Assembly (NCBI GenBank): GCA_009787685.1
Contig: WQSV01000001.1
Location: 1-53,266, forward strand
Direction: 5' to 3'
Length of the DNA stretch: 53,266 bases
Source of the DNA: Bacillota bacterium
GTDB lineage: Bacteria > Bacillota > Clostridia > Christensenellales > Pumilibacteraceae
Below the pieces are notes generated by a model, which saw only the letters and a program-made list of their open reading frames with translations, had not been told where the DNA came from and made no database searches. Positions 1 to 53,266 of this stretch are shown piece after piece. The translations under genes and the position numbers were made by a program. The number at the start of each line of letters is the position of its first letter. Positions within the stretch are counted from its first letter, which is position 1.

Positions 1-37
1 TTCGCGCTCAGCGTCAAGAGAGAGTTGGAGGCCCCTT
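1..37 (+). repeat. partial copy (window edge) of the dispersed GTCGAAGAC-type double-hairpin intergenic repeat
   Basis: ttcgcgctcagcgtcaagagagttggaggcccc matches the spacer plus first-hairpin part of the units at 2499-2956. Confidence 0.5.
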
Positions 38-169
38 TTGTTGAAGAATGCTTCTATTAGAAATTTTCCGACAAAGGCATCTAAGATGCTTGACAGAGGT
101 TGGGGAATTGTGGTATTATTTTTCTTTAGTCTCAAAATTTCTAAAAGGAACGAAGGAGAACAAACCTTA

Positions 170-1333
170 ATGAGTCAAATTGGAACTATTGTTAGAGGAA
201 TCAGAACGCCTATTATTGAAGAGGGTGATGATCTTGTGAAAGTTGTTGCAGACAGCTTGGAAAAAGCGACAGAGGAAAATAATATCAAATTTAATAATGA
301 TGATGTTGTTTGTGTCACTGAAGCCGTTCTTGCAATCACGCAAGGCAATTTTGCAACACTTGATGACATTGCCGAAGACATCAAAGCAAAATTTGGAAAT
401 TCTCATGTTGGGCTTGTTCACCCAACTCCAGTTTCTCGCAACCGTTTTTTGAATATTTTAAGAGGCATTGCGAAAGGAGTCAAGAAATTGACTGTTTTGA
501 TTAGTCCTATTGACGAGGTTGGCAATTCCCTTTTGAAGAATTTCAATCCGTATGTAAAGGATGACAACCTCTACACTCCCGAAGCTTTTTCAAAAAAATA
601 TGGAAAACCTAGCCATCTTTTCACTGGCATCGACTATGTTGAGGTTTATCAAAAGGCGGCAAATAACATTGAGGTTGTTATTTCATCAAACCCAGCGGAT
701 ATTTTGAAATACACCAAAAATATCATCGCTGGAACAATTCACACCCGCGACATGCTCAAAGATTACCTAATCAGCGAGGGCGCGGAAAAAGTCATTAAAC
801 TTTGTGATATTTTGAAATCTAGTGTTAACGGCAGTGGCTACAACCCCGACTATGGTCTTCTTGGCTCAAACATGGCTGGCAACAACAAAGTCAAATTGTT
901 CCCAAGAGACGGTGAAAAGTTTGCCTATGAATTGCAAAGTGAATTGAAAAAAAGGTTTTCGGTTGCACCTCATGTTATGATTTTTGGAGATGGAGCTTTC
1001 AAAGACCCTGTTGGCGGAATTTGGGAACTTGCTGATCCAGTTGTCTCACCCGGATTCACAGATGGACTGAAAAGTGCATCACGACCAGAAGCAAAACTAA
1101 AAAACCTTGTCGCTCAATTTGAAGACCTTCCAAAGGCTGAGCGCGAGAAAAAAATCAAAGAAATCATCGCAACTCAAGACAAAATGAAAATCGACGACCC
1201 AAATAGACTCGGAACAACTCCAAGACAACTCCCCGACCTTCTTGGAAGCCTTGCCGATTTAAGCGTTGGTTCTGGTTCAAAAGGAACTCCCATTGTTTTA
1301 ATTCAAGATTATTTCAAAGGAAGATACTCTTAG
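170..1333 (+). CDS. F420-0:gamma-glutamyl ligase-like (CofE family-like) protein
   Basis: ORF 38-1333. ATG at 170 is preceded by aaggaacgaaggagaa. N-terminus MSQIGTIVRGIRTPIIEEGDDL..DDVVCVTEAVLAITQGN and GYNPDYGLLGSNMAG resemble CofE-type ligases. Family assignment is by eye only. Confidence 0.45.
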   Translation: MSQIGTIVRGIRTPIIEEGDDLVKVVADSLEKATEENNIKFNNDDVVCVTEAVLAITQGNFATLDDIAEDIKAKFGNSHVGLVHPTPVSRNRFLNILRGIAKGVKKLTVLISPIDEVGNSLLKNFNPYVKDDNLYTPEAFSKKYGKPSHLFTGIDYVEVYQKAANNIEVVISSNPADILKYTKNIIAGTIHTRDMLKDYLISEGAEKVIKLCDILKSSVNGSGYNPDYGLLGSNMAGNNKVKLFPRDGEKFAYELQSELKKRFSVAPHVMIFGDGAFKDPVGGIWELADPVVSPGFTDGLKSASRPEAKLKNLVAQFEDLPKAEREKKIKEIIATQDKMKIDDPNRLGTTPRQLPDLLGSLADLSVGSGSKGTPIVLIQDYFKGRYS

Positions 1334-1427
1334 CTAATATTAGCACTTAATGTTCAACTAACAATGGTTAAAAGTTTTATTTTTTTATAATATTGAAAAG
1401 TGCAGCACTATTCGCACTTAAAAACAA

Positions 1428-1462
1428 AAGACGAAAGCACTATTTCTTTCGTCTTTTTTTTT
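1428..1462 (+). terminator. intrinsic terminator after the CofE-like gene
   Basis: aagacgaaag-cactatt-ctttcgtctt stem-loop followed by a T9 run. Confidence 0.8.
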
Positions 1463-1509
1463 GTGTTAATTGAGTTTTGCCGACAAAAGCAACTAAGTTG
1501 CAATATTAT

Positions 1510-1516
1510 TTCGACA
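1510..1516 (-). promoter_or_regulatory. candidate Spo0A box (TGTCGAA on the - strand) upstream of spo0A
   Basis: ttcgaca is the exact reverse complement of the 0A-box core TGTCGAA, about 165 bp upstream of the spo0A ATG. A single 7-mer could occur by chance. Confidence 0.25.
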
Positions 1517-1679
1517 ATTTGTGACCTTTTCGGATAATTTCGGATGAATTTTGTGAAAAATTCCCTAAAAAAGAGTTTTTTCACCCTTGGAAGTTTTTTC
1601 TCTTTTTTTGTTGTATTTGATAAAATATGTGTAGTATTAAATCATATGTTGTCGCAACAATGCACAATGGGAGAGAAAA

Positions 1680-2498
1680 ATGGATAAAATCAAATTATTA
1701 ATCGTTGAAGATGACCTAGCTTATGCAAAAGAACTTTCGGACTACTTTTCAAATGAAGAAGATTTTGAGGTTGTTGGAGAAGCGCATGATGGACTCATGG
1801 CAGTCTCAATGTTTTCAGCACTCAATATTGACGCGGTTATTTTGGACATTGTCATGCCACAACTTGACGGGTTTGGATTTTTGAATCGCATTGAAAAGGG
1901 AGACTCGAAAATTCTTGTTGTCAGTGCCCTTTCAGCTGATGCATTCATTTCAAAGGCGATGAACGAGGGTGCGGACTACTATATGGTCAAGCCAACTGGA
2001 GCGCAAGCAATCAAAGACCAACTCTTGGGACTAGTCAGACAACGAAAAACAATTCATGCAACACCGAACACTCCAACGCGACCAATGATGCAAAATGCAA
2101 GTCAAGAACTTTTCAAGTCCTATGACAAGTCGAATATGCTCTTTCGCACCAACACACTTGAAGAGAGAATCACTAATATCTTCATTATGTGTGGAATTCC
2201 TGCCCACATCAAAGGCTACAGTTTCCTTCGCGAAGCAATCAAACTCGCGGTTGACAATCCAGACATCATCAACTCAATAACCAAAAGACTCTATCCCGAT
2301 GTTGCAACAAAGTTCAACACTTCACCATCAAAAGTCGAGCGTGCAATCCGCCATGCAATTGAGGTCGCTTGGAACAGAGGTAAAATTGAAAATATCAATT
2401 CCCTTTTCGGCATCAGAGTCTATTCCAACAAAGAAAAACCAACTAACGGAGAATTCATCGCCCTAGTCGCCGACAAAATGCTCTTAGAAAGCGTCTAG
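1680..2498 (+). CDS. spo0A: sporulation master response regulator Spo0A
   Basis: N-terminal receiver domain (KLLIVEDD..ILDIVMPQLDG). C-terminal Spo0A-specific effector domain (ERITNIFIMCGIPAHIKGYSFLREAIKLAV..SPSKVERAIRHAIEVAW..KPTNGEFIALVADK). SD gggagagaaaa lies before the ATG. Confidence 0.93.
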   Translation: MDKIKLLIVEDDLAYAKELSDYFSNEEDFEVVGEAHDGLMAVSMFSALNIDAVILDIVMPQLDGFGFLNRIEKGDSKILVVSALSADAFISKAMNEGADYYMVKPTGAQAIKDQLLGLVRQRKTIHATPNTPTRPMMQNASQELFKSYDKSNMLFRTNTLEERITNIFIMCGIPAHIKGYSFLREAIKLAVDNPDIINSITKRLYPDVATKFNTSPSKVERAIRHAIEVAWNRGKIENINSLFGIRVYSNKEKPTNGEFIALVADKMLLESV

Positions 2499-2956
2499 GC
2501 GTCTTAGACGCTTTTGTCGGATTCTGCTTGTATTCGCATTCAGCGTCAAGAGGGTCGAAGACCTTTGTCAACAGTCTTCGACTGCTTTGTCGGGTTCTGC
2601 GTGTATTCGCGTTCAGCGTGTATTCGCGTTCAGCGTCAAACGGGTCGAAGATCCTTGTCAAGCATCTTTGATGCCTTTGTCGGAGAAGTTCAAGTAGTAG
2701 CAATTTCCTTCAAAAGGGCTGAAAGCCCTTGTCAACAGTTTTCAACTGTTCTGTTGGGTTCTGCTTGAACTAGCAATCTCCGTCAAGAGAGTCGAAGACC
2801 ATTGTAAAGAATTTTCAGTCCTTTTGTCTGAGATTACTTTACATGGAGTTACCCCAACAGAGGGGTCGAAGACCCTTGTCAACAGTCTTCGACTGCTTTG
2901 TCGGGTTCTGCTTGAACTAGCACTCTCCGTCAAGAGGGTCGAAGACCCTTGTAAGT
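2499..2956 (+). repeat. tandem array (about 6 units of roughly 73 bp) of the GTCGAAGAC double-hairpin repeat
   Basis: Unit is approximately GTCAAGAGGGTCGAAGACCCTTGTCAACAGTCTTCGACTGCTTTGTCGG plus a semi-conserved 24-40 bp linker (gttctgcttgaactagcactctcc / attctgcttgtattcgcattcagc). The array starts exactly at the spo0A stop codon. Confidence 0.9.
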
Positions 2957-3120
2957 ACTTTTTGCAAGCATTGCTTCATTATTTTCCACACTTTTAATCT
3001 GCATTATAAACTTATTTAGTATCAATTGCACTTGGTCGTGTGAATCTGAGTTCTTTATTGTTTTCTCTTTTGTTTACTTCTTTTAAATCGCTATTGAATT
3101 TTTTTTCTATCACACTATAT

Positions 3121-3164
3121 TAAAAACCAAAACACCTCATTAAAATAATGAGGTGTTTTGGTTT
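3121..3164 (-). terminator. intrinsic terminator ending the ribosomal cluster (after rplQ)
   Basis: 17-bp stem aaccaaaacacctcatt / aatgaggtgttttggtt with a 5-nt loop, followed by a T-rich tail in the - sense. Confidence 0.85.
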
Positions 3165-3174
3165 GATGTTTTGA

Positions 3175-3720
3175 TTAGACTAGTTCGATGAGTGCTAGTT
3201 CTGCTGCGTCACCACGGCGAGGTCCCATTTTTAGGACGCGGGTGTAGCCACCTTTTGTTCCGGTGTCTTCAGCTCTTTGCGCGTACTTCGGAGCATATTC
3301 GTTGAAGATTTTTTCAATTAGAGGGTGGGCGATGTGTTCAGTTCTGATTCTGAATTGAGCTTTTGTTTCGCCTTTTGCTCTAATTTCTTGGACATCATAG
3401 ACATTCGCCATGATTTTTCTTCTGGCGTTTAATTTGGTTGGCCCATCGTTAATCAATTCGACTTTCACTTCTCTTTCAGTGACCGTCAAATTGCCTTTTT
3501 TGTCGCGTTTTTTGTCGTGCTTGATTCTTGTTTCGACTTTTTTGACGGTGTCGGTGTAGGAATTAACCGCAAGCGTGATTAGTTGTTCAGCTAGGCTTTG
3601 CACTTCTTTTGCTCTTGCATGAGTTGTTTCAATTCTTCCATGCCAAAGCAATTGCGTGACTTGTCCACGCAATAGTGCCATTCTTTGATCTGTTCTTTTT
3701 CCAAGTTTTCTGTTTATCAT
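3175..3720 (-). CDS. rplQ: 50S ribosomal protein L17 (long form with internal/C-terminal expansion)
   Basis: MINRKLGKRTDQRMALLRGQVTQLLWHGRIETT. ATG at 3720 is preceded by ggagacacc. The upstream part of ORF 3175-3780 lies in the repeat spacer. Confidence 0.9.
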   Translation of the reverse strand: MINRKLGKRTDQRMALLRGQVTQLLWHGRIETTHARAKEVQSLAEQLITLAVNSYTDTVKKVETRIKHDKKRDKKGNLTVTEREVKVELINDGPTKLNARRKIMANVYDVQEIRAKGETKAQFRIRTEHIAHPLIEKIFNEYAPKYAQRAEDTGTKGGYTRVLKMGPRRGDAAELALIELV

Positions 3721-3730
3721 GGTGTCTCCA

Positions 3731-3805
3731 GTGAATAGTGAATAGTGAATAGTGTTGGTTAGAATTTTTAAAATAATCATCTTTTAATAACTATTCACTA
3801 TTCAT
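3731..3805. repeat. intercistronic hairpin, GAATAGT heptamer arms (rpoA|rplQ spacer)
   Basis: Left arm (gtgaatagt)x3, right arm aactattcactattcat, about 35-nt AT-rich loop. Confidence 0.7.
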
Positions 3806-3812
3806 TGAATTA

Positions 3813-4763
3813 TTAGAATTCTTTTTTGAGGTCTAAGCCCAAATTTTGAAGTTTATAGATAACTTCATCAAGCGATTTTCTGCCGAGATTTCTGACTTTA
3901 AGCATGTCATCTTCGCTACGTTTTGTCAAATCTTCGACTGTGTAGATACCTGCGCGCTTCAAGCAGTTGTAGGAACGGACGCTCAAATCCATTTCTTCAA
4001 TGCTCATTTCCAAAATTCTTAGCGCTCTGTCTTCATCTCTTGCAATAAGAATATCCATTCCTGCAATAGTTGCCGACAATCCGACAAAAATTTCGACGTG
4101 GTCTTTGATTGCTTTTCCAGCAAGACTCAAAACTTCTTTCGCGCTCAAACTTCCGTCTGTTGCCAAATCAATTGTCAATTTGTCATAGTCAATGTTTTGA
4201 CCAACACGCGTTGATTCAACTGAATATGCGGCACTTTTGACGGGTGTGAAAATAGAGTCGATTGCAATAAAACCAATTGGTTGAGTCGCATCTTTGTTTT
4301 TATCAGCAACAACATAACCACGCCCTCTGCCAACAGTCAGTTCTGCATTGAATTTTCCGCCGTCATCGATAGTGCAAATATAGAGGTCTGGGTTCAAAAT
4401 TTCAACCTCTGGATCCATTTCAATGTCTGCGGCAGTGACAACACCCGGTTTAGTGCGAGATATTTTCAGCACTTTTTTGAGCGATTTGTCTTGATAGTTC
4501 GCTTTGATATTAAGTTGTTTTAGATTCAAAATTATGTCAACGACATCTTCTTTGATGCCTTTGATGCTTGTGAACTCGTGTGGCGCGCCTTCAATGCGAA
4601 CACCAACAACCGCGGCACCCGGAAGTGCTGAATGCAACACTCTTCTGAGGGCATTTCCAAGCGTGATTCCATATCCACGCTCAAGCGGTTCAATAATAAA
4701 TTTTGCTTGCCTTGCATCAATGTTTTCTTCAATGGCGATGCGTGGCTTTTCGATTTCCATCAT
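3813..4763 (-). CDS. rpoA: DNA-directed RNA polymerase alpha subunit
   Basis: MMEIEKPRIAIEEN..GYGITLGNALRRVLHSALPGAAV. The C-terminal domain is present. GGAGA lies 10 nt upstream of the ATG at 4763 (4760 is also possible). Confidence 0.93.
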   Translation of the reverse strand: MMEIEKPRIAIEENIDARQAKFIIEPLERGYGITLGNALRRVLHSALPGAAVVGVRIEGAPHEFTSIKGIKEDVVDIILNLKQLNIKANYQDKSLKKVLKISRTKPGVVTAADIEMDPEVEILNPDLYICTIDDGGKFNAELTVGRGRGYVVADKNKDATQPIGFIAIDSIFTPVKSAAYSVESTRVGQNIDYDKLTIDLATDGSLSAKEVLSLAGKAIKDHVEIFVGLSATIAGMDILIARDEDRALRILEMSIEEMDLSVRSYNCLKRAGIYTVEDLTKRSEDDMLKVRNLGRKSLDEVIYKLQNLGLDLKKEF

Positions 4764-4881
4764 AATTAAAAAATCTCCGATTTTTTTCAATGCACAATGC
4801 TCAAGTCATAATGCACAATTATTGTTATTTTAAATTAATGTTTTTGACCAATGTTCTGAATACTGCATTTAAAATCAAGCA

Positions 4882-5505
4882 TTATTTAGAATAAAGTTCG
4901 ACAATAAGTTGCTCGTTGATTTTTAAATCAATGTCTTCTCTTGTTGGGTTTTCGATGATTTTGCCAAGAAATGATTCGGTGTCGAATTCAACCCATTTAG
5001 GCATGACAATTTTAGCACCTTTCAACTCTTTAAACATTTCGTTTTCTTTTTTTGATTCTTTCACGCTGATAACATCGCCACGTTTAACTTGATATGACGG
5101 AATGTTGACAACTCTTCCGTTGACACAAATATGCCCATGGTTAACGATTTGGCGAGACATTCCACGAGATGAGCCGATACCCATTCTGAAAACAACATTA
5201 TCCAGTCTTTTTTCCAAAAGCATTAACATGTTTTCACCAGTAATACCTTTTTGGCGTTGAGCTTCAACATAGTAGCTATGGAATTGTTTTTCCAAAAGAC
5301 CGTAGATTCTTTTTGTTTTTTGCTTTTCGCGCAATTGGATATTGTGTTCCGATGGCTTCTTTCTTGAAGTGCCGTGGAAACCGGGACCTTTGTTTGGTCT
5401 TCTTTCAATAGCACATTTTTTTGAAGTGCATCTTTCGCCTTTCAAAAATAATTTTGTGCCCTCGCGTCTACATATTCTGCAATCTGCTCCAGTGTATTTT
5501 GCCAT
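4882..5505 (-). CDS. rpsD: 30S ribosomal protein S4
   Basis: MAKYTGADCRICRREGTKLFLKGERC; SD ggagataaa. Confidence 0.95.
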   Translation of the reverse strand: MAKYTGADCRICRREGTKLFLKGERCTSKKCAIERRPNKGPGFHGTSRKKPSEHNIQLREKQKTKRIYGLLEKQFHSYYVEAQRQKGITGENMLMLLEKRLDNVVFRMGIGSSRGMSRQIVNHGHICVNGRVVNIPSYQVKRGDVISVKESKKENEMFKELKGAKIVMPKWVEFDTESFLGKIIENPTREDIDLKINEQLIVELYSK

Positions 5506-5514
5506 TTTATCTCC

Positions 5515-5610
5515 AATTCATAATGCATGATTCATAATGCATAATTGTTGTTCGAATTTTTTTTGTGGTAGTTTTTCCTTAATTCTGCATTATGCCTCTG
5601 CATTATGCAT
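5515..5610. repeat. intercistronic hairpin, CATAATG heptamer arms (rpsK|rpsD spacer)
   Basis: aattcataatgcatgattcataatgcataatt pairs with aattctgcattatgcctctgcattatgcat, imperfect inverted repeat. Confidence 0.7.
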
Positions 5611-5617
5611 TTTAAAA

Positions 5618-6028
5618 TTAAACGCGTCTGCGTTTTGGTGGACGGCATCCGTTGTGTGGAATTGGCGAAACATCGGTAATGCTTGTCACTCTGATTCCTG
5701 AGTTTTCAACCGCTCTGATCGCACTCTCTCTGCCTGACCCCGGGCCTTTAACAAAAACATCTGCGCTTCTCATTCCATGGTCTTTTGCAAGCAATGCTGC
5801 TTTCTCTGATGCTTGTTGAGCGGCGTATGGTGTTGATTTTCTGTTACCACGGAATCCAAGCGCACCAGCAGAAGACGCGGAAATAGTGTTCCCACGAGTG
5901 TCAGTTATTGTTATGATAGTGTTGTTGAAAGATGCTTGAACATGAACTTGTCCTCTGTCAACATTTTTTGTCACTTTTGGCTTTCTTGATGTGCCACGAG
6001 ATGTTTTTCTTTGTTTTGGTGCAGCCAT
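5618..6028 (-). CDS. rpsK: 30S ribosomal protein S11
   Basis: [28 protein letters not shown]; ATG at 6028 with SD ggagagaaag. Confidence 0.93.
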
Positions 6029-6068
6029 TGCTTTCTCTCCGAGTGTCCTTTTGGACTTAATTTCGCTT

Positions 6069-6088
6069 TTCTCTCCATTGGGAGAGAA
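6069..6088 (-). promoter_or_regulatory. SD-decoy / anti-SD hairpin in the rpsM|rpsK spacer
   Basis: In mRNA sense UUCUCUCC-CAAU-GGAGAGAA forms a perfect 8-bp stem. The same GGAGAGAA is the genuine rpsK SD about 40 nt downstream. Confidence 0.4.
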
Positions 6089-6189
6089 CAATTCAACGCA
6101 TAATGCTTAATGCACAATTGTTGATTATGTTTTTTAAAAAATTCTAATGCCTTTCCTAGAAATAGTTCAGACAAAAGCCACTAGTGGCT

Positions 6190-6558
6190 TTATTTTTTCT
6201 TTTTGCCGACAGTTTTCTTTTTGCCCTTTCTTGTTCTTGCGTTTTGCTTTGTTGACTGCCCACGAACTGGAAGTCCTTTTCTGTGACGGACTCCACGATA
6301 ACAACCAATCTCCATGAGACGCTTAATAGAAAGTGCGACATCACGACGAAGGTCACCCTCGACTTTGATGTTTTTGTCGATATAGGTTCTGAGTTTGTTT
6401 AACTCCGTTTCACTGAGATTTTTAACTCTTGTGTTCGGGTCAACTTCAGTCTCAGCAAGGATTTTTTCCGAAGTGCGTCTGCCTATGCCAAAAACATAGG
6501 TTAGTCCGATTTCTATTCTTTTTTCTCTTGGGATATCCACCCCTGCGATACGCGCCAT
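6190..6558 (-). CDS. rpsM: 30S ribosomal protein S13
   Basis: [26 protein letters not shown]; ATG at 6558 with SD ggagcaaaat. Confidence 0.95.
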
Positions 6559-6635
6559 ATTTTGCTCCTGATGCAAATGCATAATGCATAATGCATAATT
6601 ATTGATTGATTAATTTTTTTGACCTCAATTATGAA

Positions 6636-6857
6636 TTAGTTCTTATTGCGGTAGGTTATTCTTCCTCTTGTTATGTCATAAGGTGACATTTCAATTTTGA
6701 CTTTGTCGCCGAGAAGAATTTTGATGTAGTGCATGCGGATTTTACCAGAAATCGTGCATAGAACTATGTGTCCGTTGTTGAGTTTAACACGGAATGTTGC
6801 ATTGCGAAGTGCTTCAATCACTTCTCCTTCTGCTTCAATGCTATCGTCTTTTGGCAT
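6636..6857 (-). CDS. infA: translation initiation factor IF-1
   Basis: [48 protein letters not shown]; SD aaggagattt. Confidence 0.95.
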
Positions 6858-7084
6858 AAATCTCCTTGTTCAACGCTTAACGCGTAACGCATAACGATTA
6901 TTAAAATTAGTTTGCAAAATTCTATCTTTCGTTATGAATCGTGCAATTGTGAGTTGTGGGTTGATTTTAGCCTTGTCTTTGTTTGTGATTTGGGTATTTT
7001 GGGCAAATTATTACAATCCTGCCGTGGCGTTTCACGACTTTGCAGTTGTTGCACATTGGTTTTACTGATGCTCTTACTTTCATA

Positions 7085-7429
7085 TTATGTCTTCGACACT
7101 TTACTTTTTGTCGTGTCGCCTCCTTTGGTCACTTTGTGGCCTTCGTCTTTTTTGTCCTTGCAGAACATTAATAGTGTTCTTGCAATTTCTTTGTCGTTGT
7201 GAGTTTCTATTTTATCAAGAGAAAGTGTCTCCTCTTTAATAACTAATAAGTGTTTGAATCGTTTTTTTTTCGGATTTTTTCGTTTTCGATATTGCCCATC
7301 AACGATTTCCACAAATTCGTGATCGATGACTTTTGTCACCAAATACATTCTTCCTCTGTCATGTCCCATTGTTGAAATGACGATTTGTCCGAGGGCTGGT
7401 ATCTTGGATGTTTTGGTTCGTTTGTCCAT
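7085..7429 (-). CDS. KOW-domain RNA-binding protein (the small gene found between map and infA in Clostridia)
   Basis: [49 protein letters not shown]. The ATG at 7429 was chosen by homology. SD is weak, so the start is uncertain. Confidence 0.7.
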
Positions 7430-7504
7430 CTTTTCAGTGAATAAATAATAACAATTAGTGGCTAGTGTTTGTGAATTTTTTCGCAAACGATACATTATAG
7501 CATA

Positions 7505-7615
7505 ATTTATCGTGTCTTGTCAAGCATCTTGGATGCTTTTGTGAGAAATTTCTTTTATGAGAAATTCGTTAGCAAACAGGTCGAAGACCCTTTTCAAGCA
7601 TTTTAGATTCTTTTA
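7505..7615 (+). repeat. GTCGAAGAC-family repeat, 1-2 degenerate units
   Basis: ttgtcaagcatcttggatgcttttgtg ... aacaggtcgaagacccttttcaagcattttagattc. Confidence 0.7.
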
Positions 7616-7665
7616 TTAGGTTTTGCTATAAATGATTTTTTTGATAATGGCAAACTTTTCCTTAA

Positions 7666-8415
7666 CTATTCATTAATTTTTGTCAAAATTTCTGCATCAC
7701 CATTAGTAACTAGAATCGTTTCTTCATAGTGAGCGCTCATTTTTCCATCTTTAGTCCTGCAAGTCCAACCATCATTTTCAAAAATAACATGGAATGTCCC
7801 TTCGTTTATCATCGGTTCAATTGCTAATGTCATTCCGTTTTTAAGTAATGTTCCTGTTCCTGCTTTTCCAAAGTTCGGAATACTTGGGTCTTCGTGGAGT
7901 TTTTTTCCAATGCCATGTCCAGTTAACGAACGAACAACCGAGTAGCCATTTGATTCTGCGTGTCTTTGAATCGCACAACCTATGTCTCCAACTCGCCTGC
8001 CAGCTCTTGCTTCTGTCATGCCTTTGAAAAAGCACTCTTTGGTGACGTTAATGAGTTTTTGTTTTTCTTTTGTTATCTCTCCGACCGCATATGTTCTTGC
8101 TGCATCTCCATGATAACCATCTTTGACGGCTCCAACATCGATTGAAACGATATCACCGTCAGCTAGGATTATTTTTTCGCTTGGTATTCCATGAACAACA
8201 ACGTCATTGACGGATATACAAGCAGTTTTTGGATATTTTCGATAGCCTTTAAAGTTTGGTTTTGCTCCTTGCGAGATGATGAATTTTTCTAAAATTTCGT
8301 CAAGCTCTTCGGTTGTGACCCCTGCTTTGATATAGCTTTCTATATGCTTGTGTGCAGATGCCACAATTTGACACGCAACACGCATTTTCTGAATTTCTTT
8401 TTCGCTCTTAACCAT
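7666..8415 (-). CDS. map: type I methionine aminopeptidase
   Basis: MVKSEKEIQKMRVACQIVA..VVHGIP..GDIVSIDVG..GYHGD..HGIG..EPM. Start 8415 was chosen by homology; the alternative ATG at 8451 cannot be excluded. Confidence 0.9.
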   Translation of the reverse strand: MVKSEKEIQKMRVACQIVASAHKHIESYIKAGVTTEELDEILEKFIISQGAKPNFKGYRKYPKTACISVNDVVVHGIPSEKIILADGDIVSIDVGAVKDGYHGDAARTYAVGEITKEKQKLINVTKECFFKGMTEARAGRRVGDIGCAIQRHAESNGYSVVRSLTGHGIGKKLHEDPSIPNFGKAGTGTLLKNGMTLAIEPMINEGTFHVIFENDGWTCRTKDGKMSAHYEETILVTNGDAEILTKINE

Positions 8416-8437
8416 TTTTTTATTGAATACGGAATAT

Positions 8438-8745
8438 GTGTTGTCAAGCATCTTCGATGCCTTTGTCGGAGAAGTCTAAGTAATAGCAATTTCCTTCAAA
8501 AGGGCTGAAAGTCCTTATCAACAGTCTTCGACTGCTTTGTTGGGTTCTGCTTGCATTCGCATTCAGCGTCAAGAGGGTCGAAGACCTTTGTCAAGCATCT
8601 TTGATGCTCTTGTCGGAGATTGCTATTATTAGAAACATCCTCACAAAGGGGTCGAAGACCCTTGTCAACAGTCTTCGACTGGTTTCTCGGATTCTGCGTG
8701 TATTTGCACTCTCCGTCAAAAAGGTCGAAAATTCTTGTCAATTTT
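8438..8745 (+). repeat. GTCGAAGAC-family repeat array (about 4 units) between adk and map
   Basis: Repeated gggtcgaagacc / agggctgaaagtcc first hairpins and cagtcttcgactg / agcatctttgatgct second hairpins. An approximately 80-bp block, about 8590-8670, is nearly identical to about 39490-39570. Confidence 0.9.
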
Positions 8746-8770
8746 TTTATCATTACCTATTCAACAATTC

Positions 8771-9382
8771 TTAGCCCAACTTTTCTTTAATTACCTCAAA
8801 TATATCTTCAATCTCTCCGTCTCCATCAATCGTTATCAGTTTTCCTTGCTTTTCATAATATTCTATTAATGGAGCAGTTTGGGCAAGAAAGGTTTCAATT
8901 CTTGGTTTGACCATCTCTTCTGTGTCGTCTTCTCTTTGATAAAGTATTTTTCCACACTCACATTCTTCCGTTTTCATTCTTTTGATGTGAATTGTTTTTC
9001 CACACTCACAAGAGCGTCTGCCCGTTATTCTTGCGAGAAGTATTGAAAAGTCGACTTCAAGATAAATCACTTTATCAATTGTGGTGATTTCATCAAGTTT
9101 TTTTGCTTGCTCAAGCGTTCTTGGGAATCCATCAAAGAAAACACCTTGTTCACACTCTTTGCATTTGAGTTTTTCCTCAACAAGCCCTATGACAACCTCG
9201 TCTGGTGCGAGCATGCCTTTGTCTAGGTATTTCTTTGCTTCAATGCCAAGAGGAGTTTCCTCTTTGATATTTTTTCTCAAAATATCGCCTGTCGCAAGAT
9301 GAAAAAGACCGTATTCTTTGTTGAGATTTGGTGCTTGAGAACCTTTTCCAGATCCCGGAGCGCCGAAGATGATTAGTTTCAT
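8771..9382 (-). CDS. adk: adenylate kinase (Cys4 zinc lid)
   Basis: MKLIIFGAPGSGKGSQAPNL..; lid CECGKTIHIKRMKTEECECG; SD ggaggg before the ATG at 9382. Confidence 0.95.
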   Translation of the reverse strand: MKLIIFGAPGSGKGSQAPNLNKEYGLFHLATGDILRKNIKEETPLGIEAKKYLDKGMLAPDEVVIGLVEEKLKCKECEQGVFFDGFPRTLEQAKKLDEITTIDKVIYLEVDFSILLARITGRRSCECGKTIHIKRMKTEECECGKILYQREDDTEEMVKPRIETFLAQTAPLIEYYEKQGKLITIDGDGEIEDIFEVIKEKLG

Positions 9383-9471
9383 GTATGGAGTCCCTCCATA
9401 TAGAGTCAAGAGTCTGGGGTTGAACGTAATGCTGCATTGATTATCCTTAACTTCACCCTTCACATTTCACT

Positions 9472-10788
9472 CTACTTTAAAAAGCCTTTATACTGCTTCA
9501 TCATCAATTGACTTTGAAGTTGTTTGTCGAAGTCGAGGGCAACTGAAACAACGATTAGAAGTCCTGTTGCTGTGAATGCTCCGATTAGTCCCGGATCTTC
9601 AAAAACTAGGTCAAATATAATTGCTGGAACAATTGCGATAAACGCAAGGAACAATGCACCAAAGAATGTTAATCTTCTTGAAATGCGCTTGAGATGTTCC
9701 GCTGTTGGCTTGCCCGGACGAATACCCGGAATAAAACCACCATTTTGCTGAATTGTTCTTGCGACTTCTTCTGGATTGAACTGGATTTGAGCATAGAAGA
9801 ATGCGAAGAAGAAAATCAAGAGACCGACGACGACGCTATACACTGGTCTTCCAACTCCGAAGTGTGGTTGCCAAACGTTAATCATGAAGTTAGTTTCTTG
9901 AAGTGCGGGTATCATGCCCATAATCAATGACGGGAATGAAACAATCGCTGATGCGAAGATGATCGGAAGAACACCAGACGCGTTGAGCTTGATTGGGATG
10001 TGAGTTGATTGGCCACCATACTGTTTTCGGCCTTTGATTTGTTTTGCGTATTGAATTTGAACTCGTCGCTCTGACGCATCAATGAATACGATAAATGTGA
10101 ATATCAGTATTACAAGCCCTAAGAAGCCTATTAAATGGAATATTGGAGTGTTATCTTGACTTCCCGCTGTTGCAAAACTAGCAATTCCCGCGATGTTGCT
10201 AATAAGAGCAATACCCGCTGTTGCGATAATTCCGACGAATATCAGTAGTGAGATACCATTTCCAACGCCAAGTTCCGTGATTCTCTCACCAATCCACATT
10301 GTGAGCATCGCTCCCGCAATAAGACACAGTGAAACGATAATTCCAACAAGCCAAACCGGAAGGATTTCTCCACCAGCAAGAGCGCCTTGGTTCGACCAAG
10401 TGACGACAATTCCAACTGATTGAGCAATTGCAAGAAGCAGTGTTAAATACCTTGTTGCTTTATTGAGTTTTTCTTTTCCTTCATCACCTTGTTTGCGCCA
10501 TTCATCGAATTTTGGAATAGCGACTGTTAAAAGTTGCATTATAATCGACGCGTTAATATAAGGCATGACACCGATTGCCATGAACGCACCATTTGAAAGC
10601 GCTCCACCCGTGATTGAACCAAGAAGCATTAGCATCGTGTTTTCAGCACCGACATAATAAATGCTTGGGTCAATTCCCGGAATAGGAAGCCATGCACCGA
10701 GTCTAAACAAAAACAGTAGTCCCAGTGTTATTAGGATTTTCTTCCTTACATCCTTATTTTTAAATGAGTCGATTAATGTTGTGAACAT
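9472..10788 (-). CDS. secY: preprotein translocase subunit SecY
   Basis: 438 aa, 10 predicted TM segments, typical SecY N-terminus and position between rplO and adk. Confidence 0.95.
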   Translation of the reverse strand: MFTTLIDSFKNKDVRKKILITLGLLFLFRLGAWLPIPGIDPSIYYVGAENTMLMLLGSITGGALSNGAFMAIGVMPYINASIIMQLLTVAIPKFDEWRKQGDEGKEKLNKATRYLTLLLAIAQSVGIVVTWSNQGALAGGEILPVWLVGIIVSLCLIAGAMLTMWIGERITELGVGNGISLLIFVGIIATAGIALISNIAGIASFATAGSQDNTPIFHLIGFLGLVILIFTFIVFIDASERRVQIQYAKQIKGRKQYGGQSTHIPIKLNASGVLPIIFASAIVSFPSLIMGMIPALQETNFMINVWQPHFGVGRPVYSVVVGLLIFFFAFFYAQIQFNPEEVARTIQQNGGFIPGIRPGKPTAEHLKRISRRLTFFGALFLAFIAIVPAIIFDLVFEDPGLIGAFTATGLLIVVSVALDFDKQLQSQLMMKQYKGFLK

Positions 10789-10876
10789 TTATTTCTCCAA
10801 TTCACAATTCACAATTTTTATTGAGCCTATTTAGTAACTCTCACTAACTGCGCATTGTGTATTATACATTGATCAA

Positions 10877-11386
10877 TTACTTTGCCCCTCTTTCAGAAAG
10901 AGGTCTCTTTTTGCCTTTTTCGTTAAGGCTGTTGTTGATGATTTCGATTTCGATTACTTTTCCGCCAGCAGCTTCAATTGCTTTTTTTGCACCTTCTGAA
11001 AACTTGTTTGCTTTGACTGTTAATGCTTTTGTCAAAGTTCCCGAACCAAGAATTTTCACCCCATACTCTTCGACTTTTGAAAGTATTCCAAATTCAAGAA
11101 GTGTTTCAGCATTGATTTCTGTTTTCGCATCAAATCTTTCAAGGTCACTTAAGTTAACAATTGAATATTCTTTTTTGAAAGCATTATCAAACCCTCTTTT
11201 CGGGATTCTTCTCATTAGAGGTTTTTGCCCACCTTCAAAACCGATGCTAACACCACCGCCACTGCGTGCCCACTGACCTTTGTGCCCTTTACAACATGTT
11301 TTGCCATGACCGCTGGCAATGCCACGACCAAGTCTTTTTTCTTTTTTCTTTGAGCCCGCTTGGGGTTGAATAGTGTGTATTTTCAT
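10877..11386 (-). CDS. rplO: 50S ribosomal protein L15 (about 20-aa C-terminal extension)
   Basis: [38 protein letters not shown]; ATG at 11386 with SD tagaggaaatc. Confidence 0.93.
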
Positions 11387-11538
11387 AGTGATTTCCTCTA
11401 GTTTTTTCGATTCGACATTTTGTCCTAATCTAAATTTAGAGTGAATAGTGAATAGTGATAGTAAATAGTGATAGTAGAATAATTTTAAATCAATTCTATC
11501 CTGCACCTATTATTATGCATTATTCATTATTCACTGAA

Positions 11539-11739
11539 TTAAGCGATTTCTTCTACTTTTACCAAGTGTTTGACGACGAACAGCATTCCTCTTAAGCTTT
11601 CGCTGTCCGAGTGAGTGACACTTTGTCTTATTTTTCTCAAGCCCAAAGCTTGGATTGTCTTTTTTTGTTTTTCAAGACAACCAATTGTGCTTTTTACTAA
11701 TGTGATTTTGATTTGTTTGTTTGCTTCTTTCTTAGCCAT
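11539..11739 (-). CDS. rpmD: 50S ribosomal protein L30
   Basis: MAKKEANKQIKITLVKSTIGCLEKQKKTIQALGLRKI. Confidence 0.93.
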   Translation of the reverse strand: MAKKEANKQIKITLVKSTIGCLEKQKKTIQALGLRKIRQSVTHSDSESLRGMLFVVKHLVKVEEIA

Positions 11740-11823
11740 GATTTCTCCATTGATATGGAATATGTGTCGATAAAATAGTTTATCATTACCTATTCAATAT
11801 TCAGCGTTCAATATTCAATGATT

Positions 11824-12366
11824 TTAATTAAGGATTTCCTCGACTGACTTTCCTCTTCCCCTAGCCACCTGCTCTGCTGAACGAAGTCCATAAAGTCCTT
11901 GAATTGCAGCTTTTGTTGAGTTGATTGGGTTTCTTGAACCATGAGATTTTGCAGTGATATTTTTGATGCCCGCAAGTTCAACAACCGCACGAACCGATCC
12001 TCCCGCAATAATCCCCGTTCCTTCTGGTGCAGGCTTCAACAAGACTTTTGAAGCACCGAAGTGTCCGATGATTTCATGAGGAATAGTGCTTTCATTAAGA
12101 GCAATTTTCTCCATCTTGCGTCTTGCTTGCTGTTCAGCTTTTCTGACTGCTTCTGGAACTTCGTTTGCTTTTCCGTGTCCAACACCAACTGAGCCATTGC
12201 CGTCGCCAACAACAACCAGAGCAGAAAAACGCATGTTTCTTCCACCTTTGACAACTTTTGTAACGCGATTAACCGCAATCAGTTTGCTTCTGATTCCGTC
12301 ATCTGGTCTCTCGTCAGTTCTTCTTGGTTCACGCTCTCTTGGCGTTCTTTTTTGTCTTTCTTCCAT
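11824..12366 (-). CDS. rpsE: 30S ribosomal protein S5
   Basis: [49 protein letters not shown]; ATG at 12366. Confidence 0.93.
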
Positions 12367-12505
12367 TTTATGTTCCTTCTTAAATGCACAAATGTGCATG
12401 ATGAGAATTGCTCTATATTTAGTTTAAATTGACAATTTGCAACTTACTATTTGCAAGTTTATGATATCTTAATTTGACTTCAATCTGTCAATTGCAAATC
12501 AAAAA

Positions 12506-12868
12506 CTAGAAAACTAGTCCTTCTTCTCTTGCTCCATCAGCGAGTGCTTTAACTCGTCCGATGTAGAGGTAGCCACCGCGGTCAAAAACTATTGTGTTGA
12601 TTTTTAGTTTTTTTGCTTTTTTAGCAATTTCTTGTCCAACTTTTTTAGCCGCTTCTGTCTTGTTAAGTTTTTTAACATCAACATCTTTTGCAACTGTTGA
12701 AGAAGAGCAAAGTGTTTTTCCTTGTTCATCATCAATCAATTGAGCATAAATATGAGTTGCAGAGCGAAAAACATTCATTCTTGGTCTTTGTGCAGTTCCA
12801 AAAATATTTTTTCTCACTCTTTTGTGACGTTTTTCACGTGCTTTGTTTTTGTCTTGTTTTGTTATCAT
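12506..12868 (-). CDS. rplR: 50S ribosomal protein L18
   Basis: [47 protein letters not shown]. Confidence 0.95.
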
Positions 12869-12880
12869 GATGGTTTCCTA

Positions 12881-13002
12881 GACGCATAATGCATAATGCA
12901 TAAGCATAACGAATGTTAATTTTTTTGATGCATGTCTTCATATTCGCCTAATTCATAATGAATGTTAAAGTGTTTTTACAATCGTTATGAGTTATGCGTT
13001 AT
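12881..13002. repeat. intercistronic hairpin, GCATAAT/GCATAAC arms (rplF|rplR spacer)
   Basis: gacgcataatgcataatgcataagcataacgaatg pairs with caatcgttatgagttatgcgttat. Confidence 0.7.
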
Positions 13003-13005
13003 TTT

Positions 13006-13548
13006 TTACTTTCCGCTTGTTTTACCCTCTTTCTTCACTAAGCGCTCGCCTTGATAGTGAATTCCATAAAGATGGTATGGTTCAACTGGTTTTTTGCTTT
13101 TTAGTGTTGCCGCGACTTGACCAACTCTTTGCTTGCTGATTCCACTGACAACAATAGTGTTTGCATCCGGACAAGCAAGCGTTACATCTTGAGGTGAAAC
13201 AAACTCAACAGTGTGGGACAAACCTACGTTCATTGTTATTTTGTTTCCCGCAAGAGCAACTTTGTAACCAACACCCTTAACAATAAGGGTTTTTGAAAAT
13301 GGCTCAACAACACCTTTGACCATGTTTGCAATAAGTTGACGGTAAAGTCCATGTTTTGCTTTTGTTGATTTGCTTTCACTTTTGCGAACAACATTCAAAA
13401 CCGCACCGTTGTTTTCAATCACGATGTTTCTGTCGTCAATATATTGCGACAATTCACCTTTAGGTCCTTTTACTGTGACAGTGTTGTTTTCAACACCGAC
13501 TGTAACTCCTGCTGGCAATGCTATTTCTGCTCTTCCGACTCTTGACAT
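13006..13548 (-). CDS. rplF: 50S ribosomal protein L6
   Basis: MSRVGRAEIALPAGVTVGVENNTVTVKGPKGELS. Confidence 0.95.
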   Translation of the reverse strand: MSRVGRAEIALPAGVTVGVENNTVTVKGPKGELSQYIDDRNIVIENNGAVLNVVRKSESKSTKAKHGLYRQLIANMVKGVVEPFSKTLIVKGVGYKVALAGNKITMNVGLSHTVEFVSPQDVTLACPDANTIVVSGISKQRVGQVAATLKSKKPVEPYHLYGIHYQGERLVKKEGKTSGK

Positions 13549-13561
13549 GTTTTCCTTTTTT

Positions 13562-13693
13562 AATGCAGAATGCTAAATGCATAATGCATAATTATTGTTA
13601 AAATTTTTTGAACTCCTTCGGCTTTACCGAGGATCGACACACTCGTGTCAATTTTGACATCAATTCTGCATTATGCATTTAGCATTCTGCATT
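13562..13693. repeat. intercistronic hairpin, 32-bp arms with one mismatch (rpsH|rplF spacer)
   Basis: aatgcagaatgctaaatgcataatgcaTaatt (13562-13593) pairs with aattCtgcattatgcatttagcattctgcatt (13662-13693). The loop holds a nested gacac-actc-gtgtc hairpin. Confidence 0.9.
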
Positions 13694-13701
13694 GAATAAA
13701 G

Positions 13702-14100
13702 CTACCAAATATACGCTAGCACTTCGCCACCAATTTTATTTTTGCGCGCTTCTTTGTCAGTCATAACGCCTTTTGATGTTGAAATGATGGCAACACCAAG
13801 ACCGTTTAAAACTTTTGGCAAATCTTCATATCCGCAATAAACTCTAAGCCCCGGCTTTGAAACACGCTTTAGGTTTGTCAAAACTTTAGCAAAACCTCTC
13901 CCATATTTAAGAGTTATCAAAATATGAGGGTGCCCGTCGATTTCGACCGCCTCGTGTGAAGTGATATATCCTTCGCCTTGAAGAATCTCAACAATCGCCC
14001 TCTTCATTTTTGAAGTTGGAATAGCGACAGTGTCGTGTCGAGCAATTTGAGCATTTCTTATTCTTGTCAGCAAATCTGCAATTGGGTCTGTTGTTATCAT
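13702..14100 (-). CDS. rpsH: 30S ribosomal protein S8
   Basis: [33 protein letters not shown]. Confidence 0.95.
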
Positions 14101-14112
14101 TTAAACCTCTTT

Positions 14113-14252
14113 TATTATAATGCAGAATGCAAAAATACAAAATGCAAAATAATTGTTAGACTTTTCTAGTTTCTTCGTCTTTATTTAAAGACTATTATAA
14201 TAATTTTCACCTATATTCTGCATTCTGCATTCTGCATTCTGCATTCTATAAT
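14113..14252. repeat. intercistronic hairpin, GCAGAAT arms (rpsN|rpsH spacer)
   Basis: tattataatgcagaatgca.. pairs with (attctgc)x4 attctataata. Confidence 0.75.
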
Positions 14253-14253
14253 A

Positions 14254-14439
14254 CTACCAAGAAGCCTTGCGAACTCCCGGAATTTCACCTTTATAGGCTA
14301 GGTTGCGAAAGCAAATTCTGCAGATGCCATACTTGCGAAGAACCGCATGTGGGCGCCCACACATACTGCAACGGGTGTATTCTCTCGTTGAGTATTTTTG
14401 CTTTTTCTGCTGTTTTTGTACCATTGCTTTTTTAGCCAT
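14254..14439 (-). CDS. rpsN: 30S ribosomal protein S14, zinc-binding type Z (61 aa)
   Basis: [61 protein letters not shown]; CxxC..CxxC; SD ggagagaaag. Confidence 0.95.
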
Positions 14440-14573
14440 GTTTACTTTCTCTCCGTTGTCCAAAGTTTGGACGATTGGTTTTTCAATTTAATTCAGAATT
14501 CAAAATTATGAATTAAGAATTATTGATGATTTATTTTTTCATTCGACCTTAATTCTAAATTCTGAATTAATTT

Positions 14574-15707
14574 CTATGTTCTAAAAGGCATTCCGATTTT
14601 TGTTAGTAGCGCTAGTGCATCAGCGTCCGTTTTCGCAGTCGTTACGATTGCAATATCAAAGCCTCTGACTTTTTCTACTGTTTCATAGGAAATTTCTGGG
14701 AAGATAATCTGTTCTTTGACACCCATTGAGTAGTTTCCTCTGCCGTCAAACGACTTTGGCGAAATACCCCTAAAGTCTCTGACGCGTGGAAGTGCGACTG
14801 CAATAAGTTTGTCAAGAAATTCATACATTCTTTCTCCGCGAAGAGTGACTTTAATACCGATTGGTTGATTCTCACGAAGTTTGAAGTTAGAAACTGATTT
14901 TTTTGCTCTAACTAGGACGCTTTTTTGTCCAGCAATTTGCTCAAGTTCAGTTTGTGCTTGTTTGATTGATTTTGTGTTATCTTTAATGTCACCGATTCTC
15001 ATGTTCAAGATGATTTTGTCAACTTTCGGAACTTCAAAGATGTTTTTATAACCCTGTTCTTTTTTGAGTTCTGGAGCAATTTCAGTTGAATAACGCTTTT
15101 TAAGACGATGTCTTGTTTCAGACGATAGTGTCTTTTGTGGGGCGACTCTCTTTGGCTCTTCTTTTTTAGATTCAGTTTTTGGTGCCGAAGCAGGTTTTGA
15201 AGCTTCTTTTTTAACTTCTTCAACTTTCGGAGCAACTACTGGAGTCGCTTTTGGCTCTTCTTTCTGAATTTCAACAGCTTTTGGTGCTAGCTCAACTTTT
15301 GACTCTTCTGCTTTCACTTCTTTCTTTGGCTCTGCTTTTGCTTTTGCAGGAGCTTTTTCTTTTGCTTCTGTTTTAGGCTTTGGCTCGGCTTTCGGTTTTG
15401 CAGGAGCTTTCTCTTTTTCTACCTTCTCTTTTGGCTCTGTCTTTGGCTTCGGTTCTGCTTTTGGCTTCGCCGTTGCTTTTTTTGGTTTTTCTGTTGTCGC
15501 AGCCACTTCCGCTCCCGCTTCTTCGATGCTTGCAGTTGACATAATTGCTTCAATTGCCTTAGCCGCAGTTTCTTTGATCGCGTCTATTGCTTTTTCTTTT
15601 GATTTTGAAGATGCTTTTGGCTCAGTCGCCTTTTTAGCTGGTGCTTTCTTCGCTTTTGGCTCGTCGGTTACAACTTCTTTAGTAACCTGATCATCTTTTT
15701 TAGCCAT
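14574..15707 (-). CDS. rplE: 50S ribosomal protein L5 with an approximately 195-aa N-terminal K/A/P/E-rich extension
   Basis: The C-terminal ~180 aa is canonical L5 ([39 protein letters not shown]). The in-frame N-terminal low-complexity region has [11 protein letters not shown] repeats. A strong SD aaggagaaatc precedes the ATG at 15707. There is no in-frame ATG near the start of the L5 domain. Confidence 0.9.
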
Positions 15708-15816
15708 GATTTCTCCTTGATTATTGAATATGGAATATTTAATATTAAATAAGTCTTGTCAAATCTAATTTAATCATTACTTATTCAATACTCCATATTA
15801 ACTATTACATAATAAT

Positions 15817-16302
15817 TTATTCTTGAATTGCTTCTTCCGCGTTAACCACCGTTTCTTCTTTTGCAGTTTCTTCAGATTTCACTGCTTTTGGTTTTCTTGC
15901 AGATTTTTTTTCTTTTGTTTCTTCTGCTGGAGCGTCAACCGCATCTTTTTTTGCTTTTTTCAATGCTTTTTTGTCCGCTGATTTGACATCAAGGCTTTTT
16001 TCACATTTTTTACACATTCTCACTTTTTTGCCTTCGATTTCCATGTGAGCAACTCTTGTTGTTTTTGCGCATGCTGGACAAACGATTTGAACATTCGATG
16101 CATCAACAGAACCTGCAACTTTGCTGATTCCACCTCTGTCAGTTTGTGAGCGAGGTTTTTTATGTTTTGTGATAATGTTCAATCCATCGACAACAATACG
16201 AGAAGTTTCAGGGTTAACCATTGTAACCTTGCCAGTTTTGCCTTTATTTTTGCCCGAAAGCATTTTTACTGTGTCGCCTTTGCGAACGAATAGTGAGTTC
16301 AT
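15817..16302 (-). CDS. rplX: 50S ribosomal protein L24 (zinc-ribbon form) with an approximately 55-aa K/A/E-rich C-terminal tail
   Basis: VRKGDTVKMLSGKNKGKTGKV (KOW); CPACAKTTRVAHMEIEGKKVRMCKKC; tail KSADKKALKKAKKDAVDAPAEETKEKKSARKPKAVK. Confidence 0.93.
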   Translation of the reverse strand: MNSLFVRKGDTVKMLSGKNKGKTGKVTMVNPETSRIVVDGLNIITKHKKPRSQTDRGGISKVAGSVDASNVQIVCPACAKTTRVAHMEIEGKKVRMCKKCEKSLDVKSADKKALKKAKKDAVDAPAEETKEKKSARKPKAVKSEETAKEETVVNAEEAIQE

Positions 16303-16313
16303 AATATTTCCTT

Positions 16314-16454
16314 ATTTAACGCATAACGCATAACGCATAACGCATAATGAATGTTTATTTGGATTGTTAACGATGACGAAAACGTTAGACTCAATCACGA
16401 TATTCAAAATTCTATTATCGTTATGAGTTATAAGTTATGCGTTATGCGTTAAAT
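16314..16454. repeat. intercistronic hairpin, GCATAAC arms (rplN|rplX spacer)
   Basis: atttaac(gcataac)x3gcataatgaatg pairs with tattatcgttatgagttataagttatgcgttatgcgttaaat. The outer ~22 bp are perfect. Confidence 0.85.
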
Positions 16455-16823
16455 TTAGATTACTTCTGGAGCAAGAGAGATAATTTTCATATACTCTTTT
16501 TCACGAAGCTCTCTTGCAATTGGCCCAAAAATACGAGTTCCTTTTGGTTGTTTTTGATTGTCAATAATAACAGCAGCGTTGTCATCAAACTTGATATGAG
16601 ATCCATCTGGACGATTGATTCCCATGTGACTTCTGACGATTACAGCTTTGACAACATCACCTTTTTTGACATTCCCGCCCGGCGTCGCAGACTTTACCGA
16701 TGCGATAATAACATCGCCGATATTTCCAGAGTAGCGAAAACTTCCGCCCAAAACTCTGATACACATAATTTCTTTTGCACCGCTGTTGTCAGCGACTTTC
16801 AAATATGATTGTGGTTGAACCAT
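16455..16823 (-). CDS. rplN: 50S ribosomal protein L14
   Basis: [28 protein letters not shown]. Confidence 0.96.
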
Positions 16824-16921
16824 GATTATTCTCCGAATATGGAATATGGAATATGGAATAGATAAAGATAAAATATTTTTTTATCAACACATTTCAATAT
16901 TCAATATTCAATAGTAAAATA

Positions 16922-17191
16922 TTATTTTGCTTTTTCGACAATGCGAACCAATCTGAAATACTTGTCTCTTGAAAGTGGACGAGTTTCTGCAATTTCGACA
17001 GTGTCGCCGATTCCGCATTCATTGTTTTCGTCATGCACTTTGTATTTTTTAGATTTGTTCATCGTCTTTTTATAAATAGGGTGTGGAACTTTGTCGCTAA
17101 CAAGAACAACAATTGTCTTGTCCATTTTGTCAGAAACAACAACACCTTCACGCACCTTGCGCATATTTACTCTTTTTTCTGATGCTTCCAT
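16922..17191 (-). CDS. rpsQ: 30S ribosomal protein S17
   Basis: [57 protein letters not shown]. Confidence 0.93.
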
Positions 17192-17194
17192 TTG

Positions 17195-17428
17195 TTATTT
17201 CTTCCCCCTTTTTGATGCAACTTTTCTGAAGTCGTCACCATGCAATTTTCTTTCTTGCATTATTGTCAACACTCTTGCGATGTCTTTTTTGACATTGTTG
17301 AGTTGCATTGGATTTGACAATTGTCCAGTTGTGTGAGAAAATCTAAGATTAAACAGTTCTTTTCTGAGATCTTCCAATTTGATTGTCAAATCTTTGTTGT
17401 CTAGCTCTCTGATATCTTTACCTTTCAT
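17195..17428 (-). CDS. rpmC: 50S ribosomal protein L29
   Basis: [30 protein letters not shown]; its start overlaps the rplP stop (TAATG). Confidence 0.93.
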   Translation of the reverse strand: MKGKDIRELDNKDLTIKLEDLRKELFNLRFSHTTGQLSNPMQLNNVKKDIARVLTIMQERKLHGDDFRKVASKRGKK

Positions 17429-17901
17429 TATTCAGCCACCTCCTCAGATTTCACTTCTTTTGCACCCGCATCCGGAGCATCTGGGCTTGTCAATTCATCT
17501 TTGCGATAAAATTTGCATTTTACTGGCAATTTGTGAGCAGCTCTTCTCATCGCTTCTCTTGCCAAATCTTCGTTAACACCAGCCATTTCAAACATAACCC
17601 TGCCCGGTTTAACGACAGCAACCCAGTATTCCGGAGAACCCTTACCAGAACCCATTCGAGTTTCTGCAGGTTTTTTAGTGACAGACTTGTGAGGAAAAAT
17701 ATTAATCCAAACTTTTCCACCACGTTTTACGTGTCTTGTCATGGCAATACGAGCCGCTTCTATTTGATTAGATGTTATCCACGCACAGCTTTGCGCAACA
17801 AGACCAAAGTCACCGTATGCAATAATACAGCCTTTATTAGCCTTTCCTTTCATTCTACCGCGCTGAACTCGGCGTCTTTTTACTCTTTTTGGTATTAACA
17901 T
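17428..17901 (-). CDS. rplP: 50S ribosomal protein L16 (about 20-aa acidic C-terminal tail)
   Basis: [24 protein letters not shown].. Confidence 0.95.
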
Positions 17902-17996
17902 TGTGTTGTCCTTCTATCTTAATAAGCATTTATCAATGCATTATCATTTCTTGAATTTGTTTTTTATTGAATATAGATATTAATATTCAACTTAAA

Positions 17997-18701
17997 TTAG
18001 TTTCTTTCGCGTCTTTCTCTTCTTTGTTGTCCTTGGCTTTCCTCTGAACTCTCTTCTGAAAGTTTACGCTTTCCAAGAACTTCACCTTTATAGATCCACA
18101 CTTTTACTCCAATACAACCGAAAGTTGTGTGAGCCGTTGCAACACCGTAGTCAATGTCAGCACGAAGCGTGTGAAGTGGAATACTTCCTTCATGGTAATG
18201 TTCAGAACGAGCAATTTCCGCGCCGTCAAGTCTTCCAGACACCATAACTTTGACACCCTTTGCTCCGCTTCTCATTACTCTTCCCATCGCTTGCTTCATC
18301 GTTCTTCTGAACGATGCTCTCTTTTCAAGAGCGGCAGCGATTCCTTCAGCAACAAGAGTTGAATCCATGTCTGGACGCTTAACTTCAATGATGTTGATGT
18401 GGAGAGTTTTGTCTGGAACAAGCTTCGCAAGCTCTTTTTTGAGTTGCTCAATACCTGCACCTTTTTGACCAATGATAACACCGGGCTTCGAAGTGTGGAT
18501 GTTAACGCTAACCTTTCCTTGGCTACGCTCCAAAATTACACGCGAAATACCGCAAGTGTAATACTTATCCTTGACAAACTTTCTAATTTTGCTGTCTTCA
18601 AGAAGCAATGCTGGGAAATCCTTTTTGTTTGCAAACCATGTTGCATCCCAACCTTTAATAACTCCTACTCTCAGTCCGTGTGGTGATACCTTTTGACCCA
18701 T
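17997..18701 (-). CDS. rpsC: 30S ribosomal protein S3
   Basis: [24 protein letters not shown]. Confidence 0.96.
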
Positions 18702-18740
18702 GTTTCTCCTAAACGCATAAACGCGTAATGAATTCTTTAT

Positions 18741-18840
18741 TTTAGTGAATAACGAATAGCGAACAGTGAATAGTTGTTGTTAAAGCTTTAAAATAATTTG
18801 GCAATAGTTATTCACTATTAATTATTCCCTATTCACTAAA
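18741..18840. repeat. intercistronic hairpin, GAATAGT-type arms (rplV|rpsC spacer)
   Basis: tttagtgaataacgaatagcgaacagtgaatagtt pairs with aatagttattcactattaattattccctattcactaaa. Confidence 0.7.
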
Positions 18841-18847
18841 ATTGCTT

Positions 18848-19240
18848 TTAGTTTTCTTTCGCCTCATCAAGAATAACCGTGATGTGACTTGTTCTTTTGT
18901 TGATGCGGTGACCTCTTCCCTTTGATACCGGCTGCATTCTCTTCATGATTGGCCCAGCATCTGCATAGATTTCAGAAACGACGAGGTCGTGTCTTGAGAG
19001 GTTTTGGTTGTGTTCAGCATTTGCAACAGCACTTTCAATCAACTTTATCACCATTGGTGAAGCCGCTTTTGGAGTTGCTCTCAAACTTGCAATAGCATCA
19101 TTAACCGCCTTGCCACGAATTGTGTCAAGGACGACACGCACTTTAAAAGGAGATATTCTCAAATATCTTGCGTGTGCTTTTGGACGAGTGTCCTTATTTT
19201 CGCGACGGAATGCCGCTTTTTCTCTCATTCTTGTTGCCAT
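18848..19240 (-). CDS. rplV: 50S ribosomal protein L22
   Basis: ARYLRISPFKVRVVLDTIRGKAV..; ATG at 19240 with SD aaaggaaatc. Confidence 0.93.
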   Translation of the reverse strand: MATRMREKAAFRRENKDTRPKAHARYLRISPFKVRVVLDTIRGKAVNDAIASLRATPKAASPMVIKLIESAVANAEHNQNLSRHDLVVSEIYADAGPIMKRMQPVSKGRGHRINKRTSHITVILDEAKEN

Positions 19241-19251
19241 GATTTCCTTTT

Positions 19252-19384
19252 GACGCATTATGCATAATGCATAGTGCATAATGAATGTTGAAATTTTATG
19301 TTTTATAATAACAACAAACGATACAAGCATACGAGACTACTAATTTAACTTTCGTTATGCGTTATGCGTTATGCGTTATGCATT
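19252..19384. repeat. intercistronic hairpin, GCATAAT vs GCATAAC arms (rpsS|rplV spacer)
   Basis: gacgcattatgcataatgcatagtgcataatgaatg pairs with ttc(gttatgc)x4att. Confidence 0.7.
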
Positions 19385-19393
19385 AAAACATTA

Positions 19394-19672
19394 TTATTTT
19401 TTGCCTTTTGTTGTTTTCGACCCCGCATGTCCACGAAAGTTTCTTGTTGGTGCGAATTCTCCAAGTTTGTGTCCAACCATTTCTTCTGTGCAATAGACTG
19501 GAACGTGTTTTTTTCCATCATGAACAGCGATTGTTGAACCAACAAAATCCGGGTAGATAGTCGATGCTCTCGACCATGTTTTGATTACTTTTTTATTTTC
19601 ATGGCCCTGCGCTCTGACTCTTTTCAAAAGTTTATTACACACAAAAGGCCCTTTTTTGATACTTCTCGACAT
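19394..19672 (-). CDS. rpsS: 30S ribosomal protein S19
   Basis: [19 protein letters not shown].. Confidence 0.96.
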
Positions 19673-19684
19673 AATTTTTTCCTC

Positions 19685-19791
19685 AATGCAGAATGCAAAA
19701 TGCAGAATGCAGAATAGTTGTTGTAATTTTTTTAATATTTAATAAACAAATTTGACCTTTATTCTGCATTCTGCATTTTGCATTCTGCATT
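19685..19791. repeat. intercistronic hairpin with a perfect 32-bp stem (rplB|rpsS spacer)
   Basis: aatgcagaatgcaaaatgcagaatgcagaata (19685-19716) is the exact reverse complement of 19760-19791, with a 43-nt AT-rich loop. Confidence 0.95.
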
Positions 19792-19798
19792 AAATAAA

Positions 19799-20626
19799 TT
19801 AGTTAATACGCTTAACAATAAACTTGTTAGATTTTGATTTCTTTCTTGTTTTATAGCCAAGCGCTGGTTGACCCCATGGAGACACTGGACCCGGACGACC
19901 AATTGGTGACTTTCCTTCACCACCACCGTGTGGATGGTCGCATGGGTTCATCGCAGAACCTCTAACAGTTGGCTTAATGCCCATGTGACGCTTTCTTCCC
20001 GCTTTTCCAAGCGAAACCAGTTCATGGTCAAGATTTCCAATTTGCCCAACAGTAGCGCGACATCTGACAGGAATCATTCTCATCTCTCCCGATGGCAATT
20101 TTAAGGTCGCATATTTGCCTTCTCTTGCCATCAACTGAGCGCACGCTCCCGCACTTTTCGCGATTTGCCCGCCAGCACCCGGTTGCATCTCAATGTTGTG
20201 AACCGTTGTTCCAACTGGTATTGCTGAAAGTGGAAGCGCATTACCCGCTTTAATGTCAATATTTTCAACACCGCTCATGACACTATCGCCAACACAAAGT
20301 CCAACTGGAGCAAGAATATATCTTTTTTCACCATCCGCATAATGAAGAAGAGCAATATTTGCTGACCTGTTTGGATCATACTCAATTGTTGCGACTTTTG
20401 CAGGAATATTGTCTTTGTTGCGTTTGAAATCAATAATACGATATTTGATTCTGTTACCGCCACCACGATGACGAACAGTGATTCGACCCGTGTTATTACG
20501 CCCCGCTTTTTGATTAAGCGAAACCAATAGCGACTTTTCCGGTTGGTTTGTCGTTATTTCTTCATAAGTCAACGTTGTCTTAAAACGTTGCGCTGGTGTT
20601 ATTGGTCTATATCTTTTAATAGGCAT
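19799..20626 (-). CDS. rplB: 50S ribosomal protein L2
   Basis: [32 protein letters not shown]. Confidence 0.97.
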
Positions 20627-20724
20627 GATGCTTCCTCTCTTATTGAATAATGGAGAATAGGTTTCGTCAAATTATTATTTAATTTTCATAAATTCCATAT
20701 TCAATATTAATATTCAATAGATTA

Positions 20725-21015
20725 TTAAACTAGGTTGTCAAAGAATGAAATTGAAGGTGAATTTGGTTTCAATTGAACATAGGCTTTTTTGAAGTCAGAA
20801 GTATAACCCTCGTGACGACCTTGACGCTTATATTTTCCTTTGATGTTTGTTGTGTTAACACTCTCGACTTGAACATTGAAAATTTCTTCAACCGCTCTTT
20901 TGATTTGAGGTTTTGTTGCATCTTTTGCAACTCTGAACACATATTTTTTATTAGCAATTCCTGCATAACTTTTTTCCGACAGGACTGGCTTTTGAATAAT
21001 GTTATATAGTTCCAT
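20725..21015 (-). CDS. rplW: 50S ribosomal protein L23
   Basis: IIQKPVLSEKSYAGIANKKYVFRVAKDATKPQIKRAVEEIFNVQV. Confidence 0.94.
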   Translation of the reverse strand: MELYNIIQKPVLSEKSYAGIANKKYVFRVAKDATKPQIKRAVEEIFNVQVESVNTTNIKGKYKRQGRHEGYTSDFKKAYVQLKPNSPSISFFDNLV

Positions 21016-21026
21016 GTTTTCTCCTT

Positions 21027-21120
21027 TTAGTGAATAACTAATAGTGAATAGTGAATAGTTATTGTCAAATTATTAAATTAAAATTATACCTTAACTATTC
21101 ACTATTCATTATTCACTATC
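21027..21120. repeat. intercistronic hairpin, GAATAGT arms (rplD|rplW spacer)
   Basis: ttagtgaataactaatagtgaatagtgaatagtt pairs with aactattcactattcattattcactatc. Confidence 0.75.
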
Positions 21121-21128
21121 AACTAAAA

Positions 21129-21761
21129 TTACGCTTGCTCTGAATATTGCGCTTCAATTTGTTTGATTCCCTCAACAGTTGCAACAATTCTTTGATTTGC
21201 AACAAGGTCATAAACATTGATTAGACTTGCTTCGATTGTTTTGACATTTGGAAGATTTCTAGACGCCCTAATCACACTTTCGCTGTTAGCCGTCGTGATG
21301 AGAAGAACGCTTTTTTCAAGCTTTAACGCTTCCATGATTTTTGCCATTTCTTTCGTTTTCGCATCAGCTAATTTAATGTCATCAAGCAAAACAAGCTCTT
21401 GATTTCTGACTTTTTCAGAAAATGCACTGCAAAGAGCAACTCTTTTTGCTTGTTTGTTGACTTTTTGAGAGAAATCTCTCGGCTTTGGAGCAAATATCAC
21501 CCCACCACCAGTCCACAACGGCGAACGAGTCGAACCCGCTCTCGCGCGTCCAGTTCCTTTTTGGCGATGAGGCTTTCTTCCTCCACCACGAACTTCGGCT
21601 CTTGTCAAAGTAGACTTCGTGCCTTGACGCTTGTTGTTCAATTGCGCCACGACGACTTGATGAATGAGCGGTTCGTTATATTCCGCGTCAAACACTTTCT
21701 CATTAAGAGTTAATGTGCTGGCTTTTTCGCCAGTTTGCTTGTAAATTTGAACTTTTGGCAT
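21129..21761 (-). CDS. rplD: 50S ribosomal protein L4
   Basis: MPKVQIYKQTGEK..RGGGRKPHRQKGTGRARAGSTRSPLWTGGG; ATG at 21761 with SD aaaaaggataac. Confidence 0.94.
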   Translation of the reverse strand: MPKVQIYKQTGEKASTLTLNEKVFDAEYNEPLIHQVVVAQLNNKRQGTKSTLTRAEVRGGGRKPHRQKGTGRARAGSTRSPLWTGGGVIFAPKPRDFSQKVNKQAKRVALCSAFSEKVRNQELVLLDDIKLADAKTKEMAKIMEALKLEKSVLLITTANSESVIRASRNLPNVKTIEASLINVYDLVANQRIVATVEGIKQIEAQYSEQA

Positions 21762-21895
21762 GTTATCCTTTTTAATGCACGATGCATAACGAATGTTAAT
21801 TTTTATTGATGCACAACCACTAGAAACGCTAAAACCATAAGATACTAAAAATAATATTTTTAAATCACTATGCATTATGCGCTATGCGTCATGCG

Positions 21896-22528
21896 CTACT
21901 TTTTTACTGTGTTACAAACTGTCACCAATCCGCCTTTTGGCCCCGGGACAGCCCCTTTAATGAGAAGAACATTTCTATCCGCGTCAACCTTGACGATCTG
22001 AAGGTTTTGAATTGTCACTTTCTCATTACCCATTTGTCCTGCCATTTTGAGGTTTTTGATTTTTTTTGACGGGTTTGAATTTGCACCAGTTGAACCAAGC
22101 GAACGATGAACTGGCCCTGTTCCGTGAGTCATTTTCAAGCGCGCTTTGTTGTGACGCTTGACCGCACCCGTGAAACCATGACCTTTTGAAGTTCCGCTGA
22201 CATCAACCATGTCGCCATTTGTGAAAATATCAACTTTCACATCAGTTCCAACTTCATATTTGCCCGGCTCGTTCAACCTAAACTCTTTAAGGTAACGCTT
22301 TGTCGCTAGTTTGTTTTTCTTGAAAAGACCGCGCTCTGGAGAATTCAACTTGTCCTCTCTGATTTCTTCAAACGCAAACAAAACAGCCTCATAGCCATCA
22401 CGCTCTTGAGTCTTATGCCTAACGACCGTCATAGGCCCCGCCTCGACAACAGTAACCGGAACTCTAAGCCCAGTTTCGTCAAATATTTGAGTCATTCCAA
22501 TTTTTCTACCTAATATGGCCTTTTCCAT
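21896..22528 (-). CDS. rplC: 50S ribosomal protein L3
   Basis: MEKAILGRKIGMTQIFDETGLRVPVTVVEAGP; ATG at 22528. Confidence 0.95.
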   Translation of the reverse strand: MEKAILGRKIGMTQIFDETGLRVPVTVVEAGPMTVVRHKTQERDGYEAVLFAFEEIREDKLNSPERGLFKKNKLATKRYLKEFRLNEPGKYEVGTDVKVDIFTNGDMVDVSGTSKGHGFTGAVKRHNKARLKMTHGTGPVHRSLGSTGANSNPSKKIKNLKMAGQMGNEKVTIQNLQIVKVDADRNVLLIKGAVPGPKGGLVTVCNTVKK

Positions 22529-22542
22529 GATGTATCCTTGTT

Positions 22543-22675
22543 TTAATGCATAATGCACAACGCATAACGCATAACGAATGTTAGTTTTTTAATTTTTTTC
22601 ACACCACCCCAAACACATTTCGCAGTCCACGATTATTCTCTCAATCGCTGTGCATTATGCGTAACGCGTTGCATG
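22543..22675. repeat. intercistronic hairpin, GCATAAC arms (rpsJ|rplC spacer)
   Basis: ttaatgcataatgcacaacgcataacgcataacgaatg pairs with caatcgctgtgcattatgcgtaacgcgttgcatg. Confidence 0.65.
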
Positions 22676-22984
22676 CTATAACTTAATTTGAATGTCAACA
22701 CCCGCTGGCAAATCGAGCTTCATCAAACTGTCGACAGTTTTTGCGGATGGAGAATAAATGTCAATAAGACGCTTATGCGTTCTCATTTCAAATTGCTCTC
22801 TTGAGTCTTTATACTTGTGAACAGCACGCAAGATAGTGATTATTTCACGCTCAGTCGGCAATGGAACAGGCCCAACAACTTTTGTTCCTGTTTTTTTAGC
22901 AGCTTCAGAAATTCTTTCCGCGCTTTTATCCAAAAGCTCGCTATCGTATGCCTTTAATTTAACTCTTATTTTTTGACTAGCCAT
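22676..22984 (-). CDS. rpsJ: 30S ribosomal protein S10
   Basis: [25 protein letters not shown].. Confidence 0.96.
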
Positions 22985-23063
22985 TTGTTTACCTTTATCC
23001 TTATTATATAGGGTGGTTTGCTGTTTTCACAACCGTCTCTCGTGTGCCATAATATTTTGGATT

Positions 23064-23085
23064 TAAAAAGTGCCATCTGGCACTC
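23064..23085 (-). promoter_or_regulatory. small terminator-like hairpin in the S10 leader (candidate attenuator)
   Basis: In - sense GAGTGCC-AGAT-GGCACT followed by TTTTT, located between the promoter and the rpsJ SD. Confidence 0.4.
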
Positions 23086-23141
23086 AATTTTTTCCTTAAT
23101 AAGCCACAAAAAAATCGCCGTATCCTATGCACAGCTTGACT

Positions 23142-23170
23142 ATTATATAACAACTAACATCGACTGTCAA
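23142..23170 (-). promoter_or_regulatory. SigA-type promoter of the ribosomal cluster
   Basis: In - sense TTGACA (23165-23170), 17 nt, TATAAT (23142-23147). Both hexamers match consensus exactly. The leader to rpsJ is about 155 nt. Confidence 0.75.
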
Positions 23171-23412
23171 CACTTTTGCCACCCTATTTCAAAAAAAGTT
23201 TGAAAATTTTTCAATAATCTTTTTCTGGGGTTAGTTGTCGTTCAAGGATCTTTTGACTCCGCACAATCGCTATAAACGCCTTACATCGTGCAACTAGGGG
23301 TGGGTTTTGAGGTCTGGCTCTCACTCTAAAATGTGTTGTCACCCGCACCCCATCACCCCTTGCTATCTGCCTCGAATACTCGAAGAAGTGACGACAGCTT
23401 GAAGCCCTTGTA
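23171..23412 (+). repeat. repeat module copy A, including a 181-nt candidate structured RNA (core 23227-23407)
   Basis: About 23176-23288 is essentially identical to about 25341-25453. The 3' end gacagcttgaagcccttgta is also shared. 5' AGTTGTCGT pairs with 3' ACGACAGCT. Confidence 0.6.
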
Positions 23413-23413
23413 T

Positions 23414-23445
23414 GAAAAAAGCACGCCCAATTAAGAGTGTGCTTT
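23414..23445 (-). terminator. intrinsic terminator after the MATE/MOP transporter gene (bidirectional shape)
   Basis: aaagcacgc / gtgtgcttt stem, T-run in - sense, and a T-rich tail on the + side as well. Confidence 0.75.
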
Positions 23446-23456
23446 CTTGTTATTTT

Positions 23457-24944
23457 TTAGTTATCACTTGAATCACTTACCTCTTCCAATTCCTGCTCAC
23501 TTTTAACTGACCCTACCTCTAGTGTGCCAATATCTGCTATTAGTGATATTTTCTTTTTCTTGAGCATCCATCCGAACAAAACAAATGTTACTATCGCGTC
23601 AAAAGCCATACCTATTGCAAACATGAGTGCTATACCAGTAAGTGTCGGCACAAACACACCTGTGAGATAAAGTATGAATGCTATGCCATAATAAACTATG
23701 TTTGTGATTAACGCTTGTGCTAACATATATTGAGTCTTGCCTGTTCCATAAAAAATGCTATCAACAACATGGTTAAACGCAAAAACGACATAAAAACCAA
23801 CACTTATAAGAGCAATAATGAAAATGTCTTGATAATTATCTAGTTGCAACACTCCTCTGAAAAATGGTTGCCACAATGGAATTGACACAAGCCAAATTAT
23901 CGCAAAAATTGTTGTTAGGGTAAGATAGCCTAAAGTTTTTTGTTTTATCGCACCCTTGTTATGTTCACCACAATCTCGCTTGATAAGTTCGCCAAGCTGC
24001 AAGACAGGCAGTAATAGCCATCCCCATAGGAAATTATTGGTCACCCAAAATGTGCCTTGTTCTCCGACCATGTTCACCATGCGAACAATCATAAGCATGA
24101 AAAACAAATTTCGCACCAAGGATTCAAGCCCTGATATTCCGCCTATTTTTGCCCAGCCTTTTGTCCAAACAAAAGATAATCGTTCTTTTTTGAATAGCGG
24201 TAATTTTTCCTTATATAATATCAAAATTGCAAGCAGGAATAAAAACGCATTTACTATTATGTTTGTAATCGCAATTCCATTTACACCCATTTGCACAGAT
24301 ATTGCAAGGCTTGATATAAGAAAGGTGTCACCAAGAACAGTCAGAACCATTTTCAAAATTAGCATAAAATATAGATATTTATCTTTTTTTATGGTGACTA
24401 GCACAACCAAAACAAATCTAACAAGAGCATTAAAAATATTTGCAACAGCCTCTAGCCTTATGTAAGTTACCGTTTCGTTTATTATTGCAACATCCTGCCC
24501 CATGAATCTAACCAATGGGTCAGCAAAAATGATAACTCCAAGAGATAGCAATGTGAATGCACCAAAAACTATGATTAGTCCTGTTCTTATCATGTTTGCA
24601 AGGTTGTTTCTATTTTTTTCTGCTTCTTCGCTCGTCATCTCGCCTGCTAAAACTTTTTGCCTGTCTGCGAATGCTTTGCCAATAAAAAAGAATAGCGGAA
24701 GGATTAGCCCTTCTTGAATAATCTCATATAATAAATGCATCCATTGCATTTGCGAGGCAATAGAAAAACTCCAAGCGTCATCCATTTGCCCTAAGAAAAA
24801 AATACGCAAAGTAGTATAAACTGTTGGAATAAGCCCTGTTAATAATAATGCTAAGAATAGCCTATAATTGATAGACTTTAAAGACAGTTTAATTTTATTA
24901 AAAAAACCTCTTTGTTTATTTATCTCGTCTTGATTTTGTGTCAT
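23457..24944 (-). CDS. MATE/MOP-superfamily multi-pass efflux transporter (putative)
   Basis: 495 aa with about 12 hydrophobic segments. The ATG at 24944 (MTQNQDEINKQRGFF) is preceded by aaaggagaa. Family was judged from topology and length only. Confidence 0.5.
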   Translation of the reverse strand: MTQNQDEINKQRGFFNKIKLSLKSINYRLFLALLLTGLIPTVYTTLRIFFLGQMDDAWSFSIASQMQWMHLLYEIIQEGLILPLFFFIGKAFADRQKVLAGEMTSEEAEKNRNNLANMIRTGLIIVFGAFTLLSLGVIIFADPLVRFMGQDVAIINETVTYIRLEAVANIFNALVRFVLVVLVTIKKDKYLYFMLILKMVLTVLGDTFLISSLAISVQMGVNGIAITNIIVNAFLFLLAILILYKEKLPLFKKERLSFVWTKGWAKIGGISGLESLVRNLFFMLMIVRMVNMVGEQGTFWVTNNFLWGWLLLPVLQLGELIKRDCGEHNKGAIKQKTLGYLTLTTIFAIIWLVSIPLWQPFFRGVLQLDNYQDIFIIALISVGFYVVFAFNHVVDSIFYGTGKTQYMLAQALITNIVYYGIAFILYLTGVFVPTLTGIALMFAIGMAFDAIVTFVLFGWMLKKKKISLIADIGTLEVGSVKSEQELEEVSDSSDN

Positions 24945-24963
24945 TCCACAATTCTCCTTTGGC

Positions 24964-25103
24964 ACAAAGAAAGTGCCGCTCCCAATTAAGAGAACGGCAC
25001 TCCTAGTGACTTTTCTCCTAATTGTTACCACACAACACCGCAAAACTACGGGGGAGAATTGCCAAAAGGCAGAATTCGACCCGTAGTCTTACTTGTTGTG
25101 TGG
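24964..25103 (-). promoter_or_regulatory. structured leader: 76-nt compound hairpin (25028-25103) followed by a terminator hairpin (24964-25001)
   Basis: CCACACAACA..ACTACGGG..GAATTCTGCC-tttt-GGCAATTC..CCCGTAGT..TGTTGTGTGG, then AGTGCCGTTC-loop-GAGCGGCACT followed by TTCTTTG, directly before the SD. Confidence 0.5.
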
Positions 25104-25110
25104 TATTTAT

Positions 25111-25140
25111 AGAATATCACTTTTATCCTCAATTTGTCAA
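25111..25140 (-). promoter_or_regulatory. candidate promoter of the transporter gene
   Basis: In - sense TTGACA (25135-25140), 18 nt, TATTCT. Confidence 0.45.
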
Positions 25141-25249
25141 ACAAAAATCAATAATGCCAAAAAATATCTTTCTAGCAAATAAAAGAAGAACTGAACATAT
25201 AAAAACCACGAAACAGCAATTGTTCCATGGCTTATCTCGAATATTTTTT

Positions 25250-25585
25250 GAGTTGTTTCGGGAAAAGCACTTGAGATTTCGTCAAAAGTTTGAGTTGGTT
25301 CGGGAAAACAAGTTGGGTTAGGATGAAAATTTGCAACAGTTTTTCGCCCTATTTCGAAAAAAGTTTGAAAATTTTTCAATAATCTTTTTCTGGGGTTAGT
25401 TGTCGTTCAAGGATCTTTTGACTCCGCACAATCGCTATAAACGCCTTACATTGGATGATTAGGGTGCAGTTTGAGGCTCGGCTCTTGTTCATAAAAACCC
25501 CTCTTTCCTTCTCTCACAAGTGTCGGGTATTCGCTCCAAATATGCGAATAATGGCGACAGCTTGAAGCCCTTGTAGGCTATCTTT
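25250..25585 (+). repeat. repeat module copy B (two 26-bp direct repeats, a conserved block, and a 179-nt candidate RNA core 25392-25570)
   Basis: DR gagttgKttcgggaaaaSMacttgRg at 25250-25275 and 25292-25317. The conserved block is ..tatttcgaaaaaagtttgaaaatttttcaataatc.., and the core has the same closing helix as copy A. Confidence 0.6.
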
Positions 25586-25594
25586 TTTTTCGCA

Positions 25595-25628
25595 CGAAAA
25601 AAAGCACACTCAAAATGAATGTGCTTTC
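25595..25628 (-). terminator. intrinsic terminator after the ArsR-operon genes
   Basis: aaagcaca / tgtgcttt stem with a T7 run in - sense. Confidence 0.75.
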
Positions 25629-25652
25629 ATCATATTAAATTATTCTATTTTC

Positions 25653-26039
25653 TTAACAGCAACCTGTTCCACAGCAAGGGGTCTTGCTTTCAACTACATT
25701 GCTTAAGTCTTCCACCATGTCAATTGCAGAACCACAACATTCTTTTGCACAAAGCCCGCACTCGACACATTTATCATAGTCAATGATAATTCTGCCGTAT
25801 GGCGTTCCTCCGCATGAATATAAATCATCACCACAGCCACTATCTCCGCATCCGCCGTCCGTGCAAGCAACGGGAATTTTGCCCTCTCGGTTTGGGTCAT
25901 TGCAGTTGCAATTAAGAACCTTATCTAAAATAGGCTCTTCTGACTCGGCATAAGTAATTGCACTTGTCGGGCAACATTTGATTGCTGTGCAAACATCTTT
26001 TGATGCAAAGCAGTTTTTCATTCTAACATATGGTTTCAT
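25653..26039 (-). CDS. Cys-rich 4Fe-4S ferredoxin-domain protein with a C-terminal CCGTGCC tail
   Basis: 23 Cys in 128 aa. Contains CVECGLCAKEC (CxxCxxCxxxC) and an N-terminal CFASKDVCTAIKCCP. Its ATG overlaps the upstream stop (ATGA). Confidence 0.6.
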   Translation of the reverse strand: MKPYVRMKNCFASKDVCTAIKCCPTSAITYAESEEPILDKVLNCNCNDPNREGKIPVACTDGGCGDSGCGDDLYSCGGTPYGRIIIDYDKCVECGLCAKECCGSAIDMVEDLSNVVESKTPCCGTGCC

Positions 26040-26266
26040 GATTGAATTTCTCCTTTATCTTCAAAGCGTTTTTTCAACACCTCATAATAGTTTGCAACCG
26101 ATTTATCTCCGCCATTGTCTAAAAACAAGCAATAGGGGAGGCTATCCGTCTCTCGGTGCTTTATTACACACAAGCAACATTTCTTATGGTTCGGGCATTC
26201 CGTTTTCGGACAAGCACACACTTTTGTTTTATCACATTCACTCACTAACATCTCTCCTCTCTGCAA
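26036..26266 (-). CDS. small Cys-rich protein (CxC..CPNHKKCCLCVIKH motif)
   Basis: About 71-76 aa, translationally coupled on both sides. The start is either TTG at 26266 or ATG at 26251, and cannot be decided. Confidence 0.5.
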   Translation of the reverse strand: MQRGEMLVSECDKTKVCACPKTECPNHKKCCLCVIKHRETDSLPYCLFLDNGGDKSVANYYEVLKKRFEDKGEIQS

Positions 26267-26559
26267 TCATCCATTGAATTTCCTATTTTAGATATTGCGA
26301 TAAAAAATTCATTTATGAGGTCAATTCTTTCTTTATTAATTGCATAATGAACCCACTTCCCCTCTTTTGTCGCATCGACAAGTCCACTATCGACAAGTTG
26401 CTTCATGTGATAAGAGAGAGTTGGTTGTGTGAAATTAAAAGCCTCTAAAATTTTGCAAGCACAAGTTTTTCCTCTTGTTAGCATTGTCAAAACTTTGAGC
26501 CGAGTTTCATCACTCATGGCTTTGAAAATAATTGAGTATTCTGCTAGACCATATTTCAT
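26245..26559 (-). CDS. ArsR/SmtB-family metalloregulator
   Basis: IFKAMSDETRLKVLTML..KTCACKILEAFNFTQPTLSYHMKQLVDSGLV: winged HTH with a CxC metal site in helix 3. Confidence 0.85.
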   Translation of the reverse strand: MKYGLAEYSIIFKAMSDETRLKVLTMLTRGKTCACKILEAFNFTQPTLSYHMKQLVDSGLVDATKEGKWVHYAINKERIDLINEFFIAISKIGNSMDDCREERC

Positions 26560-26572
26560 TTATCAAAAACCT

Positions 26573-26594
26573 CATATAGACAATTGTCTATATG
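26573..26594. promoter_or_regulatory. perfect 22-bp palindrome, candidate ArsR operator
   Basis: catatagacaattgtctatatg lies between the -10 and the arsR SD. Confidence 0.7.
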
Positions 26595-26597
26595 ATT

Positions 26598-26627
26598 ATT
26601 CTACACTAAATAAATATCCTATGTCAA
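26598..26627 (-). promoter_or_regulatory. promoter of the ArsR operon
   Basis: In - sense TTGACA (26622-26627), 18 nt, TAGAAT (26598-26603). Confidence 0.6.
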
Positions 26628-26680
26628 CTGATTTTTAGGTGTTGCTAGAAATTCTTTCTGCCATTTACTCGCAATTTTTC

Positions 26681-26810
26681 AAATTGGCTCGGGAAAACCA
26701 CTTGGGATTTCGTCAAAAATTTGAGTTGGTTCGGGAAAACGAGTTGTGTTAGGACGGAAATTTGCAACACTTTTGCCACCCTATTTCAAAAAAAGTTTGA
26801 AAATTTTTTT
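26681..26810 (+). repeat. repeat module copy C (two 26-bp direct repeats and the conserved block, no RNA-like core)
   Basis: aaattggctcgggaaaaccacttggg..gagttggttcgggaaaacgagttgtg..caacacttttgccaccctatttcaaaaaaagtttgaaaattttt. The last 44 bp are identical to copy A. Confidence 0.6.
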
Positions 26811-26986
26811 GAGTTGTTTTGATGAAAAAATTGAAAAGCATAGAGAAGACTAGCCGTCGGCGTCACACTCCCAACATTTTTTAATTTCAAGATATCAAAG
26901 TCATTGTGCCCACAAGAAATAATCAAACAACTGGTCATCAATTATTAAATTTCCATTAAATACAAGTTCTTAATATAATTTTTTTC

Positions 26987-27015
26987 TTGACTTAATTATC
27001 AAATTGTGATAGACT
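26987..27015 (+). promoter_or_regulatory. candidate promoter giving a leaderless helicase mRNA
   Basis: TTGACT, 17 nt, TAGACT. The ATG at 27022 is only 6 nt after the -10 and has no SD. Confidence 0.45.
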
Positions 27016-27021
27016 GTCAAA

Positions 27022-30000
27022 ATGAAAAAGATTTATAAGTTTTACAAAGACAGGCTTATTGAAATAAGCGGGAAGAACAGAAGTTTATATGCAAAAAAGG
27101 CATCACAGACCTATACATATGACATCGGAAAGATTTTAGAGGGTGACGAAGGCGAAATTGAGTCTTTCGTTAATTTTTTGTGGTCAGCAAAAAAACCAAC
27201 TCATGAAATAATCTCCAAAAAACGCAAAGAGCATATTTTGGAAAATTTGAAAAAAAGCAAAGCGACGGAAGCGAAGAAAGCTCCAAAAGGCAAAAATGGA
27301 AAAACGGTCGACGCTCCACAAGAAGAAAAAGTCAAGAGCGAAGCAAAAATCGCTCAAGAAGAAAGAACCTTAATGTCAAGTCAAGTGAGCAAACTCAAAA
27401 ACCTCAAACGCTCACTCGAGGATTTTGAAAGAGAAACAGGGCGATATGAAATGTTCGTTGGTTTCCCTTTTATTGAAGGCTACATTGGAAAAGACACTGC
27501 AGTCAAAGCGCCTCTGCTCCTTTTCCCTGTTGTCATCAACATTTCAGAAAATGAGTCAACCGTTTCTCTTGAACTCAAAGACGGAGAAGCAATTCAGTTG
27601 AACAAAGTTTTTTTGACTGCGTATTCAAGACCATTCAAAATTAATTTGGATGAAATGAATATGGAATTTGATAGTCTTCTTGATGCGGGCTTTCGAAATG
27701 TTGACGACATTCTTGGGTATTTGAGAAAAAAAGGCTTTGATATTTCGTCGTGTCCATCAAAAAAAGGCATGATGAGTTTCGATTCAATCAAAGAGCCGAC
27801 TGTTGGCTCAAAATTGACGGTCAGAAATTGTGCTGTTGTTGGAAGATTCCCTCTTGCAAACTCAATCTATAACGATTATGTCGCACTTGAAAAGAAAAAT
27901 CTTTCAAATGAAGCAATCGCAGCTCTGCTTGAAAACAAAACTCCAAAGAAATTAAAAAATGTGGACAAGGATGTCTACACTGTCCACTCTCTTGACTATG
28001 CTCAAGAAAACGCAATTGCAGAACTCAACCAACATGGCAACATGGTTATCTATGGCCCACCGGGAACAGGAAAAAGTCAAACGATTGTTAACACTATCAC
28101 TGATGCTCTTTGCAAAAACAAACGCGTTCTCGTTGTTTCTCAAAAAAAAGCAGCTCTTGATGTTGTTTTCAACCGTCTTGGAAACCTTAATTCAAAAGCA
28201 ATGTATATCATTGACCCAGAAAAAGAAAAACTTTCTTTTTTTGAAAAGGTCAAAACTCAACATCTTGAAATTTTGGGCGAAGAGTCGGTCAACACTCAAG
28301 AACACCGATTGATGTATCAAGATGTCACTGGAACTTTGCACTCTGAAATCGCTCATCTTGAAAGCATTTCACAAACGCTCTTCTCCCCAACTGATTTTGG
28401 AATATCATTGCAAGAAATGTATGCAAGAAGTCGCATTATCAATAAAGGAGACGGAGAATACGATATTTATGAAAGCATGCTCGATACTCCTCGTTTGATG
28501 GAGCTTTCTCACAAGCAATTAAGCGAATCAATTCGAAGCATCAAAGAAAAGAAAAAAGGCGAACTTTACTACAAACGAATTGAAATGCAAAAAGCGAATC
28601 CATTTGTTGAACATGTCAAAAAAGATTTGGATGTCCACACTTTGAACGCGGCGACGACCTACCTCAACAATATGCTCTCAAAGCGCTTTGTTCCATTTGA
28701 TATGTCTCAATTTTCATTTTTAAGACAATTAATTGGATTTTACATTGAAAACAACGTTCCAGACATTCACGATCTCAAGCCACTCATCAAATACTCAGCA
28801 AAAAGACAAGAAGAAAGAATTAGTGCTAGCGAAATGACTCAGATTTTTTCAGAAACGCTTGAAGAAGCAAAAGCGTATGTTGGGGAGTGGTATCTCTTGA
28901 GCAGAATTCTCGACTCAAAAGGCTTCGCGACAATCATCGACCATATTTTAATGGGTAATTTGACAGGAATCAAACTTCTCCTTTCCGCTCTTAATCAATA
29001 TGTTGACATTCGCGACATGAACATCAACCTTCGAACTTTCTCTGATGAAGAAAAAATTGTTCTAAAATTTGCCTATGAAAATTCGGTGACAGTCAATGAA
29101 TACAACAAAATCATCGATAACATTTTGAGCATTCGAATCTATCATGAAATTGTTCTTGCAGAAGCAACTCATCAATTACCACTTTCTAAAATAATGGATT
29201 TTGAAAATATCAAAAACAGAATCATCTCTTTAAAAGCAGAACAACAAAAAGTGGTGAGAGAAATTTGTGAAGACAATTTCAAAAATGAATACAAAACTCT
29301 CTACAATTCAAATCCAGAAAACAACAACTTTTTCTATCAAATTTCAAAAAGCCAAAACTTCATGCCGATTAGAAAGTTGGTTGAACTTTACCATGAACTC
29401 CTGTTCACACTCTATCCATGTTGGCTTCTCTCTCCAGAAAGCGTTTCAACACTTCTTCCACTAAAAGCTGGATTGTTTGACTTAATTCTTTTTGACGAGG
29501 CGTCACAAGTCTTTATTGAAGCAGCACTTCCAACGATTTATCGCGGAAAAAACATTGCGATTGCGGGCGACAACAAACAACTTCGCCCAACTGCTCATTT
29601 CTTGAGACGATTCATGGGCAATGACGATGATGACATGGACATGAACACAGTCGCAGCACTTGAAGTTGAGAGTTTGCTAGACCTAGCCACTTCAAGATTC
29701 CATTCAGCGAACCTTAACTATCATTATCGTTCGCGTCACGAAGAACTTATTAACTTTTCAAACTATGCATATTACCATTCAAAATTGCAAGTCGCACCGA
29801 ACATGGGACGAAACATGCAGACCCGTCCAATCGAAAGAATCAAAGTCGATGGCAGATGGATTGACAGGCGCAACGAAGCAGAAGCGAAAAGAATTGTTGA
29901 ACTAATCAAAAAAACACTGAAAAGCAGGAAAAATAACGAAACAATCGGGGTTATCACCTTTAACGCTGAACAAGGAACATACATTAATGACTTGATTGAT

Positions 30001-30870
30001 GAAGCGTGCATGGAAGATGCAAATTTCAGAAGCATGATTTATGCTGAAAGAAACCGCTTTGAACACGGCGAAGACGTCAGTCTTTTTGTCAAGAATCTTG
30101 AAAATGTTCAAGGTGACGAAAGGGATATCATCATCTTCAGCGTTGGCTATGCAAAAAATGAACACGACAAAGTGACTGCTCATTTTGGTCCACTAAACCT
30201 TGAAGGCGGAGAAAACCGATTGAATGTTGCTGTCACGAGAGCGAAAAGCAAAATATATTTGGTGACAAGCATTGAGCCAGAAGAATTAAATGTTGAGAGT
30301 GCAAAAAACCTTGGCCCAAAATTATTCAAAAGATATCTTGAATACGCTCGAAGCGTTTCGACTGGAGCAACAAAAGAAGTCAAATTATTGCTCTCTTCCC
30401 TCGCTTCATCTCAAACAAAACCAGCAACCGAGTGTCAAAACATAACGACCGAACTAAAAACAGCACTTGAAAAAATGGGATATATTGTCGATGTCAATGT
30501 TGGAAACAGCACAAGCAAGCTTTCCCTTGCTATTTACGACAAGGATTTGGACAGATACGTTCTTGGAATCGAATGTGATTACGATGCATATGCTTCATCA
30601 CCGTCAGTTCTTGAAAGAGATGTTTTTCGTGCAAAATTCCTTGAAAGCAGAGGTTGGAACATCGTCAGAATTTGGTCAAGAGATTTCTGGATTTCAAAAA
30701 GTAAAGTTTTGAATGGAATTGACAAAATAATCAAAGAGATTAAGAGCGAAGCACTTCATGGAAAAAAATCAAAATCCGAAAAGAAAATCGAGAAAAAGTC
30801 CGAAAAGATTAATCCAAATCAACCGAAAACCGCGCTAAAAGAAGTTGCAGCAACAAAAGACAATAAATAA
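27022..30870 (+). CDS. DUF4011-type Upf1-like SF1 helicase fused to a C-terminal DUF559/Vsr-like endonuclease-fold domain
   Basis: 1282 aa. Walker A YGPPGTGKSQT, Walker B ILFDEASQV, motifs VQGDERDIIIFS and LNVAVTRAKSKIYLV. C-terminus YVLGIECDYDAY..ERDVFRAKFLESRGWNIVRIWSRDFW. Confidence 0.8.
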   Translation: MKKIYKFYKDRLIEISGKNRSLYAKKASQTYTYDIGKILEGDEGEIESFVNFLWSAKKPTHEIISKKRKEHILENLKKSKATEAKKAPKGKNGKTVDAPQEEKVKSEAKIAQEERTLMSSQVSKLKNLKRSLEDFERETGRYEMFVGFPFIEGYIGKDTAVKAPLLLFPVVINISENESTVSLELKDGEAIQLNKVFLTAYSRPFKINLDEMNMEFDSLLDAGFRNVDDILGYLRKKGFDISSCPSKKGMMSFDSIKEPTVGSKLTVRNCAVVGRFPLANSIYNDYVALEKKNLSNEAIAALLENKTPKKLKNVDKDVYTVHSLDYAQENAIAELNQHGNMVIYGPPGTGKSQTIVNTITDALCKNKRVLVVSQKKAALDVVFNRLGNLNSKAMYIIDPEKEKLSFFEKVKTQHLEILGEESVNTQEHRLMYQDVTGTLHSEIAHLESISQTLFSPTDFGISLQEMYARSRIINKGDGEYDIYESMLDTPRLMELSHKQLSESIRSIKEKKKGELYYKRIEMQKANPFVEHVKKDLDVHTLNAATTYLNNMLSKRFVPFDMSQFSFLRQLIGFYIENNVPDIHDLKPLIKYSAKRQEERISASEMTQIFSETLEEAKAYVGEWYLLSRILDSKGFATIIDHILMGNLTGIKLLLSALNQYVDIRDMNINLRTFSDEEKIVLKFAYENSVTVNEYNKIIDNILSIRIYHEIVLAEATHQLPLSKIMDFENIKNRIISLKAEQQKVVREICEDNFKNEYKTLYNSNPENNNFFYQISKSQNFMPIRKLVELYHELLFTLYPCWLLSPESVSTLLPLKAGLFDLILFDEASQVFIEAALPTIYRGKNIAIAGDNKQLRPTAHFLRRFMGNDDDDMDMNTVAALEVESLLDLATSRFHSANLNYHYRSRHEELINFSNYAYYHSKLQVAPNMGRNMQTRPIERIKVDGRWIDRRNEAEAKRIVELIKKTLKSRKNNETIGVITFNAEQGTYINDLIDEACMEDANFRSMIYAERNRFEHGEDVSLFVKNLENVQGDERDIIIFSVGYAKNEHDKVTAHFGPLNLEGGENRLNVAVTRAKSKIYLVTSIEPEELNVESAKNLGPKLFKRYLEYARSVSTGATKEVKLLLSSLASSQTKPATECQNITTELKTALEKMGYIVDVNVGNSTSKLSLAIYDKDLDRYVLGIECDYDAYASSPSVLERDVFRAKFLESRGWNIVRIWSRDFWISKSKVLNGIDKIIKEIKSEALHGKKSKSEKKIEKKSEKINPNQPKTALKEVAATKDNK

Positions 30871-30887
30871 TCAAAAATTTAAAGAAA

Positions 30888-30918
30888 AACCTGTGTTCTA
30901 AGTGAACACAGGTTTTTT
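30888..30918 (+). terminator. intrinsic terminator after the helicase gene
   Basis: aacctgtgttc-taag-tgaacacaggtt followed by tttt. Confidence 0.85.
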
Positions 30919-30984
30919 AGATTTGCAATTTTCTAGTGATAGCGAGTGTTCGTCTCTTAACCTGTGGACTGTTCTGAAACCAGC

Positions 30985-31100
30985 TAACGCAAACAGCCAA
31001 GCACTCTTAGACAAAAGGTTCGAAGACTCTATTTGTCATGGAGCCTTTTCAAAAAGAAGGATTAGACGCAACAACCTCTTTCAAACAAAAGGGGTTGAAG
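30985..31100 (+). repeat. two degenerate GTCGAAGAC-family units
   Basis: gacaaaaggttcgaagactctatttgtc .. caaaaggggttgaagactctattcc. Confidence 0.55.
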
Positions 31101-31103
31101 ACT

Positions 31104-32000
31104 CTATTCCATGATTTTGTATTCAAGGACTTGGTCTATTGAGAAATTTTCAATTTGAAGATAATATTCCGCGCAATCAACTAGTGCTTGCATTGGAACG
31201 AGTCCGATAACTTCGCTTCCAACAATTGGGACACCATAGCGTTTTGCTTCAATGCGAACTAGTTCAATGACTGAATAAATTGTTGTTTTTGTGTGGTCCG
31301 TGAGGTTCATTGAAACTTGAGTGATTTTTCTCTCCGCAAGGTCAACTCCCATAGCTTTGCAATATCTGAGTCCCCCACCAAGAAAGCGAACTTTTTTTCC
31401 GATTGCAGTTGCAATGTCGAGATTGTCAGTTCCAAGATTGACATTAAACGCGACAAGTGGCATTCTGCAACAAACCGCAACTGCTCCAAAAGTTTTGTGA
31501 GGAGCATCTTTTGTTCCAAAATCCGCGTTCCATTTCGCGTCTTTCATTTTTTCTTCCAAACCCTCAAACTGACCTCTGCGAACATCCGCAAGATTTTCTC
31601 TGTGGCTAGCTGTTGCTGATTTTTCATAAAGAAACACGGGTATGCCGAGTTTTCCAATTTCTTCACCGACCTCTTTTGAAAGAGCAATGACCTCTTCTTC
31701 CGTCACATTCTTGATTGGAATAAACGGCACAACGTCGCAGGCCCCCATTCTTGGATGCTGTCCTTCGTGTTTTGTCAAATCGATTATTTTGAGCGCAACT
31801 TCAACAGCACTAAGAACTGCTTTTTTTAGTGACTCCGCGTCTCCAACAATTGTCACGACCGTTCTGTTGTGGTCAGCGTCAAGAGAGTAGTCCAGCAATT
31901 TGACTCCCTCTGCATTTCGAAAGCAGTCAATAATTTTTTCAACTTTCTTTTTGTCGCGCCCTTCTGAAAAGTTCGGCACACACTGAATGATTTTTTGCAT
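31104..32000 (-). CDS. ftcD: glutamate formimidoyltransferase
   Basis: MQKIIQCVPNFSEGRDKKKVEKI..HNRTVVT..; 298 aa, transferase domain only. Confidence 0.85.
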   Translation of the reverse strand: MQKIIQCVPNFSEGRDKKKVEKIIDCFRNAEGVKLLDYSLDADHNRTVVTIVGDAESLKKAVLSAVEVALKIIDLTKHEGQHPRMGACDVVPFIPIKNVTEEEVIALSKEVGEEIGKLGIPVFLYEKSATASHRENLADVRRGQFEGLEEKMKDAKWNADFGTKDAPHKTFGAVAVCCRMPLVAFNVNLGTDNLDIATAIGKKVRFLGGGLRYCKAMGVDLAERKITQVSMNLTDHTKTTIYSVIELVRIEAKRYGVPIVGSEVIGLVPMQALVDCAEYYLQIENFSIDQVLEYKIME

Positions 32001-32003
32001 AAT

Positions 32004-32435
32004 TTATTTTTTCTCCTTGATTGGTTTTTTTGTTGATAGTGTTATTTCTAAAATGAATACCGCAATGCTAAAAGCGATTAGAAAACAGATGGATAGGAAA
32101 TAGTATGATGGCTGAAACAACACCAAAGTTAAAATCAAAATCACTACTAGTGGCAAAATAGTGAAAACAAATTTCAAAATGTCTTTTGTTTTTGCACTTT
32201 TTCTTTGCTCTTTTGTTTTTATATTAGCAACGCCAACAATGAAACTAAAAACAACAAACGAAATGCAAAATGGCACAATCCACATTCCCACCAAAAACAA
32301 ACGGATGAATTGATATCCATGAAAAATATCAATCGGAAAGAAAACGAACGAGAAGAAGAACCACAAAATTGTTAAAGACGCAAAACAAACTTGCAATATG
32401 CCTATTATTTTTTGAAAATTGTTTTTTTGCTCCAT
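32004..32435 (-). CDS. hypothetical 4-TM membrane protein
   Basis: 143 aa, hydrophobic, 3 nt upstream of the ftcD start. Confidence 0.55.
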   Translation of the reverse strand: MEQKNNFQKIIGILQVCFASLTILWFFFSFVFFPIDIFHGYQFIRLFLVGMWIVPFCISFVVFSFIVGVANIKTKEQRKSAKTKDILKFVFTILPLVVILILTLVLFQPSYYFLSICFLIAFSIAVFILEITLSTKKPIKEKK

Positions 32436-32614
32436 GCTTTTGGTTTCGTAGTTATGCGGGCGGTCACTGCCCGAAACTACAATCTATTTTTTCAATCTTC
32501 TCTCAGATTGATTAACTTGATACTTCTTTGCTTCGGGCGACAAAGTTTCGCCCCCTTTTGTGTCAAGGGACACACCCAGATTTCCAACTTTGTGCTAACC
32601 TCGTTTAGGTGTGC

Positions 32615-32650
32615 CTTATGAACAATAAGCCCCCCGCTATTGTTCATAAG
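32615..32650. repeat. perfect 13-bp-stem hairpin inside a structured 320-bp spacer
   Basis: cttatgaacaata-agccccccgc-tattgttcataag. The flanking direct repeat tttaggtgtgcYttatSaacaata occurs at about 32604 and about 32685. Confidence 0.7.
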
Positions 32651-32754
32651 ACACATCTAGATTATCTACTTTCTGCTAAATTCATTTAGGTGTGCTTATC
32701 AACAATACGTCCCTACTAATTAAACTCACTCTCTCATCCATTGTGCATTGTGAA

Positions 32755-34794
32755 TTATTTCTTCAACCATTTCGCCAACTTTTCTTCGTCAACTTCATTT
32801 GGCATTGTGACAAAACCATGGCTTCCGATCTCATTGAATTCTTGGACGGTTGATTTTGCGTTTTCGTTTTGAGCCCAGTTTCGACGAGCGACTCCACACA
32901 TTGTGTCCCACATCATCGATGTTTGCAAAATTTCATCAACTCTTTTCGATCCGTCGAGAACCATGCCGAATCCACCATTAATGCTCCTTCCAACCCCCGT
33001 TCCTCCTCCATTGTGGAGAGCAACAAGACTCATTCCGCGAGCCGCATTTCCAGCGAAAACTTGTGTCGCCATGTCTGCCATGATGTTTGAACCGTCTTTT
33101 ATATTTGAAGTTTCTCTAAATGGCGAGTCGGTTCCTCCTGTGTCGTGGTGATCCCTTCCAAGCATGATTGCGCCAACCTCTTTGTTGCGAACCATTGCGT
33201 TGAATTTGAGTGCGATTTTCATTCTGCCAAACGCGTCTTGATAGAGTATTCTTGCTTTTGAGCCAACGACTAATTTGTTCTTTTTTGCATCACGAATCCA
33301 AACATAGTTGTCTTTGTCTTGGAATCGTCTTTCTGGGTCAATGCATTCCATCGCCGCTTTGTCTGTTTTGTCAAGGTCACTGTCTAGTCCACTTAAACAA
33401 ACCCAACGAAATGGACCATAGCCATAATCAAAACAAACGGGACCCAAAATATCTTCAACATATGATGGAAAGATGAAACCGTCTAGTTCGTTTTGTCCAT
33501 TTTTGCAAACCTCATGTGAGCCCGCATCAAAAACGGATTTTAAGAAACTGTTGCCATAGTCAAAGAAATACGTTCCACGTTTTGAGAGAGTTTTGATTGC
33601 TTCAAAATGGTCAAGGAGAGTCTTGTCGACTAGTTTTTTAAATTTGTTTTTGTCGGTTTTGAGAAGTCGAGTTCTCTCTTCAAATGAAATGCCTTTCGGA
33701 CAATATCCACCGTCATAGACTGCATGACACGAGGTTTGGTCTGAGAGAAGGTCAATTTTGATGTTGTTTTTGACGGCATATTCCAGCAAATCGACAACAT
33801 TTCCGTGCATAGCGATTGCACATTCTGTTCCGTTTTTGAGATGTTTTTCCGCAAGTTCAAATGCTTCTTTCGGAGATTTCGTCACTGCACTCACCCAGCC
33901 TTGGGAATGTCGCGTTTCAATTCTTGACGCATCAACTTCAGCGATTATGCCAACACCGCCAGCAATTTCAACCGCTTTTCCTTGCGCCCCACTCATTCCG
34001 CCGAGACCAGAAGAAACAAAGAGAGTGCTTTTTAATTCTTTTTCGTCTTTATGCAGTTCTGAATAGTTGCTAACTTCATCTTGGACTTTATTCTGCATTG
34101 AGCTAATGAGTCTCTTTGCATTAACAAGCGTGTTATACGTCCCATGAACAATGCCTTGTGGTCCAATATACATCCATCCACCCGCAGTCATTTGTCCATA
34201 GTTCGCAACACCAAGAGCAGCAGCCCTAGAAAAGTTTTCCGCATCATCAAATTGTCCAATCATCAGTCCATTTGTCACAACAACTCTTGGCGACATTTTT
34301 GAACTTTTGAAAAGTCCTAATGGGTGTCCCGAGAGAATCGCAAGAGTTTCATCATCATTCATCACGGTGAGATATTTTTTGATGAGTTGATACTGCATCC
34401 AATTCGAACAGACTTGTCCCGTTTCACCATAGGTCACTAGTTCATAAGGATAGAGCGCGATGTCAAAATCAAGATTGTTGTCAATCATCAATTGAAACGC
34501 TCTTCCCTCGAGCGTTTTTCCAATGTATTCATCAACTGATTTCGCTTTGAGATTTCCTTCCGGTCGAAAGCGATATCCATAGATTCGTCCCATGGTCATG
34601 AGTTCGTCCAAAAACTCGGGAGCAATCTCATCATGAAATTCACTCGGAATATAGCGCAATGCATTTTTGAGTGCAAGCGCAATGTCAGCATCATTTAGAC
34701 TGAGTTCTCTTTTTGGAGCGCGTCTAATCCCCTCAATGAATTTCTTCTTTGGAGGTAATTCTATTATTGACAACAGATTTTTTTCATTTTTCAT
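32755..34794 (-). CDS. hutU: urocanate hydratase (long, about 680-aa form)
   Basis: RRAPKRELSLNDADIALALKNALRYIP..GRIYGYRFRP..GGMSGAQGKA.. Confidence 0.9.
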   Translation of the reverse strand: MKNEKNLLSIIELPPKKKFIEGIRRAPKRELSLNDADIALALKNALRYIPSEFHDEIAPEFLDELMTMGRIYGYRFRPEGNLKAKSVDEYIGKTLEGRAFQLMIDNNLDFDIALYPYELVTYGETGQVCSNWMQYQLIKKYLTVMNDDETLAILSGHPLGLFKSSKMSPRVVVTNGLMIGQFDDAENFSRAAALGVANYGQMTAGGWMYIGPQGIVHGTYNTLVNAKRLISSMQNKVQDEVSNYSELHKDEKELKSTLFVSSGLGGMSGAQGKAVEIAGGVGIIAEVDASRIETRHSQGWVSAVTKSPKEAFELAEKHLKNGTECAIAMHGNVVDLLEYAVKNNIKIDLLSDQTSCHAVYDGGYCPKGISFEERTRLLKTDKNKFKKLVDKTLLDHFEAIKTLSKRGTYFFDYGNSFLKSVFDAGSHEVCKNGQNELDGFIFPSYVEDILGPVCFDYGYGPFRWVCLSGLDSDLDKTDKAAMECIDPERRFQDKDNYVWIRDAKKNKLVVGSKARILYQDAFGRMKIALKFNAMVRNKEVGAIMLGRDHHDTGGTDSPFRETSNIKDGSNIMADMATQVFAGNAARGMSLVALHNGGGTGVGRSINGGFGMVLDGSKRVDEILQTSMMWDTMCGVARRNWAQNENAKSTVQEFNEIGSHGFVTMPNEVDEEKLAKWLKK

Positions 34795-34817
34795 GTTAAC
34801 CTCAATTTTAAAACCCT

Positions 34818-36335
34818 TTACTTTAGCTTTCCAATTGCTTTCTCAACTGCTTTCAGAACCTCTCCATATCGAACTAGCCCTAGGCATTTGTCAATCAATG
34901 GAGCAAGCACATCATCACTTTCAATGAAAGGGACTCCTTTTCTGACTAGGTCAAAGATTGCTTTTCCCGATTTTGAAAGTTTGTCCGCTCCTCTTAATTC
35001 CGCCGCTTGGCAAGCGGTGAAGAGTTCGATTGCAAGAACCGTCATTGTGTTTTCGACAATCGTTCTTGCTTTTAATGCAGCGGTCATCCCCATGCTGACA
35101 TGGTCTTCTTGATTGGCGCTTGATGTTATTGAGTCGACTGAAGCTGGGTGTGAGAGAACTTTGTTTTCGCTCACTAGTGATGCCGCGGTGTATTGCGGAA
35201 TCATGAAGCCACTGTTTAGTCCACCGACCTTGACCAAAAATGCTGGCAATCCATTTGAGAGTTGAGGGTTGACCATTCTTTCAATTCTTCTCTCCGAAAC
35301 ATTCGCGATTTCACTCATTGCAATTCCGAGAAAATCGTTTGCAAAAGCCATATATTGACCATGAAAATTTCCACCCGAAATTACTTCACCTGTTTTTGGA
35401 AAAATAAGAGGATTGTCCGTCACGGCATTTATTTCATTCGCAACTGTTTGTTCAACAAACTTCAAAGTGTCTCGCGATGCTCCATGAATTTGAGGGACGC
35501 AACGCAAAGTGTAGGCATCTTGAACTCGGTCCTTTGATGTGAGATTGCTATCAAAAAGAAGTTTTCTCAAATTCGCTGCTGTTTCAATTTGACCAATTTG
35601 ATTTCTTGCAATATGTAGTCTCTCATCATATGCTATTGCTATACCAGTTAGCGCTTCATTAGTGAGTGCAGAAAGTGCGTCCGCAGTTTTTATTAGCATT
35701 TTTGAATCATGAACCAAAAGAGTGGCAATCGAACACATTGCTTGTGTTCCATTAATCAAAGCCAGACCCTCTTTAGCACTCAATTCAATTGGTTTAAGAC
35801 CAGTTTTTTGAAACGCCACTTCACTTGAGATTCGTTTGTTTTTAAAAAACACTTCACCGAGTCCAATCAAAGGAAGTGACATGTGAGCAAGCGGAACAAG
35901 GTCCCCACTCGCTCCAAGCGACCCTTTGCTTGGCACGACTGGAACAATATCATTGTTCAACATTTCGACCATCAACTCAATTGTTGTTGATTCAATCCCC
36001 GAATGTCCAACGCATAGAGCGTTGATTCGAAGAGCAAGCATTGCTCGAACAACATCTTTTGGCATCGGCTCACCAACTCCACACGCATGAGAAATGATGA
36101 GGTTTTTTTGCAGTGTTTTGAGATCATTCTCGCCAATTGAAACATCTGCAAATTTTCCAAAGCCCGTGTTAATGCCATAGACTGCTTCGTCTTTTTTCGC
36201 AATTTCATCGACTACTTTGCGTGCAAGTTTAACTTGTTGCATTGCCTTTTTGCAAATGTCAACTTTTGCTTTGTTTCTCGCAATGCGAACAACATCTTTT
36301 ATGTCTAGTGTTTTTCCGTTTAATGAAATCATCAT
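34818..36335 (-). CDS. hutH: histidine ammonia-lyase
   Basis: GSLGASGDLVPLAHM (the MIO-forming ASG triad); 505 aa. Confidence 0.93.
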   Translation of the reverse strand: MMISLNGKTLDIKDVVRIARNKAKVDICKKAMQQVKLARKVVDEIAKKDEAVYGINTGFGKFADVSIGENDLKTLQKNLIISHACGVGEPMPKDVVRAMLALRINALCVGHSGIESTTIELMVEMLNNDIVPVVPSKGSLGASGDLVPLAHMSLPLIGLGEVFFKNKRISSEVAFQKTGLKPIELSAKEGLALINGTQAMCSIATLLVHDSKMLIKTADALSALTNEALTGIAIAYDERLHIARNQIGQIETAANLRKLLFDSNLTSKDRVQDAYTLRCVPQIHGASRDTLKFVEQTVANEINAVTDNPLIFPKTGEVISGGNFHGQYMAFANDFLGIAMSEIANVSERRIERMVNPQLSNGLPAFLVKVGGLNSGFMIPQYTAASLVSENKVLSHPASVDSITSSANQEDHVSMGMTAALKARTIVENTMTVLAIELFTACQAAELRGADKLSKSGKAIFDLVRKGVPFIESDDVLAPLIDKCLGLVRYGEVLKAVEKAIGKLK

Positions 36336-36430
36336 ATTTTAATAGAGAGTGAATGGTTGAAAATGAAAATTCGAGATGTTGTTAAAAAATTCCCTCATCT
36401 TCACTCTTGGCTCTTCACTCTTATAGCAAT

Positions 36431-36778
36431 TTATTGTCTCACCATTCTCAGTTCAATGGTGGTGTTTTGCGTTATTACATGAGTTATTGAAGTCATTTGT
36501 TCTTGCTGTTCTCCGTTGATGTAAAGATATGAAAAATAGTTAGGATCAGTGCTAAGAATAGTGATAATATAGACTTCTTCTCCGTCTCTGACTTGATTCG
36601 CCCCCATGTTCAAAGTTCTTGTCACATTCTGTTCGTTTTCATATGCTACTGTTAAAGTCGTTTGTGGCGGAGCAATGAGAGTCACGGTGTGATAAGTTTC
36701 ACCATTGCATGCCGTGAACATTGCACCCATTAGTAGTAATGCCATTAATACTATTAATGCTGTTAGTTTTCTTTTCAT
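36431..36778 (-). CDS. small lipoprotein, unknown function
   Basis: MKRKLTALIVLMALLLMGAMFTAC lipobox; ATG at 36778 with SD aaaggagaac. Confidence 0.65.
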   Translation of the reverse strand: MKRKLTALIVLMALLLMGAMFTACNGETYHTVTLIAPPQTTLTVAYENEQNVTRTLNMGANQVRDGEEVYIITILSTDPNYFSYLYINGEQQEQMTSITHVITQNTTIELRMVRQ

Positions 36779-36824
36779 AGTTCTCCTTTGCGTTACTGAC
36801 GCTTTTGTCGAATCACTTTCTATT

Positions 36825-36866
36825 CGCAATTCCTGTCAAAAGGGTCGAAGACCCTTTCTCAGTTCA
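36825..36866 (+). repeat. single GTCGAAGAC-family half unit between asnS and the lipoprotein gene
   Basis: ctgtcaaaagggtcgaagaccctttctcag. Confidence 0.7.
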
Positions 36867-38252
36867 TTATCTCAGTTCATTTCTTGCTCTTGGGAATATC
36901 GCTGTGTCACGAATGTTTCCAATTCCCGTGATATACATCAACATTCTTTCAAGTCCAAGTCCAAATCCTGCATGAGGAACAGAACCATATTTTCTCAAAT
37001 CGAGATATTGTTCATAGTCACTAAGATTCATCCCTCTTGCAACAATTTCGTTTTTGAGCTTTTCATAGTTCGCTTCTCTCTCACTTCCACCGATTATTTC
37101 ACCGACCCCGGGAACAAGAAGGTCTGTTGCTGCGACCGTTTTGCCATCGTCGTTTTGTTTCATGTAGAACGATTTAATTGCTTTTGGATAGTTAACGACA
37201 AAGCAAGGCTTCGCGAAATGTTCTTCCGTTAAATACCTTTCGTGTTCAGTCTGCAAGTCACAACCCCATTCAACTGGATATTGAAATTCTTTTGCTTTAG
37301 AGCATTTTTTGAGTATTTCAATGGCTTCGGTGTAGTCCACTCTTGCAAAATCTTTTTCAACAATGCCTGTCAATTTTTCAATCAATCCTTTTTCATAGAA
37401 CCTTTCAAAAAACGCTAGTTCATCTTTGCATTTGTCGAGAACAAATTTTGTTATAAACTTGATGAATTCTTCCGCAATTTCAATCAGTCCATCAATGTCG
37501 CAAAAAGCAACTTCAGGTTCATTCATCCAAAATTCCGCAGCATGACGAGAAGTGTTTGAATTTTCCGCTCGAAACGTTGGGCCAAAGGTGTAGATCTTTC
37601 CAAAAGCCATAGCCATCATTTCACCCTCAAGCTGACCAGAAACAGTGAGTCCTGCGGACTTACTGAAAAAGTCATTCGCATGATATTCTTCTTCGGTTTT
37701 GAATTTGTTTGAATAGCCAATCGTTGTGACCTTGAACCCTTCCCCTGCCCCTTCACAGTCAGAGCCTGTTATTATTGGGGTGTGGGCATAGACATAGTTT
37801 CTGTCGAGATAATATTTGTGAATCGCTTCCGTCAAAACATTTCTAATGCGAAACATCGCCGAAAATGTGTTCGTTCTCATTCTCAAATGAGGAATCGTTC
37901 TCAAAAATTCTAATGAGTGCGGTTTTTTTTGAATTGGATATTCTGGAGGGCATTCTCCAAGAACTTCCACAGTGTCTGCATTAATTTCAACATTTTCTGG
38001 ATTATTCGCGGCTTTGACAACTTTTCCAGTGATTTTTAATGATGTGCAAAGAGGCAATGCCGCCGCACAATTGTCGATTTTCTCTTTGTCAAAAACTATT
38101 TGCATGTGTTTAAGCATTGTTCCATCATTGAGTTCCACAAACGCAACCGTTTTCGAATCTCGGCTCGTTCGAACCCATCCGCAAACCGTGACCGATTTTC
38201 CGATGAACTTTTTTTTGTTTTCAACTATTTCTTTGATGTCAATATGTTTCAT
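36867..38252 (-). CDS. asnS: asparagine--tRNA ligase
   Basis: KSVTVCGWVRTSRDSKTVAFVELNDGT..FRAENSNTSRHAAEFWMNEPE..GFGLGLERM. Confidence 0.92.
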   Translation of the reverse strand: MKHIDIKEIVENKKKFIGKSVTVCGWVRTSRDSKTVAFVELNDGTMLKHMQIVFDKEKIDNCAAALPLCTSLKITGKVVKAANNPENVEINADTVEVLGECPPEYPIQKKPHSLEFLRTIPHLRMRTNTFSAMFRIRNVLTEAIHKYYLDRNYVYAHTPIITGSDCEGAGEGFKVTTIGYSNKFKTEEEYHANDFFSKSAGLTVSGQLEGEMMAMAFGKIYTFGPTFRAENSNTSRHAAEFWMNEPEVAFCDIDGLIEIAEEFIKFITKFVLDKCKDELAFFERFYEKGLIEKLTGIVEKDFARVDYTEAIEILKKCSKAKEFQYPVEWGCDLQTEHERYLTEEHFAKPCFVVNYPKAIKSFYMKQNDDGKTVAATDLLVPGVGEIIGGSEREANYEKLKNEIVARGMNLSDYEQYLDLRKYGSVPHAGFGLGLERMLMYITGIGNIRDTAIFPRARNELR

Positions 38253-38299
38253 GATTTCCTTTTCAACGCACGATGCTCAATGCACAATGCTCAAATTTG

Positions 38300-38818
38300 T
38301 TAATTAATTTTTTCATTTCCCACCACAGGCTCAATATTCTCACTCTCGCATTCGCTGTGTGCTAAGCCTTGAGCATTGTTCTTTTCGATTGATTCCATCT
38401 CACATTCCTTTTTAACTTCTTCTTCGACCTTTTTTTCTTTATTAATGCGTTCAATAATCAATGCAAGAAATTTGTCGACTGCAATAAGAAAGAGTATTCC
38501 ATATCTCATTGACAACAGGTATTCACTAAAAATTTGCAATCCCGCAGTTCCGGGGTCGACTGTCAAAACCACTGTTCCGACAATGACTGCCATGTAGACA
38601 AAATATATCGACGCTTTGACTGATGGACCTTGAAGATACCACTTTAATGTTCTCAATCCAATATTCAACTGCCCTTTCTTTTCTTTAAGTTTTATTAAAT
38701 ATCTTTCGATTCGTCTTTCGATTTTTTCCAAGATGATGAAAATCAAGGTTATCGCGAGATTCAAGATTGAAGCAAGAATAATATTTCCGTCAACAGCACC
38801 AAACGCGGTCAGTGTCAA
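38300..38818 (-). CDS. hypothetical membrane protein (start unresolved, see findings)
   Basis: The ORF starts at TTG 38818. The in-frame upstream sequence continues a hydrophobic segment back to 38905 without an ATG, GTG or TTG. Confidence 0.5.
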   Translation of the reverse strand: MTLTAFGAVDGNIILASILNLAITLIFIILEKIERRIERYLIKLKEKKGQLNIGLRTLKWYLQGPSVKASIYFVYMAVIVGTVVLTVDPGTAGLQIFSEYLLSMRYGILFLIAVDKFLALIIERINKEKKVEEEVKKECEMESIEKNNAQGLAHSECESENIEPVVGNEKIN

Positions 38819-38897
38819 CGCCGCAAAAGCACTAGCATTTACAATTGCAATAATAATGTAGACAATTATTTTTAAGATTGGAGATTTAATTTTGTTC

Positions 38898-39458
38898 TCA
38901 CCTCTCTAGTTTTTTCACTCCGTCTTTGCTTTCCGAACTCGGAACAAAGTCCGTGACTGTTTTTTGATCCTTTTTCTTTTGAATTCTGTTCTTGATTATT
39001 CCAATGACCAAAAAACTTGTTCCAAGCCCAAATCCAATTGACATAATAATTATGCCCATGTTTCGCATTCTTCTGTCACTTGAATAGAGCCCTTCAATCA
39101 TGTCATGGGCACAAAGAAGTGTTTCTCCGCCAACAATTATTTCTTTGATGCTCAAAACGTTTGCAATCTCCATATATCGCATTTGAACATGAGTTCCACT
39201 CACTTGTGGAGTTTGAGCAACAATTCGTCCAGAAATGTTTTCTCTTGAAAAAAATTCATGAGTCAATGGGAGCATTTCAAATTCTCTTCCGCCAACTGTG
39301 ATAACAACTCTTGTTCCCATTTCAACTCGTTGAACAATTCCGCTGACACTTCGAAATTCATCAATGTTGTATTCATTGTTTGAAAGTGGAATAAACATCG
39401 ACCCCACAAATCCTATTAAAAAGAACACTACTGAAAAAATAAAAAACACAATTTTCAT
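38898..39458 (-). CDS. hypothetical bitopic membrane protein
   Basis: 186 aa with N- and C-terminal TM segments. Confidence 0.55.
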   Translation of the reverse strand: MKIVFFIFSVVFFLIGFVGSMFIPLSNNEYNIDEFRSVSGIVQRVEMGTRVVITVGGREFEMLPLTHEFFSRENISGRIVAQTPQVSGTHVQMRYMEIANVLSIKEIIVGGETLLCAHDMIEGLYSSDRRMRNMGIIIMSIGFGLGTSFLVIGIIKNRIQKKKDQKTVTDFVPSSESKDGVKKLER

Positions 39459-39477
39459 AAAAACACTATATCCTTAC

Positions 39478-39592
39478 AAAGTTTTTTTGTCAAGCATCTT
39501 TGATGCTCTTGTCGGAGATTGCTATTATTTAGAAACATCCTCACAAAGGGCTCGAAGACCCTTGTCAAGCGTTTGCATATTGGGGTTTGAGC
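39478..39592 (+). repeat. GTCGAAGAC-family unit abutting the prophage end
   Basis: tgtcaagcatctttgatgctcttgtcggagattgctattatttagaaacatcctcacaaagggctcgaagacccttgtcaa, nearly identical to about 8590-8670. Confidence 0.85.
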
Positions 39593-39669
39593 GAATTTAA
39601 GAGCATTTTAGGGTGTTTCTGTGGGTATTTGGGGGTTGTTTTGGGGTTTTGTGTTTCTTTTTTTGAAAG

Positions 39670-39703
39670 TTTTTAGGTCATTTTTAGGTCTTTTTAAGGT
39701 CAT
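39670..39703 (+). repeat. three TTTTTAGGTC repeats at 10-11 bp spacing (candidate arm-type integrase sites)
   Basis: tttttaggtca tttttaggtct ttttaaggtca, about 60 bp beyond the integrase stop. Confidence 0.4.
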
Positions 39704-39757
39704 TTGTGTTTTGGTGTTTTTTTAGTCAAAAGCAATGTTCTTTGCTTTTGACTAAAG

Positions 39758-40984
39758 TTAGTTGCTGAAATCGGGATATAGGTTTCCGTAGATTTCCAGA
39801 ACTTCTTGTTTGGTTATGTTTGGGTCGTAGGTGGTGTAGCGGTCTGATGTCATTCTGCTGTCTTTGTGACCCATTGCGTGTTGACGGAATTTGTCGTTTG
39901 CTCCTAGATAGAATAGGTTTGAGCAGAAAGTATGGCGAAGGCTGTGGAGAGATGTGTCATCAAATTTTAAACCAATTTTGATTAGAAATTCTCTAAACCT
40001 TACCGCATAGTTTGTTCCCTTTCCGTTTTTAAACATCTTGTCCCATTTGGTGCGGAGTATGTCGCAGTAGGCTTGTGAGATTTTGACATAGCCACTTGTT
40101 CCATCGCTTTTTTGGCGATTGACCCATACTCTGTTGTTGTCGAAGTCTGGCTCGCAATTTGGGGCTTCGTTTGCTCGGCATCCAACCATTAAATAGAAAT
40201 CAATCTCGTCAGCGATTTTTGTCTCACCCTTTCTTGCGTGAATGATTTTCTGTTCTTCAATGTCAAACCATCTTCCTTTTACTTTTTCAAACGCTGGGCA
40301 TTTTAGGGTTGAGATTGGGTTTCTTTCGATTATTCCCTCCTCAACTGCATCAGCAAAAGTTAATTTCAAGATTTGTAAAACTTGGACTGGTTGGATTGGC
40401 AGATCTTTCAAGAAAGTTAGAATGTCCAATTTGGTGTATTCATCAATTGGCTTATCTAGTTTTGAAAGGTGCTTGTCTATCATTCCTCGCAATTTCTCAA
40501 AATCGTTTCGATTTGCTTTCGCACTTTTGACACATAGGTCGAACAATATCGGACATTCCCTTTTGAGCCTTGACACAAAACGAGTGTGTTTGAGAATGTT
40601 TTTCAACTCCCTCATTCGCTCCGCTATTTTCTTTTTCAACACTCGGTAGTCCTTATCAATCTCTCTGTGCCAGACCCCTGCTATCATTTTTTGCCATTCG
40701 AATCTTCCGTCTTTTCGCAGACGGACATTTTTTTGTGTTCGCATAAACTCTTGTTCCTCCTCGTTGAGTTGTTTTGAGTTCTCTGCGAATTGACCTTTTT
40801 TAGATGACCCTCCTTCATTTTGTGTAAGATTAGTATAGCATTTTTCGGAATTTTTGTCAACTGAAAAAGGGTTGTTTATCGGTCTATTTTCAATAGAAAA
40901 TGCCACAAATCGCCCAACTGTTTCTGTGAGCGTTGCAATCATTTTGCTCTGTTCAACTAGTTGTTGTTGCAATTCTGCACCCAT
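39758..40984 (-). CDS. int: tyrosine recombinase / phage integrase
   Basis: C-terminal LHSLRHTFCSNLF..AMGHKDSRMTSDRYTTY (R..HxxR..Y catalytic pattern); SD aaaggagc. Confidence 0.85.
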   Translation of the reverse strand: MGAELQQQLVEQSKMIATLTETVGRFVAFSIENRPINNPFSVDKNSEKCYTNLTQNEGGSSKKGQFAENSKQLNEEEQEFMRTQKNVRLRKDGRFEWQKMIAGVWHREIDKDYRVLKKKIAERMRELKNILKHTRFVSRLKRECPILFDLCVKSAKANRNDFEKLRGMIDKHLSKLDKPIDEYTKLDILTFLKDLPIQPVQVLQILKLTFADAVEEGIIERNPISTLKCPAFEKVKGRWFDIEEQKIIHARKGETKIADEIDFYLMVGCRANEAPNCEPDFDNNRVWVNRQKSDGTSGYVKISQAYCDILRTKWDKMFKNGKGTNYAVRFREFLIKIGLKFDDTSLHSLRHTFCSNLFYLGANDKFRQHAMGHKDSRMTSDRYTTYDPNITKQEVLEIYGNLYPDFSN

Positions 40985-41010
40985 TGTTTTTTGCTCCTTT
41001 CGTTTTCGTA

Positions 41011-42054
41011 TTAACTGAAAATATCTTCATCTTCATTGATTACACCGAACATCATTATTTGATCGGCAGTCATTGGTTGGTTTGGTTTTGGCATTGGGAT
41101 TGGGTTTTCTGTTTTTCCGAATTCCCATAGGAAGTGGATTCTGCGTTTGAACGCTTCAAAGGTTTCTGGTTCTTCTTGTTGTATTAAGGGGTATTGGGAA
41201 TTTAGCGGAATGTTGCTTGCTATGTAGACTGTGTCGTAGCAGGCGGTTTTGTTGTTGTAGCGAGCGGGTAAATCTAAGGGGTAGCCGTCGAGTTGCTTTA
41301 AGATGTCGGATATTTTTAGGTGGGAGCGGAACTCGTCGAATAGGACTATTTTTTGTCCTTTGTAGGTATCCCACATGGAGCGGTCATAGTTCGTCACGAC
41401 ATAGACATTTTCATAGCCATATTTTTCCATAACATGACGAGTTTTTCCAACTCCTGTTTTACTCCAGATGTAGGTTGTGGTTAATTGGCGAAAGGTTTTT
41501 CGGAAAATCTCTTGTCGTTGCTCGTCACGAGCAGAAACATAGGCTTTAATGCGGTTTGAATAGAGCAAGAATTGTGATGGATAGGCATTTTGAATTTCTG
41601 CCATGCTTGCACCTTCTTCTAGTAGCATGATGATGTTTCTTAGGTCGTTGCGTTTGCCTTGTTCTTCTTCAAGGTTGATTTCGCCATTGCCTATTGGCTC
41701 GCCGATACGCGTTTCAGTTTTTGTCACATAGTCATAGGCTTGCCTTCGTGTGCCTCGTCTTTCTTCAATGTGGGCGAATGGGATTTTTTTCTTCAAGGTT
41801 GAAAAGCGTATGGGCTCAATGTTTTCGATATATATTTGATAGTGTTCGTAATCAGACTTTTCGCCTTTTTCGAGTTGCCCTATCCAAGTGTAAGGAGAAA
41901 GTGCTTCTATTAAATCGGCTTGCGAAATCTTTTCTGCTGATTGAGTGACGAGCCATGAGCGTGAACGGGTGTCTCGCTTTTTGTTTTCTTTTGAGTTGTT
42001 TTCGCTTTCTTTTGTTTCAGTTTCATTGTTAATGGTTGTTTCAATTTGCTCCAT
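41011..42054 (-). CDS. rep: rolling-circle replication initiator: HUH endonuclease plus SF3 helicase (CRESS-like Rep architecture)
   Basis: Motif I SWLVTQS, motif II HYQIYI, motif III YDYVTK, Walker A SKTGVGKT, Walker B IVLFDEF, motif C IASN. Confidence 0.75.
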   Translation of the reverse strand: MEQIETTINNETETKESENNSKENKKRDTRSRSWLVTQSAEKISQADLIEALSPYTWIGQLEKGEKSDYEHYQIYIENIEPIRFSTLKKKIPFAHIEERRGTRRQAYDYVTKTETRIGEPIGNGEINLEEEQGKRNDLRNIIMLLEEGASMAEIQNAYPSQFLLYSNRIKAYVSARDEQRQEIFRKTFRQLTTTYIWSKTGVGKTRHVMEKYGYENVYVVTNYDRSMWDTYKGQKIVLFDEFRSHLKISDILKQLDGYPLDLPARYNNKTACYDTVYIASNIPLNSQYPLIQQEEPETFEAFKRRIHFLWEFGKTENPIPMPKPNQPMTADQIMMFGVINEDEDIFS

Positions 42055-42721
42055 AGTTGCCTCCTATATCAAAAAATGATTGTTGGTTTTTGTAGCGATT
42101 AAGCCTTGCAGTTGCTTTTTGAAAGTAGGTTTTGTCGATTTCAAAGCCTAGATATTGAAATCCTGCTTTGTGGCAAGCAATGAGAGATGAAGCACTTCCG
42201 ACATGAGTATCGAGAATTCTATCGCCTTTTTTTGCGAATAGGTTGAGTATCCATGAGTAGAGTTTGATTGGTTTTTGTGTTGGGTGGAGTCGTTCTTCGT
42301 TTGCAGTGCCTTGCGGAACACATTCAAAAATTTTTGCGTTAGCGTTAAAACTTGTCCAAGCGTATTCGCACATAGCCATTGTAAATTTTTCGCCGATTGT
42401 TAGTTTTCGCCAAACTGCAAAACAGCGAGTAGGTGGAAGGTCAAAGTAGTTCCCACCCCAAATAATCTGATTTTTGCTGACTCGAAAAAGTTCGTTGAAA
42501 TATTCTTTTTTGGGAGCGATATCCCAATCAATGATTTTCTTTTCAATTTTTTTCTTGTTGAGAGCGTTTCGCCCTCGCCCACCAATGAAAGGTTTTTCAC
42601 ATTCAAAGTTAGCGTTGCCATATGGTGGGTCAACGATAGCAAGTTCAAAAAAATTATCTGGAATGGTTTTCATAGCGGTTAGGCAATCCATATTGTAGAG
42701 TTTGTTTAATTCAAAATTCAT
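42041..42721 (-). CDS. beta-class DNA methyltransferase (N6-A or N4-C)
   Basis: LYNMDCLTAMK..AIVDPPYG (motif IV) lies before ..RILDTHVGSASSLIACHKAGFQYLGFEID (motif I). ATG 42721 was chosen; the ORF part 42722-42946 covers GC-rich hairpins. Confidence 0.8.
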   Translation of the reverse strand: MNFELNKLYNMDCLTAMKTIPDNFFELAIVDPPYGNANFECEKPFIGGRGRNALNKKKIEKKIIDWDIAPKKEYFNELFRVSKNQIIWGGNYFDLPPTRCFAVWRKLTIGEKFTMAMCEYAWTSFNANAKIFECVPQGTANEERLHPTQKPIKLYSWILNLFAKKGDRILDTHVGSASSLIACHKAGFQYLGFEIDKTYFQKATARLNRYKNQQSFFDIGGNYGAN

Positions 42722-42847
42722 TTTTGTTTTTGTCCTTTTTGAAGTCATTGATTTTAGTTTGAACACAGCCAGCACAAAAGGGTTGAAAACCCTGTCACAG
42801 TCACAGTAGTTATCTAAAAGGTAACAATAGGCTTTTAGAATGATTCC

Positions 42848-42954
42848 GCCCGCCGCAAGCGGCGGGCAAAGTGTCGCCACAGGCAAAACGGGGGGCAAGC
42901 CCTGTTCCGTTTTTTGCCTGTGCGTGCTTCTTGTTATGTCACGCATAGTGCGTG
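42848..42954. other. cluster of GC-rich hairpins (candidate replication origin or packaging signal)
   Basis: gcccgccgc-aa-gcggcgggc. cacaggcaaaacgg..(gggc-aa-gccc)..ccgttttttgcctgtg. cacgca-tag-tgcgtg. Local GC is far above the surroundings. Confidence 0.5.
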
Positions 42955-42975
42955 TTTAAAGCGTTGTTTTGCGGT

Positions 42976-43392
42976 TTAAGGCAAGTTCTCGCTTTGTTGA
43001 AGCAATTGTTGTTGTTCGTTGTTGCCTTGTTGCAATGCTTGTTGCGACTGCATTTTGAGAGCGTTTTCAAGGTCTTTCAATGCTTGTTCTGAAACCTTTT
43101 TTGCTTTTGTTTTTCTCTCAATTGTGTCGTTGGGTGAGAGAAATTTTGCTTCCTTTTTGATTGCTTTCCAGTCTTTTTTGAAAGCCCATAGGATTGTTTT
43201 GGCAAAGTATAAGACAACATTTTGCCCTAGAATTACCTTGTTGCTTTCTTCAGAGTTTGGAAAAACTGAATGAATATCTGGTGCAGTTTCCCCAATGCTC
43301 ATGAGATGCATATATGCTTTTTGGGCAGGGTCAGTTAGTAGGTCTAAATATGACAGTGCTTTTTTTCTTGTTTTCTTTTTGTTGAAAAACAT
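42976..43392 (-). CDS. hypothetical protein
   Basis: 138 aa; SD cggagaat. Confidence 0.5.
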   Translation of the reverse strand: MFFNKKKTRKKALSYLDLLTDPAQKAYMHLMSIGETAPDIHSVFPNSEESNKVILGQNVVLYFAKTILWAFKKDWKAIKKEAKFLSPNDTIERKTKAKKVSEQALKDLENALKMQSQQALQQGNNEQQQLLQQSENLP

Positions 43393-43437
43393 TTTGTTTT
43401 ATTCTCCGTTAAAAATTATTTTTTGTTCGTCAAATAA

Positions 43438-43466
43438 GTGACTTCTATGATAAAATATGGTATAAT
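43438..43466 (+). promoter_or_regulatory. promoter of the KilA-N gene (extended -10)
   Basis: gtgact .. tgGTATAAT; SD aaaaggag before the ATG at 43491. Confidence 0.5.
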
Positions 43467-43490
43467 GAAATCATAAAAAGGAGTTTAAGT

Positions 43491-44313
43491 ATGTCAAAAT
43501 CACTTGAAATTAAAGGGATTGATATTGGTTACAAGAAAATCAATAAGGAAGATTATATCTCTCTCACTGATATGGCAAAGTATAAAAACGCGGAAATTCC
43601 TGCTCATGTCATATCACATTGGCTAAGCACTAAATTCGCAGTTGAGTTTTTGGGCATATGGGAAAAAACAAACAAACCCCAATTTTAACCTCACGGAATT
43701 CCGTGACATTAGAAATGATAGTGGTGGCAGTTTCACTCTCTCCCCTAAGCAATGGATAGAAAAAACTAATGCAATCGGATTGGTTTCAAGTGCAGGAAGA
43801 TATGGCGGAACTTTTGCTCACAAAGACATTGCTTTTGAATTTGCTACTTGGTTGAGTGCTGAATTCAAGTTTTGGATTATTCAAGAATTCCAACGCTTAA
43901 AGTCTGATGAATAACAATTGATAGCGTGGAGTGCAAAAAGAGAGCTCGCAAAAATCAACTATCACATTCAAACGAGTGCAATTGCACAGAATTTAATAGT
44001 GCCAACATTGACTGCAAGTCAAAAAAGTTTTGTTTATGCTGATGAAGCAGATTTGTTAAATGTTTCACTTTTTGGAATTACTGCATCAGAATGGCGAAAA
44101 GCAAATAAGGATAAAGACGGAAATATTCGTGATTATGCATCAATTCATCAACTGTTGGTTTTGGCGAACATGGAAAGCTACAACGCAATCATGATTAAAG
44201 ACAAATTGAGCCAACCAGAAAGACTTGACAAATTAAACGAGATGGCTCGTCAACAATTGCAAGTTTTGTCACAGGTTGAAAATAGGCTATATCTTCCAAA
44301 AAAAGACGATTAA
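43491..44313 (+). pseudogene. KilA-N domain protein, disrupted by one frameshift (about 43672-43680) and one in-frame TAA (43915-43917)
   Basis: Three consecutive ORFs together read ..DYISLTDMAKYKN..FLGIWEKTN / NPNFNLTEF..GRYGGTFAHKDIAFEFATWLSAEFKFWIIQEFQRLKSDE* / QLIAWSAKRELAKINYHIQTSAI.. Confidence 0.75.
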
Positions 44314-44346
44314 TTCAAAGCAGTGTCCTTGTGGCACTGTTTTCTT

Positions 44347-45120
44347 TTACGCTCCTTTTCTAAAGGCTTTTGGCACTTCGATTTGGGGAAGTCCACCATG
44401 ACCGCCGCAGTGGAAGTCTTGGTTGTCTTTGCCTTCTAGGAAATATTTGTGGTAGCCGTAGGAGTTGTAGCAGCTGAAGATGTTGCCCCAGTATTCGTAA
44501 GAAGTTGGCATTCCTTCGTTGAAGTTTGACTTGGTGTCGGAAAAGCGTTCTGCACTTTCTGTTGATGGGAACTCTAGACATTGCCATTTTGTGTGGATAA
44601 TATTTCCGAATTTGTCCTTGCTATGTTTTAGGTCGAGAATGAAAATGAAGCGTTCACATAAACCACGAATTGCCTTGTCAATGCTAACTGGTCGTTGGCA
44701 AGTTAGGACAATGTCTAGGTGGTAGTGGCGGTGTTGGGCAAAATAGTTCACAACAAAAGGTGGAATATATTTTCGCCTGCTGTCGTAATACATTTGAGCC
44801 TCGTCAAGTCCAATGAACGCATAAGGTGGAAGATAGACCGTTTCATGATGGGGGTTTGAATACCCTATTTTCCAACCATCAACGAATCTGTTTTTGAGTG
44901 GTCGTTGGAACTCTTTTCGCAAATAGACATCATAGTCAGTATAGACTAGGTGGTTTTTGAGTTGTGATAGGTTATGCCCTACTCTGTTGAGTGAGCGGAC
45001 ATATTGGCGAAGTCTTGAAATGTCAATCAACGCGTTTTCCCCACTCATTTTCATCAGTGCGAACAATGTTGCGAGTGCTGTTTTGCCAGAACCTATATCG
45101 CCAGAGATTATTGATAACAT
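44347..45120 (-). CDS. Zot / pI-like P-loop morphogenesis ATPase
   Basis: MLSIISGDIGSGKTALA (Walker A) .. FIGLDEAQMYY (Walker B) .. HRHYHLDIVLTCQRP. No C-terminal TM segment is seen. Confidence 0.55.
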   Translation of the reverse strand: MLSIISGDIGSGKTALATLFALMKMSGENALIDISRLRQYVRSLNRVGHNLSQLKNHLVYTDYDVYLRKEFQRPLKNRFVDGWKIGYSNPHHETVYLPPYAFIGLDEAQMYYDSRRKYIPPFVVNYFAQHRHYHLDIVLTCQRPVSIDKAIRGLCERFIFILDLKHSKDKFGNIIHTKWQCLEFPSTESAERFSDTKSNFNEGMPTSYEYWGNIFSCYNSYGYHKYFLEGKDNQDFHCGGHGGLPQIEVPKAFRKGA

Positions 45121-45122
45121 TG

Positions 45123-45269
45123 TTAATCCCTCCTAAACAGTCTGAAAAACGCGATAATTAATTTTACAAGCAAGCGAAGTATCCACGCTAAAATCTTGAA
45201 TGGCAACATGATAATGAACTTCACGACAGAAAAAATCATTAATATCGCCTTGATTAGTAGATATATCAT
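45123..45269 (-). CDS. 48-aa hydrophobic protein with a basic C-terminus (coat-protein-like)
   Basis: MIYLLIKAILMIFSVVKFIIMLPFKILAWILRLLVKLIIAFFRLFRRD; ATGA overlap with the upstream gene. Confidence 0.5.
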   Translation of the reverse strand: MIYLLIKAILMIFSVVKFIIMLPFKILAWILRLLVKLIIAFFRLFRRD

Positions 45270-47272
45270 TCGTTTTTCCCTCCTGCGACTTTCACAATAA
45301 CAACAATTATTGCTATTACTGCGACAACGACTCCTGCTAAGATGAGCCAGAAAATAAGTTCTTCTCGGCTTATACCCAAGAGTGCTGCGAGCCAATTTAG
45401 AAACCTATTCAACAAATTGTTTGATGGTGGAACTTCCGATGGTGGAGTTATTTCTGGAATGATGTCTTGTGGACTTGACACAACTGGAATGACTGTCATT
45501 TCGCCTTGATGGTTGAAAGTGAGTGATATTATGTCGAAATCGAAGAACACTGTTGCTTGTGCGATATATGCCTCGCCCTCTCGGAGTTGCCAAGGGAATA
45601 TGTTGTTGCCTGTTGAAATGGTTATTGCTCTTGCGAAATATTCAGTCTGGGCGAATCGGAACAAAAATGTTGTTTCGTTTTTTGCGTTGGCGGTTGCGTT
45701 GAATTGCCTAAGTCTCTCGACATCATTGTAGTGGATTAATAGTTCGTTTGCGACACTGACTCTGTTTCCATTTAAGATATTTGCGTTTGATATTTTGAAG
45801 ATTGGACTTATGTTTTGCCTCTCGTCTACCCTTATTGAATCGCCACCACTTCCAGTGAATCGTTGCCACCATGTTTGATTTTCTTCAAAACGCATTAAGT
45901 CAAAAGTGTCATCATCTGCATCAATATCCCTTAGTTGATGTCCTGCAACTCTGCCCTGTTCAGTGCTGACACGACATAGATTTGGCGAGAATAGTTCTTG
46001 CGGAATTTGTCGTTCTCTGACTGATAGGAATTGGTTGTTCAGTGAGCCGAATCTGTGGTTATAGTTGAATATCCAGTCTGCCAAAGTTTCACTACTGATT
46101 CCACCACCGAATGGCTCACCTCTTCTAAACTCGGTTATCTCGTCAACAAAAAAAGCGTAGTGCAGACTGTGTTGCCAACGACTGATGGGAAAGTTTGCAT
46201 TAACCATGCCGTTAAAAGTCCAGTTCGCCCTTGCACTATTAACGAACACTAAAAATGCGTCTGTTATGACAAGGTCGCGATAAAGCGAGTAACCAATGTT
46301 TTCATTAAAGACAGTTCTGCTTTGCGTTGTTGTTTCTAGCCTTCTTCCGATACCATGATTTAGCACATTGTTGTAAAGACTTCGCCTACTCGTCACCAAA
46401 ATATTGCAAGTCCGATATTCCCACCACTCCGCTCGTATTCGTTGTAATCTTCCGAACTCATGAAGAATCCTGTTTGGAACGCTGAAAAACACGCTGTCGA
46501 TTTGGTGGTGGTAGCCTGCACGAGTGAGTGGAGCGATTGCGTCAGAGCGAAAGAATGTGTGGTTAACATCTAATTCGATTGTTTTGAGTTCTGAAATTTC
46601 GTGTCTTAGGGTGCTGTCTGCGTTTAGGTTTGGCCCTAAGCCTTGGGCGAATCCAGAGAATGTGACGGTTTGAGCAACGACAAATTCTGTTGCGTTTTGT
46701 TGACCCATAATGTGGAGTTCAATGCCAGAAATGTCATATCGCCTGTTGTGAATTTTTTCGAGTCTGCTTGTTAATTGCCATAAATCCTCTTGACTAAAAT
46801 TGACTCTGAATTTCCAAAACAGTCTGTGGAAATCGCCAGTTGAAAAGTTCATCAATCGCAATGGAAATTTGCGATATGCGACAGGTTTTCCGTCAGCGTT
46901 ATATTCATATGCCATTTGGATAGCGTGATTAGATGAATATGGCATGAAATTTAGTTGTCGTGGGTTGTAGACATAGATATATAGTCCAAAATTTCCTCTA
47001 AGAAATGGACTATGCGACCAGCCAAATTCAATGAAATTAATCACGCGAAGTTCGCCGTTTTCGTTGAATGGAAAATCATTTATGTTGAAGTTTGGGTCGT
47101 TTTTGAGGTCATACATGACATATCGCTCTGAAAATGCTGATAGCGTTTGTGGCGAGTTTGCTCTTGCAGTTTGCAAATTGCAACTTGGAATCACTGCAAA
47201 AATTGTTAGAAAAATAATCACAATTGCAAACAAAATTTTTTTGATATTAAGGTGTTTAATCATTTTTGTCAT
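45266..47272 (-). CDS. large secreted protein with a C-terminal membrane anchor (pIII-like position)
   Basis: ATG at 47272 preceded by aggagg. N-terminal signal/TM ILFAIVIIFLTIFAV, C-terminal TM LILAGVVVAVIAIIVVIV. Confidence 0.6.
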   Translation of the reverse strand: MTKMIKHLNIKKILFAIVIIFLTIFAVIPSCNLQTARANSPQTLSAFSERYVMYDLKNDPNFNINDFPFNENGELRVINFIEFGWSHSPFLRGNFGLYIYVYNPRQLNFMPYSSNHAIQMAYEYNADGKPVAYRKFPLRLMNFSTGDFHRLFWKFRVNFSQEDLWQLTSRLEKIHNRRYDISGIELHIMGQQNATEFVVAQTVTFSGFAQGLGPNLNADSTLRHEISELKTIELDVNHTFFRSDAIAPLTRAGYHHQIDSVFFSVPNRILHEFGRLQRIRAEWWEYRTCNILVTSRRSLYNNVLNHGIGRRLETTTQSRTVFNENIGYSLYRDLVITDAFLVFVNSARANWTFNGMVNANFPISRWQHSLHYAFFVDEITEFRRGEPFGGGISSETLADWIFNYNHRFGSLNNQFLSVRERQIPQELFSPNLCRVSTEQGRVAGHQLRDIDADDDTFDLMRFEENQTWWQRFTGSGGDSIRVDERQNISPIFKISNANILNGNRVSVANELLIHYNDVERLRQFNATANAKNETTFLFRFAQTEYFARAITISTGNNIFPWQLREGEAYIAQATVFFDFDIISLTFNHQGEMTVIPVVSSPQDIIPEITPPSEVPPSNNLLNRFLNWLAALLGISREELIFWLILAGVVVAVIAIIVVIVKVAGGKNE

Positions 47273-47864
47273 TTGTTGCCTCCTGTATCTGATTTTTGGT
47301 TTTCTCAATTTCTGCAACTAGAATTTCGCCCTCAATTTCCAGTGGCAATAGTTCAAACAGCAACTCGCTTCGCCTTGCACTCAAAAACATCATGCGTTGA
47401 AGTTGCGTGATATTGATTTTCTGATTGGCTAGAATTTCGGCATATTCAGAGTCAACTGCGTTTAGTTGAGATTGCAATATAGAAATCACATTAGTGACGA
47501 GCGTTAGTCTTTCGTTGAGTAGTTGCAGTCGTGCAGAGTAGTATTCAAGCCTTAGATTATGTTGTTCTTGTTCAAGTTCGACGAGTTCTCGTTCAAGTTC
47601 TTCTGTTTCGTCGCTGTTGACTTGTGGTGGGTTTTCAATCTCTCGCTCCAAATCGTTGATGATGTTTTGATAATTTTCTTTTGAAGAATTTCCTGCATTT
47701 TCGCCAGAGAGTAGTCCTTGCTCATACGCTAAATCCAAATATTCATATGGAAACCGCTCTTCCCCGCTAATTCGTGATTGAATGTTTTCCCAGTTTAGAT
47801 AGATGACGAAACCTCCGACAGCAAGAAGTACGACAACAACTAAAAATCCTAAAAACTTTTTCAT
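47256..47864 (-). CDS. membrane-anchored coiled-coil protein
   Basis: N-terminal TM followed by heptad-rich E/L/Q sequence; ATGA overlap with the upstream gene. Confidence 0.55.
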   Translation of the reverse strand: MKKFLGFLVVVVLLAVGGFVIYLNWENIQSRISGEERFPYEYLDLAYEQGLLSGENAGNSSKENYQNIINDLEREIENPPQVNSDETEELERELVELEQEQHNLRLEYYSARLQLLNERLTLVTNVISILQSQLNAVDSEYAEILANQKINITQLQRMMFLSARRSELLFELLPLEIEGEILVAEIEKTKNQIQEATNDKND

Positions 47865-48793
47865 GCCGTCACCCCCTTTCCTGCAATCCGCTCTCTTAAC
47901 GCACCAAGTCTTGTCGTGAACTCATTTTGACTTAAAATCAAGCCCTCTTTCATGTTTTCGGCGATTGCTTGTTGCATTATTTTTTGCTCGTGAATTTGAC
48001 TGAATTGTTGTAGCATTGCGTAATATCTGTTGACTCTTGATTGAGCCGACTGAGCCGACAAATCCGCTTGCCAACGACTGTAAGTGTAGCCACCCCATCT
48101 GTTAAACCAATACGCCCAAGGAATACTCCCATGAGCGAAACTGTTCATTTGAGTTTGAGCATGGGAAAGCCTGTTTTGATAATGCTCCGCGAGTCCACTA
48201 TATCTCGACAACTCTCTCAACCAAAAATTGTGCAAGTTGAAAACTTCGTCAAGAGTGTAGTCATATGGAAAGGCAAAAATTAAGGATAAAATATCGCTCA
48301 ACCACCAACTCAAATATTCAATGTCAGTTGCGATTCTTGATAAAATTGCGACATAAATTTGTTCAAGAGTTTGCAGAAATTCTAGTGAGTTTGAGTCGAT
48401 TAAATCGCCAAGTCCGTAGTCAATGAGTTGAATAATAAGGTTGTGAAGGGTGTTAATATGCGACATTTGGGATAGAATTTGTTCGCTCAAATTTGCAATG
48501 ACTGACTCTAAATATTCTCGCATTTCATGATACTTTTGAGTCCAATATTTGACCTCGTTTTCCAATTCTTCGATTTTAACACGCAATTCCTGCCTTTCTC
48601 GTGCATTCAGTGAGTAGCCACTAGCAAAACCATTGCGATATGCCTCTTCAATTTCTCGCCTAGTGACAGTTCGCTCTTCGTTGTTTGAGTAGTCAAAATT
48701 GTCGCAACCGACAACAAAAAACATAGTGCTTGTTAGAATTGTAATGAACACTGCAACTAAAAAATACTTGCTTAAAGACTTGAAAAATTTCAT
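47861..48793 (-). CDS. lipoprotein, unknown function
   Basis: MKFFKSLSKYFLVAVFITILTSTMFFVVGC lipobox; SD gaggggg. Confidence 0.6.
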   Translation of the reverse strand: MKFFKSLSKYFLVAVFITILTSTMFFVVGCDNFDYSNNEERTVTRREIEEAYRNGFASGYSLNARERQELRVKIEELENEVKYWTQKYHEMREYLESVIANLSEQILSQMSHINTLHNLIIQLIDYGLGDLIDSNSLEFLQTLEQIYVAILSRIATDIEYLSWWLSDILSLIFAFPYDYTLDEVFNLHNFWLRELSRYSGLAEHYQNRLSHAQTQMNSFAHGSIPWAYWFNRWGGYTYSRWQADLSAQSAQSRVNRYYAMLQQFSQIHEQKIMQQAIAENMKEGLILSQNEFTTRLGALRERIAGKGVTA

Positions 48794-48794
48794 G

Positions 48795-50621
48795 TTAGCC
48801 CCCTCTCTTCTTTTTTCTGATGACAACAAATGCAATGACTGCTCCAGTGAGAATAATTAATATTAGTCCTGCAATTATCCACACTAACCTGTTTTGCCAC
48901 CAAGCAATGTCGCTCTCTGACGGGAGTGGCTCAAACCTTGCGAATAGTTCAATATTTGTTGTTAGCCTATCAAGGTGTGACACTCTTTGCGTGAATGCTT
49001 CGTTGTGATACCATGCAACAAAAACATAGCCAAAATGTTCTGGAGTGAACAGATTGTTTAGTCTTTCGTTGTGTGGAATCCAATGAGTTGTTCTTTGCCC
49101 TCGAACATTGAAAGTTATTGAGTTCATTATGGCGAACTCGGAGTTTGCGAATAACTCAATGTCGCTAGTTATTGCGGTAGCAAGGCAGAATGCTTTTGAC
49201 TCAAAAGAATCAATGAACACTTCTGTCATTTGCCCTGTTTCAATGTTGAGTAGGGTCACTTGCTTTAGTGTTGTTCCATAATTCACAACAATTTCTTGCC
49301 ACACTTCTCCACCAACAATGAACGAGATAGTAAAACGCATGATTTCCCATCTTGCGAAGAACTGCTGATTTCCAAAAGTTCCAGTCTCAATTTGAGTCAC
49401 TGCTTGCCCAGAGAACGCAGAGTTCCGATACCACCCTCTAAAGTAATGCCCAGAGCGATTTGGGGTTGGGAGCGTTATATTTGGGCATTCGATTGTAAAA
49501 GTTGTGTTTGGTGTTGACTCAAAAAAACCTCCGTTTAGATTGAAAATGATGTCGTAAGTGACTACATTCCAAAGAGCAAAGAACGAGCGATTGTCGATTG
49601 AATTTGCAACAATTTCAGTTATTGGAGTTCCGACAAGAGCAATATTGTTAAACCAACCACCGAAATAATATCCGTCACGAGTTGGAACTGGGAGCGTGAT
49701 TGTCGGACTATTAACAGTGAATGTCGTTGGAGCATTTGACGGGAGAATTCCTCCGTTAAGGTTGTATGTAATAGTGTAGACAATGACTTCCCATCTAGCA
49801 TAAAACCGCTGATCACCAATCGTTCCAGTCACAATTTGAGTTGTTGGCGAGCCTGTGAAAGCGGAGTTGTTATACCAACCTTGAAAGGTGTAGCCCCGCC
49901 TCGTTGCAGTAGTAAGTGTTAAGTCTGGCGAAAGAACAGTGAATGTTGATGGAGCAATGCTGACAAAACTTCCCCCACCCAATGAGAAACTTATCGTGTA
50001 AGTAATAGGGACAAACTTTGCATGAAGTTCCATATCCCCAGTAACTGGTCTGCCGTCGAAAGGTTGAGTGAACTCTGAATCAAAAAACCAACCACAAAAT
50101 GTGAATCCATCTGGTGTAGGTGGTGTTGGTAAAACTATTGACATAAAATAAATTCGCCAACCTGCTGTCCCTATGTTAATTCCACCATAATTACGAACTG
50201 CACTTGTTATTAATAAAATTCCATTATTAAGTAATTGATTGCGATGATTATCTAATAAATTTTCTGCTGAAATAATAGCAGAAAACAATCTTAAACTACT
50301 ATCAAATTGAATTATTTTTAAATTCGTTGCTATCAAATCTCTGTTGCCAGTTCCAGAATTTCCCACAAAAAGCAAGAAATCTTCTTCTACAGCATCCAAA
50401 AAGTTTTCAAAATTAAAGTTAATTGGATTGTTTATTCTTATATTTACAGATATAAACTTTTGATCTAATGTCTGAGTTGAGAATAACTCCTCATGTGTTC
50501 TATCTACAGCATTAGATTGAATTTCATCACCCCCAAAAATCATTGCAACCGCAAATACAACTAAAAGCATTGCAACAATGAATACCATTTTTCCTTCTTT
50601 TCTTAGAATCATTTTTTTCAT
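48795..50621 (-). CDS. surface protein with at least 4 Listeria-Bacteroides (Flg_new-type) repeats and a C-terminal TM anchor
   Basis: Repeats of ..Y.I.F.LNGG....P..FT...P.I.LP.P.R.GY.F.GW..N.AF.G..; C-terminus IIAGLILIILTGAVIAFVVIRKKKRGG. Confidence 0.7.
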   Translation of the reverse strand: MKKMILRKEGKMVFIVAMLLVVFAVAMIFGGDEIQSNAVDRTHEELFSTQTLDQKFISVNIRINNPINFNFENFLDAVEEDFLLFVGNSGTGNRDLIATNLKIIQFDSSLRLFSAIISAENLLDNHRNQLLNNGILLITSAVRNYGGINIGTAGWRIYFMSIVLPTPPTPDGFTFCGWFFDSEFTQPFDGRPVTGDMELHAKFVPITYTISFSLGGGSFVSIAPSTFTVLSPDLTLTTATRRGYTFQGWYNNSAFTGSPTTQIVTGTIGDQRFYARWEVIVYTITYNLNGGILPSNAPTTFTVNSPTITLPVPTRDGYYFGGWFNNIALVGTPITEIVANSIDNRSFFALWNVVTYDIIFNLNGGFFESTPNTTFTIECPNITLPTPNRSGHYFRGWYRNSAFSGQAVTQIETGTFGNQQFFARWEIMRFTISFIVGGEVWQEIVVNYGTTLKQVTLLNIETGQMTEVFIDSFESKAFCLATAITSDIELFANSEFAIMNSITFNVRGQRTTHWIPHNERLNNLFTPEHFGYVFVAWYHNEAFTQRVSHLDRLTTNIELFARFEPLPSESDIAWWQNRLVWIIAGLILIILTGAVIAFVVIRKKKRGG

Positions 50622-50660
50622 TTATTAAATTTTTCTCCTTTGACATTTTTAATAAAATGT

Positions 50661-50900
50661 CTATTGCTTTCTCTCTGCAATCGAAACTTTGTGTCCCTTG
50701 CTTTTGAGTCTGTCAACATACTTTTCCAAAACATGATGTGGAATGCCGCACATATTTTCACGCTTGAAACCAACATCACGACTGGTTATAACAAGGTCTA
50801 GTTCTTTTGCGGCAACTTCAGCATCCTTTCCAAACAATTCAAAAAAATCGCCAACCTGATAGAACAACAATGACTCGTTATTCCTTTCTTTGAGCGACAT
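50661..50900 (-). CDS. stand-alone MutS domain I (mismatch-binding domain)-like protein, probably the -1 frame extension of the upstream gene
   Basis: SLLFYQVGDFFELFGKDAEVAAKELDLVITSR..MCGIPHHVLEKYVDRLKSKGHKVSIAE. The homology continues upstream of the ATG (TPLFREY). Confidence 0.6.
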   Translation of the reverse strand: MSLKERNNESLLFYQVGDFFELFGKDAEVAAKELDLVITSRDVGFKRENMCGIPHHVLEKYVDRLKSKGHKVSIAERKQ

Positions 50901-50971
50901 ATATTCCCTAAACAGCGGTGTCGCATTTTGTGGAATTGGCGATTTTTGAATTATTGGAACAGTGACAACCT

Positions 50972-51559
50972 CTAACTTGCCGTTTTTTTTTGAGAGTTTG
51001 GCAACTGTCCGCTGTTGGCTTTAAATTCGTCAATTTTTGCTTGTGACTTTGCTCCAGCAGTGACTAATGCGTTGCCAACACCCCTTAAATGCTCTCTGCG
51101 AACTTCTGTTGAACTATTATTGAATTTTCTTGCAGTGTAATTGTAGGCTTCGCCTGTTTTTCTGTCACGATTGAATAGTCCAAGCCTTATGCCTTTTTGA
51201 GTGTCGGTCAAGGTTTCCCCTGTCCTTGAATCAATTCCGCTTTCGAGCTCTTTCCAGTAGCGGTTTCGTTGCTGTTGCGGTGTTTCAAAAAAACTTTTGC
51301 TGATTTCCTCTTTCGCTGATTCTAACGACTTTCCTGCAACAACGGCTCTCACAATCTTTTCACGATACCCAAGTTGACCTATTCTCAACGGGGTGGTTTT
51401 TCCACCGAATTGGCTTGACCCAGTATTCAATTCGTTTTCATACCTCTCAACAATTTCTCTGTCCGAATTCGACAAATGCCCAAACAAATCTTCTTTGACT
51501 GGTGCTTCTTTTGTTTTCGTTGTTTTTGTTTTTTGTTTCTTTTCTTCTTTTTTTGACAT
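50972..51559 (-). CDS. hypothetical basic protein (0-frame product)
   Basis: 195 aa; SD cggaggat; ends 3 codons after an A9 tract. Confidence 0.55.
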   Translation of the reverse strand: MSKKEEKKQKTKTTKTKEAPVKEDLFGHLSNSDREIVERYENELNTGSSQFGGKTTPLRIGQLGYREKIVRAVVAGKSLESAKEEISKSFFETPQQQRNRYWKELESGIDSRTGETLTDTQKGIRLGLFNRDRKTGEAYNYTARKFNNSSTEVRREHLRGVGNALVTAGAKSQAKIDEFKANSGQLPNSQKKTAS

Positions 51560-51876
51560 TATTTTTTATCCTCCGATTGTCTAATTTTTGTGCCATTGGC
51601 ACTTTTGTCTTGACATGATTGAAATTACTATCATGATACCCGACTAGCCTGTGGTGGCACACCACTGTGCAGAGATTGAGCAGACCCTCCATCCCTTCTG
51701 CCCAATCACAGCACGACACTTTTGGCACTCCCCAGCCGCCCACGCGAAAATGCTTTATGCTCCATGCCTAAATCAAAAACTTCATGAATGTGTCAATATC
51801 TGACTTAAAAAAAATTTGATTTTTTGTTTAGACATGAGCAGAAAACAATTTTCGCCCCTGTGCCAAGTGCAGTTTT

Positions 51877-52395
51877 TTATTGTTTTTGAATCTGACTATT
51901 CCTCAAATCCCTAAACTCTTTTTGAGTCAAGACTTTGAGATTCTCCCTTCCGCACATCAGAAGCTCTGCTCTCTTTTCTTCGTTGCGAACATGAACAAAC
52001 TCAAGTGCATCCCCGAATGGACTATGTAAGTTCATGTCGAGATAAGTTAGCATTTTGCGACTTTTTTTGCTCATATATTCAGCAAGATAGATGTCACACT
52101 TAACAGGAATACTTCGCTCCTCACTGTCACGCAATCGTTCTTTCACGCGATAATTAAAGCGACCTCTTCTTGAATTTTCTCTGATAGATAGCGTTACCTC
52201 ATCTCCAAATTCGTCAAATGGGTGCTTGATTGTGATGATAACTTCTTCCGTTTCTTTTCTCGTTCTAAAATTTTCAACCCATTCAAGTTTGACACTTCCC
52301 TCAACGGAAATCATGTTTGCCAGTTGCTTTTGAGTTTTCGCTGAACTCTCTTTCTTCATTTTTTCTTCTGTTTTTTCGTTTTCAATGTTTGACAT
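51877..52395 (-). CDS. hypothetical protein
   Basis: 172 aa; SD aaaaggag. Confidence 0.5.
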   Translation of the reverse strand: MSNIENEKTEEKMKKESSAKTQKQLANMISVEGSVKLEWVENFRTRKETEEVIITIKHPFDEFGDEVTLSIRENSRRGRFNYRVKERLRDSEERSIPVKCDIYLAEYMSKKSRKMLTYLDMNLHSPFGDALEFVHVRNEEKRAELLMCGRENLKVLTQKEFRDLRNSQIQKQ

Positions 52396-52474
52396 TTTTC
52401 TGTCACTCCTTTTTTTTTGTTTTTAATTTTTGTCTGTTTTCTTGTTTTTTAGGGTCAGGGTCGCAGACCCACCC

Positions 52475-52705
52475 CTATTCCCTAACTGGCATTACGAATT
52501 TAATATTCACTTCAAATGCCATTTTCCGAGCCATGTTTATGCAGTCCAATAAGTCCGAATACAATCCGTTGCAACAATACATAAACTTTCCGTTCTGGTT
52601 ATATATAACAATCCGAAATGTCTTTTGCTCTTCGTTCTCTAAAACAGAAATGTAATAGTTCTTTTTCAGCCTCATAAACTTGCCTAAGTTTTTCATTCTG
52701 CTCAC
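52475..52705 (-). CDS. hypothetical small protein
   Basis: 76 aa; GTG start at 52705, 5 nt after aggagg. Confidence 0.45.
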   Translation of the reverse strand: MSRMKNLGKFMRLKKNYYISVLENEEQKTFRIVIYNQNGKFMYCCNGLYSDLLDCINMARKMAFEVNIKFVMPVRE

Positions 52706-52798
52706 TTCATCCTCCTTCGTGCTTATGGCACTTTTCCGTTTGGGAAATTATCCCCTACACTATATAGGAGATGAGAAAGCACTTTGTTGTGGTTGTTT

Positions 52799-53202
52799 TT
52801 AAAAATAATTTAAAATATTTCTAATTTTTTTATGTATGACTTCCAATTGCCTCTGCACATTACTAAAATCAATCTCTAATAATTTCCCAATCTCACGCAA
52901 AGTCATATTTTCAAGATAATACAACCGCAAAATTTTCGTTGCTTTTGATTGAGTTGAGAAATAGCATTTCTTAAATCCTTTCTTGTTGAAATTTTCTCAA
53001 CCTCACTTTCCACGCACGAGTCACCAGAAGGCTCAAACCCAATTTCCGCTTGCAACCTATCAAGCGAACTCTCGCCCCTCCAACGCATTTTGCGTTCCTC
53101 ATTCTCTTTTTCAAGTTCAAGCGTTTCAAGAAGTTTTGCAACCTCCTCACTCACTTCAATCTCAACGGCTTGTCCATTCCACAATGTGTAATTTGTTTTC
53201 AT
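52799..53202 (-). pseudogene. sigma-70 region-4-like HTH protein, frameshifted at an A4T4 run (52929-52936)
   Basis: The 0-frame ends ..QLNQKQRKFCGCIILKI*. The -1 frame continues QRKILRLYYLENMTLREIGKLLEIDFSNVQRQLEVIHKKIRNIL, a typical region 4 HTH. Confidence 0.65.
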
Positions 53203-53266
53203 TTTTAACTCCTTTTCCGATTTTTTATAAAATCAGAGCAGGGTTAAAAATTCGGACAAAAAAAAG

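Follow-up and report, generated by a model that had tools for sequence, protein, structure and literature searches.

The stretch of DNA analysed here, called the window below, comprises 53,266 nucleotides of an uncultured Clostridia bacterium (assembly GCA_009787685.1, contig WQSV01000001.1), and in its S10-spc-alpha cluster of ribosomal protein genes a long inverted repeat lies in the spacer between rplB and rpsS. Positions 19685-19716 (AATGCAGAATGCAAAATGCAGAATGCAGAATA, plus strand) and 19760-19791 are exact reverse complements, separated by 43 nt (19717-19759); the 32-bp perfect repeat with a 43-nt loop that had been described from the bare letters (the sequence-only reading) is thus reproduced to the exact coordinate. 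Pairing stretches beyond it to 39 nt per arm (19678-19716 with 19760-19798), comprising 36 Watson-Crick pairs, 2 G.U pairs and 1 mismatch. On the mRNA, the extended stem follows the rplB stop codon without a gap and reaches into the rpsS Shine-Dalgarno sequence. The parts of the locus are as follows:

19799-20626, minus strand, rplB
19799-19801, minus strand, rplB stop codon TAA, directly adjoining (0 nt) the base of the extended stem
19760-19791, minus strand, 5' arm on the mRNA, 4.4 heptad units (AATGCAG, AATGCAA, AATGCAG, AATGCAG, AATA)
19717-19759, minus strand, A/T-rich 43-nt loop, conserved in the sister species
19685-19716, minus strand, 3' arm on the mRNA (TATT, CTGCATT, CTGCATT, TTGCATT, CTGCATT), perfect complement of the 5' arm
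19681-19684, minus strand, rpsS Shine-Dalgarno sequence GAGG, directly 3' of the perfect arm
19394-19672, minus strand, rpsS, start codon ATG at 19670-19672
19678-19798, minus strand, full extended stem-loop with 39-nt arms, RNA dG -57.5 kcal/mol

The loop opens with AAGGTCAAATT at its 5' end (19749-19759) and closes with ACAACAAC at its 3' end (19717-19724). As RNA the element folds at -57.5 kcal/mol against -20.3 +/- 2.9 for shuffled sequences (z = -12.75), and as DNA at -38.6 kcal/mol (z = -11.2). The folds support the earlier statement that the rplB-rpsS transcript would contain a long perfect duplex (32-39 bp) and that the DNA is capable of forming a cruciform. When up to 3 mismatches are allowed, the window contains 4 occurrences of the 32-mer versus 0.00 expected.

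It was also proposed that the repeat belongs to a family, and about 25 related hairpins with heptad arms were found in the same ribosomal protein cluster. After gene starts had been corrected against a compact relative, spacers of at least 60 nt were measured at 28 of the 31 junctions from rpsJ to rplQ (median 118 nt), and most of them hold a hairpin or its remnant. Each ribosomal protein cluster contains roughly 25 hairpin-forming copies, with arms of 20-47 nt, a total length of 75-145 bp and A/T-rich loops. The stems usually start 0-5 nt past the stop codon and end about 13 nt ahead of the next start codon, at the Shine-Dalgarno sequence. The members of the window other than the rplB-rpsS element are listed below (WC, Watson-Crick pairs).

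22558-22671, minus strand, rpsJ-rplC spacer, AACGCRT type with drifted arms
21777-21880, minus strand, rplC-rplD spacer, CGCATRA units, imperfect
21025-21128, minus strand, rplD-rplW spacer, AATAGTG type, 37/47 WC
20627-20724, minus strand, rplW-rplB spacer, degenerate, AATATTG type, loop motif reversed
19248-19388, minus strand, rpsS-rplV spacer, 5' arm AACGCAT x4, 3' arm ATGCAYT, one C.A mismatch per heptad
18739-18842, minus strand, rplV-rpsC spacer, AATAGTG type
about 18705-18735, minus strand, leftover 3' arm of AACGCAT type between the rplV-rpsC hairpin and the Shine-Dalgarno sequence
16838-16913, minus strand, rpsQ-rplN spacer, AATATTG / CCATATT
16314-16454, minus strand, rplN-rplX spacer (L14-L24), AACGCAT type, 33/37 WC
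15720-15813, minus strand, rplX-rplE spacer, AATATGG type, loop reversed
14485-14573, minus strand, rplE-rpsN spacer, AATTCAG type
14116-14248, minus strand, rpsN-rpsH spacer, AATGCAG x5, decayed 3' arm
13556-13699, minus strand, rpsH-rplF spacer (S8-L6), AATGCAG/AATGCTA/AATGCAT mirrored in both arms, 44/50 WC
11440-11535, minus strand, rpmD-rplO spacer, AGTGAAT type
5515-5611, minus strand, rpsK-rpsD spacer, AATGCAT/AATGCAG type
3729-3807, minus strand, rpoA-rplQ spacer, AATAGTG type, 20/23 WC
36336-36430, minus strand, family-like heptad hairpin upstream of hutH, outside the ribosomal protein cluster

The copies differ in their state, from perfect ones to others that are badly decayed or half-deleted, and the rplB-rpsS element is, as had been said of it, the cleanest within this window, with the S8-L6 and L14-L24 elements as runners-up. 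Period 7 is the sole enriched period of tandem arrays in the window (Tandem Repeats Finder and our own scan): 16 stringent 7-nt runs are present, all of them within 3.7-22.6 kb, i.e. in the S10-spc-alpha cluster, and no stringent tandem runs at periods 8-11 were found in the window. The unit types are AATGCAG/AATGCAT, AACGCAT, AATAGTG, AATATTG/AATATGG and AATTCAG, in which an AAT or AAC triplet often recurs. In one subfamily the core motif reads AAGGTCAAATT ... (A)TCAAC(A), and in the AACGCAT subfamily it ends in GGTTGTGCATCAATAAAAATTAACATTC; the loop of the AACGCAT-type copies is about 60 nt long, ends in AATAAAAATTAACATTC, and faces the same way relative to transcription in every copy of that type. 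The orientation bias extends to most other copies; nevertheless, flipped loops do occur in the window. Outside the ribosomal protein cluster, the hairpin upstream of hutH is the one full member in the window, joined by a few half elements. The ribosomal protein junctions are about 20-fold richer in elements than the other intergenic regions of the window. The tandem-heptamer build of the arms, the near-total occupation of the junctions and the behaviour of the elements as DNA-level repeats were not among the features mentioned in the sequence-only reading.

The closest named L2 protein belongs to Pumilibacter (80%). Scans of genomes and metagenomes seeded with L2 gave best matches that were 79% identical, the operons of which were all compact. 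Among about 160-170 related ribosomal protein loci (about 160 of them amounting to 1.37 Mb) there were 5 heptad runs and nearly no long inverted repeats, the spacers being roughly 12-20 nt long. In the relatives with 82% L2 identity (one compact species) the rplB-rpsS spacer is 12 nt, which dates the trait. The trait was seen only in the window, in a sister species (L162/L172) and in a fragment of a third lineage (L174, one 1.5-kb contig), with a possible rudimentary form in L082; the comparative data thus consist of two genomes and one fragment. The window and the sister species are 96% identical in the amino acid sequences of L2 and RpoA, 83% in the nucleotides of the ribosomal protein genes and 62% at third codon positions.

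A hairpin is likewise present in the rplB-rpsS spacer of the sister species (-28 kcal/mol, z = -6.4). The two rplB-rpsS loops are each other's best match, that of the sister being the best for the window loop among 28 loops, and they match at 32 of 34 aligned nucleotides, an identity far above the 62% at synonymous sites. The arms in the sister, however, consist of AAATTAC units and are still complementary. Counted from the loop outward, the stem positions fall into 13 double-sided changes, 1 single-sided change, 11 unchanged positions and 12 that are unpaired in the sister. It had been suggested that the two arms be compared among strains, and by the comparison with the sister species (13 double-sided differences versus 1 single-sided) they do not drift independently, from which it follows that either selection or arm-to-arm copying is at work. 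The lone variant unit of the window, AATGCAA, is mirrored as TTGCATT in the opposite arm, and in the S8-L6 element three different variant units are mirrored between the arms. The earlier suggestion of a recent origin or an active homogenisation of the arms fits a loop that was kept, arms that both exchanged their heptamer and yet pair, and the mirrored AATGCAA unit.

Hairpins of the sister genome were recovered at 100% identity in independent Logan contigs, and Logan contigs also break inside hairpin arms. Extended open reading frames that run through two of the window hairpins were identical on 5 and 6 contigs, about as many as carry rpsS. Because independent contigs are identical, the hairpins can be regarded as real and stable in the sampled population. 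No unit-number polymorphism was seen among the 5-6 contigs of the species, which indicates that homogenisation is not fast on population time-scales.

The reading regarded, on balance, as the probable one is that the rplB-rpsS element is a palindromic repeat acting at the DNA level; templated copying would recently have made its arms perfect, and its transcription yields a long stem between the two cistrons. The 107-121 bp structure would be one copy in a lineage-specific family of palindromic repeat elements built to a common plan, with two inverted arrays of 3-5 tandem 7-bp units each around an A/T-rich core with a conserved motif. The family occupies nearly every S10-spc-alpha intercistronic junction in this uncultured Clostridia lineage, and its elements would be copied, flipped, gained or lost and laid over older copies, and then left to decay. 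The perfect complementarity at rplB-rpsS would come from DNA-level copying of one arm onto the other together with homogenisation of units within the arrays, by processes that are likely to include fold-back or quasipalindrome template switching, slippage and conversion. A mobilising agent is presumed as well. Since the operon is transcribed through the element, a perfect stem of 32-39 bp must be present in the mRNA, where folding would loop the insert out and hold the stop and start codons close together. This stem is a likely substrate of, or barrier to, double-strand-specific and exonucleolytic RNases, and effects on processing, stability and coupling are probable.

Several observations on the copies themselves point to this DNA-level reading. 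The sister genome contains at least 8 near-identical copies, about 90 bp long, of AAATTAC type, which have in common a non-periodic third unit, AGTGGAC; copying of whole elements follows from this common unit. Judged by the loop motif (AAGGTCAAATT...ATCAAC), six of them share one orientation and two are flipped (L3-L4 and Map-x96). At the L29-S17 junction, L162 has an element where the window has just 3 nt. Between newer hairpins and the Shine-Dalgarno sequence lie 3' arms left over from an older type, for example at rplV-rpsC of the window. Orthologous spacers mostly differ in unit type, and loop similarity is no higher between them than between non-orthologous spacers. Template switching at quasipalindromes is known to perfect inverted repeats, and high transcription of the DNA stimulates it (PMC7202029, PMC3820800).

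The mismatches that remain in the stems bear on the same question. G.U pairs and A.C mismatches stand at 13:14 in the window and at 21:48 in the sister, counts that are non-independent because units in the same arm are copies of each other; by element, A.C exceeds G.U in ten of the sister elements and G.U exceeds A.C in one. G.U is thus not favoured over A.C, and selection on the sense RNA is not indicated. In some elements the same A.C or C.A mismatch is found in every heptad, which implies homogenisation of units within the arm at the cost of pairing in the sense RNA. Selection for a duplex in the sense RNA explains the perfect arms less well than copying at the DNA level does.

Other results count against the DNA-level reading. 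A Pfam scan of the open reading frames in the 53-kb window revealed no transposase or other mobilising gene, the flanks of six AAATTAC-type copies showed no consistent target-site duplication, and the REP tags GTAG/CGTC were present at neither outer end in any of the 31 heptad hairpins (0/31). The biased orientation of the copies and the lack of unit-number polymorphism were weighed on that side as well. The enrichment of about 20-fold in ribosomal protein junctions could reflect selection for function rather than targeting or tolerance. The persistence of elements at the same junctions with synonymous sites near saturation, and the extra conservation of the rplB-rpsS loop, both fit a selected role.

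Such a role is the substance of a second reading, possible although not probable, in which the hairpins are selected RNA elements punctuating the polycistronic ribosomal protein mRNA, so that selection on RNA structure keeps the arms complementary. They would be processed by RNase III, block RNase J or PNPase, and/or bring stop codon and Shine-Dalgarno sequence together for translational coupling. RNase III needs a duplex of roughly 20 bp. The rplB-rpsS operon spacer encodes a longer one, with 32 perfect base pairs (39 with the flanks) at -57.5 kcal/mol, and from this length a putative cleavage of the stem by RNase III is plausible. In both genomes the stems lie close against the stop codon (at a median distance of about 3 nt) and the Shine-Dalgarno sequence (with a median of about 13 nt left to the start codon), and hairpins are found at 28-29 of the 31 junctions in two species that are only 62% identical at third codon positions. 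The 13 double-sided changes in the rplB-rpsS arms next to a conserved loop, the bias of loop orientation relative to transcription and the strong enrichment in a highly expressed cluster as against the rest of the window also argue for punctuation, and the Correia elements are a precedent of repeat hairpins cut or bound by RNase III (PMC2649163). Nevertheless, G.U pairs, which such selection would tolerate, are not in excess over A.C, the reverse being true of the sister genome, and 1-2 sense-strand mismatches per heptad are carried by the elements at rpsS-rplV (both genomes) and at L29-S17 and L18-S5 (L162). Flipped copies exist, many members are decayed or reduced to half elements, the arms of many siblings have drifted, and close relatives cope with 12-nt spacers.

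It is doubtful, more so than the preceding proposal, that the hairpins represent a previously undescribed system and not passive repeats, be it a new class of mobile element or a form of operon punctuation. As a mobile element, such a system may possess programmable ends made of heptad arrays around a conserved core, with a putative enzyme that targets the gaps between stop codon and Shine-Dalgarno sequence in highly expressed operons. As operon punctuation, it may place a long stem between all ribosomal protein cistrons, which would be processed or protected (RNase III or an RNase J barrier); the stems may couple termination to re-initiation, with the conserved loop as a recognition site. In literature searches no description of intercistronic hairpins with heptad arms was found. 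Rfam gave no gathering-level match in the window, an E-value search returning only sub-threshold generic models of miRNA-precursor hairpins, and BLAST of the elements against plasmid and phage collections gave chance A/T-rich matches or none.

It is considered very unlikely that a multimeric protein binds the heptad arrays in a fixed register, each 7-nt unit taking up one subunit. The binder could be a single-strand RNA-binding protein of the HutP, TRAP or Csp kind that competes with hairpin formation, or else a DNA-binding protein or recombinase that reads the loop motif and a conserved AAY triplet recurring at 7-bp intervals. HutP binds UAG triplets at a spacing of 4 nt. CspB binds heptamers (discussed in PMC4679880), and the idea draws on the analogy with both proteins, on the strict period of 7 across unit sequences with their recurrent AAT or AAC (AATGCAG, AATAGTG, AACGCAT, AATATTG, AATTCAG), on a loop motif conserved beyond neutral expectation and on the periodicity kept in some arms that no longer pair. 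Against this, no candidate protein was found, some units of the sister lack the AAY triplet (GTGGTCA, TAGTGAT, GAAAATT), several unit types exist side by side in one genome, and a single-strand binder would have no access to a perfect 32-bp duplex. The window does contain a hut operon, but the small gene (132 aa) that precedes hutH does not encode HutP, and the link was rejected. The protein encoded between map and rpmJ, which we take to be a KOW-like protein widespread in Firmicutes, was set aside as a lineage-specific hairpin factor.

Two further ideas were abandoned. A stop codon in every heptad holds for TAACGCA and TAGCGCA and fails for AATGCAG and AAATTAC. The 11-mer loop motif is unspecific as a search key, with 7 matches versus 3.7 expected at one mismatch.

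The chance that the hairpin is an intrinsic terminator, an internal promoter, a product of chance or an assembly artefact is practically negligible: a strong stem-loop in an A/T-rich spacer and Logan contigs that break within hairpin arms might suggest as much, but no U-tract lies behind the stem on either strand (GAGGAAAAAA comes next instead), promoter and terminator matches are no better than those of shuffled sequences, the fold z-scores lie at -11 to -13, 31 ordered family members occur across two genomes, independent assemblies are identical and hairpin-spanning open reading frames recur identically on 5-6 contigs, so that the fold scores, the signal scan and the independent assemblies effectively refute all four.

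Few bacterial gene arrays are as compact and conserved as the ribosomal protein operons, whose junctions of 10-20 nt underlie translational coupling and autogenous control. In this lineage nearly all of these junctions have been widened about ten-fold by a strong hairpin, with the operon still intact in two species. If the elements are selfish, palindromic inserts are tolerated at the most sensitive junctions, perhaps since the RNA folds the insert away, and a natural case of inverted-repeat arms evolving in concert is at hand. If they are functional, they constitute an undescribed way to segment or stabilise polycistronic mRNA in Firmicutes. There is a practical side too: the elements break short-read assemblies, and gene callers extend ribosomal protein reading frames into the spacers.

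In phage T7 early mRNA, RNase III acts at intercistronic sites that are short, imperfectly paired, interrupted by internal loops and conserved in sequence. These sites and the processing stems of rRNA operons resemble the present hairpins as long stems between cistrons of a highly expressed polycistronic RNA, provided that cleavage takes place here. The present stems differ from the T7 sites in being 20-45 bp long, built of repeats and variable in sequence, and their processing is putative. Quasipalindrome template switching shares with the preferred DNA-level reading the copying of arms in DNA, enhanced where DNA is highly transcribed (PMC7202029, PMC3820800), and accounts for both mirrored variants and perfect arms with no need for selection. 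However, it denotes a kind of mutagenesis and not an element family, and it leaves the spread of copies to new junctions unexplained.

Tandem heptamers are known from the cyanobacterial STRR and from the TAACTGA repeats of Beggiatoaceae, cyanobacteria and Bacteroidetes, the function of which is unknown, post-transcriptional roles having been proposed (PMC4679880). Common to them and to the present elements are intergenic tandem 7-nt units that often end just upstream of a start codon, exist in variants and are restricted to lineages; the 3' arrays described here end at the Shine-Dalgarno sequence. The known repeats are direct (169 direct sets versus 1 inverted in the Guaymas genome; PMC4679880), whereas the arrays here are inverted pairs round a conserved core that form long hairpins, and the unit sequences are unrelated.

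The Correia elements of Neisseria (CREE) give rise to an RNA hairpin that is bound or cut by RNase III (PMC2649163, PMC3184786). With these and with other MITEs (ERIC, RUP, BOX) the family has in common a length of 100-150 bp, terminal inverted repeats, a conserved core, co-transcription with the neighbouring genes and presence/absence polymorphism, as at L29-S17, which is occupied in L162 and empty in the window. Of the features expected of MITEs, inverted repeats, small size, an A/T-rich core, multiple copies and both orientations (L3-L4 and Map-x96 being flipped) were found, but a consistent target-site duplication was not, judging by the flanks of six AAATTAC-type copies. The sequence, in contrast, is dissimilar to that of Correia elements and no TA duplication is present; the inverted repeats are heptad arrays that have been replaced between sister species while the core persists, and the action of RNase III, deduced from duplex length, is putative.

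REPINs (REP-BIMEs) are mobilised by RAYT (TnpA-REP) transposases (PMC3116915, PMC3333891, PMC3733652). Like them, the elements are multi-copy, non-coding palindromes of about 100 bp that form long hairpins and lie between genes, including inside operons, as genome-specific sequence populations without target-site duplications; the capability of REPINs to stabilise upstream mRNA can be listed as a further likeness. Near-identical inverted-doublet copies between genes were found in the form of the AAATTAC-type elements in L162/L172 and of several AATGCAG-type elements in the window. The differences are that several types of 7-bp unit coexist here, arranged in tandem to form the arms, in place of one conserved REP, that the GTAG/CGTC tags are absent (0/31), that the elements are concentrated in ribosomal protein junctions and not scattered over extragenic space, and that the host is a low-GC Firmicute. 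The open reading frames scanned in the 53-kb window gave no RAYT (Y1_Tnp) match. Taken as a whole, the family looks like a variant of the bacterial palindromic repeat elements, one that works most like REPINs/REP-BIMEs and MITEs such as Correia.

In the output of ORF callers several ribosomal protein genes of the window run upstream into the arms of the heptad hairpins (repeats with arms of tandem 7-nt units, located at the junctions of these genes), as listed below.

21129-21875: L4 ORF, called as 248 aa versus 210 aa
18848-19330: L22 ORF, called as 143/160 aa versus 130 aa
10877-11506: L15 ORF, called as 209 aa versus 169 aa
5618-6091: S11 ORF, extended upstream into a hairpin arm
3175-3780: L17 ORF, extended upstream into a hairpin arm

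As a consequence, N-terminal artefacts encoded by heptad units are present in public protein sets. Ribosomal protein L5 (window 14574-15707, minus strand) has an N-terminal extension of ~190 aa rich in Lys/Ala/Pro/Glu; its ortholog in the sister species L162 (15014-16360) reaches a total length of 448 aa, and in the compact relatives, with short ribosomal protein junctions, L5 is of normal size (194 aa). Among the compact strains L165-L171 (82% L2 identity) the rpsQ-rplN spacer, at about 11122-11613, differs in length from strain to strain (about 240-490 nt), the remaining junctions being 0-23 nt throughout.

The gene order in the window is map, a KOW-like small protein gene, rpmJ, infA and rpsM, thus rpmJ lies upstream of infA, and a heptad element sits between the two. 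The 115-aa product encoded between map and rpmJ, presumably a KOW-like protein, is without a Pfam match. Features of this region are as follows.

7085-7429 and 6967-7083, minus strand: genes of the map-rpmJ-infA stretch
~6170-6192, minus strand: terminator-like hairpin AAAGCCACTAGTGGCTTTT, directly 3' of the rpsM stop codon

This terminator-like hairpin is located within the alpha operon and is followed by a remnant comprising loop and 3' arm, and then, ahead of rpsK, by a small TTCTCTCCC...GGAGAGAA hairpin, which recurs upstream of rpoA in L174, a third lineage with heptad hairpins.

Heptad elements are also found beyond the ribosomal protein cluster.

36336-36430: full heptad hairpin upstream of hutH
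38253-38299: 3'-arm-only array GCATTGT GCATTGA GCATCGT GCGTTGA, immediately ahead of the Shine-Dalgarno sequence of the gene for a class II aminoacyl-tRNA synthetase
32657-32754: CACAATG, present as two units upstream of hutU, following a stop codon

A second repeat family, TTGACAAGGGTCTTCGACCC, unrelated to the heptad elements, consists of a TTGACA-like hexamer and, after it, a TTCG loop closed by a 5-bp stem. Allowing up to 3 mismatches, 9 copies were found versus 0 expected, all on the minus strand (2552-2955, 7578-7597, 8575-8668 and 39549-39568), and they are grouped in tandem blocks of 73/147 nt, located downstream of spo0A and in the adk-map interval. An inovirus-like integrated element occupies 39758-47317 and carries genes of a tyrosine integrase, Rep (Viral_Rep and helicase domains), N6/N4 methylase, KilA-N and Zot. 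A fragment of MutS domain I (79 aa, 50661-50900) lies a few kb from this element.

In the sister genome (L162/L172) mismatches between hairpin arms on the sense strand are 48 A.C versus 21 G.U. Examples of its hairpins, in L162, are the following.

11223-11314, 13367-13450 and 18484-18558: heptad hairpins of L162

In the sister genome 5' arms of the TAGTGAT/GTGGTCA type stand opposite C-rich 3' arms, so that the antisense strand would pair better via G.T wobbles. Some 5' arms are AGGTGATC / GGTGATT, opposite AATCACC 3' arms (L172 10978-11009; L162 20119-20188). By what may be a coincidence, these 5' arms resemble an extended Shine-Dalgarno sequence and the AATCACC arms the 3' end of 16S rRNA.

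What the first reader, a model, noticed from the sequence alone, without database searches (positions are those of the whole stretch)
39595..53266. Integrated element combining a CRESS-like HUH+SF3 Rep, a Zot/pI-like ATPase and a tyrosine integrase: an inovirus-like prophage of unusual composition
**Gene order on the - strand.** HTH (frameshifted), small proteins, the 195-aa/MutS-I pair, a 608-aa repeat surface protein, a lipoprotein, a coiled-coil membrane protein, a 669-aa anchored protein, a 48-aa hydrophobic basic-tailed protein, the Zot-like ATPase, (KilA-N on the + strand), a 138-aa protein, the MTase, Rep, and the integrase.

**Inovirus-like module.** A large adsorption-like protein, a tiny hydrophobic protein and a Zot/pI ATPase are the hallmark morphogenesis module of filamentous phages.

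**Rep type.** Rep is not the pII type. It has all motifs of eukaryotic CRESS-DNA virus and pCRESS plasmid Reps:
- motif I WLVTQS
- HUH-type HYQIY
- YDYVTK
- SF3 Walker A, Walker B and motif C

**Why it matters.** Gram-positive inoviruses are poorly characterised. A filamentous-phage chassis driven by a CRESS-type Rep and carrying a block of four large envelope proteins would be an uncommon hybrid.

**Limits.** The right end is outside the window, so the att sites cannot be defined.
Basis: partly seen in the sequence, partly recalled or inferred. Interest (0 to 1): 0.75.

Follow-up and report, generated by a model that had tools for sequence, protein, structure and literature searches.

The report
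Filamentous-phage-like prophage with circovirus-type Rep
This is a roughly 13.7-kb mobile element integrated in the chromosome of a termite-gut Clostridia-like bacterium; it pairs a circovirus-type replication protein and origin with a filamentous-phage assembly ATPase and an integrase, a combination that is real but was already catalogued in 2019 and is widespread, so it is a new example, not a new kind.

Summary
**Observation.**
- tyrosine integrase;
- HUH + SF3 Rep (best solved-structure match: porcine circovirus 2 Rep);
- Zot/pI-family ATPase;
- N6/N4 methyltransferase;
- KilA-N pseudogene;
- MutS-I fragment;
- Flg_new surface protein.

**New here.** The element has a CRESS-type replication origin at 42794-42867. 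It sits in what had been read as the start of the methyltransferase gene.

**Not unusual.** Roux et al. 2019 list an inovirus Rep family with the S3H helicase (iPF_00203). The window's Rep falls in the pCRESS2 group of Kazlauskas et al. 2019. GenBank holds circular Inoviridae records with Zot next to this Rep. In my own sample, 84 of 160 loci with this Rep family also encode Zot.

**Caveats.**
- No major coat protein was found.
- Zot has no membrane segment.
- Two regulator genes are broken.
- The origin nonamer is atypical.
- No circular form or empty site was found.

So membership of the filamentous phages is not proven, and this copy may be decaying.

**Verdict.** New member of a known kind; modest interest.

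The parts
39548..39569 (+). End of a host REP-like intergenic repeat (hairpin GGGCTCGAAGACCC followed by TTGTCAAG). The element abuts it.
   Evidence: Alignment A4: other copies of the repeat (window ~2780, 7480 and 8540; L015) end at ...GACCCTTGTCAA(G/C). Element-specific sequence follows only in the window, L001 and L009.
39570..39610 (.). Left terminal segment of the element. It varies between copies, and there is a sharp junction at 39610/39611.
   Evidence: L001 is 100% identical to the window from 52054 down to 39611, then drops to about 70%. Homology with L009 runs to about 39558-39562.
39673..39701 (+). Three direct repeats (TTAGGTC, TTAGGTC, TAAGGTC) spaced 11 nt apart. Candidate integrase arm sites or another protein-binding array.
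   Evidence: Sequence. Conserved with small changes in L009.
39720..39757 (.). Strong hairpin (15-bp stem, 6-nt loop) directly after the integrase stop codon. Not a canonical terminator on either strand. Function unknown (packaging signal, minus-strand origin or att-associated).
   Evidence: strand folding z = -6.8 on both strands, 0 of 200 shuffles as stable. Present in L009.
39758..40984 (-). Tyrosine integrase (408 aa).
   Evidence: PF00589 E 2.7e-11. phrog_1 integrase E 1.9e-28. 86% identical in L009.
41011..42054 (-). Rep: HUH (HUQ variant) endonuclease plus SF3 helicase, of the pCRESS2 type.
   Evidence: Pfam. PCV2 Rep 7LAR E 6.9e-10. Motifs in alignment A1. 42% identity, E 3e-67, to pCRESS2 WP_036328238.
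42041..42748 (-). N6/N4 DNA methyltransferase. The true start is probably Met67 (42748) or Met76 (42721), not 42946.
   Evidence: Pfam and PHROG matches begin at residue ~70. One gene caller gives 226 aa. Start analysis.
42794..42867 (-). CRESS-type replication origin. It consists of a GC hairpin (42848-42867), a stem-loop TCTAAAAG/CTTTTAGA whose loop carries the nonamer TATTGTTAC (42813-42839; nonamer 42821-42829), and the iterons CTGTGAC-TGTGAC (42794-42806).
   Evidence: Found. Homology to the TAGTATTAC origins of L178, L176, L180, L018 and L009 in alignment A2. Fold z = -4.6. Coordinates. Family statistics.
42976..43392 (-). 138-aa protein of unknown function, at the conserved position between Zot and the origin.
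   Evidence: No Pfam or PHROG match. 77.5% identical in L009. L178 and L076 have proteins of similar size (130 aa) at the same position with no detectable similarity.
43491..44313 (+). KilA-N-type regulator pseudogene (one frameshift and one in-frame stop).
   Evidence: Pfam KilA-N on two fragments. The fragments together cover phrog_2657. Frames shown.
44347..45120 (-). Zot/pI-family P-loop ATPase (257 aa). Walker A is at the N-terminus and there is no transmembrane segment.
   Evidence: PF05707 47.7 bits. phrog_197 E 1.5e-19. No TM segment. The family HMM also scores the pI of the secreted Enterocloster inovirus at 157 bits.
45123..45269 (-). 48-aa very hydrophobic, basic ORF with its own Shine-Dalgarno sequence, abutting Zot. 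It occupies the position of gene VI, or could be a membrane partner of the ATPase.
   Evidence: Sequence and RBS. 49% identical ORF in L009. 18 of 24 N-terminally short Zot genes have such an abutting hydrophobic ORF. No sequence homology was shown.
45266..47272 (-). 668-aa protein with an N-terminal signal/TM segment and a C-terminal membrane anchor. Candidate adsorption (pIII-like) protein.
   Evidence: Translation. No Pfam or PHROG match. The C-terminal 400 aa are 71% identical in L009. A homolog lies next to Rep in L020.
47256..47864 (-). 202-aa protein with an N-terminal TM segment followed by a coiled coil.
   Evidence: Translation. No family match.
47861..48793 (-). ~310-aa putative lipoprotein (lipobox VVGC).
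   Evidence: Translation. Gene calls of 287-310 aa. No significant family match.
48795..50621 (-). 608-aa surface protein with a signal peptide, five Flg_new (Listeria-Bacteroides) repeats and a C-terminal anchor. A conserved component of this lineage.
   Evidence: PF09479 E 6e-48. Homologous 481-482-aa Flg_new proteins occupy the same position in L178 and L180.
50661..50900 (-). 79-aa fragment of a MutS N-terminal (domain I) gene. Cargo or debris.
   Evidence: PF01624 E 9e-22. Matches only positions 14-90 of the 853-position phrog_8439. Absent from all fetched relatives.
50972..51559 (-). 195-aa protein of unknown function.
   Evidence: No family match. 59% identical in L009.
51674..51709 (-). 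Hairpin in the 318-nt non-coding gap, conserved with L009.
   Evidence: L009 4091-4128 has a 12-bp stem. Window sequence, coordinates.
51877..52395 (-). 172-aa beta-rich protein. It sits where L178 has an SSB gene, but its function is unresolved.
   Evidence: Only 11 homologs among 1.8 billion representatives. AlphaFold model pLDDT 86. No significant fold match: PDB best E 0.05, viral library best E 0.0096.
52475..52705 (-). 76-aa ORF. It is uncertain whether this is a gene.
   Evidence: ORF list. Not on record as a called gene product. No family match.
52799..53202 (-). Sigma-70 region-4 HTH regulator, frameshifted. It is uncertain whether this gene belongs to the element or to the flank.
   Evidence: Pfam on the C-terminal fragment. 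Frameshift relative to intact homologs in L015 and L009. L015 has this gene without the rest of the element.

Best explanation
**What it is.** The region from about 39570 to the window end is a temperate, integrated mobile element. It belongs to a lineage that joins two modules:
- a CRESS/pCRESS2-type rolling-circle replication module: the HUH+SF3 Rep and its stem-loop origin with iterons;
- a filamentous-phage-type export module: large membrane-anchored envelope/adsorption proteins, a small hydrophobic protein and a Zot/pI-family ATPase.

A tyrosine integrase provides chromosomal residence.

**Likely cycle (inferred, not shown).**
1. The integrase excises a circular double-stranded form.
2. 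Rep binds the iterons and nicks the loop of the origin hairpin (TATTGTT/AC) on the coding strand.
3. Rep's SF3 helicase drives rolling-circle synthesis of single-stranded circles.
4. The membrane-associated Zot ATPase and its partners export these circles, and the Flg_new and 668-aa proteins act as adhesins or receptor binders.

**State of this copy.** It shows signs of decay or regulatory loss: two broken regulator genes, an atypical origin nonamer and a captured MutS fragment. It may be cryptic or helper-dependent.

**Shown here.** Domain identities, origin homology, chromosomal integration, family-wide linkage of Rep and Zot, and two alternative left flanks.

**Inferred.** Excision, single-stranded DNA production and particle formation.
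For: - **Domain assignments:**
- **Rep motifs:**. **pCRESS2 affinity:**
- **Origin:** homologous to the TAGTATTAC origins of relatives. Across the family, 114 of 142 Rep loci have such a hairpin, against 8 of 311 control windows.
- **Rep-Zot linkage:** 84 of 160 loci, always on the same strand; in 45 of them Zot ends within 2 kb upstream of Rep.
- **Circular relatives:** about 5-7 kb, with Rep, Zot and a textbook 46-aa coat protein (L100, L112, L142).
- **Prophage relatives:** bounded by 20-45-nt direct repeats (L130, L133, L137, L159).
- **Closest relatives share the gene order:** SSB, Flg_new protein, ~300 aa, ~106 aa, Zot, ~130 aa, origin, Rep, Int.
- **Link to proven phages:** the pI of experimentally secreted Enterocloster inoviruses scores 157 bits on the family Zot HMM.
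- **GenBank:** a circular Inoviridae record with Zot followed by this Rep.
- **Integration:** next to Spo0A, the ribosomal operon, SecY and AsnS.
- **Mobility:** the identical element has a different left flank in L001. L009 carries a related copy in another left context.
- **Composition:** GC skew differs from the host region.
Against: - No small alpha-helical major coat protein was found on the coding strand. The only small hydrophobic ORF is the 48-aa one, which is atypical: it has no acidic N-terminus.
- The closest relative, L178, also lacks a coat-like protein.
- Zot has no transmembrane segment, which Roux et al. required for genuine pI.
- No circular junction, empty site or att direct repeats were found for this copy.
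- The HTH and KilA-N regulators are pseudogenes.
- The origin nonamer differs at 2 of 9 positions from a consensus that is exact in 92 of 114 relatives.
- L009 is a deletion derivative with a truncated Zot, so the lineage decays in place.
- No recognisable single-strand-binding protein was found.
Confidence: 0.6

Rival explanations
1. It is an integrated pCRESS2-type plasmid or integrative mobilisable element, not a virus. Rep acts as replication initiator and possibly as relaxase. The soluble Zot-family ATPase takes the role that FtsK-like translocases have in other pCRESS elements. The large Flg_new and anchored proteins mediate cell-cell contact or surface exclusion. DNA would leave the cell without a protein coat.
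For: - Kazlauskas et al. describe pCRESS1-3, -5 and -8 elements as integrated plasmids with an FtsK-like ATPase, SSB and sometimes surface-exclusion proteins, and with no viral structural genes.
- The window's Rep is of the pCRESS2 type.
- No coat protein was found here or in L178.
- Zot lacks the membrane segment expected of pI.
- L178 carries a cellular-type SSB (PF00436) and a surface adhesin.
Against: - The same Rep and Zot families occur in about 5-kb circular genomes with a textbook coat protein and a TM-bearing pI.
- The Zot family includes the pI of experimentally secreted inoviruses.
- The gene order (large anchored protein, small hydrophobic ORF, Zot) matches gIII-gVI-gI.
- No relaxase accessory genes, coupling protein or type IV secretion genes are present.
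Confidence: 0.2
2. It is an immobile relic: a formerly active element now fixed in the chromosome. Its surface-protein genes are retained because they serve the host, and its replication and export genes are decaying.
For: - Two regulator genes are pseudogenes.
- The origin nonamer is atypical.
- It contains a MutS fragment.
- Its relative L009 has a 3.8-kb internal deletion and a truncated Zot.
- Every host contig that reaches the site reads into the element.
- No circular form was found.
- The neighbouring host genes are also large, variable surface proteins.
Against: - Int, Rep, Zot, the methyltransferase and all four large envelope genes are intact ORFs.
- Rep keeps all catalytic motifs.
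- The 13.6-kb element is 100% identical across assemblies yet has two different left flanks within one sample set, which suggests recent movement or recombination.
- The origin stem and iterons are intact.
Confidence: 0.15

Closest known systems
Putative inoviruses carrying Rep family iPF_00203 ('RCR + helicase', Viral_Rep) of Roux et al. 2019 (PMC6813254), and the IMG/VR contigs derived from that kind of survey
   Same: - A Zot/pI-family ATPase is linked to an HUH+S3H Rep on one strand.
- Hosts are single-membrane Firmicutes.
- Tyrosine integrases are often present.
- Both prophage and circular forms occur.
   Different: - This element is larger (about 13.7 kb against mostly 4.5-10 kb).
- It carries four large envelope proteins, a methyltransferase, a KilA-N pseudogene and a MutS fragment.
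- Its Zot has no TM segment, which Roux et al. required for genuine pI.
- No coat protein was found.
- I could not check whether this exact lineage is in their data set.
pCRESS2 integrated elements of Kazlauskas et al. 2019 (PMC6668415), e.g. the Hungatella hathewayi CZAZ01000001 element
   Same: - Rep is closest to pCRESS2 (42% identity, E 3e-67).
- It is integrated with a tyrosine recombinase in Clostridia.
- The Hungatella element also encodes Zot (PHA00012 'I assembly protein').
   Different: - The paper interprets these elements as plasmids without viral structural genes.
- Most pCRESS1-3 members have an FtsK-like ATPase, not Zot.
- The paper's main text does not describe origin stem-loops.
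Bajarodino virus 13 (GenBank PQ006184.1; Inoviridae, circular, 9,273 bp)
   Same: - Zot starts at the Walker A motif.
- Zot is followed by a homologous Rep (42% identity).
- An abutting hydrophobic ORF lies upstream of Zot.
- A recombinase-like gene follows Rep.
   Different: - It is a free circular genome from a faecal virome.
- It is smaller.
- It has no Flg_new protein, methyltransferase or KilA-N gene.
- Its proteins are only distantly related to those here.
Enterocloster inoviruses (Burckhardt et al. 2023, PMC10061712)
   Same: - They are Clostridia prophages flanked by direct repeats.
- They share the pI/Zot family (157 bits on my family HMM).
- They have large signal-plus-anchor proteins upstream of pI.
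- One predicted member is 16 kb.
   Different: - They were shown to be secreted.
- Their Rep is a different rolling-circle type without SF3.
- Their pI has an N-terminal TM segment.
- They have a clear G8P-like coat protein and an RstB-like DNA-binding protein, none of which was found here.
Eukaryotic CRESS-DNA viruses (circoviruses, nanoviruses)
   Same: - Rep domain architecture and motifs, including the HUQ variant.
- An origin made of a stem-loop with a TAGTATTAC-type nonamer plus adjacent iterons.
   Different: - The host here is bacterial and the element is integrated.
- There is no jelly-roll capsid gene.
- The nonamer here is TATTGTTAC.
- The genome is 13.7 kb, not 2-6 kb.

Membership tests
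CRESS/pCRESS-type Rep (HUH endonuclease + SF3 helicase) | Endonuclease motifs I, II (HUH or HUQ) and III (YxxK) | tested here: met
   SRSWLVTQS, HYQIY and YDYVTK are present and conserved in alignment A1. Viral_Rep E 3.7e-5, but 24.3 bits is below the 26-bit cutoff. Nuclease-domain structures 6H8O and 2HWT match at E ~1e-7.
CRESS/pCRESS-type Rep (HUH endonuclease + SF3 helicase) | C-terminal SF3 helicase with Walker A, Walker B, motif C and an arginine finger | tested here: met
   PF00910 28.6 bits, above the 21.5 cutoff. GVGKT, VLFDEF, ASN and invariant R265/R305 in A1. PCV2 Rep 7LAR aligns over residues 47-282.
CRESS/pCRESS-type Rep (HUH endonuclease + SF3 helicase) | Cognate origin: a stem-loop with a NANTATTAC-type nonamer and nearby iterons | tested here: met
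   A homologous stem-loop lies at 42813-42839 with iterons at 42794-42806. The nonamer TATTGTTAC deviates at 2 positions from the family consensus TAGTATTAC. Whether it is active was not tested.
pCRESS2 group (Kazlauskas et al. 2019) | Rep clusters with pCRESS2 sequences rather than with other pCRESS groups | tested here: met
   BLASTP against sequences copied from the paper's trimmed alignment gives pCRESS2 E 3e-67 to 2e-45 and pCRESS1 E 2e-28 to 2e-14. Groups 3-9 were not compared and no phylogeny was made.
Filamentous phages (Tubulavirales / realm Efunaviria) | Morphogenesis ATPase of the pI/Zot family | tested here: met
   PF05707 47.7 bits. phrog_197. Same family as the pI of secreted Enterocloster inoviruses.
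Filamentous phages (Tubulavirales / realm Efunaviria) | pI carries one or two transmembrane segments (criterion of Roux et al. 2019) | tested here: not met
   No hydrophobic segment in the 257-aa protein; Walker A starts at residue 6. A separate 48-aa hydrophobic ORF abuts it, but homology to pI N-termini is weak: 5.2 bits, with 2 of 200 shuffles scoring higher.
Filamentous phages (Tubulavirales / realm Efunaviria) | Small, highly hydrophobic alpha-helical major coat protein (named as a hallmark in PMC13595969) | tested here: not met
   A hydropathy scan of all ORFs of 25-110 aa found only the 48-aa ORF on the coding strand. That ORF is basic throughout and lacks an acidic N-terminus. The scan is simple and could miss an atypical coat protein. 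Relatives such as L100 have a clear one.
Filamentous phages (Tubulavirales / realm Efunaviria) | Circular single-stranded DNA packaged in extruded filaments | not testable with these tools
   Needs read-level, virome or wet-lab data. No circular contig of this element was found.
Integrated temperate element | Site-specific recombinase with attachment-site direct repeats at both ends, or an empty site in relatives | tested here: inconclusive
   The integrase is present. The left end is defined to 39562-39611 by three comparisons. No direct repeat of 11 nt or more links the two ends. L015 is not a clean empty site.

The most novel reading that the evidence does not exclude
The sub-lineage to which this element belongs has three shared traits: a Zot that starts at its Walker A motif with no membrane segment, no recognisable coat protein, and one or more large surface-anchored adhesins (Flg_new type) just upstream. 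It includes the window, L009 and L178/L179, and probably L076, L132 and L133.

This sub-lineage may not make filaments at all. It could be a coat-less, adhesin-assisted system for exporting or transferring single-stranded DNA. That would make it a functional intermediate between pCRESS plasmids and true inoviruses, replicated by the same Rep-origin module as eukaryotic CRESS-DNA viruses.
Probability: 0.15. Interest if true: 0.7.

Novelty: new member of a known kind. Interest (0 to 1): 0.3.

Why it matters
**The element itself.** It adds one more, somewhat larger and partly decayed, example to a class already listed in the 2019 inovirus survey, in IMG/VR and in GenBank.

**The family-level picture is more useful.**
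- These bacterial, Zot-linked elements share the Rep of eukaryotic CRESS-DNA viruses.
- They also share the canonical TAGTATTAC stem-loop origin with adjacent iterons (114 of 142 loci).
- More than half of the sampled pCRESS2-like Rep loci sit beside a filamentous-phage ATPase.

**Relevance.** This bears on whether the 'integrated plasmids' proposed as ancestors of CRESS-DNA virus replication modules are in fact phage-like. It also offers bacterial systems in which CRESS-type Rep-origin biochemistry could be studied.

**Ecology.** Such elements carry large adhesin-like proteins in termite-gut Clostridia, which may affect the cell surface.

Tried and rejected
1. **The 13,656-bp contigs as circular or excised forms: rejected.** They have no terminal overlap. 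They equal window 39611-53266 exactly, and their ends are assembly-graph forks.
2. **The Logan contig of equal length as a rotation of a circle: rejected.** Its 71-nt tail is a different left flank, not the right end.
3. **att direct repeats between the two ends: none found** of 11 nt or more.
4. **L015 as an empty site: rejected as a clean case.** Its left flank is unrelated to the window's, and it keeps the ribosome-binding site of the 172-aa gene.
5. **The window's right end as an att site: rejected.** The break comes from strain variation in the neighbouring surface-protein gene and from an alternative haplotype, L015.
6. **The 48-aa ORF as major coat protein: unsupported.**
   - As a split pI N-terminus: weak (5.2 bits; 2 of 200 shuffles score higher).
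   - As a member of the gene-VI-like family upstream of other Zot genes: no similarity (-2 bits).
7. **The 172-aa protein as an OB-fold SSB: not supported.** SSBs recur in the hit lists, but nothing is significant even with a confident model. The profile finds nothing in PDB or Pfam.
8. **A canonical AGTATTAC origin in the element: absent**. Only the degenerate homolog was found.
9. **A family-wide count of small TM ORFs to separate lineages with and without TM-bearing Zot: too noisy to use**.
10. **A close Zot relative in IMG/VR from a single-sequence search: none**.
11. **Enterocloster inoviruses as carriers of this Rep: no.** Their Rep is a different type.

Full report

Yes.

Pfam gives:
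- Phage_integrase for 39758-40984;
- RNA_helicase (SF3; 28.6 bits, cutoff 21.5) and Viral_Rep (24.3 bits, just under the 26-bit cutoff) for 41011-42054;
- N6_N4_Mtase for 42041-42946;
- Zot for 44347-45120 (47.7 bits, cutoff 20.3);
- five Flg_new repeats in the 608-aa protein;
- MutS_I in the 79-aa ORF;
- KilA-N in two fragments;
- Sigma70_r4 in the small C-terminal HTH fragment.

PHROGs agrees: integrase, Zot-like toxin, DNA methyltransferase. The best solved-structure relative of Rep is full-length porcine circovirus 2 Rep (7LAR, E 6.9e-10, residues 47-282), followed by CRESS-virus nuclease domains. An alignment of 26 homologs keeps motifs I-III, Walker A and B, motif C and the arginine finger.

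The HTH gene has one frameshift relative to intact homologs. KilA-N has one frameshift and one in-frame stop. Its pieces together cover one PHROG regulator family. Independent assemblies give the same gene calls.

**2. Setting and boundaries**

The rest of the window is core chromosome of a spore-forming Bacillota bacterium: Spo0A, RpoA, SecY, the ribosomal protein operon, the hut genes and AsnS. Related contigs come from MAGs labelled Bacillota bacterium. Their isolate names (Co191P1, Lab288P1, Emb289P3) I recognise, from my own knowledge, as termite-gut MAGs.

*Other copies of the element.*
- The same 13.66-kb sequence is also assembled as separate contigs in several data sets.
- These contigs are not circles. 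They equal window 39611-53266 exactly and have no terminal overlap.

*Left end.* Three comparisons define it:
- One contig (L001) is 100% identical to the window for 12,444 bases and then diverges sharply at 39610/39611 into a flank that is similar but different.
- Homology with a related element (L009, Rep 91% identical) ends at about 39558-39562.
- A multi-copy host intergenic repeat ends in ...GGGTCGAAGACCCTTGTCAAG, and element-specific sequence follows it only in element-bearing loci.
- Taken together, the left end lies at about 39570, with a variable terminal 40 nt.

*Right end.* I recovered the flank beyond the window:
- It holds a terminator and then large, strain-variable surface-protein genes.
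- The contig break is caused by that variation and by an alternative haplotype, L015, not by an att site.
- L015 has the surface gene, the terminator, an intact HTH gene, a 62-aa gene and even the ribosome-binding site of the 172-aa gene. It then continues into housekeeping genes.
- The right boundary therefore lies either at about 52396 or at about 53270-53330, and I cannot decide which.

*What I did not find.* There are no att direct repeats of 11 nt or more, no empty site and no circular junction.

**3.

*In relatives.* A stem-loop whose loop carries the canonical CRESS nonamer lies just upstream of Rep and is followed by short iterons.
- Of 142 Rep loci with upstream sequence, 114 have such a hairpin.
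- In 92 of those the nonamer is exactly TAGTATTAC.
- Only 8 of 311 control windows have one.

*In the window.* The exact nonamer is absent, but a homologous module is present on the coding strand:

| Feature | Coordinates |
|---|---|
| GC hairpin | 42848-42867 |
| Stem-loop TCTAAAAG-CCTATTGTTAC-CTTTTAGA | 42813-42839 |
| Iterons CTGTGAC-TGTGAC | 42794-42806 |

- The module aligns with the origins of L178, L176, L180, L018 and L009.
- It lies in the first 66-75 codons of the 301-aa methyltransferase ORF. Those codons have no family match, and one gene caller omits them.
- The methyltransferase therefore most likely starts at 42748 or 42721.
- The nonamer TATTGTTAC differs from the consensus at two positions but keeps the TT/AC nick context.

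*A second structure.* A strong hairpin (39720-39757, z = -6.8) and three 11-nt-spaced TTAGGTC repeats (39673-39701) sit after the integrase gene. Their role is unknown.

**4. How common is the combination?**

It is common.
- The Rep family has hundreds of members.
- Using the Rep alignment I fetched 80 loci from reference genomes and 80 from IMG/VR.
- An iterated HMM finds a Zot-family ATPase in 84 of these 160 loci: 30 genomic and 54 viral. It is always on the same strand as Rep. In 45 loci Zot ends within 2 kb upstream of Rep.
- Some relatives are circular genomes of about 5-7 kb. They have a textbook 46-aa coat protein, small multi-TM proteins, a Zot with an N-terminal membrane segment, the origin and Rep (L100, L112, L142).
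- Others are prophages with an integrase and 20-45-nt terminal direct repeats (L130, L133, L137, L159).

The closest Rep subclade (L178/L179, seen on 21 contigs, and L180/L181) has this order: regulators, SSB, a ~480-aa Flg_new protein, ~300-aa and ~106-aa proteins, Zot, a ~130-aa protein, the origin, Rep and Int. The Flg_new envelope protein is therefore a lineage feature and not odd cargo.

L009 is a deletion derivative. Window 50272 is joined to 46487, and its Zot is truncated. The four-protein block is therefore ancestral to both copies.

**5. What is already known?**

- **Roux et al. [quoted passage not shown]
- **Kazlauskas et al. 2019** (PMC6668415) define the pCRESS groups. The window's Rep is closest to pCRESS2 (42% identity, E 3e-67). 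Their table lists a Hungatella pCRESS2 element with Zot, although the text says none of the elements encode known viral structural proteins.
- **GenBank PQ006184.1** (Bajarodino virus 13) is a circular 9,273-bp Inoviridae record with Zot, then this Rep (42% identity), then a recombinase-like gene.
- **Burckhardt et al. 2023** (PMC10061712) showed secretion of Clostridia inoviruses. Their pI belongs to the same Zot family (157 bits on my HMM), but their Rep is of another type.
- I found no open-access paper that links the TAGTATTAC origin to inoviruses or prophages. That search is limited.

**6. What does not fit a textbook filamentous phage?**

- **No membrane segment in Zot.** Walker A starts at residue 6. 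Roux et al. required one or two TM segments for genuine pI.
- **No major coat protein found.** The only small hydrophobic ORF on the coding strand is the 48-aa one abutting Zot, which has its own strong ribosome-binding site.
- **The 48-aa ORF has positional support only.**
  - Among 24 Zot genes that start at Walker A, 18 have such an abutting hydrophobic ORF. This is the gene VI position of the Ff order gIII-gVI-gI.
  - The 48-aa ORF has no sequence similarity to that family.
  - It has only weak similarity to pI N-termini.
- **The closest intact relative, L178, also shows no coat-like protein** and a TM-less Zot.
- **No single-strand-binding protein identified.**
  - The 172-aa protein sits where L178 has its SSB.
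  - It gives a confident model (pLDDT 86).
  - It has no significant structural match.

**7. Conclusion**

The element is best explained as an integrated, probably cryptic member of a known and widespread class of Firmicutes elements. These combine a pCRESS2/CRESS-type Rep-origin module with a filamentous-phage-type export module and a tyrosine integrase.

Two defining features of filamentous phages were tested and not met: a coat protein, and a membrane segment in pI. I therefore say it works like an inovirus prophage, but I do not file it as a proven member.

Rival readings remain open: a non-viral integrative plasmid, or an immobile relic. The most novel reading not excluded is that this TM-less-Zot, adhesin-rich sub-lineage exports or transfers single-stranded DNA without a coat.

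**Verdict.** Novelty: new member of a known kind. Interest: 0.3.

Noticed in passing
window 2780-2990, 7480-7660, 8540-8720 and 39470-39569; L015 11700-11900: A multi-copy host intergenic repeat of about 100 nt. It contains a palindrome (GCATCTTTGATGC) and the hairpin GGGTCGAAGACCC, and ends in TTGTCAAG (a -35-like CTTGACA on the other strand). The element's left end abuts one copy, so this repeat may be the integration target.
   Followed up: partly
L012 184-5744 and L014 145-4670 (sequence just right of the window end): The right-hand neighbours are very large surface proteins (942-1030 aa and 551-814 aa). They differ strongly between strains while sharing the downstream terminator. This variation explains why several assemblies break at the window's right end.
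   Followed up: partly
L015 12069-12899 and L013 1443-2247: An alternative haplotype keeps the surface gene, the terminator, an intact sigma-r4 HTH gene, a 62-aa gene and the ribosome-binding site of the 172-aa gene. It lacks everything from the 172-aa gene to the integrase, and housekeeping genes follow. This could be a remnant, a deletion or the ancestral state; I could not resolve which.
   Followed up: partly
window 50661-50900: A 79-aa ORF equals only the N-terminal mismatch-binding domain of MutS. It is absent from all fetched relatives. It is either captured debris or a possible decoy for mismatch repair.
   Followed up: partly
L016-L175 (Rep-family loci): 114 of 142 loci have a hairpin with a NANTNNTAC nonamer upstream of Rep, and 92 of these are exactly TAGTATTAC, the circovirus/nanovirus origin sequence. 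L009 has the geminivirus-type TAATATTAC in an enlarged loop.
   Followed up: yes
L102, L119, L120, L158, L160, L163, L167, L168, L172-L175: Circular IMG/VR contigs of 2-3 kb carry the same Rep family but no Zot. These Reps therefore also occur on CRESS-virus-sized or small-plasmid-sized replicons.
   Followed up: no
L099, L101, L105, L109, L083, L137, L068, L128, L133, L182 (just upstream of Zot): A family of small hydrophobic proteins with the motif ...NWFIP...AW... abuts Zot genes that start at the Walker A motif. This is the position of gene VI in Ff phages.
   Followed up: partly
window 51877-52395: The 172-aa protein has only 11 detectable homologs among 1.8 billion representative proteins. 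It still gives a confident AlphaFold model (pLDDT 86) with no significant match in the PDB or the viral structure library, so it may be a new fold or a very divergent one.
   Followed up: partly
window 27022-30870: A 1,282-aa protein combines DUF4011, AAA_11/AAA_12 helicase domains and an MTES_1575 nuclease-like domain, on the opposite strand to its neighbours. It may be a defence-type gene.
   Followed up: no

Follow-up and report, generated by a model that had tools for sequence, protein, structure and literature searches.

An integrated inovirus-like element in the genome of a Bacillota bacterium (Pumilibacteraceae) carries a locus for which the best explanation, standing at about even chance, is one two-domain gene: a 195-aa protein (ORF195), a linker and a MutS domain I (MutS-I), split over two frames at a run of nine adenines and bridged by slippage. 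Standard decoding would give the 195-aa protein of about 22 kDa, the counterpart of a lone protein encoded on a related contig (L001). A minority of expression events would move to the -1 frame at the A9 tract by one of two routes, in which either RNA polymerase adds a non-templated A, giving an A10 mRNA, or ribosomes slip by -1 on A_AAA_AAA. The outcome would be a 299-aa protein of about 34 kDa, consisting of the ORF195 core, a disordered P/Q/K-rich linker of about 20 residues and a C-terminal MutS domain I. This last module would be a stripped-down mobile-element version of the domain, covering profile positions 1-85 without connector, clamp or ATPase. By analogy with MutS-I of polyvalent proteins the module is presumably DNA-binding, and it would most likely tether its partner to distorted, mismatched or single-stranded DNA and not carry out repair; imperfect hairpins formed by the ssDNA intermediates of the element's replication are a candidate target. 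We infer the occurrence and the frequency of slippage at this site, and likewise that the fusion, not the annotated downstream frame (ORF79), is the working form.

The host element and the locus

The window, the whole stretch of DNA that was analysed, comprises 53,266 nucleotides (contig WQSV01000001.1). Based on Pfam and PHROG matches, its last quarter is the integrated element, while the rest is bacterial chromosome. The features of the element and of the locus are as follows.

39758..53266, minus strand: integrated inovirus-like element
39758-40984: tyrosine integrase
41011-42054: Rep with Viral_Rep and SF3 helicase domains
42041-42946: N6/N4 MTase
44347-45120: Zot-type ATPase
50661..50900, minus strand: ORF79, from ATG 50900 to TAG 50661, called by gene finders (P0007)
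50670..50921, minus strand: MutS domain I module, fused residues 214-297, matching Pfam profile positions 1-85 of 113
50901..50984, minus strand: linker NGKLEVVTVPIIQKSPIPQNATPLFREY, 84 nt in the -1 frame, without a canonical start codon
50972..51020, minus strand: overlap zone in which the 0 and -1 frames are both open on codon-by-codon reading
50972..51559, minus strand: ORF195, the 0-frame product of 195 aa, of no known family
50983..50991, minus strand: A9 tract (T9 on the plus strand), at which RNA polymerase is proposed to insert +1 A and/or ribosomes to shift by -1

Two further contigs of 13.6 kb, L002 and L003, cover just the element stretch, and closure of a circle by the 40 extra bases of L002 was not found. 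A conserved 317-nt intergenic hairpin is among the features of the element. An Rfam scan of the element gave nothing relevant, no tRNA was found as an att site for it, and blastn against phage GenBank returned no match. Among the tblastn matches in phage GenBank, H1, H2 and H8 proved to be complete MutS genes on 'Bacteriophage sp.' contigs that lack annotation, and several others carry a mutS annotation; these matches were set aside as uninformative.

Reading frames around the A9 tract

Read directly, the minus-strand ORF195 (51559..50972) ends in ..CCA AAC TCT CAA AAA AAA ACG GCA AGT TAG. The heptamer A_AAA_AAA at 50990-50984 is in X_XXY_YYZ phase in the ORF195 frame, and the 0-frame stop TAG (50974-50972) follows three codons past the tract. 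The -1 frame, which reads ..KKNGKLEVVTVPIIQKSPIPQNATPLFREYMSLKE.. across the A9 region, is open from 51020 (after TAA 51023-51021) down to TAG 50663-50661, with 107 codons past the heptamer. Computed translation of an A10 mRNA gives a 299-aa ORF195-MutS_I product, with ..NSQKKNGK at the predicted trans-frame junction. Direct reading thus confirms what the preliminary description had reported of this region, namely the slippery tract (50991-50983), the phase of its heptamer, the stop three codons on and the -1 frame open from the tract (51020 to 50661).

By itself, this geometry is only mildly unusual, because of the base rates of heptamers and open -1 frames. The genome is rich in A, and A7 heptamers in phase abound, with 31 of them in those ORFs of the window that reach 80 aa. 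When a position inside a gene is picked at random, the -1 frame is open by chance for 28 codons or more in 15% of cases. At 47879-47873, in the same element, a heptamer likewise precedes the stop of a gene by three codons, and the gene that follows is in the -1 frame. Runs of at least nine are rare, the A9 tract being among only four in 53 kb, two of them coding; a second A9, at 7262-7270, lies within an ordinary host gene. The in-phase A9, the stop three codons on and the -1 frame open to the MutS-I stop count for a fusion, while the A9 in a host gene, the coincidental heptamer, the 15% chance openness and the identity of the contigs that carry the tract count against it. Judging from the sequence comparisons below, it is the homology crossing ATG 50900 that lifts the locus above chance.

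The MutS domain I module

The 299-aa fusion matches the MutS_I family (PF01624) with 83.8 bits (E 1.3e-23), against a Pfam gathering threshold of 20.6 bits. The match begins seven residues ahead of ATG 50900, and these residues add 5.9 bits; ORF79 alone scores 77.9 bits over profile positions 9-85, which is also above the cut-off. The module aligns to residues 11-95 of E. coli MutS, starting from T11 (TPMMQQY in E. coli, TPLFREY here), and its GDFFE aligns to GDFYE (34-38), with the Phe-X-Glu mismatch-contact residues F36/E38 conserved. In an AF2 prediction from a 5-sequence alignment, pLDDT is 86-95 across fused residues 211-299. Each of the 50 best Foldseek matches to the module is domain I of a MutS/MSH protein (rmsd 1-3 A, lowest E 1.5e-7), and domain I of Taq and E. 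coli MutS matches at rmsd 1-2 A over 82-92 columns. The earlier assignment of this region to MutS domain I is therefore upheld by both profile score and fold.

Compared with canonical MutS, the module has the same fold, conserves Phe36/Glu38 and is 43-48% identical to domain I of Clostridia-type MutS. However, the PF01624 match is incomplete, stopping at profile position 85 of 113 with the ORF terminating two residues on, and no further MutS Pfam domain is present in the ORF, domains II-V and the ABC ATPase being absent. Given these absences and the early end, the module by itself therefore cannot serve as a sensor for mismatch repair. Assignment to a polyvalent or a cellular clade was attempted with reference groups that leave-one-out testing separates cleanly, and was abandoned because the scores tie (102.6 bits with the polyvalent profile, 102.4 with the cellular one). 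Single-sequence patterns recovered no close relatives of the 107-aa -1 product in IMG/VR, and a word-indexed protein search with this product returned the query itself only.

MutS-I outside MutS

Polyvalent proteins encoded by conjugative elements and by phages are known to contain MutS-I, and in 2017 these proteins were stated to be its sole setting outside MutS (Iyer et al., 2017; PMC5512222). In addition, small MutS-like accessory proteins of DGRs, of 112-283 aa, are known as 'MSL' (Wu et al., 2018; PMC5758913). A survey of 37 IMG/VR loci (L039-L106) and 19 genome loci shows that MutS-I is C-terminal or embedded in most relatives recovered. Of the 37 IMG/VR loci, all but one, where RadC comes after it, have MutS-I as the C-terminal domain or as the only one that can be recognised; 18 of the 19 genome loci have it inside giant polyvalent proteins. 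With these proteins and MSL on record, the suggestion that a phage protein with MutS-I as its only MutS domain is unusual was overstated.

The viral open frames range from 121 to 346 aa, and each is uninterrupted. Other sequence precedes MutS-I in most of them, usually an N-terminal region of 30-190 aa followed by a low-complexity linker. The N-terminal partners are ParB_N, ArdC-N with MPTase, PcfK-like domains and an unnamed 'family A', none of them akin to ORF195. The first helix of the domain, alpha1, is wholly encoded in 37/37 short viral MutS-I proteins and in 18 giant conjugative-element proteins, and in 37/37 viral loci a canonical start (ATG or GTG) lies at least 6-8 residues ahead of it. 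Most viral ORFs stop 4-39 residues past the VAICEQ strand, as does the -1 ORF here; an early domain end is also seen in polyvalent versions, and several viral versions end near 91-95.

The module therefore has two sets of known counterparts. Like polyvalent MutS-I (Iyer et al., 2017; PMC5512222), it lies outside MutS on a mobile element (here with integrase, Rep, MTase and Zot), lacks connector, clamp and ATPase, is joined to unrelated sequence, carries the FYQVGDFFE signature and has a similar Pfam span (about 2-86 in L009, L016 and L024, 1-85 here). The polyvalent versions are proposed to bind the DNA of an element where it is single-stranded or distorted, during entry or replication, a role that would fit an ssDNA inovirus-like host. 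However, polyvalent proteins are giants of 2-15 domains with ArdC-N, MTase or SNF2, domains that this locus lacks; its partner is one 195-aa protein of no known fold, and the module is C-terminal, ends earlier and is joined to that partner only via a frame change.

The short viral MutS-I proteins and MSL have the layout of the 299-aa fusion, being small proteins with MutS-I as the sole recognisable domain. In contrast to the locus described here, the viral ones are single uninterrupted ORFs that start upstream of alpha1. The forms encoded here, 79 aa (ORF79) or 299 aa (fusion), fall just outside the size range of MSL (112-283 aa; PMC5758913). Unlike for DGR MSL, a crude test over as much of the element as is visible showed no TR/VR pair, and no RT-like motif was found in the window or L001 by a crude regex run without a positive control, the element's far end lying beyond the window. 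The only long direct repeat (49339/49783) is 72% identical, falls in Flg_new repeats and is without A-specific mismatch bias.

The start of ORF79 and the linker

ATG 50900 is the first canonical start in the -1 frame, with no ATG, GTG or TTG back to the upstream stop. The preliminary description held that homology to MutS begins upstream of this codon, and it does: the Pfam profile is matched from position 1 with the upstream residues and from position 9 without them, and the E. coli alignment runs from T11. The annotated ORF79 is therefore an N-terminally clipped domain. A helix is predicted to cross ATG 50900, as AF2 places disorder at 183-206 and alpha1 at 215-226, with M221 (ATG 50900) in mid-helix. 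The first 20 residues of the linker are predicted to be disordered, and its last seven (TPLFREY) to form the first half of alpha1. The match from profile position 1, the mid-helix M221 and the lack of an upstream start codon count for the fusion.

The 84-nt linker looks coding-like in the -1 frame. Its codon-usage score of +6.6 bits is at the 34th percentile of true coding windows; among intergenic windows free of stops 8.9% reach this score, and among off-frame windows 2%. The -1-frame sequence ahead of ATG 50900 includes the peptides LEVVTVPIIQK and SPIPQNATPLFR. Peptides from NGKLEVVTVPIIQKSPIPQNATPLFR would be expected from the fusion and not from an ORF79 started at ATG 50900.

The rival that survives best, though it is rather unlikely, is that of two ordinary genes, in which ORF79 starts at ATG 50900 as a 79-aa minimal MutS-I of about 9 kDa without the first half of alpha1, and the phase of the A9 tract is coincidental, its codons simply giving Lys-Lys in a tail of ORF195 that is not conserved. 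ORF79 is called in two sources (including P0007), and its product retains most of the MutS_I score. ORF195 is autonomous in L001, where a different gene fills the downstream slot. The 31 in-phase heptamers of the window, the like coincidence at 47879-47873 and the lack of a stimulatory structure (see below) also agree with this rival. Independent initiation is made possible by a weak SD-like AGGGA at 50909-50905, 4-5 nt ahead of ATG 50900, which counts against the fusion; however, at -4.8 kcal/mol this site comes 34th of 53, and none of the other scored genes of the element has a weaker one, the SD of ORF195 (GGAGGA) reaching -9.5 kcal/mol. No minus-strand promoter-like or terminator-like site was found by a scan of 50900-50972. 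Two separate genes are further opposed by the position of ATG 50900 within predicted alpha1, since such a start occurs in 0/37 viral proteins and 0/18 embedded domains, by the seven upstream residues that still match the family and by the coding-like character of the 84 nt upstream. Besides the linker, the weak SD and the layout of the relatives, the precedent for slippage at A9 tracts counts for the fusion.

ORF195 and its relative

ORF195, whose N-terminal peptide reads MSLKER.., has a K-rich disordered N-terminus and a mostly helical core. Its AF2 model is of moderate quality, with pLDDT 71-91 for core residues 30-130. Neither Pfam, PHROG, PDB nor BFVD gave a match, Foldseek against PDB and BFVD returned nothing at 1e-3 or below, and a sequence search of PDB returned nothing. 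An exhaustive HMMER search of 1.84e9 representatives recovered P0001, P0002 and a spurious repeat protein (P0006) only, of which P0002, on contig L001, is the sole homologue (59% identity). The IMG/VR scan found no relatives, and the JGI metagenome scan found the L001 contig again and nothing else. ORF195 has no similarity to polyvalent proteins, and kinship with the N-terminal partners of MutS-I elsewhere was ruled out by phmmer, blastp and hhalign.

In L001, the homologue is a stand-alone gene with its own TGA at about the same place and without an A-run; an unrelated 157-aa ORF follows, and the MutS-I gene is absent. Being complete and alone there, ORF195 therefore does not need MutS-I. From this comparison, the slot 3' of ORF195 looks like a variable cassette position. 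The lone L001 homologue, the unlikeness of ORF195 to other MutS-I partners and the lack of a stimulator count against the fusion.

These observations also bear on the view that the gene is broken or phase-variable, which is distinctly unlikely. In that case, a continuous ORF (for example with A10) would have lost one A by replication slippage, the present allele would be a pseudogene or OFF state, and any fusion protein would be incidental leakage. Homopolymers of at least nine are hypermutable in replication and transcription, and ORFs that are disrupted but can be restored at an A9 or T9 form a recognised class (PMC1088944). The intact, coding-like linker and alpha1 are as expected soon after a lesion, and a lineage-specific mutation is compatible with all contigs deriving from one clonal sequence. 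However, ORF195 in L001 ends naturally at about the same place without MutS-I, and the short form is therefore a normal state of ORF195 and not damage; the 0-frame stop three codons past the tract likewise yields a clean short product. Furthermore, the module has diverged to about 45% relative to all other MutS-I sequences, and yet its motif residues are intact and its score is 84 bits; this speaks for selection having acted on the coding sequence over a long time.

Proposed slippage at the A9 tract

A9 and T9 tracts are of a length with documented productive transcriptional slippage: at the Thermus dnaX A9, about 50% of the product is altered, in mxiE a +1 nt insertion joins two ORFs, and some AT-rich genomes tolerate runs of this type (Baranov et al., 2005; PMC1088944). 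Because the tract is an A9, transcriptional slippage is the closer analogy (PMC1088944). Like mxiE, IS-element transposases and Thermus dnaX (Baranov et al., 2005), the locus has a 9-nt sense-strand homopolymer, two overlapping ORFs that +1 nt puts in one frame, and a short product that ends a few codons past the tract. Unlike that class, it is known from sequence alone, its AT-rich host may or may not slip, and conservation of the tract does not extend to a second lineage, the only relative (L001) having no A-run.

The likeness to dnaX and the phage G/GT proteins drawn in the preliminary description is formal only, and the slippage parallel lies closer to mxiE or the Thermus dnaX transcriptional type. 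With E. coli dnaX (A_AAA_AAG) and G/GT, the locus shares an in-phase heptamer and a short 0-frame product with the same N-terminus as a longer trans-frame product. In E. coli, A_AAA_AAA is a weaker ribosomal shifter than A_AAA_AAG. In contrast to dnaX and G/GT, the gene encodes neither a tail chaperone nor a clamp-loader subunit, and neither an upstream SD-like stimulator nor a downstream stem-loop was found. There is no GGAGG-like sequence 8-15 nt upstream of the tract, and the downstream stimulatory structure proposed as a check does not emerge, the 104 nt past the tract folding no better than shuffles (MFE -16.7 vs -16.95 +/- 2.9, z = 0.09). Neither these results nor the L001 homologue, which lacks an A-run, point to a programmed shift, one of the explanations first suggested.

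A homopolymer sequencing or assembly error, with a true A10 (or A7) and a plain 299-aa ORF, is very improbable. Homopolymers are the commonest site of indel errors. L002 and L003, which carry the A9 as well, agree with the window at 100% over 8295 nt and share a contig end with it, and they were dropped as independent confirmation. As L002, L003 and the window are identical, the A9 length is therefore without independent confirmation, and the read sets behind the three agreeing contigs may be related. However, the A9 is present in both JGI assembly 3300002552 and the MEGAHIT-style (k141) ENA assembly ERZ27257339, with the ENA contig in two samples, and consensus errors at A9 are uncommon in short-read assemblies. 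Least probable of all is a full-length MutS-I of about 97 aa started independently of ORF195 from a non-canonical ATA or ATT (..CCA ATA ATT CAA.., about 50954-50949): these codons do lie in the -1 frame ahead of TPLFREY with a GAGG upstream and would allow the whole of alpha1 to be translated without recoding, but the GAGG is 14-17 nt away, past useful SD spacing, ATG or GTG is used in 37/37 viral relatives, and ATA and ATT starts are very rare in bacteria.

Significance for mobile-element MutS-I

Mobile elements were already known to carry MutS-I outside MutS, which makes the locus a modest variation and not a new kind. Small viral proteins with a C-terminal or sole MutS-I are common in IMG/VR, a wider distribution than the 2017 statement (PMC5512222), and the partners of MutS-I in the survey include ParB, ArdC-N with MPTase, RadC and PcfK-like domains. 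Should there be no fusion, the locus holds an accessory gene of an ordinary kind, whose start was mis-called or whose domain is clipped, and is of minor significance. If the fusion is real, the locus would be a compact case of recoding at an A9, by which a phage protein gains a module for recognising DNA lesions or ssDNA; the genome of the element concerned is probably single-stranded. Such a case could help explain the orphan MutS-I modules of mobile elements, for which guarding or marking imperfect hairpins and interfering with host mismatch repair are candidate roles.

It is also possible, although doubtful, that the A9 is a selected recoding switch in a filamentous-type prophage, fixing the ratio of the 195-aa protein to its MutS-I-tagged form. 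To our knowledge, no inovirus-like ssDNA element has so far been reported to carry a MutS-I module, and this one would be the first. The locus would then be a slippage-controlled member of a broad, largely undescribed set of phage proteins that use MutS-I for DNA targeting.

MutS Domain I Downstream of a Nine-Adenine Tract

On the minus strand, a 195-aa ORF (ORF195) ends just past a run of nine adenines, beyond which the -1 frame stays open:

51559..50972, minus strand: ORF195, 3' end CCA AAC TCT CAA AAA AAA ACG GCA AGT TAG
50991-50983, minus strand: A9 tract, nine A's near the 3' end of ORF195
50990-50984, minus strand: A_AAA_AAA heptamer, phase X_XXY_YYZ
After TAA 51023-51021, to TAG 50663-50661, minus strand: -1 open frame, read from the sequence

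The 0-frame TAG follows the heptamer (50990-50984) by three codons, and the preliminary description of 50661-51559 was exact on the ORF end, the nine A's, the phase, the stop and the open -1 frame. A -1 shift, or a single A added in the mRNA, yields a 299-aa product (the fusion) in which a linker joins ORF195 to MutS domain I. The annotated ORF in the -1 frame (ORF79, 79 aa) starts at ATG 50900, upstream of which this frame holds no ATG, GTG or TTG.

The proposed profile search supports the domain assignment, as the fusion matches Pfam MutS_I at 83.8 bits (E 1.3e-23; residues 214-297 on profile positions 1-85 of 113). ORF79 alone scores 77.9 bits (positions 9-85), and in alignment TPLFREYMSLKE of the -1 frame pairs with E. 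coli MutS from T11 on; the claim that homology begins ahead of ATG 50900 was therefore right. E. coli F36 and E38 are both kept, within GDFFE of the module. In the AF2 model of the fusion, the module has pLDDT 86-95, helix alpha1 spans residues 215-226 with the annotated Met221 in mid-helix, and residues 183-206 are disordered. Foldseek matches are exclusively to MutS/MSH domain I (rmsd 1-3 A). The module is ~45% identical to cellular and polyvalent MutS-I alike, and can be placed in neither clade because its scores against both profiles are equal.

The Host Element and a Relative of ORF195

1 to ~39 kb: bacterial chromosome, with SecY, urocanase, histidine ammonia-lyase and an aminoacyl-tRNA synthetase
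39758-53266: integrated element, with tyrosine integrase, Rep (Viral_Rep + SF3 helicase), N6/N4 methylase and Zot-type ATPase

The element is inovirus-like, and its replication intermediate is presumably ssDNA. A search at the element found no tRNA, and att sites were not located. Two 13.6-kb contigs (L002 and L003) consist of this element alone and end at the final base of the window; being 100% identical to it across the 8295 nt compared, they provide no independent confirmation of the A9 tract. In the chromosome, 27022-30870 (+), on the strand opposite to its neighbours, encodes a defence-like helicase-nuclease of 1282 aa (DUF4011, AAA_11/AAA_12 helicase, MTES_1575 nuclease).

ORF195 has no match in Pfam, PHROG, PDB or BFVD, and its family is tiny: HMMER, run exhaustively against 1.84e9 representatives, found only itself and P0002 (59% identity, contig L001), to which IMG/VR and JGI metagenome scans added none. 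The conservation of A-tract and two-frame arrangement sought in homologues was not found in this sole relative. P0002 terminates KIDEYKVNRNT-TGA, ~10 residues short of the tract position, without an A-run, and the slot of MutS-I is taken by an unrelated Cys-rich 157-aa ORF (L001:6766-7239; CxxC..CC.C) with no Pfam match. Having its own stop and an unrelated next ORF, the homologue indicates that ORF195 is autonomous in the relative and that the downstream slot is variable. Genes from ORF195 to Zot also differ between L001 and the window, pointing to an accessory and adsorption module of variable content.

The 317-nt gap upstream of ORF195 (51560-51876, minus strand) is identical to L001:5850-6189 in the majority of aligned columns, far more conserved than flanking ORF195 (59% aa), and comparatively high in G+C. 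Folding it as ssDNA gives a long hairpin (MFE -54.3 vs shuffles -33.5 +/- 3.6, z = -5.7); no Rfam family matches it, and the 'GGWGVPKVSCCDWAEG' extension that gene callers derive from it is spurious. It may serve as an inovirus-type origin or packaging region, or as a structured ORF195 leader. The gene after MutS-I (48795-50621) encodes a 608-aa protein, possibly the one with which the element adsorbs or a surface protein. A hydrophobic segment lies at its N-terminus and a membrane anchor at its C-terminus, with a basic tail after the anchor; its five Flg_new (Listeria-Bacteroides repeat) units account for a 105-nt direct repeat (49339/49783).

MutS Domain I Outside MutS

Polyvalent proteins, giant multi-domain proteins of conjugative elements and phages, carry a MutS-I described as a binder of ssDNA features and as found nowhere else outside MutS (PMC5512222). 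A genome scan recovered 19 MutS-I loci. In 18 of them the domain lies 570-1000 residues inside a giant protein of Clostridia or Bacteroides, of the polyvalent class that Iyer et al. 2017 describe (PMC5512222); a Pfam scan of three of these proteins found MutS_I in all and Eco57I-type methylase with SNF2/ResIII in two.

An alignment-based IMG/VR scan gave 80 loci, and 45 of them do not form the N-terminal part of a long MutS-like protein. Among the 37 of these examined, MutS-I is the C-terminal or sole recognisable domain except in L092, where a RadC domain follows, a distribution broader than the polyvalent-only statement in the literature (PMC5512222). These proteins are short (open frames 121-346 aa) or 580-810 aa. 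Partners include ParB_N + HTH_ParB (~680 aa with MutS_I), ArdC-N + MPTase (~805 aa), RadC (MutS_I + RadC, 337 aa), PcfK-like and unnamed N-terminal regions, among them a recurring 'family A' (~250 aa); there are also small forms of 120-160 aa (examples of the whole set: L047, L058, L072, L092 and L102, within viral loci L039-L106). A canonical start lies at least 6-8 residues upstream of TP..Y in all 37, and most of the ORFs, like that of the window, end 4-39 residues past the VAICEQ strand. Small MutS-like proteins are also on record as the DGR accessory 'MSL' (PMC5758913); a crude test saw no RT motif or TR/VR pair at the present element.

Expression of the Module

Taken alone, the tract and open -1 frame are weak evidence, because in-phase A7 heptamers are common (31 in ORFs of at least 80 aa in the whole window, whose coding strand is A-rich, with 85 A/T runs of at least 7), a run of nine also lies in a host gene (7262-7270, within ORF 7085-7495, coding PKKKR), a similar gene end recurs, and the -1 frame is open for at least 28 codons at 15% of random in-gene positions. 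The whole window has just four A/T runs of 9 or longer; the remaining two of nine (52410-52418 and 1454-1462) lie one in the 5' leader close upstream of the ATG of ORF172 and the other between genes. The similar gene end, in the same element, is an in-phase A_AAG_GGG (47879-47873) three codons ahead of the ORF324 stop; the next gene (47256-47864), in the -1 frame, has a very strong SD (-16.7 kcal/mol), and the arrangement looks like an ordinary 4-nt overlap.

Several lines, not fully independent, indicate that the stretch between tract and ATG is probably translated. The seven residues ahead of ATG 50900 add 5.9 bits to the Pfam family match and form the first half of the helix predicted by AF2. 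In the -1 frame the 84-nt linker scores +6.6 bits for codon usage, a typical value for real coding windows (34th percentile); among stop-free windows, 8.9% of intergenic and 2% of off-frame ones also attain it. The weak SD-like sequence at ATG 50900 counts toward the same conclusion.

The most economical reading, whose correctness we judge evenly balanced, makes the locus one two-domain gene divided at A9, with ORF195 as its principal product and ORF195-linker-MutS-I in the minority; it accords with the build of most MutS-I modules recovered in the genome and IMG/VR loci. Seen in a single lineage, the arrangement may or may not be selected. The dnaX-like ribosomal slippage first suggested is unsupported as to its signal, since neither a structure downstream of the tract (folding z = 0.09) nor an SD-like stimulator upstream was found. 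Productive RNA-polymerase slippage is documented at a length of nine A's: about half of the product is altered at the Thermus dnaX A9, and in mxiE one inserted nucleotide fuses the ORFs (PMC1088944).

Independent initiation of ORF79, giving a clipped domain, is possible but rather unlikely; its ATG has an SD-like AGGGA (-4.8 kcal/mol), in 34th place of 53 and weaker than that of every other scored gene of the element. That the gene is broken or phase-OFF appears improbable. A sequencing error is very doubtful, and a non-canonical start is the least credible, as the upstream ATA/ATT codons lie 14-17 nt from the nearest GAGG.

Implications

MutS-I outside MutS in mobile elements and ORF fusion by slippage at A9/T9 are each already known. 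Their combination is new, as are the inovirus-like host element and, incidentally, the frequency of MutS-I as the C-terminal or sole domain of small proteins in viral contigs. The module retains the Phe-X-Glu contact residues but none of the parts on which clamping and signalling by MutS depend. If it acts like the domain in polyvalent proteins, its probable role is to bring the partner protein to DNA that is mismatched, bulged or single-stranded. Speculatively, such DNA could be the imperfect hairpins in the origin or packaging region of the element itself, or the module may compete with host MutS there.
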